Source of the DNA: Candidatus Coatesbacteria bacterium
GTDB lineage: Bacteria; JAFGND01
Assembly (NCBI GenBank): GCA_016927185.1
Contig: JAFGND010000027.1
Coordinates: forward strand, 1-36,847
Length of the DNA stretch: 36,847 nt
Direction of reading: 5' to 3'
Below the pieces are notes generated by a model. It was given only the letters and a program-made list of their open reading frames with translations. It made no database searches and was not told the origin of the DNA. This document shows, piece by piece, positions 1 through 36,847 of the stretch (its first letter is position 1; each line of letters begins with the position of its first letter). The position numbers and the translations under genes were made by a program.

Positions 1-237
1 AATTAAATTTTGTGTTAACATACACTTTTAATAAATTCAGATGAAATTGAAGATTCCTGTCAATCAATGAGGAGTTATTATTTTGTGCTTCCTTTATTAT
101 TAAGTTTGATTTTTCCATTGTTTGCTGACAGTGATTTAATGGGTCATTTTTTTGTCAAATAATTTCAGCAGAAATTATCAATTAGTGCTTTAAATAAAGA
201 GTTTGCTAAAGGATCTACAGAATTCAGATGAGATAAA

Positions 238-265
238 AAGGGCTTAAAGTCATCTTTAAGCCCTT
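238..265. repeat. Hairpin repeat copy 1 (AAGGGCTTAAAG-tcat-CTTTAAGCCCTT), terminator/REP-like
   Basis: Perfect 12-bp inverted repeat; the same arms recur at 1235-1269 and 1839-1874. Confidence 0.75.
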
Positions 266-279
266 ATAGGAGGGAGATA

Positions 280-522
280 ATGATTTGGGGGGTCACTTTT
301 TTTATTATTCATTTTCTCATCTTTATATTTGCAATAAAGCAAAAGATTAAAGATGAAATCAAACTAACTATCATAAACATTTCTTTCTCCTTTATCCTCT
401 TTTGGTTACTACTTATTTTTTATCTCTTTCTTTCAAGAAAAGCTACTAACAATGGGATACACCCTAATATCAAAGATAACAAACTTAACATTCTTAACCT
501 CCTTCTTTCATCCTATATATAG
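280..522 (+). CDS. Small hypothetical membrane protein (80 aa, about 2 TM segments)
   Basis: Strong RBS (AGGAGGGAG) just before the ATG; two hydrophobic stretches; no family recognised. Confidence 0.5.
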   Translation: MIWGVTFFIIHFLIFIFAIKQKIKDEIKLTIINISFSFILFWLLLIFYLFLSRKATNNGIHPNIKDNKLNILNLLLSSYI

Positions 523-922
523 CATAATGCGTGCCATACTTTTTAAAATAGCCATTATCAGAGCTTTTCAGGGAAATCTCAGATTCACCCTGGGCAAAAA
601 TACCTCATTTAAGGTAGAGGGAATTCAATATTAAAAGTATCTTAAATATTCAAGGAATTATCATAAAAAGCAACTTCCAATCAGTCAATGGAGAAGTCAA
701 TTCTACCTGTTTAACAGAAAACCCCAAATGAGCCTTCAAGTATAATATAAGTATTACAAATAGAGTTTCATGCCTCGCTTGTGAATCTCTGTATCAAAGG
801 CTTTGAAGGCTTCAGCCATAAGTCATGACCTAAATGAGGCATTAATACCCCAAATGAGGTATTTTTTAGAAGAATGAAATCCTGATTTTTTAAAAGTGTT
901 ATTATAAGATGATTCTTAAAGA

Positions 923-938
923 CGGCATGCTATTTGCT
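923..938 (+). promoter_or_regulatory. sigma54 (-24/-12) promoter candidate
   Basis: CGGCATGCTATTTGCT has GG-N10-GC spacing and resembles TGGCAC-N5-TTGCW; it lies directly before the RBS AAAGGAGG (951-958) and ATG 964. Confidence 0.6.
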
Positions 939-963
939 ATATTAAGATTAAAAGGAGGTAGAA

Positions 964-1035
964 ATGTTAGGATTATTTGCATTAATAGTTGGAAGTATTC
1001 CATTGATAGCTGCCATTCTTGAAAGAAAAAGATAG
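964..1035 (+). CDS. Small hydrophobic peptide 1 (MLGLFALIVGSIPLIAAILERKR, 23 aa)
   Basis: Hand translated; RBS AAAGGAGG; paralogous to the peptides at 1430 and 1531. Confidence 0.7.
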   Translation: MLGLFALIVGSIPLIAAILERKR

Positions 1036-1234
1036 TTACTGGAATATTATTGGTTTATAATGATATTAAAAGAAGAGATGATAAAAGAGATTTGAAAACG
1101 AGGATGTAATGACAAGAATAAATGTAGTATGTATCAGAAGTGAAAGAACTGACAAGGTTGTTTATATAAACAAATGGTTGTCTACTGACATTTTAATATT
1201 TTCGGTAAAATAATCACCCCCCCTTCATTTACCA

Positions 1235-1269
1235 GAAAAGGGCTTGAAGAAAAGATTTAAGCCCTTTTC
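1235..1269. repeat. Hairpin repeat copy 2 (GAAAAGGGCTTGAA...TTTAAGCCCTTTTC), possible bidirectional terminator
   Basis: Inverted repeat with A/T-tract flanks and the same core as copies 1 and 3. Confidence 0.7.
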
Positions 1270-1352
1270 AAAGTAAAAAAACAAACACCTACCCATTTGA
1301 AATATTTTATCAGTGAGAATCATAAGATACCAGGGATATTATAATATGAACA

Positions 1353-1368
1353 TGGCACAGTTTATGCT
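1353..1368 (+). promoter_or_regulatory. sigma54 (-24/-12) promoter candidate
   Basis: TGGCACAGTTTATGCT has a consensus TGGCAC and GG-N10-GC spacing; upstream of peptides 2 and 3. Confidence 0.65.
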
Positions 1369-1429
1369 ATGAAGTATTATGAAACTTTTTTTGAAACATT
1401 GCATCTAATATTAAAAAAGGAGAAATGAA

Positions 1430-1501
1430 ATGTTGAGTTTAATAGGAATCATTATTGGAGCTATTCCACTACTGGCAGTTATACTGGAATACAAGAAGTA
1501 G
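1430..1501 (+). CDS. Small hydrophobic peptide 2 (MLSLIGIIIGAIPLLAVILEYKK, 23 aa)
   Basis: Hand translated; RBS AAAGGAG; shares the IP...LE plus basic-tail pattern. Confidence 0.7.
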   Translation: MLSLIGIIIGAIPLLAVILEYKK

Positions 1502-1530
1502 GAAGGATTTCAAAAGGAAAGGAGGGTAGA

Positions 1531-1605
1531 ATGTTTTCCATAATAATAGGTTTAATACTTGCAGCAATACCAATAGTCAGCAGATTACTGGAACTCAGGA
1601 ACTGA
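1531..1605 (+). CDS. Small hydrophobic peptide 3 (MFSIIIGLILAAIPIVSRLLELRN, 24 aa)
   Basis: Hand translated; RBS AAAGGAGG; shares the IP...LE pattern. Confidence 0.7.
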   Translation: MFSIIIGLILAAIPIVSRLLELRN

Positions 1606-1748
1606 TGGTAAGGTTGCATCATGGAGTAAGGAGTGAATAATCGGGTTGGAATTTCAAACCGGTTATTCCTGCTGAATAACGAACATATCTAAAGGAGTTT
1701 ATATAAAAGAGATTATGAACATGAAAATAATTATAAATGGAGATAATT

Positions 1749-1817
1749 TTGAAAAGAATATGTATACTTGTTTTCGGCTATATTATGGTGTTTTTGTTAT
1801 ATATTTTTGAGTATTAG
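1749..1817 (+). CDS. Possible fourth hydrophobic micro-ORF (MKRICILVFGYIMVFLLYIFEY, 22 aa, TTG start)
   Basis: GGAG precedes the TTG; hydrophobic but lacks the IP motif; may be chance in AT-rich DNA. Confidence 0.25.
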   Translation: MKRICILVFGYIMVFLLYIFEY

Positions 1818-1838
1818 TTATGTCTCCCTTCTAAACCC

Positions 1839-1874
1839 AAAAAGGGCTTAAGATTCTTTCTTTAAGCCCTTTTT
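1839..1874. terminator. Hairpin repeat copy 3, overlapping the lnt stop codon; likely bidirectional terminator
   Basis: AAAAAGGGCTTAA...TTAAGCCCTTTTT at the convergence of the + strand peptide region and - strand lnt. Confidence 0.65.
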
Positions 1875-3341
1875 AAATGCATAAACAAGCACAAGAAAGA
1901 AAAGGGAAACAGGGAATATGAAAGCTCCTGTTCTTGAATATATAGTCCTTGTCTCAAGTGGTATTATATAACCATATGCAGTTACCTGCTCCATTATTCT
2001 GGTTCTTATTTGTATATTGCCATAGGGGTCTGCAATCAGTGATATTCCACTATTTGCACATCGTACAAGATATCTGCCATTCTCTATAGCCCTGAAAACA
2101 GCGATTGCAGCATGCTGGTAAGGTCCACTGCTGAAGCCAAACCATATATCATTAGTAAGATTAACAAGAACTGATGCTCCTTTTGTTACTTCCTCCCTCA
2201 CCATGTCAGGGAATATTATTTCATAGCATATAAAGCAACCAACATATATGGAATCAGGCTTAAGCTTTGCAGATCTGTCTCCATGGCTGAAGTATGGCAT
2301 TTTAGGAAGCACTTTTTTTACTATCCCGATGTACCTCTCTTTCGGAATGAACTCTCCAAAAGGTACAAGCTGCTTCTTTGAATAAATCCCTTTCATTATG
2401 CCATCCCTGTCCATATAAACTGCACTGTTATAATGCCTGTTACCTATCTGGGAAGCTATTCCAAGAATATATATATTCCTTTTCTCTATCGCAAGTTCCT
2501 TGAAAAGCTCGAACCAGTGAAAGAAATCTTCGTCTATTATATAATAAGGAATTGCTGTTTCAGGAAGTACAATCCAGTCAGTATCACTGCTAATTGCACT
2601 CAGCATTTTTGCATATGTCAGATAGCTTTTATATGCATATTTGTATGAATTATTGCTAGTCCATGGAACTCTTGAATCCATATTGGCTTGTACCAGTGCA
2701 ATATTCTTACGGGGAGTTTCAGGAATGGCTTTTTTTCTCTTGAAATGACCATAAGCTGGTAAAGCAATGAGCATTGCAATCAGGGGAACTGCTAAAATGT
2801 ATTTCTTGTGGAGTATCTCATGAACAAATGCTGTTGCAAGAACCGCAAGAAAACTCAATCCGTATACACCTGAAATATCAGCAAACTGCCTTATTCTCGG
2901 GTAATCATAAAAACCATAGCCTATGAAAAGCCATGGGAATCCTAACTCTCCATAACTTCTCAGATAATCAAGTACAATCCATAAAAATGGTGCAAAAACA
3001 AAGAAGCATATTCCCTTCTTCCTGAAAAGACCTGCCAGTAATGCAAACAACAGCCACCACAAGGACATGTATATTGACACACCAATCCATGGAATGAAAT
3101 AATAACCGACTTCCTTGAGCCAGAACATTGATACAAGAGATTTCAAAAGACCAATTCCCCATATCCAGTAATAATATTTTTCCTTGCTGTCTATGAAATG
3201 GAAAACTATGGGAAAACCTATGAAAAGAAGGAATACATAACACGATGGTGGCTCTGCCAGAAGAAATGACAAAGCTGCAATGATTCCGAGCAAGATTGAT
3301 TTCAATGGTTCTTTTTTCAGGAATTCTATCTTACTTGTCAC
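1848..3341 (-). CDS. lnt: Apolipoprotein N-acyltransferase
   Basis: Multi-TM N-terminus with GFPW, nitrilase-fold motifs LPETA, YSKKQLVPFGE, ICYEIIFP, NDIWFG, RAIENG. Start set at GTG 3341 overlapping the pssA stop; the track start at 3422 lies deep inside pssA. Confidence 0.95.
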   Translation of the reverse strand: MTSKIEFLKKEPLKSILLGIIAALSFLLAEPPSCYVFLLFIGFPIVFHFIDSKEKYYYWIWGIGLLKSLVSMFWLKEVGYYFIPWIGVSIYMSLWWLLFALLAGLFRKKGICFFVFAPFLWIVLDYLRSYGELGFPWLFIGYGFYDYPRIRQFADISGVYGLSFLAVLATAFVHEILHKKYILAVPLIAMLIALPAYGHFKRKKAIPETPRKNIALVQANMDSRVPWTSNNSYKYAYKSYLTYAKMLSAISSDTDWIVLPETAIPYYIIDEDFFHWFELFKELAIEKRNIYILGIASQIGNRHYNSAVYMDRDGIMKGIYSKKQLVPFGEFIPKERYIGIVKKVLPKMPYFSHGDRSAKLKPDSIYVGCFICYEIIFPDMVREEVTKGASVLVNLTNDIWFGFSSGPYQHAAIAVFRAIENGRYLVRCANSGISLIADPYGNIQIRTRIMEQVTAYGYIIPLETRTIYSRTGAFIFPVSLFFLVLVYAFKKGLKKES

Positions 3342-4119
3342 TTGCAGAATCAGTATGTTCAGATGATTCTGAACACTTGTATGTCCCGGTTGCTTTCCTG
3401 TACCTGTAAATGAGCCAGTCAAAAGGACCGCTAAGTATATAAAGAAAACCTATGAAAAAGATTATCTGGAATAGATGTGCCTGTGCCATAATTATGAAAG
3501 TAATGATCATTATCAAAAGAACAAGAAGCTCGAAATTCTGATGCTTATAAGTATATATTTTCTTCAGATTGAAAAACCTTAATGTGCTTACCATAAGAAC
3601 AGAGCTTATTATTATGAATATTGTTGAAAGGATGAAGAACAGGTTATTATTCAATCCCATCTGTCTCGGGATTATAAGGAAGCTTGTAATGAAACCCGCT
3701 GCAACAGGTATTGGAAGCCCGAGAAAGTATACTGTTTTCTTGTCCGGGTCCTGTGCAAAAGTATTATATCTTGCAAGCCTTAATGCACCACATACTATGA
3801 AAAGAAGAGCTGATGCCATTACTATTTTGTTGAGTGGATGATTGAATATGAATCTGTTGTAATAAAGGATGCCTGGAGCAACTCCAAAACAAATAAGGTC
3901 AGCTAGCGAATCATAATTCAGCCCGAATATGCTGTTTGTCTTGGTAATCCTGGCAACAGTCCCGTCCAGTCCATCTATTGCAGTTGCCGCTATTATAAGT
4001 ATTGCAGCAATGAAGAAATTGTTGGATGTGGAATTAAGGATTGACAGGACACCACAAACCAGCGATGAAGTAGTGATGATATTGGGGAGAAGATAAATTG
4101 CCTTTTTGTTAATGTTCAT
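3331..4119 (-). CDS. pssA: CDP-diacylglycerol--serine O-phosphatidyltransferase
   Basis: LLPNIIT start, CDP-alcohol phosphotransferase motif DGLDGTVAR...G...DSLADLICFG, RLARYN, FLGLPIP. Confidence 0.93.
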   Translation of the reverse strand: MNINKKAIYLLPNIITTSSLVCGVLSILNSTSNNFFIAAILIIAATAIDGLDGTVARITKTNSIFGLNYDSLADLICFGVAPGILYYNRFIFNHPLNKIVMASALLFIVCGALRLARYNTFAQDPDKKTVYFLGLPIPVAAGFITSFLIIPRQMGLNNNLFFILSTIFIIISSVLMVSTLRFFNLKKIYTYKHQNFELLVLLIMIITFIIMAQAHLFQIIFFIGFLYILSGPFDWLIYRYRKATGTYKCSESSEHTDSASDK

Positions 4120-4133
4120 TCAATCCCCTTGAA

Positions 4134-6572
4134 TCACACCTTATTGAAAATCAGTTTGCCTTCATCTGAAGCAATTCTTATTTTATCTCCATCCTGGAAT
4201 TTTCCCTTCAGAATTTCTTCTGCAAGAGCGTCTTCCACAAGTTTCTCTATAGTTCTTCTTAAGGGTCTTGCTCCCAGGCTTGGCTGATAACCATTTGTTA
4301 TAATGCAGTCCTTTGCCTCTTCATCAATGAGAAGTCTCATGTCTCTTTCAAGCAGTTTATCCTCTACTTCCTTGAGAAGAATGTCCACTATTTTAGAGAT
4401 ATCATTCCTTGAAAGCTCATTGAAATAAACCACTTCATCAACCCTGTTAAGGAATTCCGGATTGAATGCCCTCTTGAGTTCCCTGCCTGCCTTCTCCCTG
4501 ATCTGGTTATAAACACTCTGCTTGTTGAAAGAGCCTGCAAATCCCCAGTTGCTTCCCTGGCTTATGTCCTTGGAACCGACATTTGTTGTCATTATGAGCA
4601 CTGTATTCCTGAAGTCCACTCTCCTTCCGAATGCATCTGTCAGAAGACCATCTTCAAGAACCTGAAGCAGAATGTTCCAGACATCAGGATGGGCTTTCTC
4701 TATTTCATCAAGAAGAACAACACTGTAAGGATTTCGCCTGACTTTTTCTGTAAGCTGGCCACCTTCCTCATATCCAACATATCCAGGGGGAGCTCCTATA
4801 AGCCTCGAAACATTGAACTTTTCCATATATTCGGACATGTCCAGTCTTACCAGGAATTGCTCAGACTTGAACATGAATCTGGCAAGTTCCCTTGCCATTT
4901 CAGTTTTCCCGACACCGGTAGGCCCTGCAAAAATGAAAGATCCTATTGGTCTGTTGGGATTCTTCAGTCCAGATCTTCCGCGTCTTATAGCTTTCGCAAC
5001 AGAAGCTATGGCTTCATCCTGACCGATTATTCTTCTGGAGATTATTTTCTCCATATCAAGCAATTTCTGGCTTTCCACTTCCTCTGTTACTGTTACTGGA
5101 ACACCGCTTATCATTGCAACAACATCTGCTATGTCCTTTACAGTCACATTTTTCAAGGAATCAGAAATATCCTCCTTCAGCTTCTTCTCAAGCTGCTCTA
5201 TTTCATTATCAATTTCCTTAGCCTTGTCGCGATATCTTGCAGCAATTTCGAAAGCCTGTCCATCAATAGCCTGTACTTTTCTCTCTTCTATGTCCCTGCG
5301 CTGCTGGATAAGCTCCTTCAGTTCCGGTGGACTTTCAATCAGCTGAAGCCTCAAGCGAGCTCCAACCTCGTCTATGACATCTATTGCCTTGTCAGGAAGG
5401 AATCTGTTGTTTATATATCTCTCAGATAGCTTCACTGCAGCGAAAATAGTTTCATCTGAATACTTTACATGATGATGCTTTTCATATCTTTCCCTGAGAC
5501 CCTTCAGTATTTCTATAGTCTCTTCTATTGATGGGGGATGAACCATTATGCTCTGGAAGCGTCTTTCAAGAGCACCATCCTTCTCTATATGCTTCCTGTA
5601 TTCAGCCAGAGTAGTTGCACCAATGCACTGGATTTCACCTCTTGCGAGAGCAGGTTTCAGCATGTTTGATGCATCAATAGATCCTTCGGCTGCTCCTGCA
5701 CCTACAAGTGAGTGGATTTCATCTATGAATATTATTATATCATCAGAGGACTTGATTTCCCTCAAGATATTCTTCACTCTCTCCTCGAATTGTCCCCTGT
5801 ACTTGGTTCCTGCTACAACACTTGCTATATCAAGTGCCATCACTCTCTTTGACTTGAGAAGATCAGGAACCTGACCAAGTATAATTCTCTGCGAAAGTCC
5901 TTCCACTATTGCAGTCTTGCCAACCCCGGGTTCTCCAATAAGCACTGGATTGTTCTTTTTTCTGCGGGAAAGTATCTGGAGGATTCTCTCTATTTCAGTT
6001 TCCCTTCCAATGACAGGATCAAGCTTGCCTTCCTGTGCAAGTGCAGTCAAATCCCTGCAGAACTTCTCGAGATTCTGTGACTTGGAGCGCTTGCCAGGTT
6101 TTATGGGAAGACTTGTTTCATCCTCGTTTTCAGCCTGCTCCTGTTTCACCACTTCATCAATGCGTTCCTTGAATCTTAGATAATCTACATCAAATTCAGC
6201 AAGTACTCTTGCAGCAACGCCTCCTCCATCCTTCAATATCGCAAGCATAAGCTCTTCCGTATCGATGATATTTGTTCCAAGAGTTTTTGCCTCATCTACA
6301 CTCATTTCCAGCACTTTTCTTGCCCTGGAAGTGAATTTCAGCTCCGCAATGAATACATCCTGGTTGACAGGTCCTGCAACAGCTTCCAGTTTTGTCTTCA
6401 GATCATAAAGGCTTACGTCAAGTTCTTCCAGGATTCTTACTGCAAGACCTTCTCCCTCCTTGAGTATTCCAAGAAGAAAGTGCTCGGTACCAACATAATC
6501 ATGGTTAAGGCGAACTGCTTCCTCTCTGGCATAGAGAAGAACTTTTCTCACTCTTTCAGAGAAACCTTTCAT
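4134..6572 (-). CDS. clpC: ATP-dependent Clp protease ATP-binding subunit ClpC
   Basis: Clp-N repeats, two AAA+ modules ([16 protein letters not shown]), short UVR-type middle domain, GAPPGYVGY; 812 aa. Confidence 0.96.
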
Positions 6573-6609
6573 TCATTTCTCCTTTTCAATCTCCTTTGTA
6601 TGCTCTCAT

Positions 6610-6637
6610 AGTATAATGAAAAATTCAATTTTGTCAA
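6610..6637 (-). promoter_or_regulatory. sigma70-type promoter of the clpC-pssA-lnt operon
   Basis: TTGACA-N16-TATACT on the - strand, about 40 nt upstream of the clpC ATG. Confidence 0.7.
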
Positions 6638-6789
6638 GTATCTTCTTTTTATAAGGTTTCCTGCATTCATCACAATTATTCATGATTCAAGTAACAATAA
6701 AAAAGATAAAGGAGTTTACTGTCAAGTGAAAGTTATAATGATTTTAATATATTGTTTTAAATCAAGAAGTTAGAGAATCCATTTCAAGA

Positions 6790-6815
6790 AAGCTGGATGA
6801 TTTTTCATCCAGCTT
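6790..6815 (-). terminator. Stem-loop just downstream of the last gene of the phage-like cluster
   Basis: AAGCTGGATGA-tttt-TCATCCAGCTT, a perfect 11-bp inverted repeat about 10 nt after the 6825 stop; short U tract. Confidence 0.6.
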
Positions 6816-6824
6816 CAGAAATAA

Positions 6825-7097
6825 TTACTTGTCGTTTCCGGAAGTCTTTCTTTCCAGAAAACTTACCCTGATCTTGAGTTCAGTCTGCATTTGCCTGTAA
6901 TCAGAAATAAGCTGCTCCATGTGCGCAATCCTCTTGTCAATATTGTCTATCTGTCTTGCAACTCTTTCTATTCCTTCCCTGTTCTGATCCCTCATATTGA
7001 TTATCTGAAGTATCAGAAGAACAAGAAGACCTGCAGTTCCTCCAATTTTTCTCAGATCAATTGTACCTTTGTCGGTCAAGAAAAGATCTTTAGTCAT
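6825..7097 (-). CDS. Small single-TM coiled-coil protein, possibly holin-like
   Basis: RBS GAGGAG; one hydrophobic helix (IGGTAGLLVLLILQII) followed by heptad-rich sequence; last gene of the cluster. Function inferred from position and architecture only. Confidence 0.45.
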   Translation of the reverse strand: MTKDLFLTDKGTIDLRKIGGTAGLLVLLILQIINMRDQNREGIERVARQIDNIDKRIAHMEQLISDYRQMQTELKIRVSFLERKTSGNDK

Positions 7098-7104
7098 TTT
7101 CTCC

Positions 7105-8814
7105 TCATTTCCAGTCTATGAATATTTCCTTTCCTATTCTTTCTGCCCATGAGCCCACCAGATGCGAGAATTCCTTAAGGACTTCCAGCCTTTGCATCAA
7201 GCCTTTCTCATCCTTGTCACAAAAATTAAGCTTGTTTTCAAGCATCAATGTCCTGCTCTGGATTACATGAACAAGAAGAAAGTAATACAGCGGATTTGCT
7301 TCAATCCCCTGCTTGAGCAGATGGAAAGCATGCTGTATCATTTTCAATCCCTCTGTTTCTCCTTTCTGCAAATTATCAGTAAAACTGAATGCCATCTGAT
7401 GGAAATGATAGCAGAAATAACTTATCCATTTGAGATAACTTATTGCCCTGCCTGATTTTTCATACCAGTTCGCCCAGTTTGCCTTTATCTCATCGCAAGA
7501 TGGATTTTTAATTTCCTCTCTTGAAAAAAACTTGCCTTCTCTTTCAAGGACTTCGTTCAAATCAGTATTGATTTCAGCCCCGTCAATAAAAAGCCCATTT
7601 CTTGTCGTATTGATTACCCTGCACTTCTTTTTCCTTATGAAATCAGAAAATGAGTTCCTGAAAATAAGCCATTCTTTTCTTGTAATGAACTCTCTTCCAT
7701 TCTCCTCAATCATTATGCATCCTTCTTCTGAAATAGAGTAATCTTGAGGCACAAAATCACAATGACTTTTTCCATCTTCATAGCAGAGATTCTGACCTGC
7801 AAGTATTATTGGGGATGCCCCCATGTGATAAGCTGCATGCAATGCCATATTAGCTGCAGAAGGTCCGGTATCCAGAAGAAAGCCTTCCATCTGGAGATAC
7901 CTGAAATGGCTGTAAGGTCTGAAGATATTGATAATCTGTCCCTTCCAGTTTGCATACAATGATGGATGAACAACTGGAACGCTCAGAAGAACAGTATTTC
8001 TTGAAAGCTCTTCTGGTATGTCCTTCAGGAACTCAGCTGTTTTTGCAACTCTTTCAAGCGTGCATATGAAATCAATTGAAAGACCTGACAATATGAGTTT
8101 TCTTGCCACTGCATCAACTGCAAAAACAAGGAATTTGTCTTTATGCTTTTTTAAAATCTCCACTCTTTCTTTGTCAAGATCAGTTCCTGCTGATATTACT
8201 ATTGCAGGAATACCGACATATTTATCTTTTAAAACGTCAATTCCAGGATTGTTGCATATGACAGCCATGTTCCTTACCATGTGCTTCAATCCATTGAATG
8301 AATCCTCCATGTCGTCACCATAGACAAACAGGGCATTCTGGCATGACGCTTTGATAAGCTCGTATTCATCCTCATATTCGTTTCTTGCGCATGCTACATA
8401 ATGAGTTGAAAGATAACCTCTCAAATCCGTTTTTCTTATTGTATCAGTTATTGCATCAGCAAGAGAGTATCCAGCAAGATTTGCAGCCCAGAGGAAAATG
8501 ACAAGCCTGTCTTTCCTTACAAGGCTTTCTGCAATAGGAAGATTGTGTACTGATGATACAAGTGCTTCAGGATCTCTCTCTACAAGCAGTATCCTTTCAA
8601 TCTCAGGATGCCTGTCAATATGCTCAAGAAGGCTTTCCGAAATGCCCAGGGAAACAAGGAATTTATGCCTTGAAGTTTCGTTGATTTTCCTTGATTCCGG
8701 GATTTGTGAAACAAATGTGTTAGCTGGAAAATTTTCTTCCTTTATCCCTAAAGCTGCAAGATTTCTTTTAATTCTGTCATCATGATGGATTTCTGTATCT
8801 GTAAGTGATTTCAT
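7105..8814 (-). CDS. MAF_flag10/DUF115 (motility-associated factor glycosyltransferase / MptE-like) family protein
   Basis: PAIVISAGTDL, VFAVDA, DFICTLE, GPSAANMALHAAYHMGASPIILAGQNLCY, VINTTRNGLFIDGA resemble DUF115 signatures. Start probably ATG 8814 (track gives 8874). Confidence 0.8.
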   Translation of the reverse strand: MKSLTDTEIHHDDRIKRNLAALGIKEENFPANTFVSQIPESRKINETSRHKFLVSLGISESLLEHIDRHPEIERILLVERDPEALVSSVHNLPIAESLVRKDRLVIFLWAANLAGYSLADAITDTIRKTDLRGYLSTHYVACARNEYEDEYELIKASCQNALFVYGDDMEDSFNGLKHMVRNMAVICNNPGIDVLKDKYVGIPAIVISAGTDLDKERVEILKKHKDKFLVFAVDAVARKLILSGLSIDFICTLERVAKTAEFLKDIPEELSRNTVLLSVPVVHPSLYANWKGQIINIFRPYSHFRYLQMEGFLLDTGPSAANMALHAAYHMGASPIILAGQNLCYEDGKSHCDFVPQDYSISEEGCIMIEENGREFITRKEWLIFRNSFSDFIRKKKCRVINTTRNGLFIDGAEINTDLNEVLEREGKFFSREEIKNPSCDEIKANWANWYEKSGRAISYLKWISYFCYHFHQMAFSFTDNLQKGETEGLKMIQHAFHLLKQGIEANPLYYFLLVHVIQSRTLMLENKLNFCDKDEKGLMQRLEVLKEFSHLVGSWAERIGKEIFIDWK

Positions 8815-9190
8815 TCTTAAGTTGCACTCCTTCAAGCAAGATTTCCCCTTTGTATGCAATGAATCTATCATCAAGATATGGAAAAAAGAACCGCTTGCCT
8901 ATCCTGACCTTGTAGTTTCGGTAAATATAGGTTTTATCAGGCCAGAATATTAGTTCCTTCTTCTGATTGCATAAATTGACAAGGATTTTGTATTGTTCCA
9001 GAGATAACGCATCATAAACAAGTCTTGCCATGTACCTGTATCCCTTGTCATAAACATGAAGATTTCCTGGAAGACATTCCTTGATGCTTCTGACTGGAAT
9101 CCATTCTTCATGAAGTTCGGATGGTTCTTCAACATGAAACATGAAACCACCCGGAATATAAAATCCTGGTTGATTTGAATTATCTGACAT
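8780..9190 (-). CDS. Putative minor/distal tail protein (Dit or lambda gpM-like), paralog B
   Basis: Position in the tail module, size 136 aa, pattern shared with the neighbouring ORF. Confidence 0.45.
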   Translation of the reverse strand: MSDNSNQPGFYIPGGFMFHVEEPSELHEEWIPVRSIKECLPGNLHVYDKGYRYMARLVYDALSLEQYKILVNLCNQKKELIFWPDKTYIYRNYKVRIGKRFFFPYLDDRFIAYKGEILLEGVQLKNEITYRYRNPS

Positions 9191-9634
9191 CTAATACTCC
9201 TTGTAAAAAATCCTGTCTGACAGGTTAAGAGATTCAAACTCAATGCTTATCTGTACATTGACATTCGTTTTCAGCCATCGTAAAGGTCTGGGATAAAAGG
9301 AGTTCACGACATAGACAGTATATTCTGCAGTACCGTCTTCATGAGGCTTGAACGAAAGGGGAGCAAAGCATGTCCAGAGAGAGAAATATGTAGTGATGGC
9401 TGTTGTAGTGATATCTACTGCTGCCTTGTATCTGAATCCTGCCACAACCTTTTCTTCAACCAGATGCTCTGATGATACGTTCAAATCATTCATGAAATGG
9501 CATTTCTCATGCTCCTCCCTCAATGTCCATGCAAGTATATCTAAAGTCCTGTATGAGCTTTGCTCAGGCAGCTTTACCTGAGGCTTTCCAGTTCCTCCTG
9601 ATACCTTGCCGAATTCAGGTTCGAATAATCCCAT
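9191..9634 (-). CDS. Putative minor/distal tail protein, paralog A
   Basis: RBS AAGGAG; G(F/Y)RYxA...Y..L...LxFxP...YxV pattern shared with 8780-9190. Confidence 0.45.
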   Translation of the reverse strand: MGLFEPEFGKVSGGTGKPQVKLPEQSSYRTLDILAWTLREEHEKCHFMNDLNVSSEHLVEEKVVAGFRYKAAVDITTTAITTYFSLWTCFAPLSFKPHEDGTAEYTVYVVNSFYPRPLRWLKTNVNVQISIEFESLNLSDRIFYKEY

Positions 9635-9646
9635 ATTGTCTCCTTG

Positions 9647-12496
9647 TTAAGTGTATTTCCTTATCGTCATGCTGCATACCTTGTTCATGAAATCAAGCCT
9701 CAAGGAAACAAGGGAATACAATCCATCCGAGACTGTAGAAAACCCACTCAAGAGAATCCTGTCTTCATGAACAAGAAGCTCAGGAAGATATATGGAATCT
9801 ATGTTTATTACTGCAGCCTGCTTTCCCAGATTTCCTGAAATCACTGGAAGGATTTCCTCCACGATCCCATCTGAGATAGCCATTGATAAGTCCCTTTCAG
9901 TAACCTTGTAATTGACTGAACCATGACTTGCTTCCCTGGTACCTGAAGGAAGTGGAATACGAACGGCTATACCATTTGCTTCATGGCTGGCATTCTCCTT
10001 GTCATAAGCAAACTCAACGCTGGTGCATTTTTCAGGAGATATAGTCATTGGTTCAGTAGCATAAGCTGTCCTGGGCATGAAATAGGCTATACCTCGGTTG
10101 TCCATACCTGCATTATAATTGCATAGCCACGCAAGATCCCTGATTATCTTCAAGGAAGATGCATTAGGAGAAAACAATTCAGGGAAAAAGTGGAGTTTGA
10201 AAGTCTTTGAGCATTTGTAAAGCATACCTCCCTGATCCACGAAATAAAGGTCTTTGAAACTGAAATCAGTTACAATATTTGATATTATCCTTCCCCTTAT
10301 TATTCCAGTACCATATACATTGCTTCCCCTTTCATCAGATTGGGAAACAGCTATCTCACCGAAATCCGAAATGCTGCTTTCAGTCTGGAATTTCCTTGCA
10401 AAATAGCAGCTTCTCTGGGGATCACCTTGTATCTCTAAAGCCGGGTTTTGAAGAAGGAAGAATTTATCCTCTTCTTCATAAGTCATTGCAGGACGGGCAC
10501 TTTGAAGTCTGTATGGCTTTGCATTACTCCCGCCTGTTGTGTCATTTTCAGGATCATCTGAGCTTATCACGTATCCCTGATTGTCTATTGAAAGTACCAA
10601 ACCAGTCTCAAGTCCTCTTGTCCTGCTTTCTATTGTTTCAAGTGCAGTTCCAACAGTATGAAAGCCGAAAACTGTAAGATAATAGACACCATTCGGGTAA
10701 CAGTCAAATCCGGTTGCATAAATGTATTCTAATTGCGATTCTGAACCAGCCCAGCCTCTGTTAATTACAAGACCACCTCCCTGCATTCTTATTCCCTCAA
10801 GTGTAACTGGATTGAACATGTCTTTGGGATTTGCAAGATCCTGATTATATCTTCTCAGTGTGCAAAGTGAATAATAGCTGAGATCCTTGCCATCAAGACT
10901 TTTAAACCTTTCGAAAGTGTATCTTGTGACATAAATCCTGTTATAAATGTCCACTATCAAGTCCGGCTGGAAACAGTGTACACCGACATTTGCCTTAAGT
11001 GCATGGTTTCCTCTCTGCCACTGGAGATTTAGTTCGAAGAAGGCAGTATTCTCTGCTGTTCGTGGAGCAATTCCCAGAAATGCCCACCATCCTTTTGGAA
11101 GGATAAGGCTTGTCTCTGAAGTGAAAATGACTTCGAATGAGTTTTGAAGAGTGACGAGACTTGTGTCTGCAGGACCATTTCTCCTGACAGCGAACAATCT
11201 GTATCCCTTGCTTCTGTTAGCCCATGTGTTTTGCTGATTGAAGCCGACTGTAACTCTTACTCCTCTTGACTTTGCATATTCAAACTCAAATTCTGCCTCA
11301 GCTTGTGTTTCGCAACTTCTAAGTCTGTAACTATTTATAACTTTTGTTCCAGGTATATAGAAATTGTTGCCTGAATAATTAAGGGGAAGCAAGCCACCTG
11401 TTGGTGAATCTCCCGGGGCATGATACCCGAAACCCTCGAGATTCCATATATAACCATTCCCTGCAAAGAAAAACTTGTGCATTTCAATAGAGCTTATTGT
11501 TGGCTCACTGTAAAGGAAATTGACTGATCTTCCAACAGGTTTTGCAACTGTAAGAAGCTCCCATAAAACAGGAGAAGTTGAAGTAGTTGTCCATGATGTT
11601 GAAACATCAACGCTGCCTTTTGAAGTCCATGTATCTGCATTCAGTCTCTCAAGCCTGTGTCTTACAGGTGCAGACTGTCCCGCCTCCTTGAATGCCCTGT
11701 AAAGATAGAGGTCAGATGCTGTATCTGGCAGTGGAGACATAGCAATGGCAAGAAATGTTTCCTGAAGAGCACTTTCAAGGGCTGTTGTAACCTCTTCAGT
11801 ATCCATGTCATATACTATCAATTTTGCCGAGTGTTCTTCATTGCATTGCCCGTCGAAATTATCATAATACATTATCCCGTCCTGGGAAGTATTGACGGCA
11901 GGTTTTCTTGCAATGAAGTAAATCCTCTTCCTGAATGCATCAAGAACCAGATTTCTGGGGCTGTATGACAGAAGGCTTTCCTGGACTTTTTCTGGAACAA
12001 GCCTTTTCAAAGGGTTGGCTATGAACAGGTCCCTTGATTTAAAAACAGGGCTTTCAGTTAGCATGCCTTCCAGATTGTCGATGCTATTGAACAAGGTTTT
12101 TACTGCATATTCAGCTTCAAGAGGATCCCTTCTGAACATGCCGTTTTCATAGTCAACCAGCCTGAAAGACGCATTATTATTAAGCGTTTCAAGGGGATTC
12201 CTTGCACGCAGCCTTCTCTTCTGATAACCTGAAGCTTCTATTTCAGATACATTTCCAGTGAAAACTCTTATTGGATTGACATTTGGATATTTGCTGTTGT
12301 CTGTTATCTTCTGGAAAATAAGTAACCTTCCATCTTTCTGCTCAAGCATTGGAATTGTTGATACTGACAATGTGCTGCTCACAATATCAATTTGAACCTC
12401 AGTTACATAAGCGCTTGTGTCGAAAGATGCAGGGGAAAGTGAAGTAACACCTGATTTCAGGCTCACACTGCTTATTGAACCAGTTACGCTAGACAT
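9647..12496 (-). CDS. Large putative tail-tip / host-recognition protein (949 aa)
   Basis: Position after the tape measure; IFTG-like VFTGNVSEI near the N-terminus, beta-rich centre, C-terminal DRILL...YSLVSLRLDF typical of hub/Tal ends. No precise family recognised. Confidence 0.55.
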   Translation of the reverse strand: MSSVTGSISSVSLKSGVTSLSPASFDTSAYVTEVQIDIVSSTLSVSTIPMLEQKDGRLLIFQKITDNSKYPNVNPIRVFTGNVSEIEASGYQKRRLRARNPLETLNNNASFRLVDYENGMFRRDPLEAEYAVKTLFNSIDNLEGMLTESPVFKSRDLFIANPLKRLVPEKVQESLLSYSPRNLVLDAFRKRIYFIARKPAVNTSQDGIMYYDNFDGQCNEEHSAKLIVYDMDTEEVTTALESALQETFLAIAMSPLPDTASDLYLYRAFKEAGQSAPVRHRLERLNADTWTSKGSVDVSTSWTTTSTSPVLWELLTVAKPVGRSVNFLYSEPTISSIEMHKFFFAGNGYIWNLEGFGYHAPGDSPTGGLLPLNYSGNNFYIPGTKVINSYRLRSCETQAEAEFEFEYAKSRGVRVTVGFNQQNTWANRSKGYRLFAVRRNGPADTSLVTLQNSFEVIFTSETSLILPKGWWAFLGIAPRTAENTAFFELNLQWQRGNHALKANVGVHCFQPDLIVDIYNRIYVTRYTFERFKSLDGKDLSYYSLCTLRRYNQDLANPKDMFNPVTLEGIRMQGGGLVINRGWAGSESQLEYIYATGFDCYPNGVYYLTVFGFHTVGTALETIESRTRGLETGLVLSIDNQGYVISSDDPENDTTGGSNAKPYRLQSARPAMTYEEEDKFFLLQNPALEIQGDPQRSCYFARKFQTESSISDFGEIAVSQSDERGSNVYGTGIIRGRIISNIVTDFSFKDLYFVDQGGMLYKCSKTFKLHFFPELFSPNASSLKIIRDLAWLCNYNAGMDNRGIAYFMPRTAYATEPMTISPEKCTSVEFAYDKENASHEANGIAVRIPLPSGTREASHGSVNYKVTERDLSMAISDGIVEEILPVISGNLGKQAAVINIDSIYLPELLVHEDRILLSGFSTVSDGLYSLVSLRLDFMNKVCSMTIRKYT

Positions 12497-13286
12497 AAAT
12501 CACTCTTTCCACTTTTATCTTGCTTAATGAATAATATGCTGATCTCAACTGATAATTGTTTGCTACAGAGCTGTTCCAGAAATGCCCATGTCCAACTCCA
12601 AAGCCTATTCTTTCTGGATTGTAGCTAATGCCATCATAATAAAAAATGACTTCATTATTTATGGATATCTTGAAACAGGGAACTCTGCCAGAGGAGAAAT
12701 TGACTTTCCAGTTCCATTCAGTTGATCGCATGAAATTCCATCCCAGATATGGCTTGAGGGATCTGAGCATCTTTATTTCACCCTTGTCTGTTATTCCAGC
12801 CCATAATCTGGTCTTGAACTGACCGCTTGAGAAGAAAGGCTCATTTATGGTATGGTATGCAATGCAGAACTGAAGAGAATTTGAAAGCCCTGCATCCATG
12901 CCTGCAATGAAACAAACCTCACCTGAAGGATTGTCAAGGCTTTCAACAGTGAATGTTGCCTGCCATGAGTCAGTCAAATCTCCCAGTACGCTGCTTTCAG
13001 GATATATTACAAGCGGATATTGTATTATTGTCTTCCCAGCAGAGAATGGATTGACTGAGCCTTCTTTTGGAACTCCTGTGTCAATAAGCAGCTTGTTTTT
13101 GGAAACTTCGCTGTTGAAGGCATAGTAGCCATCATTATCGAAGCTGTAATTAAGTGTTTCGAATGAACTGAAACCATCATGGAAATTTTCAACTCTCCAT
13201 GGACCATCCCATGCAATGCCGACAGGGAAATCAACACCTGCCGGTTGCATCTCAAGTGTTTTCCAGACCGAAGAAACTTCCTGCAT
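12489..13286 (-). CDS. Putative tail-associated beta-rich protein
   Basis: Directly after the tape measure, overlaps the next gene by 8 nt; aromatic and beta-strand-rich. Confidence 0.5.
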   Translation of the reverse strand: MQEVSSVWKTLEMQPAGVDFPVGIAWDGPWRVENFHDGFSSFETLNYSFDNDGYYAFNSEVSKNKLLIDTGVPKEGSVNPFSAGKTIIQYPLVIYPESSVLGDLTDSWQATFTVESLDNPSGEVCFIAGMDAGLSNSLQFCIAYHTINEPFFSSGQFKTRLWAGITDKGEIKMLRSLKPYLGWNFMRSTEWNWKVNFSSGRVPCFKISINNEVIFYYDGISYNPERIGFGVGHGHFWNSSVANNYQLRSAYYSLSKIKVERVIYV

Positions 13287-13289
13287 ATT

Positions 13290-14816
13290 CTATCCTTTGA
13301 AAAAAGATATTGAGCGGAGTTCTGGGATAAGCACGTCCTTAACCCATATCCGCACATTATTCCTGTCAGTTCCATAAAGATTTTTTATCTCTATGTTTAT
13401 GGAGGGAGGCTGGTTTTCTGTAACACCTTTCCTGATGCCGCTTTTAAAAGGAGCAATATTCCTTGATTCAGAAGGTTCAGAAAGCATTGACTTTGGTATT
13501 ACAAGTTCACCTGCATGAAGCATTGCAAGCTGATCCCTCTTTATCAATCCTCCCTCAGAAAGCCCTGCAATAAAGGATCTTGCACTTCCATAAAGAGCAT
13601 ACCCGGCAAGAATTTCCGGAAAATCCTTAATGGCAGACAATCCTCCTGTAATTATCGAATTGGCTATTGCATTCACCTTTGCTACAAGCAGCTTTGCTGC
13701 CGTGTAATCAAGAAGAGATAATGCAATATTCTTAAGCATTGTCTTCATTCCATGCTCCTGCCCCTTTATCCCGGCAATCAATCCCTCACCAACAGCACTT
13801 CCAAGATTCTGCATCAAGAAAGCAGTCTGTTCCACTTTCCTCTGAGTATCTGACGCAATCTGGGATAGTATCTTGTCATGCAGTCCCTGAAGTCTTCCAA
13901 GTTCTTCTTCGGAAGCCAATCCAGCCTGCCTCATCATTGCAATCTCATTTTCTATCTTCAGTACAAAAGCCTTTGGATCCTGCGTTGTTTTTGCCTCTTC
14001 GGCAAGAAGCGAGTATTCCTTTCTGAAGGATTCTTCACGCTCCGCCTTTTCTTTCAACATTCCATGTTTCCTGATTTCCACTTCAGCTTTCATGGCATCA
14101 AGCTGGTATTTTTCACTAAGTTTGTAATAATCTCTCAGCAGGGCAAGATGACCTGATACTTCTGTCTGCCATATTTCCTCTTTTCTCCTGCTTGTCTGTT
14201 CTTCAGATGAAAGGTTCATGAATTGAAGTTTTGCACGTTCCTCTGAAATCTTGTATTGATTCTGAAGTTCCTTTACTGCTTCCTCATCGAAATAAGTACT
14301 GCTTGCGGAAGTTCTCATGACATCTTCCACAGGATTCAGTTTCTCCAGTTTGCTGCTGATGCCTGAAAGCACGCCATACAACTTTGCTGCATTTGACGCT
14401 GCATCAGAAAAAGAGCTGCTCCATCTGCTTCCCTGGCTGTTCAGCTCATTGAATATGGAACCTGTTGCATCAAGCAGCGAGGAAGTTTTAGATATTGCCA
14501 TCCCGGTGCTTTCCCATGCACCAGAAAGAGCTTCAGCAGGTGCAGATGTGCTTTCCGAAAGGCTCAGGATGTTTGCGAATAAGTCTGCCACTGGTTTTGC
14601 GGAACTGCTGATGCTGGATAATTCGTTGCTCCACATTGACAAGTCCTTCCTTGTCTTCTCCACTGACAGAATTACGTCCTTGTTACTGTTTGCAAGAGAA
14701 TTGAAGCAGGCAGTGCCTTTATTCTCTAATTCCCTGAAATCCTGCTTCATTGTATCAAGTAACTGCAGCAGGTTTTTCGCTCCCAAGAGCAAATCAAGTG
14801 AATTGAAATCAGCCAT
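13290..14816 (-). CDS. Tail tape measure protein (about 508 aa)
   Basis: Helical Ala/Ser/Glu-rich sequence with C-terminal GLSEGGLI...AMLHAGELVIP typical of tape measure ends. The true start is probably ATG 14816 after AGGAGG, coupled (TAATG) to the frameshift ORF. Confidence 0.85.
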   Translation of the reverse strand: MADFNSLDLLLGAKNLLQLLDTMKQDFRELENKGTACFNSLANSNKDVILSVEKTRKDLSMWSNELSSISSSAKPVADLFANILSLSESTSAPAEALSGAWESTGMAISKTSSLLDATGSIFNELNSQGSRWSSSFSDAASNAAKLYGVLSGISSKLEKLNPVEDVMRTSASSTYFDEEAVKELQNQYKISEERAKLQFMNLSSEEQTSRRKEEIWQTEVSGHLALLRDYYKLSEKYQLDAMKAEVEIRKHGMLKEKAEREESFRKEYSLLAEEAKTTQDPKAFVLKIENEIAMMRQAGLASEEELGRLQGLHDKILSQIASDTQRKVEQTAFLMQNLGSAVGEGLIAGIKGQEHGMKTMLKNIALSLLDYTAAKLLVAKVNAIANSIITGGLSAIKDFPEILAGYALYGSARSFIAGLSEGGLIKRDQLAMLHAGELVIPKSMLSEPSESRNIAPFKSGIRKGVTENQPPSINIEIKNLYGTDRNNVRIWVKDVLIPELRSISFFKG

Positions 14817-14965
14817 TATCCTCCTGACATTATTTGCCAAAGCGCATGATCAAAATACATGAAAAGGGATTCGCTAATTCTGAATCCAAGTAATGACAGT
14901 TTCCTGAGTATCATTCCTGCCAGCAAGCCTGAGGTTATCATTTCGCATCCATCCTCGTCACAGTT
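14816..14965 (-). CDS. -1 frame extension of the tail assembly chaperone (gpGT-like C-terminal part, 49 aa)
   Basis: Open -1 frame NCDEDGCEMITSGLLAGMILRKLSLLGFRISESLFMYFDHALWQIMSGG* runs from the A9 tract to a TAA overlapping the tape measure ATG. Confidence 0.7.
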   Translation of the reverse strand, partial: NCDEDGCEMITSGLLAGMILRKLSLLGFRISESLFMYFDHALWQIMSGG

Positions 14966-15441
14966 TTTTTTTCCAGATCCTCCCTCAGTATTTCAGATGC
15001 AGCCCATGTCTGGACAAATAGCAATCTTACTGCCTCTATATAGGCTTCCAGGTCTTCATCAAGCCTGATGCGGGATGAATACTTGAGAATTTCCCTTTTT
15101 AGCTCTGATGGAGTTCGCTCAAGCACGGAAGTGCATTTGTCTTCATCCTGATTTGCAAGCAGATAGAGTATCAAGGCTACGTTTTCAACGGAAAGTGAGA
15201 TCTCTGCCATATCCTTCAGGGGAAAAGCATTCTCAAGCAGAATGTAGAAGCTGAGCTTTGGTTTCGGGATTTTCAATCCATCTGGTCCTTCAATCTCCTT
15301 TTTCAGTAGAGTTGTCATATTAGAAGCTTTGGCAGCCTTTTTTCTTGTTTCTTCTGCTTTTTTCGCTTTCACCTTCTCCTTGACTTCCATTGTTCTTTTT
15401 AACCAGTGACTGTCCATATTACTCATATTTTCGAATTCCAT
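14938..15441 (-). CDS. Tail assembly chaperone (gpG-like)
   Basis: Between tail tube and tape measure; slippery GAA AAA AAA AC near the 3' end; start ATG 15441 follows AAGGAG (track gives TTG 15462). Confidence 0.75.
   Translation of the reverse strand: MEFENMSNMDSHWLKRTMEVKEKVKAKKAEETRKKAAKASNMTTLLKKEIEGPDGLKIPKPKLSFYILLENAFPLKDMAEISLSVENVALILYLLANQDEDKCTSVLERTPSELKREILKYSSRIRLDEDLEAYIEAVRLLFVQTWAASEILREDLEKKTVTRMDAK
14964..14972 (-). other. Programmed -1 ribosomal frameshift site (A AAA AAA)
   Basis: A9 run in X XXY YYZ register at the position conserved in long-tailed phages. Confidence 0.7.
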
Positions 15442-15491
15442 ATTACTTATCTCCTTTTTCAAAGACCCGCTTTGCAGCGAGTCTTGTTTAA

Positions 15492-16247
15492 TTAATCGTT
15501 GAAATAAATGACGATATCGCCATCAATAAGGTTATCTGCATGCGCATCAAAACCGAATGGAGCATTTTTTCCAGTATCTCCACCGAAATCGAAACCCGAT
15601 GTTCTTCTCACTCTCTTCAGGTAGATAATGCAGTCCTTGAAAGCATTGCTACCCGTAGCGATAGGGGATGCGAATTTCGTGGATATATACATTGCAAAAG
15701 TCCTTGGAAGATCGTCTGGAGCGATTGTAACTGCAGCACCGGTTGTGTTCACATAGGGATAAGTGAGATCCACAATCGTGTCTTCAGCACTATTGAAATG
15801 TATTACAGTACTACCTTCTGCAGTATGGGTGAACTGGAAATGTCCATTGATCGTGAAAGATGAAACCCAGACATAACCTTTGCCAGTTCCTTTCCCGACA
15901 ACTTTCATTTCTCCCTGCCCAGAAGGGGTTTCTGAGAGAACTGCATCAGAAGATATAATGGTTTTGCTTTCCCTCTTTAGTGAAATCCCTCCATCATAAG
16001 ATACGCTTCCTCCAGTGAGACTTACAAGCCCTCTCGGATTTATCGTAAGGAACTTGAGTTTCAAGCTTACATCCTGGCTTACCGGGAGATAGTATTTTCC
16101 CGCAGAATCACCCTTGACAAGCTCAATGTTCTCTGTTTCGAAGGTGATCCTTGCTTCTTGAATCTCACCGAATTCAACCTTGTTAGTAGTATCGAATGCT
16201 ATTCCCTGCCCGATTAGAACATGGCGCATTCCTTCAGTAGATCGCAT
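15492..16247 (-). CDS. Major tail (tube) protein
   Basis: Position; N-terminal IGQG...EFGEIQEARITFETE strand pattern typical of siphophage tubes; RBS AAGGAG. Confidence 0.7.
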   Translation of the reverse strand: MRSTEGMRHVLIGQGIAFDTTNKVEFGEIQEARITFETENIELVKGDSAGKYYLPVSQDVSLKLKFLTINPRGLVSLTGGSVSYDGGISLKRESKTIISSDAVLSETPSGQGEMKVVGKGTGKGYVWVSSFTINGHFQFTHTAEGSTVIHFNSAEDTIVDLTYPYVNTTGAAVTIAPDDLPRTFAMYISTKFASPIATGSNAFKDCIIYLKRVRRTSGFDFGGDTGKNAPFGFDAHADNLIDGDIVIYFND

Positions 16248-16268
16248 AATGTTTACTCCTTGTTTTTG

Positions 16269-16616
16269 CTAGCTCAACTTGATACGAAATGACTTGATTT
16301 CGCCCTTGTTCCTGAGCTCATCCTTGCGCTTCTCATATCTGTGACCGAGTTTGTCCAGCAAGGTGTTGAGAACTTCAGTAAGCTCCTGTTTTCCTCCTAC
16401 ATGAGCATGAGTCTGTATAACTAATGCATGATAGTCTTCCAGGCATTCAGTAAGCACGAACTCTATTACCTGCATTCTGGCATTAAGGTAGATAAGTGTC
16501 TCATCAACATCATCTTCAGACGCCCTGCCAAGGAAGAATGAAAGCCTTGCAGTATCGAATGCGGTAAGAGTGCATAATATACCCAGATAGGTTTTCAGTC
16601 CAGATACGCTTGCCAT
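16269..16616 (-). CDS. Putative head-tail connector/adaptor
   Basis: 115 aa helical protein directly after the capsid gene; SVSGLKTYLGI resembles gp6/gp15-type adaptor N-termini. Confidence 0.55.
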   Translation of the reverse strand: MASVSGLKTYLGILCTLTAFDTARLSFFLGRASEDDVDETLIYLNARMQVIEFVLTECLEDYHALVIQTHAHVGGKQELTEVLNTLLDKLGHRYEKRKDELRNKGEIKSFRIKLS

Positions 16617-16618
16617 GA

Positions 16619-17530
16619 CTAGACTGGATTGGAGCCGAAAATGAAACGCCAGTCTGTGAAACCATAGCTGTAACGCGCATAAGCACGAAATTTTGCCACA
16701 AGCGTTTCGAATTCCTGATCCTTCTCGAACTCGAGAGGAATCCTGTCTATCCAGTACAGGAACTGCTTCATCATTGTAGTATCAATCAAAAACCAGTTAT
16801 TCTGGTCATTAAGGTATTCCCATACAAGAAGTTTCCAGCCCTTCTCATTCCATACATTCACTGTATTTGCATTTGGAAGCTGCTTGGAGCGGAGAATTTC
16901 TATTGCCTTGTTCTCAAGATGTCTTGGGACTAAAAGCAAATCAGGGATTACTCTTATTATCTGTCCCCTGTCATCTACAAATCCGCGCATTCTCTCTTCA
17001 GCATTTGCAAGAGCTGCTTCAGAAAGTTCTTCATTTCCCTTGTTTGAGAAAATGTCAGAAGAAACTCCAGAAGGAGTTCCTACGGGATGATAGTCTGAAC
17101 ATAATGACGCACCATCGCCTCCAGGGAAATCATCATTGAATGCATTCTCGAAAACGCTTGATGCATCACCCTCTATCCTGCGGAATGCTGCCACTCCTAG
17201 TGACTGAACCCTGCCTTTCATTATCTGATACAGTTCGTCATCAAAAAGCGCTCTCTCAACTTTTATTCCAAGAGCATATTCCTTGTGCGTGAACGTTACA
17301 GGGAAACCTGCAGCAGATTCATCATACTGGACTACAGCCGGATTTCCATCATGACCGAATGCCTTGAGTTGCGAAAGAGCTCCCACCGAGCGGAAAAGCT
17401 CTGATCCATTCTTGCTTTCAATATGAGTGAAAAGAAGCTCCTTTTTTCCAGGATGCATCTGATAGGTATTAAAGAAGATCTCTCTCAATGCGGGATACAG
17501 AATATCCGCAAAATCTGCACTATGTAACAT
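16619..17530 (-). CDS. Major capsid protein (HK97 fold, Mu gpT-like family)
   Basis: 303 aa; YALGIKVERALFDD, GGDGASLCSDYHP, PDLLLVPRHLE, WFLID, ARYSYGFTDWRFIFGS are typical of this capsid family. Confidence 0.88.
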   Translation of the reverse strand: MLHSADFADILYPALREIFFNTYQMHPGKKELLFTHIESKNGSELFRSVGALSQLKAFGHDGNPAVVQYDESAAGFPVTFTHKEYALGIKVERALFDDELYQIMKGRVQSLGVAAFRRIEGDASSVFENAFNDDFPGGDGASLCSDYHPVGTPSGVSSDIFSNKGNEELSEAALANAEERMRGFVDDRGQIIRVIPDLLLVPRHLENKAIEILRSKQLPNANTVNVWNEKGWKLLVWEYLNDQNNWFLIDTTMMKQFLYWIDRIPLEFEKDQEFETLVAKFRAYARYSYGFTDWRFIFGSNPV

Positions 17531-17533
17531 AAC

Positions 17534-17974
17534 TTATCCCTTCGAAATGACAGTTCCTGTGAAACAGAATTTACAGGTCTGCCCTTTTGTGTCTTTCTGA
17601 AGAAGGTATAATGTACCATCAACAACATCAGCTGCATCAACCATATCAGAGGATGAAGCTATATCAACAGTGTTCTTTCCAGGAAGAAATCCTGCTGCAG
17701 GAGTTCCTGAATAGGGTGCTTCCCAGACCTGATATGGTGTCACTCTGTAAAGTTTTACAAGCCTTCCTGCGGAGACTGTTCCTGCCTCCACATCTGCAAC
17801 GCTTATTCCCAGAACATCATCAATTGCATCTGTTACTGGTATTGCATTATTTATCTCTGTTCCATGCTTGAAAACCATGCCAGCGATTATTGCAGAAGTG
17901 GTTCCCAAAGTCCATTCCTCGACAACTGGACCTGAGCAGTTGCCTGATAAATCGTAACGGTATTTGATACTCAT
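17534..17974 (-). CDS. Putative capsid decoration/cement protein
   Basis: About 146 aa, Gly/Ala/Val-rich, between scaffold and capsid; VLGISVAD pattern; start probably ATG 17974. Confidence 0.55.
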   Translation of the reverse strand: MSIKYRYDLSGNCSGPVVEEWTLGTTSAIIAGMVFKHGTEINNAIPVTDAIDDVLGISVADVEAGTVSAGRLVKLYRVTPYQVWEAPYSGTPAAGFLPGKNTVDIASSSDMVDAADVVDGTLYLLQKDTKGQTCKFCFTGTVISKG

Positions 17975-17989
17975 TAGTCTGCCTTTCAA

Positions 17990-18367
17990 TTATTTCTTGT
18001 TTCTTGCATAATCTGAATAGTCTATGCCAAATCCCTCTGCAATATCTCTTTCAAGTGGAGAGAGGGAAGATGATGGTTTCATGCGGGATGAAGCAGGGAC
18101 AGTATCTATAACTTTGTCCAGCACCTGCCTTGAAATCTCTATCTGTCTTTCAATTTCATAAACAGAATTGCCATTAACAAGATCAGCAAGAGGTCCTTCT
18201 ATTCCTTCATCTTTCAGGCGCTCACTTCTGTAAATTGAAAGCTTCATTCTTTCAATCTCCTCCTTGAGTGTCTTGTTCTCGATTTCAAGATTAGACAATT
18301 GAATGTCATTTTCATTTACAGTTTCGGGTTTTTCAGTATTTATTCCCTTTTCTTCGATTTCGTTCAT
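17990..18367 (-). CDS. Putative capsid scaffolding protein
   Basis: Acidic N-terminus, coiled coil, C-terminal LSPLERDIAEGFGIDYSDYARNKK resembling scaffold capsid-binding tails; ATGA overlap with portal. Confidence 0.65.
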   Translation of the reverse strand: MNEIEEKGINTEKPETVNENDIQLSNLEIENKTLKEEIERMKLSIYRSERLKDEGIEGPLADLVNGNSVYEIERQIEISRQVLDKVIDTVPASSRMKPSSSLSPLERDIAEGFGIDYSDYARNKK

Positions 18368-19641
18368 ATTTTTTCCTTTCCTTTGTTTTCATTATCAAGA
18401 CGAGCTCTTTCTTTCTCTGGATTGTTGATGAATGGATGAATTTCCAGGGCAGACTCCCTGCTCAGGAGACCTCCCTGTATGCTGCTTGTGAGATTGGCAA
18501 TTATCTCTGTTTCATTTGTAGGAAACGAGAGATTGAATATTATTTCATCAATTCTTTCATTGCTTTTCGCTGCTTCATTGAGAAAATTGAACATTTCCCT
18601 GAATTTGAAAGACAGTCTTGAAGAATGAAGTCTTGCTTTTGTTTCTGCGTCCTTGTAAAGAAGCTTTATCGTGACACCAGCTACATTTCCTGCAAGCGAG
18701 TTCTTGTCCACAAGAGGGGTACAGCTGAGATTGAATATTGTAGTTTTCAGTTCATCCCTTTTCTCCCTGAAACTTTCTGTTGCAAGCTCTCTTGGGACGT
18801 ATTTCACATCAGCTTCACTACCAGAGACAAGCAATATTTCATCTACTCCACGCTTGAATATAGTGCGGGTAAAATATACTCCATCATCCATTTCCTTTTC
18901 AGCAGAAGTGGTTCCGGAACCAAGATTCTCTATATTCTTCAGAACCAGCTGCGGGAAACCATGATAATCAAGTATATCAGACCAGTCGCTTTCATGAGCA
19001 TTGAATGCATCCTGGAGAGCAAGAAGACCGGTCAGATCGGAGATTCCGTACCTTGACTGGCTTGCATTGAAACCTACAGCGAAATGGAAAAAAGGCAATC
19101 TGTTGAAACCATGCAGATAACTTCCCTCATATTTGAAATCCGAGTTTTCTGACAGGGAATTATCAGTACTGAATCTGTGAAGCATTTTGTCCTGATACAA
19201 GTCCAAAATGAGTTTTTCATGCTTGACGTTGAGTGGTGTATAAACACGCAGGACTTCCTTCAAGGAGTCAGTCTTTTCATCCCAACTTGCAAATATCTCA
19301 GAGTCAAGTATTGCCTTGTAAGAGAATTCTCCGTCCTTCCTGTAGCATAAAGCCCAGCTGTTTCCATGCAGCAAGGCAAGATGGACAATATCCATATTGG
19401 TAAGATGATTACCCAGTTCAGGAGAGAAAGGCTTGGAGATGAGAATTGAAGTTGCTTCATCAATTATCCTTTTGCAGAAATTGGCAACTATGCGGTATCT
19501 GCGTCTTCTCCTTGGATCATGTAATATTGCATGATCCCCAAGATAGTAAGAGCTGAATTTTTCATTCAGTCTGTGCCTTTCTTCCTGTTCTTCATCGAAT
19601 ATCAGATTCCTTATGTTATCCTTGAGGAGGTTTTCAGTCAT
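18364..19641 (-). CDS. Phage portal protein (SPP1 gp6-like, about 425 aa)
   Basis: YYLGDH, NFCKRIID, HGFNRLPFFHF, GISDL, LQDAFN, AGVTIKLLY, LSRESALE. Start reassigned to ATG 19641 after AAGGAAAGGA; the track start 19947 overlaps the opposite-strand gene. Confidence 0.88.
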   Translation of the reverse strand: MTENLLKDNIRNLIFDEEQEERHRLNEKFSSYYLGDHAILHDPRRRRRYRIVANFCKRIIDEATSILISKPFSPELGNHLTNMDIVHLALLHGNSWALCYRKDGEFSYKAILDSEIFASWDEKTDSLKEVLRVYTPLNVKHEKLILDLYQDKMLHRFSTDNSLSENSDFKYEGSYLHGFNRLPFFHFAVGFNASQSRYGISDLTGLLALQDAFNAHESDWSDILDYHGFPQLVLKNIENLGSGTTSAEKEMDDGVYFTRTIFKRGVDEILLVSGSEADVKYVPRELATESFREKRDELKTTIFNLSCTPLVDKNSLAGNVAGVTIKLLYKDAETKARLHSSRLSFKFREMFNFLNEAAKSNERIDEIIFNLSFPTNETEIIANLTSSIQGGLLSRESALEIHPFINNPEKERARLDNENKGKEKI

Positions 19642-19744
19642 TTGTATCCTTTCCTTAAAAAAGCTTGACTTTACAATATATATACTCATTCCGCTTTCTT
19701 CTGGAGTATAAAGAAATCTTTTGCAAGGCAATGAATTATAGAGT

Positions 19745-20545
19745 ATGAACTCAGTCTTCTCTAGAAAAGCAGTTCTTACAAAATCGGGAAGGATTTTGCT
19801 GGCTTCTGTATTGCTGTTTTTCCTTACAGGTGTCTGGCAAATTCTCATAGGCATTAATGATAACCAGTATTTCCGTGCTCTTGCAAAAGAGATAAGAAGA
19901 AGTGCAGTTGAAGACAGTTCATTTGCACTTGCTTCTATGAAACACATTCATATTGAAGTGTTGAAAAAGCCTCAAAACCAGGATCTGCCATATCTGGATT
20001 TGTTTTATCAGACTTTCCTGAATGGGTGCAGAAACAAGACTTATCTGATTTATCACACTGGATGGCTTGACAGTCCATGTAGTGAGGTTTCCAGGGTTCT
20101 CATCATTCTTCTCGATGCAGGAGGAGTGAAATCCCACAGGATACGCTCTGGTGGTCATACGCTTGTTGAAGTGTTTTTTGATGGCAAATGGCATTTGTTT
20201 GATCCGACATTCAATTACGTATGGAGAAAGGACAGTGGGGAAATTGCATCCTTTGTCGAAGTCAAGGCAGATACAACTCTTCTTTTCAGGATAAGGAAGG
20301 ATCATCCGGACTTCAAATATGTCTTTAATGAAGATTTCAGGATGGCTTGGAAAAGATTTCCTCTTCCTGTTATAAAGCATATCCTGCTCCTTTTCTATAC
20401 TGAAGATGAGCTGGTTTCATGGAATACTCCCTACTGGATGATGAGACCGCCAATGATTGGTGCATTAATTTCATTTTCCTTGTCAGCATTACTCTTGCTT
20501 GTTTTCTCTGTCATTGTATATAGAAAGGCGAGAAAAAGAAGCTAG
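19745..20545 (+). CDS. Membrane-anchored transglutaminase-like (papain-fold) protein
   Basis: Cys-His-Asp triad in family context (PCSEVSR...GGHTLVEVFFDGKWHLFDPT); N- and C-terminal TM helices. Confidence 0.75.
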   Translation: MNSVFSRKAVLTKSGRILLASVLLFFLTGVWQILIGINDNQYFRALAKEIRRSAVEDSSFALASMKHIHIEVLKKPQNQDLPYLDLFYQTFLNGCRNKTYLIYHTGWLDSPCSEVSRVLIILLDAGGVKSHRIRSGGHTLVEVFFDGKWHLFDPTFNYVWRKDSGEIASFVEVKADTTLLFRIRKDHPDFKYVFNEDFRMAWKRFPLPVIKHILLLFYTEDELVSWNTPYWMMRPPMIGALISFSLSALLLLVFSVIVYRKARKRS

Positions 20546-21876
20546 CGCAGCATTGTCCTTTCTATTATATGTCTGTCTATGCATCTTCCCAGTGGATACA
20601 GATTTATTATCAAGTATCTCAAGGCATCTGCAAAGTGGTCATGAACACCATCTTTCCTTGGTATGTCAGATAGTGAATGTACCGAGGGCGGATAATGATA
20701 ACCTTCAAGGCTTGTAATAAGACTGGTGCATTTGCTGTTTATGAAAAGTCTTGAAGTTTCACCATACTCACCAATGAGATTTCTAACTCTTTCTATTGTA
20801 CCAGCAAGCATCCTGTTTTCCCTGTTTGTAGAGTAACTTACAGGAAGTCCTGCATTCCTGAACATGATTATCTCGCTTGTTCCAAAACTGTTTACTGATT
20901 TACCTGCAGGATCACAGTAGATTGCCTGAATCTGCCGGAAATACTTCCTTGTTTTTATCCAGTCTATAAGCTCCAGAACTGAAACATCGCATTCACCGAA
21001 CTCATCGAATACAATCAATCTGTCATCCATCTGATATGCTGAAACAATGGCTGGATGCCTGAAACCGAAGTCTATTCCAAGATAGACTGAAATATCCATA
21101 GACGGTTCATCATTACAGATGTTCTTGTTCCTGCTGAAGCCCTTGTACACTCTGTCTTGAGGGGCGACAAATTCAGCTCCGAATTCCTGGGCGAATCTCT
21201 CAGCTGACATTATTTTCTGGCTTTCCTTGAATTCAGGATCATCTGCTCCCTGAGGAAAGATTCTTGAATTGTCCCAGCTTGGCGATTTCAATGACCACCA
21301 TGCTGTGAAATTCTGATCCTGTCCTAAATTGAACATTTCCTCGAACCAGTTATGACCTGCTGGTGTGCTTATCAAAATTGCCTTTCCCTTCCTGTCAGTC
21401 AGTGCAGGTCTCAAGTAAACATCCCAGATTTCGTGATTTACCCTTGCTGCTTCGTCTATTATAAGCAAGTCAAGACCTTCTCCCAGAAGTGAAACCGGAT
21501 TGTCAGCAGTCTTGGCAATTATACTGCTATCCGTAGTAAGTTCTATGCTCCTTTCTGTCTTGTTTATTCTCTTTATCTTGTCTTTTGAATGAAAGAGAAG
21601 ATTGTGTTTCACTTCATTGAAGATTCTTCCGGTGAGATCATAAGTAGGTGCAACAATCCAGATCTTCTTGTTTTCCTCTATTGCAAGGAGTTCTGCTTCA
21701 CGTGCTGCAGCTACAGTTTTTCCCCAGCGTCTTCCGCAAACCAGCACCCTGAATCTTGCATTTTCACTATGGAAAGCAAGTTGCGCGTTATGCGGGGTAT
21801 AATCTATTTCCGAGAAATAGTTTCTTGCAGCATCATCAAGGATGCCGCCCGTTGTGATTGAAATATTTTCGTTCAT
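20542..21876 (-). CDS. terL: Terminase large subunit
   Basis: PHNAQ adenine-binding motif, Walker A GRRWGKT, Walker B LLIIDEA, coupling motif ISTP, nuclease GIDFG...YCDPAG...DHFADALRY. Confidence 0.95.
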   Translation of the reverse strand: MNENISITTGGILDDAARNYFSEIDYTPHNAQLAFHSENARFRVLVCGRRWGKTVAAAREAELLAIEENKKIWIVAPTYDLTGRIFNEVKHNLLFHSKDKIKRINKTERSIELTTDSSIIAKTADNPVSLLGEGLDLLIIDEAARVNHEIWDVYLRPALTDRKGKAILISTPAGHNWFEEMFNLGQDQNFTAWWSLKSPSWDNSRIFPQGADDPEFKESQKIMSAERFAQEFGAEFVAPQDRVYKGFSRNKNICNDEPSMDISVYLGIDFGFRHPAIVSAYQMDDRLIVFDEFGECDVSVLELIDWIKTRKYFRQIQAIYCDPAGKSVNSFGTSEIIMFRNAGLPVSYSTNRENRMLAGTIERVRNLIGEYGETSRLFINSKCTSLITSLEGYHYPPSVHSLSDIPRKDGVHDHFADALRYLIINLYPLGRCIDRHIIERTMLR

Positions 21877-21885
21877 TTCACTTAT

Positions 21886-21914
21886 AGTATACGTATTTTT
21901 TTTCGTTTTGTCAA
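21886..21914 (-). promoter_or_regulatory. Near-consensus sigma70 promoter directly upstream of terL
   Basis: TTGACA-N17-TATACT, with only 9 nt between the -10 hexamer and the terL ATG. Confidence 0.75.
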
Positions 21915-22199
21915 GCTAAAAAATTTTTTTCTTAAAAAAGGTAGCTATTCTTACCATAAAAGTATACAAAAGTATATAAAAGTAATAACTTTTAGGACAT
22001 ATTTTATATAATTATATGTCAGGAAGGTGCTCAAGAGAATGGATACAAGCAGATTCCTGAAACAACCTTCTTTATAATTCATGAAAATCAAAAAAATCAT
22101 GATTCGCATTATCAAAGGCTTAAGGCAGTTTTTGCTTATAATTTTTTCATCCAGAAAATTATAAAGAAAGAAGCAAGTATCCTGGGATCAGGATTTATT

Positions 22200-24107
22200 C
22201 TATTTAACTACTTCAATGAATTCTGGCTCTATGTGCTTCAGAAATGGGCTTGGATAAGTGTTTATCCTCTGCCCCATGATGCGACGCATTCTTGCATAGA
22301 AAAGGTAGACTTCATTCTTTGCTCTTGTAATACCTACATAAAAAAGCCTTCTCTCTTCCTCTTCATCCCTGTCAGTGAAGCTGCCAAGCGGAAGAAGACC
22401 ATCTTCCACTCCAACTATGCACACTTTTGGAAACTCAAGACCCTTTGCATTATGCAGTGTCATTAGCGTTACAACATGCTTATCGGACTTCAAATCATCA
22501 ATGTCAGTAAGAAGAGAAGTCTCATTAAGATAATTGCCAATTGTAGGTTCACTGCTTCTTTCAAGGAAATCCTCCATGCCATCAAGTAATGCATATACAT
22601 TGTCCATCCTTGACTTCTCTTCAATGTCATCCTTGTTGAACTGGCTCAAGAAATCAGTATCCTCTATTATCAGGTGAGTAAGCGTATAAATATCTGATTT
22701 TTCTGACACTTTCTTCCATTTAATGAATAATTCATGAAGCCTCTGGAGTTCATTTTTCTTGATGCCCTTGCTTTTTGATGACAGCATTCCAAGTGCCTCT
22801 ACAGGATCAACTCCCTTTTCAAAGAGACTTCGTATATCTTCATTCGTCTTCTCCCCAAGCCCTCTTCTTGGTACATTCAAGATGCGAAGCAGATCCTGGA
22901 GTGATGAGTTTGAATAAACTACCTTGAGATATGAAAGAATATCCTTTATTTCCTTTCTTTCATAGAATTTTATCCCTCCAATAACCTGATAGGGTATATT
23001 GTATCTTCTTATCGCATCTTCAAGAACTCTGGACTGGGCATTTGTTCTGTACAATATGGCAAAGTCCTCATTGCTGCCCTGAATAATCCTTGCAACCATT
23101 GATGCTTCCTCATTTTCGTCAAATGCCTTGTATAACTTCAATCTGGTGCCTTCCGGACGGGTTGTCCAGAGAGTCTTGCTCTGCCTGAACTTGTTGAACT
23201 TTACAACGCAATTTGCAGCATTAAGGATATTTCCTGTGCTTCTGTAATTCTGCTCCAGCCTGATTATCTTGGCATCCCTGTAATCCTTGTCAAAACTCAG
23301 TATGTTTTTTATGTCAGCTCCTCTCCAGCCATAGATGGATTGATCATCATCACCTACTACATTCACATAGGTGCTGTCTCCTGAAAGAGCCTTCAAGAGC
23401 TTGTATTGAATGTAATTCGTATCCTGATACTCATCAACAAGAATGTATTTGAAATTATTCTGATATTTTTCCCTAAGCTCTGAATTGCAATTCAGCATTT
23501 CATAAGTCTTGCAGAGTAAATCATCGAAGTCATAAGCCTTGTTTTTTTCCTTGTATTTTTCATATTGCAGATAAATCTTCGCATATTCCTCAGCAAGATA
23601 GCCACTTGCGAAACTGAGATATTCCCCTGGAGAAATACCGCTTATCTTTGCATTCGAGATTTCATTAATGACTGATCTCTGCTGTACCTTCTTCAAGGAA
23701 ACATCCTTTATTATTCTTGATATTGCCTTCTTCTTGTCATCCTCATCCCAGATTATGTAATTTGAACCACAACTGTGATACTCGCCTTCAATTCGAAGCA
23801 TTCTCCCGCAAATCGCATGGAATGTTCCGAACCAGACTTTTTTTACCTGTCTCTCTGAAATCAGTCTTGCAGCTCTTTCCTTCATTTCATTTGCTGCCTT
23901 GTTTGTGAAAGTTACTGCCATTATATTCCATGGTTTTATATCATGTATATCAAGGAGATAAGCAATCTTATAAGTGAGAACCCTTGTCTTTCCGCTTCCT
24001 GCACCTGCAAGTATCCATAAATGGCTGTTTATATGCTGAACTGCTTCAAATTGAGCTGGATTCAAAGCCTCCTTGTATTTTGCAATTCTGTCAGATTCTG
24101 AAAACAT
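22200..24107 (-). CDS. uvrD: ATP-dependent DNA helicase UvrD/PcrA
   Basis: AGAGSGKT, TFTNKAA, VDEYQDTN, VGDDDQSIYGWRGA, LEQNYRS, TLHNAKGLEF, EERRLFYVGITRA. Confidence 0.95.
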   Translation of the reverse strand: MFSESDRIAKYKEALNPAQFEAVQHINSHLWILAGAGSGKTRVLTYKIAYLLDIHDIKPWNIMAVTFTNKAANEMKERAARLISERQVKKVWFGTFHAICGRMLRIEGEYHSCGSNYIIWDEDDKKKAISRIIKDVSLKKVQQRSVINEISNAKISGISPGEYLSFASGYLAEEYAKIYLQYEKYKEKNKAYDFDDLLCKTYEMLNCNSELREKYQNNFKYILVDEYQDTNYIQYKLLKALSGDSTYVNVVGDDDQSIYGWRGADIKNILSFDKDYRDAKIIRLEQNYRSTGNILNAANCVVKFNKFRQSKTLWTTRPEGTRLKLYKAFDENEEASMVARIIQGSNEDFAILYRTNAQSRVLEDAIRRYNIPYQVIGGIKFYERKEIKDILSYLKVVYSNSSLQDLLRILNVPRRGLGEKTNEDIRSLFEKGVDPVEALGMLSSKSKGIKKNELQRLHELFIKWKKVSEKSDIYTLTHLIIEDTDFLSQFNKDDIEEKSRMDNVYALLDGMEDFLERSSEPTIGNYLNETSLLTDIDDLKSDKHVVTLMTLHNAKGLEFPKVCIVGVEDGLLPLGSFTDRDEEEERRLFYVGITRAKNEVYLFYARMRRIMGQRINTYPSPFLKHIEPEFIEVVK

Positions 24108-24119
24108 GTGATTATCTTG

Positions 24120-25331
24120 TTATATCAGGGGTGCATTTACTATCTCGAAAGCAACTTTCAATGCCTGATTAGTCTCTTTGACATCATGAACCCTCAAGAT
24201 TGAAGCACCATTCATGTAAGCCATTACTGATGAAGTAATTGATCCAGCTAATCTGTTATCAACGTCCGCATCAGTAATCTTACCAATGAAGCTTTTTCTG
24301 GATGAGCCAACAAGTATTGGCAAACCGAATGATTTGAAAACATTCAATCCCTTGATAATTGTAAGGTTCTGCTCAGTAGTCTTGCTGAAACCTATTCCGG
24401 GATCTATTATAATCTGATTTATGCTAATACCTGAGCTGATTATTTCCTCAAGCCTTTTCTCGAAGAATATGTGCATGTCCAGAAGAAGATTGTCATAATC
24501 AGTCATTGACTGCATGCTCTGTGGCATACCTCTCATGTGCATTACTATGAAAGGCAAGCCATTATCAGCCATAAATTTACGCAATGCTGGATTCCTCAAC
24601 CCTGTTATATCATTTAAAATGTCTGCACCATTTGCAAACGCCTTTTCTGCCACCTCTATTTTGTAAGTATCAATGGAGATTGGGAGAGAAGTCTTTTTTC
24701 TCAGATCAACCAGCACAGGTTCCACTCGTCTCCATTCTTCTTCTGCAGTTATTGGAGTGGCATTGGGTCTTGTAGACTCGCCTCCGATATCAATTATATC
24801 AGCTCCATCCTCCTCCATTTTTAGAGCCTGTGAAATTGCAGCATCAAAGTCATTCAATCTGCCATCATTAGAGAAAGAATCTGGAGTGAGATTAAGTATT
24901 CCCATAATTACAGGCTTCCTGCCAATTTCCAGTATCCTGCCATCTCTCAGCTTGAGATCCCACACACTTTTCTTCAAATCATGTAATGCCTTTTCTATTA
25001 TATGAGCTACTTTTTGAAGAGAAAACTGCTGATCCCTTATAGAGCTGATTGCCATCTGGTATTGCTTTTCAGTTGCAAGAGTGATAACAAAGAGGTTGTT
25101 CAAGGTCTCTGTAATAGCAAGAGATGATATAGCTGCCTCACCGCCATATGCAAGAAGTGCCTGCTTCAGTATTATGCAAGCTTGTGACTTGAGAGGACCG
25201 ATCTTGAAAGGAATTACCGATGATTTCAAAATCATTCTTTCAATTCCATACCTGTCAACGCCTATGCAGCAGCATAGATCATTAAAATCCTTTGAGTTTA
25301 ATTTTGGAAGTGTGAGTAAATTAATCATCAA
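24120..25331 (-). CDS. folP: Dihydropteroate synthase with N-terminal extension
   Basis: [41 protein letters not shown]. Confidence 0.95.
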
Positions 25332-27288
25332 GTTCTTTTATTTTTTCCTGAATTATCTCATCCGTTTTTTCAGGAAAATCACTTTCTCCTGATTCTTCTT
25401 TGGTTTCAGTAAATCTCTCTGGAAAGATAATCATGTCTATATCATCTCCAGCAAGTGTTTCCATCTGGATCAATGCATCAGTTATTTTTTTCAGCCTGTC
25501 AAGATTGTCTTTCAGAAGATTTACTGCCCTTTCATATTGTTTCAATATCAATGACTGGATTTCATTATCTATAAGAATGGCTGTTTGTTCGCTGTATTCC
25601 TTGTGCCTTATGAATTCACGTCCGAGGAATATGTTTTCCTGTTTCTCACCGAAAGTTACAGGTCCCATTTTCTCACTCATTCCCCATTCACAAATCATCT
25701 TCCTTGCAAGTGCAGTTGCTCTTTCCAGATCATTGCCTGCACCAGTTGACAGTTCCTTGAACATGAGCCATTCAGCAGCACGTCCTCCAAGCATGAAAGC
25801 GATCTGGTCTTCGCAGAATGTCTTTGTGAAACTGTGTTTCTCATCAAGCGGAAGTGCCTGAGTAAGACCCAGTGCTCGTCCTCTTGGAATTATCGTGACC
25901 TTGTGAATGGGATCCATTCCAGGGATAAGTCTGGAGACAAGTGTATGACCTGCTTCATGAGTTGCAGTATTAAGCTTCTCTTTCTCTGAGAGAACCAGGC
26001 TTCTCCTCTCTGCACCCATAAGAACCTTGTCTTTTGCAGCCTCGAAATCTTCCATCTCTATTGATGTCTTGTTTTTCCTTGCAGCAAGCAATGCAGCCTC
26101 ATTTACAAGATTGGCAAGGTCTGCACCACTAAATCCAGGAGTCCCCCTTGCAAGCACCTGAAGGTTTACATCCGATCCGAGAGGAACCTTCCTTACATGA
26201 ACCTGGAGTATTCCTTCCCTTCCCTTGACGTCCGGCTGATCCACTACTACCTGTCTGTCAAATCTTCCTGGTCTCAGCAATGCAGGATCAAGAACATCAG
26301 GTCTGTTTGTTGCCGCTATTATTATAACACCTTCATTGGTTATGAAACCATCCATTTCTACAAGGAGTGCGTTAAGTGTCTGTTCCCTCTCATCATGTCC
26401 CCCTCCAAGTCCAGCTCCTCTATGCCTTCCCACTGCATCAATTTCATCTATGAAAATTATGCATGGGGCACTCTTCTTTCCTTGATCGAACAAGTCCCTT
26501 ACCCTGCTTGCCCCAACTCCTACAAATAATTCAACAAAGTCTGAGCCGCTTATGGAGAAGAAACTTACATCAGCTTCTCCAGCTACCGCACGTGCCAGCA
26601 AGGTTTTTCCTGTACCCGGAGGCCCAAGCAGGAGAACACCTTTAGGTATCTTGCCTCCAAGCTGCTGGAATTTCTTCGGATTTTTCAGGAAATCTATTAT
26701 CTCGCCAAGCTCTTCCTTTGCTTCATCAACTCCTGCAACATCCTTGAATGTCACCTTGAGCTTCTGGTCAGAAAGAAGCCTTGCCTTGGATTTTCCGAAA
26801 GAGAAAATTCCCTTGCCATTCAGTCTCATCATTGAAAGCCAGAAAATAATTATGATAAGCAATGGCAGCCATGAAAGGAAAACGCCAAACCAGTTCATGC
26901 CTTTTGGTTTCGCATTAATCAAGACACCTTGCTTTTTCAATGTCTCTACAAGCGTATTATCATCAAAAGGTATATATGTATTGAAAAAAGCTGTCTTCTT
27001 TTTCTGGTCAGCCATGGGATTGTCAGGAATATCAAGAGAAGCCGTTTTCAGTTCACCTTCTATCTGTCTCTCCTCAAAAGTTATCTCTTTTATATCACTT
27101 TTCTCGAGAAGCTCCCGGAACTGGGAATATGGGATATTCACCCTGTCTTCCTTGAAACGACCTACAAGAACAAATATGAAATATGAAAGCAGAGCAATGA
27201 CTATCCAGAAAATGAAAGTTTTGGCTGATTTAGCCATCTTGTCATATTTCTTGTTGTCATTGTCTGGTTCTTTTCTGTTATCTTGCAT
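25321..27288 (-). CDS. ftsH: ATP-dependent zinc metalloprotease FtsH
   Basis: Two TM segments, [11 protein letters not shown] region [13 protein letters not shown] zinc motif. Confidence 0.97.
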
Positions 27289-27354
27289 AAAAACTTGAAT
27301 TTTTAAAACGGTCTATTACGTCAACCATATTTGTAACCTTGAACAAAAAATATT

Positions 27355-29004
27355 TCAATCTCTGTACAATGCTTTAGTTGGACAGACATTTATACAGAAA
27401 TCATCAACAGCACACAAGGAGCTGTTTTTTATTCTTACCTTGCCATTATGTATATAAAGGAGATCGAAAGCGCATTCTTCTACGCACAATCCGCATCCAT
27501 TACATAATTCGAGTTTTACCTTGAGAACATGTTCCTTTGAAATATCATCTTCCGCTTCGTCGGTAAAAGATTGTCCAGTTGCTTTCTCTTCGAAATTTAT
27601 CACCTTTATCATATTGGTAGTCCCGACATAACCAAGGGGAACTCCTGCAGTAAGAACAGCAATTTCATTCTTTTTGAGAAAGCCACCTTTTTCAGCTATG
27701 TGAAGTGCTGAATCAACTATCCTGTCAGTATCAAGAATTCTTTCTATATTGAAAGGGAAGACATTGTAACTTAAAAGCAGTTTTCTCAATGTCTTCAAGG
27801 ATGGTGTCAATGCTATTATTGGTGCTTCTGGTCTATACTTTGACATGAACTCTGCCGTAAGACCGGACTCAGTTATTGTTATAATTACTGCAGCATCAAG
27901 ATCTTCTGCACACATCAGTGCAGCATGTGTCATGGAATTAGATATTCTATGAAGTATTCCTTCCGGTTGTGCGAAAAAACTGCTGCTTCTTTTCTTGTAA
28001 TGCTTTTCAGTTTGATTAGCTATCTTTACAACCATTTCTACTGCAGCAACTGGATATTTTCCCATTGCAGTTTCTCCTGACAACATTACTGCGTCAGCAC
28101 CATCAAGTATGGCATTTGCAACATCAGTTGTTTCTGCGCGAGTGGGTTGTGGATTGCCTATCATGCTTTCAAGCATCTGGGTAGCTACAATTACAGGTTT
28201 TCCCATCTTGTTGCATTCATTAATGATTTCCTTCTGTACCCATGGGACACGCTCAGGTTCTATTTCAACCCCAAGATCTCCCCTTGCAATCATTATTACA
28301 TCAGTTTCATCAACTATATTGCTTATGTCAGCCAGAGCTTCAGGTTTTTCTATCTTTGCGACAATTGAAATGTCCTGTGCTGACGAATGAATTATCTTCT
28401 TTACTTCCCTGAGATCCTCTGCAGTCCTTATGAAACTTATTGCAACAAAATCGACTTCCTGCTGAAGAATAAAATCAAGATCATCTTTGTCTTTTTCAGT
28501 CAATGAGGGAGTACTTATTTTCACTCCTGGTAAATTCAGTCCCTTTCTGCTTGCAACAAGTCCCCCTGATTTTATGACAGTGTGAATTTCGTTATTTTCA
28601 ACCTTCTCCACTTTCAGCCTCACAAGACCGTCATTTATCAGGAGTATGTCATTGACCTTTACATCTGATGGCAGATTTTTGTAAGAAACAGATGCTCTTT
28701 CCCTGTTACCCTTGATATTCTCTGTAGTCAATATGAACTTGTCATCAGTATGGAGAATTATGTTTTCCTCAGAAAATTCTCCCAGTCTTATCTTCGGACC
28801 CTGCAAATCAGCCATTATTGCAACTTCAATTCCCACCTCTAAAGAAGCTTCCTTGATCACTGAAATTATTTCCTGATGACTTTCATGATCACTGTGTGAA
28901 AAATTCAGTCTGAAAACATTGACTCCTGCACTTATTAGCTGCTTCAATATTTGCTTGTCTTTGCTGGATGGTCCAATGGTAGCTACTATTTTCGTCTTTC
29001 TCAT
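27355..29004 (-). CDS. pyk: Pyruvate kinase with C-terminal 4Fe-4S ferredoxin-like domain
   Basis: RKTKIVATIGP, RLNFSH, DLQGPKIR, ARGDLGVE, ATQMLESM, PTRAE; C-terminal CNGCGLCVEEC and CAVDDFCINVCP. Confidence 0.95.
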   Translation of the reverse strand: MRKTKIVATIGPSSKDKQILKQLISAGVNVFRLNFSHSDHESHQEIISVIKEASLEVGIEVAIMADLQGPKIRLGEFSEENIILHTDDKFILTTENIKGNRERASVSYKNLPSDVKVNDILLINDGLVRLKVEKVENNEIHTVIKSGGLVASRKGLNLPGVKISTPSLTEKDKDDLDFILQQEVDFVAISFIRTAEDLREVKKIIHSSAQDISIVAKIEKPEALADISNIVDETDVIMIARGDLGVEIEPERVPWVQKEIINECNKMGKPVIVATQMLESMIGNPQPTRAETTDVANAILDGADAVMLSGETAMGKYPVAAVEMVVKIANQTEKHYKKRSSSFFAQPEGILHRISNSMTHAALMCAEDLDAAVIITITESGLTAEFMSKYRPEAPIIALTPSLKTLRKLLLSYNVFPFNIERILDTDRIVDSALHIAEKGGFLKKNEIAVLTAGVPLGYVGTTNMIKVINFEEKATGQSFTDEAEDDISKEHVLKVKLELCNGCGLCVEECAFDLLYIHNGKVRIKNSSLCAVDDFCINVCPTKALYRD

Positions 29005-29012
29005 AATTCCAC

Positions 29013-29834
29013 CTAATATAATGAAAATATTTTCCTGTGAGTATCAGACAAGATTACATATGCCGAGAAATCACTGAGATATCTTTTAGTGATATCAGGG
29101 ATGCAATCAGGGAATTTCTCTTTCTTCATGGAATTAGACAAGTTCCCTGGTCCCCAGTGGTATGCTGAAAGTGTTTTTTCCCAGCTATCATATTCACCAT
29201 ACAATCTCTTGAGGAATTTCAAGGCGGCAGCAGTTGACAGTTTCCAGTCCTTCCTTTGATCAACACCATCATTCACCTTCAAATCCATGTCTTTTGCAGT
29301 TGATTCCATTAGCTGCCACATTCCCTCTGCTCCTGCGTGAGAAGTTACAGCTTTCCTGTATCCGCTTTCTATAGCAGGAATCATCTCAAGTTCTTCAGGT
29401 AAATTCATATCCCTGCACATTTTTCTTATATACGCTGAATAGTCCTTTCTTGCCTTCAGTATAGATATTGTCTTGCTTCGTCTGTCAGAATGAACCATTA
29501 CAAACAGGGAAACTGCTACCTTGTTATCAAGCTCTACCGGATATCTGTATTTCCTTGTCTTGAGGAAAATCCTTACCTTGTTAAGCTCATTGAGGAATTG
29601 CATATTCCGGGGAGCTTTCCTTGCAAGAGACTGGAACTGGTTTCTATTTTTTTTCTGAGATGCTTTCAGCTTCCTTGAATACTTCGTGCTTTTTACATAT
29701 TCTGGAATTTTCAGATATAGCTCAAGAGCATCAATCCACTTTCCCTGCTTCATCAAATCAAACATCCTGTCATAGTTTTCTGCAAGAAGAGTGCTGGATA
29801 AAAAGATAATCAGGAACATAACTTTATTTCTCAT
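29013..29834 (-). CDS. Exported lytic transglycosylase (SLT domain, MltD-like)
   Basis: Signal peptide; IESGY catalytic Glu, GAEGMWQLM, AYHWGPG. Confidence 0.85.
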   Translation of the reverse strand: MRNKVMFLIIFLSSTLLAENYDRMFDLMKQGKWIDALELYLKIPEYVKSTKYSRKLKASQKKNRNQFQSLARKAPRNMQFLNELNKVRIFLKTRKYRYPVELDNKVAVSLFVMVHSDRRSKTISILKARKDYSAYIRKMCRDMNLPEELEMIPAIESGYRKAVTSHAGAEGMWQLMESTAKDMDLKVNDGVDQRKDWKLSTAAALKFLKRLYGEYDSWEKTLSAYHWGPGNLSNSMKKEKFPDCIPDITKRYLSDFSAYVILSDTHRKIFSLY

Positions 29835-30813
29835 TCAACATCTCCAGAAAAGCTTCTATTCTTACTTTTGTCCTTGCATCAAGCAATCCAGGTTGCTCTC
29901 CCTCCAGTGTCAGAAGCGGAATTTTCAACTTCCTTCTGAAAATCAAATCAGCAAGCTGCCTGTAACAGAATGACTGAACATAATGTATTATACCATTCAA
30001 CTTGCGTTCCCTAATAGCTTTTTTTATGTCTTCAATGCGACCGAAAACATCATACGGATAAGTATATGAAAGATATTGAGTTGTCATGTCGCTTTCGAAG
30101 CATGGCATTGAAAACTGTCTTTGGGTTTCGTTAAAGACGACTTCAGCACCTCTTCTGGAGATGAAGCTGTAAAGGTCAGTGAATATTGGGGGAACACCTA
30201 TAAAACCAAGCCTTGTCTTGATTTTCTTTTTCTCCCTTTTTTTTGCAAGATAAAGGAAATCATCAAGCTCTTTCTCGAAATTTCCTGCATCACCCTTGAA
30301 ATCACTTGAAGAAATAAGGTATGTATGATTTTCCTCACCAGTCACCTGGCAAGTTGAATAAGTAAGATAATCGATTTCCTTCAGTTTCTTTCTTAATGGA
30401 ACCAGTTCATTCCTTATCTTGCTTACCTTCCTTATATTTGTTCCCATTCTCTCCATGAATCTTTCCAGCTGGAACTTCAAATCCTTTTCATCCCTGCTGA
30501 AAGGAAAGGCAAACGGGATAACATAAGCTTTTCTCAATTTCAGGACTTCCATCAGTGCATGAGTATTAGAGCAGTCTCCTTCAAGTACTGCAACAACTTC
30601 ATTAATGCTGTTCTTTACTGAGGCTGAGTAAATTCCCTTTATCCATGAACAATATGTCTTTGGAAATCCATCCCTTTCAGCTTTCTCAATATAAGAGGAT
30701 GGATTCCTTGAATTAATGAATATGTTGTTCAGATCTATTGCCTGATAATCTGCTGCAAGAAGTATTTCCACTGGAACAGTAGAAGTAATTCCTATTTTCT
30801 TCCCCATTATCAA
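29824..30813 (-). CDS. 2-hydroxyacyl-CoA dehydratase subunit (HgdB/FldB-like) family protein
   Basis: PVEILLAA, CSWIKG, GDCS, GIIHYVQSFC, RIEAFLEML. Confidence 0.8.
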   Translation of the reverse strand: MIMGKKIGITSTVPVEILLAADYQAIDLNNIFINSRNPSSYIEKAERDGFPKTYCSWIKGIYSASVKNSINEVVAVLEGDCSNTHALMEVLKLRKAYVIPFAFPFSRDEKDLKFQLERFMERMGTNIRKVSKIRNELVPLRKKLKEIDYLTYSTCQVTGEENHTYLISSSDFKGDAGNFEKELDDFLYLAKKREKKKIKTRLGFIGVPPIFTDLYSFISRRGAEVVFNETQRQFSMPCFESDMTTQYLSYTYPYDVFGRIEDIKKAIRERKLNGIIHYVQSFCYRQLADLIFRRKLKIPLLTLEGEQPGLLDARTKVRIEAFLEMLNEK

Positions 30814-31262
30814 TCATTTTCCTTGTCCGGCGATGCAACCCCTTTTTCAGGTTCTTCAGAAGAAACACTTAAGCTGAGAGGGATTTTTCCTTTTTCCATG
30901 CCAGCTATAATAGGTAAAATATCTATTTGAGGGGCATCATGCCAGAGGCTTTCAAGATTATAGTAATTCCTTTTTTCTTTGCTCATTATATGAAAGACAA
31001 TGTCACCGAAATCAAGGCAAACCCATGTAGAACCAGGAGTTATTCCTTCCTTGTGCCAGGGTTTGTAAATAGTTCCCTTTGTAAGCCTGAGTATATGATC
31101 AGCTATTGCCTGGATATGTACCTCGTTGAAACCGGTTGCTATTATGAAGAAATCTGTCACATATTCCATTTCCCTGAGATCAATTACATTCAAGTCCATT
31201 GCTTTTTTTTCAATTGCAAGGTTGCTTAAAACTATTACATTTTCTATTTCCTCTGTTTTCAT
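30810..31262 (-). CDS. rsfS: Ribosome silencing factor
   Basis: EKKAMDL, DFFIIATG, WVCLDFGDIVFHIM, RNYYNLESLW. Confidence 0.92.
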   Translation of the reverse strand: MKTEEIENVIVLSNLAIEKKAMDLNVIDLREMEYVTDFFIIATGFNEVHIQAIADHILRLTKGTIYKPWHKEGITPGSTWVCLDFGDIVFHIMSKEKRNYYNLESLWHDAPQIDILPIIAGMEKGKIPLSLSVSSEEPEKGVASPDKEND

Positions 31263-31265
31263 TTT

Positions 31266-32600
31266 CTATCCCAGTGTCAGTAAATGCCTGAATGCTTCCT
31301 CTACCTCAAATCTCGTATATTTTGTGAAGAATGTCTTGAAAAAAGCAGGTCTGAGATGCGTTCTCAGGAAGAATTCTATCTGAAGCCTTTGCTGGCGTGG
31401 ATTATCTGCATGGAAAAAGGCATGCTTGTTGTATTTTTCCATATCTTCATCAGTCAAATTCCAGTACAAATCAGAACCGGGGAGAGGAATGAAAATGGAA
31501 AGAACGATGAAATCAGGAGTCAATTTCTGTATGAAATGTACGCTTTCTTCATATTCCTCGTCTCCCTCACCTGGAAGCCCTATCATGAAATACGCTTTTG
31601 TTCTTATGCCGATTTGCTTTGTGAGTTCGAAAGTATTATATATTTCATCAAGAGTTATCTCTTTTTTTAGAAAATCAAGTATCTTCTGTGAACCAGATTC
31701 AACTCCATAGCCTATTAGGTGACAGCCGCTCTGATACATTATGCGAAGAGTAGATTCTTCAAGCCCTACCCTTGCGAAACATGACCATCTTATATGCAAC
31801 TTGTTCTTTATCATCAATTTGCACAGATCCACAACCCTCTGCTCGTCATATGTGAAAGTGTCATCCATGAAGCAAATATAACGTGTTCCCCATAACCGTT
31901 GTATATCAATTATTTCATCCATCATTGATTCAACACTTCTAAGTCTTATTGACCTTCCAAAAGTAACATGTCTTGCACAGAAACTACATTGATACTTGCA
32001 GCCTCGGGAAGTATATATTCTACCGCATATCTGGTCTTTCTCGAAATGAAATCCCAATTCGAAATCATTCAAGTATCTGTTTATATCAAGCAAACGCCTT
32101 GCAGGATGGGGAAACAAGTCTAAACTCTCAAGTCTTGGTCGCGATTCTGTTACCTTCAGTAAACCATTTTCATCCCTGTACATTATTCCCTTGATATCCT
32201 TGAAAGGTTTTCCTGCAACTATTTCCTTTATAGTGAATTCAGCTTCCCCCATTGCACAAATATCTGCACCGGTTACCTCCATGGCATGTATGGGAAGACT
32301 TGTGCAGTGAGGCCCTCCAACCATTGTTACACAACCTTGCTTCTTCGCAAATTTCAGTATTGTTCCAGCTCTTTCAATAAGTGGTGTAGCAGATGTAACA
32401 CCAACATAATCAGGCTTGTGTTTTATTATGAAATCCGTAGCCAGATCTCCAATCAGTTCATCTGCAATTATCACCTCATGGCCATCCTCAAGCAGACTTG
32501 CTGCAAGGTATAAAAGCCCAAGAGGCTGATGTTTCAATCCTATCCTCTGCAGTGAATATTTTGTCCCGACAAGATCAGGTCTAACTAGTAGAACTTTCAT
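31266..32600 (-). CDS. B12-binding domain radical SAM protein
   Basis: PLGLLYLAA, GGPHCT, GEAE, SRGCKYQCSFC, GVESGS; start probably ATG 32600. Confidence 0.9.
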   Translation of the reverse strand: MKVLLVRPDLVGTKYSLQRIGLKHQPLGLLYLAASLLEDGHEVIIADELIGDLATDFIIKHKPDYVGVTSATPLIERAGTILKFAKKQGCVTMVGGPHCTSLPIHAMEVTGADICAMGEAEFTIKEIVAGKPFKDIKGIMYRDENGLLKVTESRPRLESLDLFPHPARRLLDINRYLNDFELGFHFEKDQICGRIYTSRGCKYQCSFCARHVTFGRSIRLRSVESMMDEIIDIQRLWGTRYICFMDDTFTYDEQRVVDLCKLMIKNKLHIRWSCFARVGLEESTLRIMYQSGCHLIGYGVESGSQKILDFLKKEITLDEIYNTFELTKQIGIRTKAYFMIGLPGEGDEEYEESVHFIQKLTPDFIVLSIFIPLPGSDLYWNLTDEDMEKYNKHAFFHADNPRQQRLQIEFFLRTHLRPAFFKTFFTKYTRFEVEEAFRHLLTLG

Positions 32601-33969
32601 TTTTTTTCCTTTCATGCTTCTTGTAGCGAAGATAAGCTTGTGCCATTTTCCAAAAAATACCCCAGTATCTGAATCCTCTGTAATAAAGAAGGTTCAGAAG
32701 GTATCCTGGTCTCAGATAGTATTCCCTGATGAATTTAGCATGCCTTTTCGAAATAACCGGATTGTCAGTGTGAAAATATGATAATCTGTTGACTTCAGCA
32801 AGGAAATCCGAAGAGGACTGGTAATTCTCATAAATCTCAGTTCCAGGCAAAGGTATCAAAATGCTTATCCAGACAAAAGGTGCATTGAGTTTTTTTGCAA
32901 AGTCAAGGGATATTTTGAATTCTTCTTCATCTTCCCCAGGAAGACCAACCATGAAGAATGCTTTTGATGGAATGCCTGCTTTCTTAACCAGTTTGAAAGT
33001 CTCTTCCACTTTCTCTCTTGTTATTGCCTTCTTTATCAATTTAAGCACTTTGGGAGATCCATGCTCTACACCAAAACCGATTAACTCGCAACCGCTTTCC
33101 TTCATCAAAGTCAGTTCTTCCAGGGATAATCCCACTCTTGAATAACATGACCAGTAAATATTACCGATCTTTTTCATCCCCTCGCAGATTTCCCTGAGCC
33201 TTTTCCTGTCTTCAGTCAATGTATCATCAATGAACATGAAGTGGTTTACATCGAATTTTTCCAGAGAGAGTTTTATCTCCTCAAGCAGATTGGCTGCTGA
33301 GCGGAATCTTATCTTTCTTCCGAATGTTCTCCATGAGGCGCAGAATGTACATTGAAAAGGGCAGCCTCTTGAAGAAAAAATGCGGAAAACCTGCCTTCCT
33401 TTTCTCAAAGGCCATCCGAATTCCTCATCATTTAAGTATTTCTTGATGTTAAGCAAGTTCCTGTCAGGTATTGGTATTGCATCGAGATCTTCAGCTAGCG
33501 GTCTTGGGGGATTCAGTTTCACATTGCCATTTTCCATGTATGCAATGCCAAGAACCTCTGAGGGAGGTTTTGTAATCCATTCAACTATTGTTGTTTCACC
33601 CTCTCCATAACATACAGCATCAGCACCAGATTCCTGGAGTGTCTTTTCTGGTTGAGGGGTAATATGCGGTCCACCAAGTATTACCTTGATACCTCTTTCT
33701 TTTGCAAACTTGACTATCTGTATGGTTCTTTCAAACATTGGTGTTGTTACAGTGATTCCAAGATATTCAGGCTTGAATTCCTCAATGAAAGCAAAGGGAT
33801 CATCTTCCACAATCTCATCGCATATCTTTACTTCAGCACCACAATTTTGAAGCGATGTGCCAAGATAAAGCAAGCCAAGAGGTTGATGAAGATCTCCAAG
33901 TCTTTCTGTGGAATCTCTTGTATCAAGATGGATTTCTTTTATGTCTGGTCTGATTAATAAAAAACGCAT
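32581..33969 (-). CDS. B12-binding domain radical SAM protein
   Basis: PLGLLYLG, GGPHIT, GEGE, SRGCPFQCTFC, GVEHGS; start probably ATG 33969. Confidence 0.9.
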   Translation of the reverse strand: MRFLLIRPDIKEIHLDTRDSTERLGDLHQPLGLLYLGTSLQNCGAEVKICDEIVEDDPFAFIEEFKPEYLGITVTTPMFERTIQIVKFAKERGIKVILGGPHITPQPEKTLQESGADAVCYGEGETTIVEWITKPPSEVLGIAYMENGNVKLNPPRPLAEDLDAIPIPDRNLLNIKKYLNDEEFGWPLRKGRQVFRIFSSRGCPFQCTFCASWRTFGRKIRFRSAANLLEEIKLSLEKFDVNHFMFIDDTLTEDRKRLREICEGMKKIGNIYWSCYSRVGLSLEELTLMKESGCELIGFGVEHGSPKVLKLIKKAITREKVEETFKLVKKAGIPSKAFFMVGLPGEDEEEFKISLDFAKKLNAPFVWISILIPLPGTEIYENYQSSSDFLAEVNRLSYFHTDNPVISKRHAKFIREYYLRPGYLLNLLYYRGFRYWGIFWKMAQAYLRYKKHERKKNESSTS

Positions 33970-34014
33970 ATAATCAAGTTTGAAAAGCAACCCTATTTTG
34001 CAAGGTATTTCTGT

Positions 34015-34719
34015 CTAGCATATTGCAAGCAGGAAGTCAGAAGGATTTTTCAGAACCTGGATATCTGCCATATTGCTGAACTCAGTAAGTCTTGATGAAA
34101 TCTCTATTATCCTGGCTCCATTACTTCTTGCCAGTTCTATATAATATGGCAATGGCTGGGTAACATATTTGGCTCCCAGAAAAATCAGTAAATCGCAAGC
34201 ATTCACTGCCTTGAATGTTTTGTGAAGTATCCCTTCGCTCATTCCTCCACCGAACCAGAAAATATTCGGCTTAAGGAAGTGGCCACAATCACATACAGGC
34301 GGGTAATTCTCTATTATTGAAGGAAGCTCATATATGCACATATCCTTGGAACAGAAAGCCTGATTGAAATTACCATAAAGCTCATATACTTCCTCGCTGC
34401 CTGCCTTCAGATGAGAAGATGATATATCCTGTGTTATGATTACAAGTCTGGTAAAAAAATCCTCAAGCTTCTTTAACTGAATATATGCCGGATTCAATGG
34501 AGTGGAAAGCTGCTTCTGCCTGAGAGGTTCAAACCATTCCCATATTCTGGCAGGAGAATCCTTGAACAGGTTTTCAATGCTTATTTCTTTTTCAGGCAAT
34601 GCTTTAACGAATTTGCAAAATTCCTTCCAGAAAAGGTTGAAATTCTCATCAAGATCATAACCAGTAATCAATACAGGTTTTTTTGAATTCAGGATTATTT
34701 CATAAACATCATTTTTCAT
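34015..34719 (-). CDS. Sir2/CobB-like protein with degenerate catalytic motifs
   Basis: ITQD...HLKAGS, ELYGN, CDCG, LKPNIFWFG, DLLIFLG show the sirtuin fold, but GAGxS, NID and the catalytic His are substituted. Confidence 0.8.
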   Translation of the reverse strand: MKNDVYEIILNSKKPVLITGYDLDENFNLFWKEFCKFVKALPEKEISIENLFKDSPARIWEWFEPLRQKQLSTPLNPAYIQLKKLEDFFTRLVIITQDISSSHLKAGSEEVYELYGNFNQAFCSKDMCIYELPSIIENYPPVCDCGHFLKPNIFWFGGGMSEGILHKTFKAVNACDLLIFLGAKYVTQPLPYYIELARSNGARIIEISSRLTEFSNMADIQVLKNPSDFLLAIC

Positions 34720-34746
34720 ATCAGGTATTCTTTCTTTTGTTTGTAT

Positions 34747-34774
34747 AATATATGGAGAATGATTTTTTTGTCAA
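34747..34774 (-). promoter_or_regulatory. sigma70-type promoter upstream of the sirtuin-like gene
   Basis: TTGACA-N16-TATATT on the - strand. Confidence 0.5.
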
Positions 34775-34775
34775 G

Positions 34776-35510
34776 TTATAACTCGTCTTTCTCACTTTCA
34801 TTAAAGAAGTAAATCATTCTGCCACACATTTCGCAGATATCATAAGTTCCACTTTCCTTCAATGAGACCACTTTCTGTATAGGCAGTGAGCCGTGACATC
34901 CGCAACATGTACCGTCTTTCTGAATAGAAACCAGTGCAATACCACCGCTTTTTGAACCTGTCTGTATTCTATTGTATTGCCTGAGAACTCGTTCTGAAAT
35001 CTTCTTCCTTATCTCTTCCTTGTCAAGATCCATTTCCTTTATCTTGTCATTGTTTTCCTTGATCTGATTCCTGAGATGCTCTTCAAGTCCTTCTATCTTG
35101 CGTTTGTTAGCTGCAAGTTCCTCTTCCAGTTCCTTGAAATCCTCTTCCAGCTTCTCTATTTTCTCGTCCTGAAGAAGTATATCCTCAACTATTTCATCAA
35201 TTTCATTTTTCTTGTGGTCAATATCTCTCAGGATATCCTGGTATTCCTTGTTTGTTTTAACCTGCAAACTCATTTTCTTGAGTTTCTCCAGTTCCAGTTT
35301 TGCTGTTTCCCAGTCCAGATTCAAATCCATTCTTTGTTGTTTGTATAGCATAAGTTCCTTGTGTTTTTCTTCCAAGACCTGCTGATCATCTACTAATTCT
35401 GACTGGGTTTCCTTGAGTTCCTGTTCTATTCTTTCTATATCATGTCTATAATTTACTATCTCTCTATCTATCTCCTGCAATTGTATCAGATTTCTCAAAT
35501 CGTCATTCAT
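34776..35510 (-). CDS. Coiled-coil protein with C4-type zinc ribbon (DUF164 / CT398-HP0958 family)
   Basis: LIQLQEID start, long coiled coil, KTNKEY, CCGCH...CEMCGRMIY. Confidence 0.88.
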   Translation of the reverse strand: MNDDLRNLIQLQEIDREIVNYRHDIERIEQELKETQSELVDDQQVLEEKHKELMLYKQQRMDLNLDWETAKLELEKLKKMSLQVKTNKEYQDILRDIDHKKNEIDEIVEDILLQDEKIEKLEEDFKELEEELAANKRKIEGLEEHLRNQIKENNDKIKEMDLDKEEIRKKISERVLRQYNRIQTGSKSGGIALVSIQKDGTCCGCHGSLPIQKVVSLKESGTYDICEMCGRMIYFFNESEKDEL

Positions 35511-35532
35511 ACAAACTCCTTCATATAAAAAT

Positions 35533-35558
35533 AAAAAAGCACCCGAATCAGGGCGCTT
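35533..35558 (-). terminator. Rho-independent terminator after the tRNA pair
   Basis: The - strand reads AAGCGCCC-TGATTC-GGGTGCTT followed by a T-rich tract. Confidence 0.75.
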
Positions 35559-35564
35559 GTTGAT

Positions 35565-35636
35565 TAGGCGGAACAGGATTTGAACCTGTGACTCTCGGCA
35601 TGTGAAGCCGATGCTCTACCACTGAGCTACCCACCC
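35565..35636 (-). tRNA. tRNA-Val(CAC)
   Basis: Cloverleaf GGGTGGG-TAGCTCAGTGGTAGAGC, anticodon arm TCGGC-TTCACAT-GCCGA, T arm ACAGG-TTCAAAT-CCTGT; CCA not encoded. Confidence 0.9.
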
Positions 35637-35684
35637 TATAAAAATTTTTCCAATAAAGCAATTATTTCAAGTTCCTTTGTTTAA

Positions 35685-35759
35685 TGGGCCTACCAGGAAT
35701 CGAACCTGGAAACCATCCGGTTATGAGCCGGGTGCTCTGCCAAATTGAGCTATAGGCCC
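35685..35759 (-). tRNA. tRNA with CAT anticodon, probably tRNA-Ile2 (lysidine-modified)
   Basis: GGGCCTA acceptor stem, anticodon loop CTCATAA, T arm CCAGG-TTCGATT-CCTGG; lacks the initiator C1:A72 mismatch; CCA not encoded. Ile2 versus elongator Met is inferred. Confidence 0.85.
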
Positions 35760-35858
35760 TTATTTTCTAATGGCCTTGTTTTAGTTTAGGACATAATATA
35801 GTCAAGTTTTTTTTTAAGGTATTTGAATCCACGTCATTTGCTGCATGAAAAACGGTGA

Positions 35859-36227
35859 ACGAATTCTGGAAGGAAAGTAAAGGAAAATTTACTAAAACTA
35901 TATGAGAAAGCAAAAATAGTATTCATAGGTTCTCCATATGACCCGGGTCCTCATACTTTTCTTGAAGCACAATCTTTTGGGGCGATTGTCATAAATGGAA
36001 TCAAGGAAGGAGGAGCCAGAGAGACATTCATTGAAGGAAAGACAGGATTTAACATCGCATATAAAGATTCTTTTGCACTTGCAGAGAAAATTTTGTTCAT
36101 CCTGAGGAACAGAGATATTGCTTTAAAAATGTCACTTGATGCTTTCGAGAATATTCAGAAAAACTGGAAATGGGAATATGTTGCAGACAGGATTGCACAG
36201 GCTATTACAGACACTTGGGATAAATAA
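35859..36227 (+). pseudogene. 5'-truncated glycosyltransferase family 4 (GT-B C-terminal domain) fragment
   Basis: Hand translation gives KENLLKLYEKAKIVFIGSPYDPGPHTFLEAQSFG...GGARETFIEGKTGF...LAEKI...WKWEYVADRI; in-frame TGA at 35856 and no start codon near the 5' end. Confidence 0.75.
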
Positions 36228-36235
36228 AAGGGATT

Positions 36236-36847
36236 TTACCTCATCTTCACTATCCTCTTTGTTTCCTTTCCTGACTTAACTATATAAACTCCCTCTCTCC
36301 ATTTGCTAGTATCAAGAGAATGCTTGCCCTTATTCAGTTTTGTAATAAGCTGACCGGTCAGGGAATAGATTGCTCCTGAAGATGGCAGGGAAATCGTAAG
36401 TCTGTCTGAGAATGGATTTGGGGAAACTGAGAAGGATTTGTTTGGAATATAAGAAGATGATTTATCATCTTTGAAGCCAGTATAACCATAGGTTTCAATT
36501 GCATAAAGATATGTATCACAACTTCCAACATAAACAACTCCATCTGAGACACAAGGAGAAGATTCAACCATTCTACCTGTCTCATATCTCCATTTAGGAG
36601 TTCCGTCAGAGCAGTTTATTGCATAAAAATAATCATCACAACTTCCAACATAAACAACTCCATCAGAGACACAGGGAGAGGAGGAAACATTATCACCTGT
36701 TTGATATCTCCATTTAAAAGTTCCATCTGAGCAGTTTATTGCATAAAGATAATTATCCCAACTTCCAACATAAACAATTCCATCTGAGACACAAGGAGAG
36801 GAGAAAACATAACTATCTGTCTTATATTTCCATTTAAGAGTTCCATC
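36236..36847 (-). CDS. PQQ-like/BamB-type beta-propeller repeat protein with T9SS type A-like C-terminal sorting domain (5' end outside window)
   Basis: Frame stays open to the window edge; 40-aa repeats KWRYxT...SSPCVSDGVVYVGSxDxYLYAI; C-terminus SPNPF...IYSLTGQLI...GVYIVK...KRIVK. Confidence 0.85.
   Translation of the reverse strand, partial: DGTLKWKYKTDSYVFSSPCVSDGIVYVGSWDNYLYAINCSDGTFKWRYQTGDNVSSSPCVSDGVVYVGSCDDYFYAINCSDGTPKWRYETGRMVESSPCVSDGVVYVGSCDTYLYAIETYGYTGFKDDKSSSYIPNKSFSVSPNPFSDRLTISLPSSGAIYSLTGQLITKLNKGKHSLDTSKWREGVYIVKSGKETKRIVKMR
36500..36847. repeat. About 120-bp tandem coding repeats (about 3 copies visible)
   Basis: GCATAAA...CAACTTCCAACATAAACAA recurs at 36501, 36621 and 36741. 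Confidence 0.9.

Follow-up and report, generated by a model that had tools for sequence, protein, structure and literature searches.

A non-autonomous SPP1-like morphogenesis module between clpC and uvrD/pcrA in a Candidatus Coatesbacteria genome

The stretch of DNA analysed (36,847 nt, hereafter the window) carries on its minus strand, at 6825–21914, an SPP1-like morphogenesis module with genes for TerL, portal, scaffold-like, decoration and Mu gpT-like capsid proteins, tail tube, chaperone, tape measure and large tail-tip proteins. Judged by its gene content it is a non-autonomous, defective prophage module, and its open frames, intact TerL motifs and slip site, promoter, terminator and mostly synonymous differences argue that it is not decaying. 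The cluster appears to be kept by selection; we give a probability of about 0.45 that it is a GTA-like or PBSX-like particle maker and regard true gene transfer by its particles as unlikely.

Borders and transcription signals

As a preliminary description of this DNA had stated, core genes stand close by on both sides: the start of clpC (6572) lies 252 bp from the cluster on the left and the stop of uvrD/pcrA (22200) 323 bp from it on the right. All 15 minus-strand frames in the ORF list are open across 15 kb, in agreement with the intact frames reported there. The claimed tight stop-start coupling holds from the portal gene to the last gene (intergenic gaps of −35 to +29 nt, with the exception of 97 nt at the chaperone frameshift region), but not between TerL and portal, which are 852 nt apart with a plus-strand ORF between them. 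Similarly, the good ribosome-binding sites were recovered in part, with clear Shine-Dalgarno motifs at about 9 of the 15 starts but none at TerL. The −10 box of a promoter-like site (TTGACA-17 nt-TATACT, 21886–21914, minus strand, 11/12 consensus matches) ends 10 nt ahead of the TerL ATG, so that the TerL mRNA would be nearly leaderless. The consensus scan found 37 sites in total, which is not above shuffled sequences (35); its top score was shared by the TerL site and one at 6637–6610, the former standing directly before TerL and the latter directly before clpC. A second site (TAGAGA-17-TATAAT, 19735–19763, minus strand), a consensus match only (10/12) and among the next best, lies 46 nt upstream of the portal start. 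At the other end, an intrinsic-terminator-like hairpin (6785–6814, minus strand; 12-bp stem, AAAA loop, then UUUCUU) is predicted to close the cluster and is strong by its fold (−20.4 kcal/mol, z −6.4, 0/200 shuffles equally stable). This hairpin had escaped the pattern scan and was found by reading the sequence.

In line with the reported lack of integrase, repressor and replication genes, family searches revealed no repressor, replication or anti-termination gene within the cluster and no integrase match on its contig, all four of the genome's matches being on other contigs, and no att-like direct repeats were found around the cluster. Because integrase, repressor, replication gene and att repeat are lacking and core genes stand on both sides, the element, as far as its sequence tells, cannot be an autonomous prophage, which bears out the earlier statement that it cannot replicate itself. 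In the genome, which is 93% complete, no second phage-like locus for packaging or head was detected: outside the cluster, family searches gave no TerL_ATPase, Phage_portal or HK97-capsid match, and no paralog of any of the 16 cluster proteins was found.

Packaging, head and tail genes

The ordered set of packaging, head and tail genes proposed in the preliminary description is upheld by the family matches of TerL, portal and capsid, but the set appears incomplete: no TerS candidate was found (in the 323 bp ahead of TerL the only ORF is AT-rich and 54 aa long), and the cluster contains no recognisable stopper or terminator neck protein, no recognisable endolysin or other lysis enzyme and no prohead protease. 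TerL (20542–21876, minus strand, 444 aa; PF03354, PF03237, PF17289 and phrog_2, E 1e-45) matches PDB 4znj with E 1.3e-25, and its Walker A, Walker B, coupling and three nuclease Asp motifs, rightly described as intact, align with those of 21 relatives and of this solved chain; the nearest phage TerL is about 31% identical. The portal gene had been given a start at 19947, but its true start is about 19689, and the gene-caller form (18364–19689, minus strand) encodes 441 aa. Its product is of the SPP1 Gp6 type, as proposed (PF05133, E ~1e-48 to 3e-48; phrog_64, E 2e-54), with a single real relative (35% identity) among 5.8 billion clusters and 23–25% identity to portals of Firmicutes phages. A 125-aa acidic coiled-coil protein (17990–18367, minus strand) may be the scaffold, given the place of its gene between those for portal and capsid and a weak phrog_172 'head scaffolding' match (E 0.063). 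Family context and predicted fold point to a capsid decoration (cement) protein of 151 aa (17534–17989, minus strand): in IMG/VR relatives the gene for this family immediately precedes that for the capsid, 1 of its 16 members has a Phage_cement_2 match, and the AF2 model (pLDDT 83.8) matched capsid entries of HFTV1, phi29 gp8.5 base, Pam3, T1 and TW1 in Foldseek (E 9e-5 to 7e-3). Of these, it is the TW1 entry that names a capsid-stabilizing protein in its title. The major capsid protein (16619–17530, minus strand, 303 aa) is Mu gpT-like (Phage_capsid_4; PF10124, PF25209, phrog_371), again as described before; the best independent ones among its 103 relatives are 43–44% identical, and the relatives' viral contigs measure 35–65 kb. 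The gene for a 115-aa helical protein (16269–16616, minus strand), assigned by position only, is the only one at the head-completion/neck position, where phages have three or four; its three-helix AF2 model (pLDDT 65.6) gave no informative fold match.

The putative major tail tube protein (15492–16247, minus strand, 251 aa), of YomU/Phi13 type, has one source of evidence, the ESM Atlas (feature score 0.97; TM 0.71–0.75 to PF27173 YomU_Tube clusters). A predicted tail assembly chaperone pair (14816–15462, minus strand) consists of a G-like form of 174 aa (14938–15462) and a GT-like form of 215 aa that would end at 14816 through a −1 shift at GAA AAA AAA ACT. The A9 run at this site (14964–14972) is in phase for A AAA AAA, no other run of A7 or longer occurs on the sense strand of the 15-kb cluster, and the −1 frame remains open as far as an overlap with the start of the tape measure gene; a conserved G/GT frameshift of tail chaperones is described in the accessible part of PMC6316719. 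Position and weak 'tape measure' matches (phrog_15478, E 0.0013; phrog_305, E 0.0072) suggest that 13290–14840 (minus strand, 516 aa) encodes the tape measure protein, and position only places a 265-aa protein (12489–13286, minus strand), which had no matches in family/profile searches, at the distal tail (Dit). The 949-aa candidate tail-tip protein (9647–12496, minus strand) lies at the Tal/hub position, and its Atlas structural rows, from a poor model (pLDDT 0.43), lead to gpD/late-control-D-like proteins; it is essentially an orphan, with itself and one weak match (E 3e-5) among 1.84 billion representatives. Family/profile searches gave no matches for the 147-aa protein that follows (9191–9634, minus strand; good Shine-Dalgarno, 12-nt gap) and no meaningful ones for a 136-aa protein (8780–9190, minus strand; good Shine-Dalgarno, 0-nt gap).

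The whole of 6825–21876 had been taken for head-tail genes, which does not hold for the last two genes; neither is recognisable as a head or tail gene, and by their sequences they are not phage-like. The first (7105–8814, minus strand, 569 aa) starts at ATG 8814, overlaps the upstream gene by 35 nt and encodes a Maf/PseD-like (MptE family) putative nonulosonic-acid protein glycosyltransferase (PF01973, E 4.5e-34; NCBIfam FlagModPseD domain, E 2e-33, below the equivalog cut-off; PDB 5mu5, E 5.7e-6), the genome's only MptE match, with no tblastn match in 50,697 phage records. The second (6825–7097, minus strand, 90 aa), with one hydrophobic segment then a coiled coil and weak coiled-coil matches only, might be holin- or spanin-like, which is a lead only.

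The plus-strand ORF between TerL and portal (19745–20545, 266 aa, from the ORF list) is a probable moron, overlaps the TerL stop by 4 nt and is covered in 4/4 further runs. GC skew becomes positive at this ORF and its codon usage is host-like. It has two hydrophobic segments and a Cys...His...Asp pattern that, judged by eye only, resembles transglutaminases; searches of Pfam, PHROG and PDB gave no matches, and NCBIfam a single weak row (E 0.053). A 153-aa minus-strand ORF in the same gap was read as spurious because it has no family match and is antisense to the 266-aa ORF.

Composition, relatives and variants

The similarity of the cluster to core genes, proposed earlier as a check, is seen in synonymous codon use, which equals that of the neighbouring core genes, and in GC3 (0.37–0.42, flanks 0.32–0.42), but not in tetranucleotides and GC, by which a 13-kb stretch (41.5% versus 35.8% GC) is the most atypical of the genome, beyond all 304 and all 299 windows compared. 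GC is elevated mainly at first and second codon positions, GC3 and codon use match the neighbours, and the oddity is accounted for by the amino-acid composition that proteins of these families usually have. Set against viral homologs, the capsid and decoration proteins rank at the 91st and 94th percentile in side-chain carbons and do not display the turn to cheap amino acids known of GTAs. In composition the left flank is unremarkable (40th percentile), and the other odd regions examined hold redox enzymes and T9SS cargo and no phage genes.

The preliminary description had held that absence from close relatives, near-identity to a full prophage or neutral dN/dS would speak against domestication; none of the three was observed. 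Four additional runs, from two other studies, contain near-identical strains with the cluster; their contigs cover flanks and cluster in 30, 30, 30 and 27 of 30 bins, and none joins clpC to uvrD. The cluster is also carried by a 90–94% lineage, of which one 94% and one 90% identical contig fall within tail genes and have no indels. Nothing near-identical was found in the phage, viral and metagenome collections searched. Intermediate relatives were found neither for the cluster nor for the host, whose genome is the only one of its phylum in the set compared and whose lineage is almost unsampled. The variant counts come from the 40 'best supported' of 643 differences and are therefore a sample. 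Among the 21 listed in cluster ORFs, 16 are synonymous and 19 lie at third codon positions (P for at least 19/21 with an even spread, 8e-8), all five amino-acid changes are conservative, and 6/7 portal variants of the 90–94% lineage are synonymous. All 16 flank variants listed are synonymous, so that constraint on the cluster (5/21 non-synonymous) is weaker than on core genes (0/16); the divergence compared, at most about 10%, is too shallow to prove long-term domestication.

Known systems, alternative readings and proposed mechanism

The presence of capsid, portal and TerL excludes a tailocin, as had been argued. VSH-1, a GTA of Brachyspira hyodysenteriae and thus outside the Alphaproteobacteria, resembles the cluster in size, head, tail and small membrane proteins at the cluster end, and differs by its recognisable endolysin and holin, the two being compared by description only. 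PBSX of Bacillus subtilis, a GTA-like defective prophage, encodes both subunits of the terminase, a lysis cassette and a repressor of its own, and its tail is contractile; none of these features was seen in the cluster. The likeness would be that of a chromosomally fixed, phage-derived particle module without self-propagation. Bacillus phage SPP1 is a siphovirus with headful packaging. The cluster shares with SPP1 the portal family PF05133, the absence of a prohead protease and, by the gene order in the accessible part of PMC6316719, the succession of portal, scaffold, decoration, capsid, head completion, tube, frameshifted chaperones, tape measure, distal tail and tip. It differs in lacking TerS (gp1), gp7 and early, replication and lysis genes, in having one small gene in place of gp15, gp16, gp16.1 and gp17, in its Mu gpT-like rather than gp13-like capsid and in the low identity of its portal to Firmicutes phage portals (23–25%). 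Likenesses to RcGTA (Rhodobacter capsulatus) are the size of about 15 kb, structural genes only between host-gene flanks, no integrase or replication genes, and a GC above that of the genome mainly through codon positions 1 and 2 with GC3 as in the neighbours (PMC7360931, in the part available). In contrast to RcGTA, the cluster has no HK97-type portal (PF04860), capsid (PF05065) or protease, no cheap-amino-acid bias relative to viral homologs, a conservation traced over about 10% divergence at most, and no TerS, which in RcGTA lacks a DNA-binding domain according to the accessible text of PMC11841831. With no PF04860 or PF05065 match anywhere in the genome, the separate origin proposed before is supported, and by its protein families the cluster is unrelated to RcGTA.

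An inert prophage remnant, too young to decay after a recent deletion of lysogeny, replication, TerS, neck and lysis genes, seems a rather doubtful reading. The synonymous excess would then reflect a short time since a working phage and hitch-hiking between essential genes, and the absence of virion essentials (TerS, stopper and terminator, endolysin), the foreign gene inserted on the opposite strand between TerL and portal and the lack of intermediate-distance relatives showing long-term retention would fit; yet all 15 frames remain open over 15 kb, the fragile slip site and TerL catalytic residues are intact, and the cluster is cleanly delimited by a consensus promoter that abuts TerL and by a strong terminator. 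The atypical tetranucleotides and GC, which might mark a remnant, are traced to amino-acid make-up. A 1-nt insertion at 10045 in the 949-aa gene of one run may be erroneous or represent a frameshift allele, as it stands on a single contig of depth 5.6, while the 90% and 94% contigs are free of indels and the listed variants, including those of the portal, are largely synonymous.

It is improbable that the particle is a PBSX-like killer, kept for killing competitors by adsorption with packaged DNA as an undelivered by-product; no lysis genes, xre-type regulator or TerS stand beside the cluster, and sequence does not tell killing from transfer, although the locus anatomy would equal that of a GTA-like particle maker and the orphan tail-tip protein is as expected of fast-evolving receptor-binding parts. 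PBSX itself packages 13.4-kb host fragments yet acts as a tailocin (PMC12946183, accessible part). Slightly less probable still is a helper-dependent or split system, modelled on satellites or the multi-locus RcGTA 'genome', in which TerS, neck, lysis and regulatory functions come from another phage or unlinked loci. Accessory genes of GTAs commonly lie at separate loci (PMC11841831, accessible text), and such loci may be unassembled in a genome 93% complete in 109 contigs, but the genome has no second packaging or head locus and no paralogs of cluster proteins, the other odd-composition regions examined hold no phage genes, and its four integrase-family matches lie on other contigs. A phage fragment misjoined to host DNA, or a contig from another organism, is highly improbable: the contig is the most GC-rich of the bin (39.5%) and no listed contig of other runs bridges the right junction (21980–22134), but an independent 2930-nt contig of another study bridges clpC into the cluster (6215–9144), run X2 has similar depths for the cluster and its flanks (about 5–7 and 6–12, contig depth being a coarse measure), the left flank is typical and codon use equals that of the flanks.

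For the favoured particle maker, the origin would be an SPP1-like siphovirus prophage represented by its morphogenesis half only, with the genes for independent life lost or never brought in, and now a fixed part of the chromosome with uvrD/pcrA and clpC as neighbours. Transcription would be by the host, from promoters of the host's sigma-70 type, heads would be built from portal, scaffold-like protein, capsid and decoration protein, and tube, G/GT chaperones, tape measure and tip proteins would give a short non-contractile tail. TerL, without TerS to pick a pac site, would fill heads from whatever DNA ends it engaged. Known GTAs package 4–14 kb (PMC11841831, accessible text); the ancestral head size, if kept, would be larger, given the 35–65 kb contigs of the capsid relatives. 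Since TerS and most neck genes are absent, the module may not make working particles, and with one small gene for SPP1's gp15, gp16, gp16.1 and gp17, filled heads may stay unsealed or fail to connect to tails. What results would be a particle of GTA-like or PBSX-like kind, unable to propagate its own genes, and if the cluster is kept by selection, it may build phage-like particles for its host.

Genomic setting and gene content of the cluster

The host genome (2.99 Mb in 109 contigs, 93% complete), of which the window is one entire contig, was the only representative of its phylum in the species set compared, and the 40 genomes compared as its relatives all came from other families of the same domain. 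Every long gene of the window lies on the (-) strand. The phage-derived cluster is flanked on the left by lnt, a CDP-alcohol phosphatidyltransferase gene and clpC (4134–6572), and on the right by uvrD/pcrA (22200–24107), folP, ftsH, the genes for pyruvate kinase and an SLT transglycosylase and other housekeeping genes, with two tRNAs at 35565–35759. At the end of the contig lies a Por_Secre_tail (T9SS sorting) domain, which together with others on a second contig points to an FCB-type host lineage. Among 5.8 billion protein clusters the host UvrD had relatives with 94% and 69% identity, both from contigs shorter than 3 kb, followed by matches of at most 47%, and near-identical DNA was found in sediment, biogas-fermenter and further metagenome runs. 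Several neighbouring genes had features of their own: the pyruvate kinase (27355–29004, (-)) carries, beside its PK and PK_C domains, a C-terminal 4Fe-4S dicluster ferredoxin-like domain (residues ~496–545), an unusual fusion; the dihydropteroate synthase (24120–25331, (-)) has an N-terminal extension of ~140 residues without a family ahead of Pterin_bind (143–382 of 403 aa); and two B12-binding radical SAM genes (449 and 469 aa; 31266–33990, (-)) form a tandem pair with a 35-nt overlap.

Within the cluster, TerL (20542–21876), an SPP1-type portal (PF05133, 18364–19689) and a Mu gpT-like major capsid protein (PF10124/PF25209, 16619–17530), all encoded on the (-) strand, were directly identified by Pfam and PHROGs. 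The listed portal ORF reaches 19947, but the family match starts near residue 96 and the gene-caller form has 441 aa, and the portal gene was therefore placed at 18364–19689. TerL has Asn at the column of Arg139 of 4znj; this was not read as a defect because the column varies among relatives and a Lys/Arg four residues earlier is kept. Most of the other genes received an assignment that was weak or positional at the least. A 151-aa gene lies directly upstream of the capsid gene, the same position that its homologs hold in the loci of relatives. An AlphaFold model of its product, built from 16 homologs (pLDDT 83.8), matched in Foldseek the capsid entries of HFTV1, phi29 (gp8.5 head-fibre base), Pam3, T1 and TW1 (E 9e-5 to 7e-3); the title of the TW1 structure names a capsid-stabilizing protein, and the chains matched in the HFTV1, phi29, Pam3 and T1 entries are presumably capsid parts. 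A profile of the family had no match in the PDB by sequence. We take the 151-aa protein to be a probable capsid decoration (cement) protein. Its gene is present once in the window; in L046, L050, L091 and L092 (loci of relatives) and in about 25 IMG/VR loci, the capsid gene is preceded by two tandem copies of it or by a fused form of ~260 aa.

A 125-aa coiled-coil protein in the scaffold position matched phrog_172 at E 0.063, and a 251-aa protein is of the YomU/Phi13 tail tube type (ESM Atlas feature score 0.97, structure TM 0.71–0.75). The 174-aa gene that precedes the tape measure gene contains the only sense-strand run of seven or more A in the cluster, an A9 in the phase GAA AAA AAA ACT, at which a -1 slip would give a 215-aa product ending at 14816 and overlapping the tape-measure start; by the G/GT rule for tail chaperones, this putative 174/215-aa pair matches the G/GT arrangement. 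That arrangement is described for lambda and SPP1 as conserved (PMC6316719). The 516-aa protein had weak tape-measure matches in PHROGs, and the 949-aa protein, in the tail-tip position, gave weak structural leads to gpD/hub-like proteins from a poor model; a 147-aa and a 136-aa protein, both unassigned, come after it. A search of the 265-, 147- and 136-aa proteins against the PDB by sequence returned nothing meaningful, and relaxed Pfam, NCBIfam and PHROG scans of the cluster gave weak leads only. The order of genes (portal, scaffold-like, decoration, capsid, one small gene, tube, G/GT, tape measure, 265-aa, 949-aa) equals that outlined for the SPP1 morphogenesis module in PMC6316719, with the PF05133 portal and the scaffold–decoration–capsid and tube–G/GT–tape measure successions in common, although the cluster is not a phage. 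The preliminary description had proposed an ordered packaging, head and tail set with tight stop-start coupling; the SPP1 order and the identified TerL, portal and capsid bear out the former, except that TerL and portal are split by a (+)-strand gene, and the coupling is interrupted by the 852-nt gap between the two.

The whole of 6825–21876 had been described as a head-tail cluster, but the last two genes are not phage-like. The first of them (7105–8814, (-)) encodes a Maf/PseD-like member of the MptE family, a putative protein glycosyltransferase for nonulosonic acids (PF01973, E 4.5e-34, which passes the cut-off), that matched PDB 5mu5, which we take to be a Maf structure. Since the MptE-like domain is present, the NCBIfam model FlagModPseD scored below its cut-off (116 versus 670 bits) and no flagellin was found (Flagellin_N had no match in the 93%-complete genome), the protein was filed as having a Maf-like domain and not as PseD. 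It is the only MptE match in the genome, which also encodes two NeuB-type nonulosonic-acid synthases. No tblastn match to it was found in 50,697 phage records, and titles and abstracts of the papers retrieved on Maf with prophages or tail fibres named no phage-borne Maf. The gene has the orientation of the tail genes and shares an overlap with its upstream neighbour, which raises the idea that the enzyme may modify a particle or surface protein. The second gene (6825–7097, (-)) encodes, as read from its sequence, a 90-aa membrane-anchored coiled-coil protein.

Missing phage functions and transcription signals

The earlier claim that the cluster lacks viral lifestyle genes held up: no integration, replication or lysogeny-control genes were found among its 16 ORFs, the core genes flank it at 252 and 323 bp, and the four matches to integrase families in the genome include none on this contig. 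An intact temperate prophage was rejected, as no integrase, repressor or other regulator, replication module or lysis cassette was found between clpC and uvrD and no att-like direct repeats flank the cluster beyond chance-like families of 14–31 nt. No endolysin was recognised in the cluster. Elsewhere in the genome there were no other TerL_ATPase, Phage_portal or HK97-capsid matches and no paralogs of any of the 16 cluster proteins, and two of the other compositionally odd regions contain Fe-S/flavin redox enzymes and T9SS cargo, with no phage genes. No TerS candidate adjoins TerL, upstream of which the 323 bp are AT-rich and hold only a 54-aa ORF, and no cluster ORF matched TerS in Pfam, PHROG or relaxed scans; a TerS could be unlinked or unrecognisable. 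Where SPP1 has gp15, gp16, gp16.1 and gp17, the cluster has one small gene, for a 115-aa protein whose single-sequence model was a low-confidence three-helix bundle (pLDDT 65.6); Foldseek matched nothing to it at E <= 0.001, and VIA gave generic helical matches only.

The gap between TerL and portal contains a 266-aa ORF on the (+) strand (19745–20545), which overlaps the TerL stop by 4 nt and was found in all four metagenome runs compared. GC skew switches sign at this ORF, and its codon use is host-like. It encodes two hydrophobic segments and a Cys...His...Asp pattern, and had no Pfam, PHROG or PDB match and only a weak row in NCBIfam (E 0.053). The pattern recalls transglutaminase-like proteases.

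In a 16-kb scan, the best two sigma-70-like sites (11/12 matches) were located before TerL (21914–21886) and before clpC, and a third (10/12 matches) lies 46 nt upstream of the portal gene. The total number of sites (37 versus 35 in shuffles) was not above chance, so that only their placement is suggestive. The -10 box at TerL ends 10 nt before the ATG and TerL has no Shine-Dalgarno motif, implying a near-leaderless mRNA; clpC, in contrast, has a 30-nt leader with AGGAG. The last gene of the cluster is followed by a hairpin with a 12-bp stem and then UUUCUU (-20.4 kcal/mol, z -6.4, with none of 200 shuffles as stable).

Composition, relatives and occurrence in populations

By tetranucleotides and GC (41.5% versus a mean of 35.8%, sd 1.5), no stretch of the genome is as atypical as the 13-kb core, whose distance of 0.239 is greater than that of all windows in two comparisons (304 and 299). 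In a rough set of 1965 ORFs with at least 200 aa, the GC3 of the cluster genes (0.37–0.42) resembled that of the flanking core genes of the contig (0.32–0.42; genome mean 0.309), and codon-use distances per cluster gene ranged from the 40th to the 97th percentile, like those of the flanks. The compositional likeness to core genes considered in the preliminary description is found in GC3 and codon use and not in tetranucleotides. Capsid GC12 was 0.449, and 80 viral homologs averaged 0.459. We rejected the view that the cluster is compositionally foreign and hence recent, because the GC excess is partly GC3 that equals that of the neighbouring core genes and partly an excess at codon positions 1 and 2 that is typical of the protein families. 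The same GC1/GC2-not-GC3 pattern is reported for RcGTA clusters by Kogay et al., who tie it to cheaper amino acids (PMC7360931). Here no such cheap-amino-acid signature was found: in side-chain carbons the capsid ranked at the 91st percentile against its viral homologs and the decoration protein at the 94th. Composition is thus uninformative.

In sequence space the element stands apart, and so does its host. The closest phage proteins were ~31% identical for TerL (1270 records, all <60%), ~32% for the capsid (106 records) and 23–25% for the portal (208 records). Among 5.8 billion protein clusters, the capsid had one 99% fragment, with two conservative differences in 200 residues, followed by proteins at 43–44% (103 matches), and the portal had one relative at 35% (P0105), followed by 22–23% (9 matches including itself). 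The 949-aa protein, searched among 1.84 billion representatives, matched itself and one other sequence (E 3e-5). IMG/VR gave no match when scanned with the capsid protein alone, and a metagenome scan with TerL returned eight loci, five with long matches of 24–25% identity and three with short end fragments of 31–58%. The closest capsid loci (80 from IMG/VR and 14 from genomes, 33–43% identity) have the capsid and decoration proteins in common with the cluster, in some cases TerL as well, and none of them held any other cluster protein. The capsid relatives are on viral contigs of 35–65 kb, which hints at a head that may be larger than that of any known gene transfer agent (GTA), if head size follows the capsid relatives.

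The stretch across the right junction was represented by 37–74% of sampled words in seven metagenome runs from three studies beyond the probable source and by only 6% in an eighth run from a fourth study. Contig tables of four runs (two studies), compared over 4001–24000, covered 30, 30, 30 and 27 of the 30 bins, with no distinction between flanks and cluster. The pieces listed for run X2 differed from the window by 0.4–1.5%, and an X2 contig of 2930 nt spans clpC into the cluster (6215–9144); no contig in the four runs joined clpC to uvrD, and none among the pieces listed bridged the right junction (21980–22134). Run X3 contained a second lineage inside the tail genes, represented by contigs of 576 nt (94% identity) and 534 nt (90%), both gap-free. 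Among the 40 variants listed of 643 differences, 21 were in cluster ORFs, with 19 at the third codon position (P = 8e-8 for at least 19 of 21 under an even spread over codon positions) and 16 synonymous, the five replacements being I/L, E/D, D/E, I/M and L/F. The listed variants in clpC and uvrD were all synonymous (16/16). This shows that the cluster is under constraint, somewhat weaker than that on the core flanks and over a divergence of no more than ~10%. Against constraint speaks one contig of run X5, at depth 5.6, in which an additional C follows position 10045 of the 949-aa gene and would shift the frame near residue 817; the site lies outside any homopolymer, so the insertion may be either an error or a frameshift allele.

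Nature of the cluster

The cluster is a head-tail module of phage origin that is not autonomous and, as far as its sequence can be read, is intact. It occupies one fixed site in the chromosome, appears to be inherited together with its flanks in several populations, and differs among them mostly at synonymous positions. The best single reading, to which we assign a probability of about 0.45, is a GTA-like or PBSX-like particle maker: the genes would be expressed from host-type promoters and would build particles, and TerL, apparently without a TerS, would package DNA without sequence choice. The apparent absence of TerS, neck and lysis functions is the main weakness of this reading. An inert, recently truncated prophage remnant ranks second and is less likely, its main weakness being that the fragile signals are intact and that the variants show a synonymous excess.

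A true GTA is, in the criteria set out in PMC11841831, a particle that carries random host DNA, has a capacity below its coding need and delivers to recipients; the particles are described there as holding essentially random host DNA of 4–14 kb, and the GTA small terminase as present but without a DNA-binding domain. The cluster shares with this class the phage-derived head-tail genes in a host chromosome and the lack of self-propagation genes, and that it is a GTA in the strict sense seems improbable to us. According to PMC12946183 and PMC11841831, few GTAs are known outside Alphaproteobacteria, and they are not separable from defective prophages bioinformatically. RcGTA is alike in size, content and setting, but of its hallmarks (HK97-type portal, prohead protease and HK97-type capsid) the portal and capsid families (PF04860 and PF05065) had no match in the genome, whereas the cluster has PF05133 and PF10124/PF25209; an RcGTA-like element was rejected on this ground, in line with the independent origin suggested in the preliminary description. 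The same description had argued against a tailocin, correctly, as capsid, portal, decoration protein and TerL are all present and intact. The most far-reaching version, an independently evolved GTA in a phylum with one genome, combining an SPP1-like chassis with a Mu gpT-like capsid and host consensus promoters, without TerS and hence with packaging that would be non-specific by construction, and having recruited the Maf-type transferase (the only one in a genome with no flagellin found) for glycosylation of the particle or of its receptor, is likewise improbable.

Verified GTAs are few and almost all alphaproteobacterial, as surveyed in PMC11841831 and PMC12946183, and this locus offers a clean minimal test case: a single head-tail operon, compact and intact, that carries host-type signals but no lifestyle genes and belongs to a host lineage of sediments and biogas reactors without other detected phage head genes. 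If silent, it would be an ordinary but unusually tidy prophage remnant. If its particles carry host DNA, GTAs would have arisen independently in one more phylum, TerL would be seen to serve such a system without a TerS, and a Maf-type glycosyltransferase would for the first time be linked to a phage-like particle.
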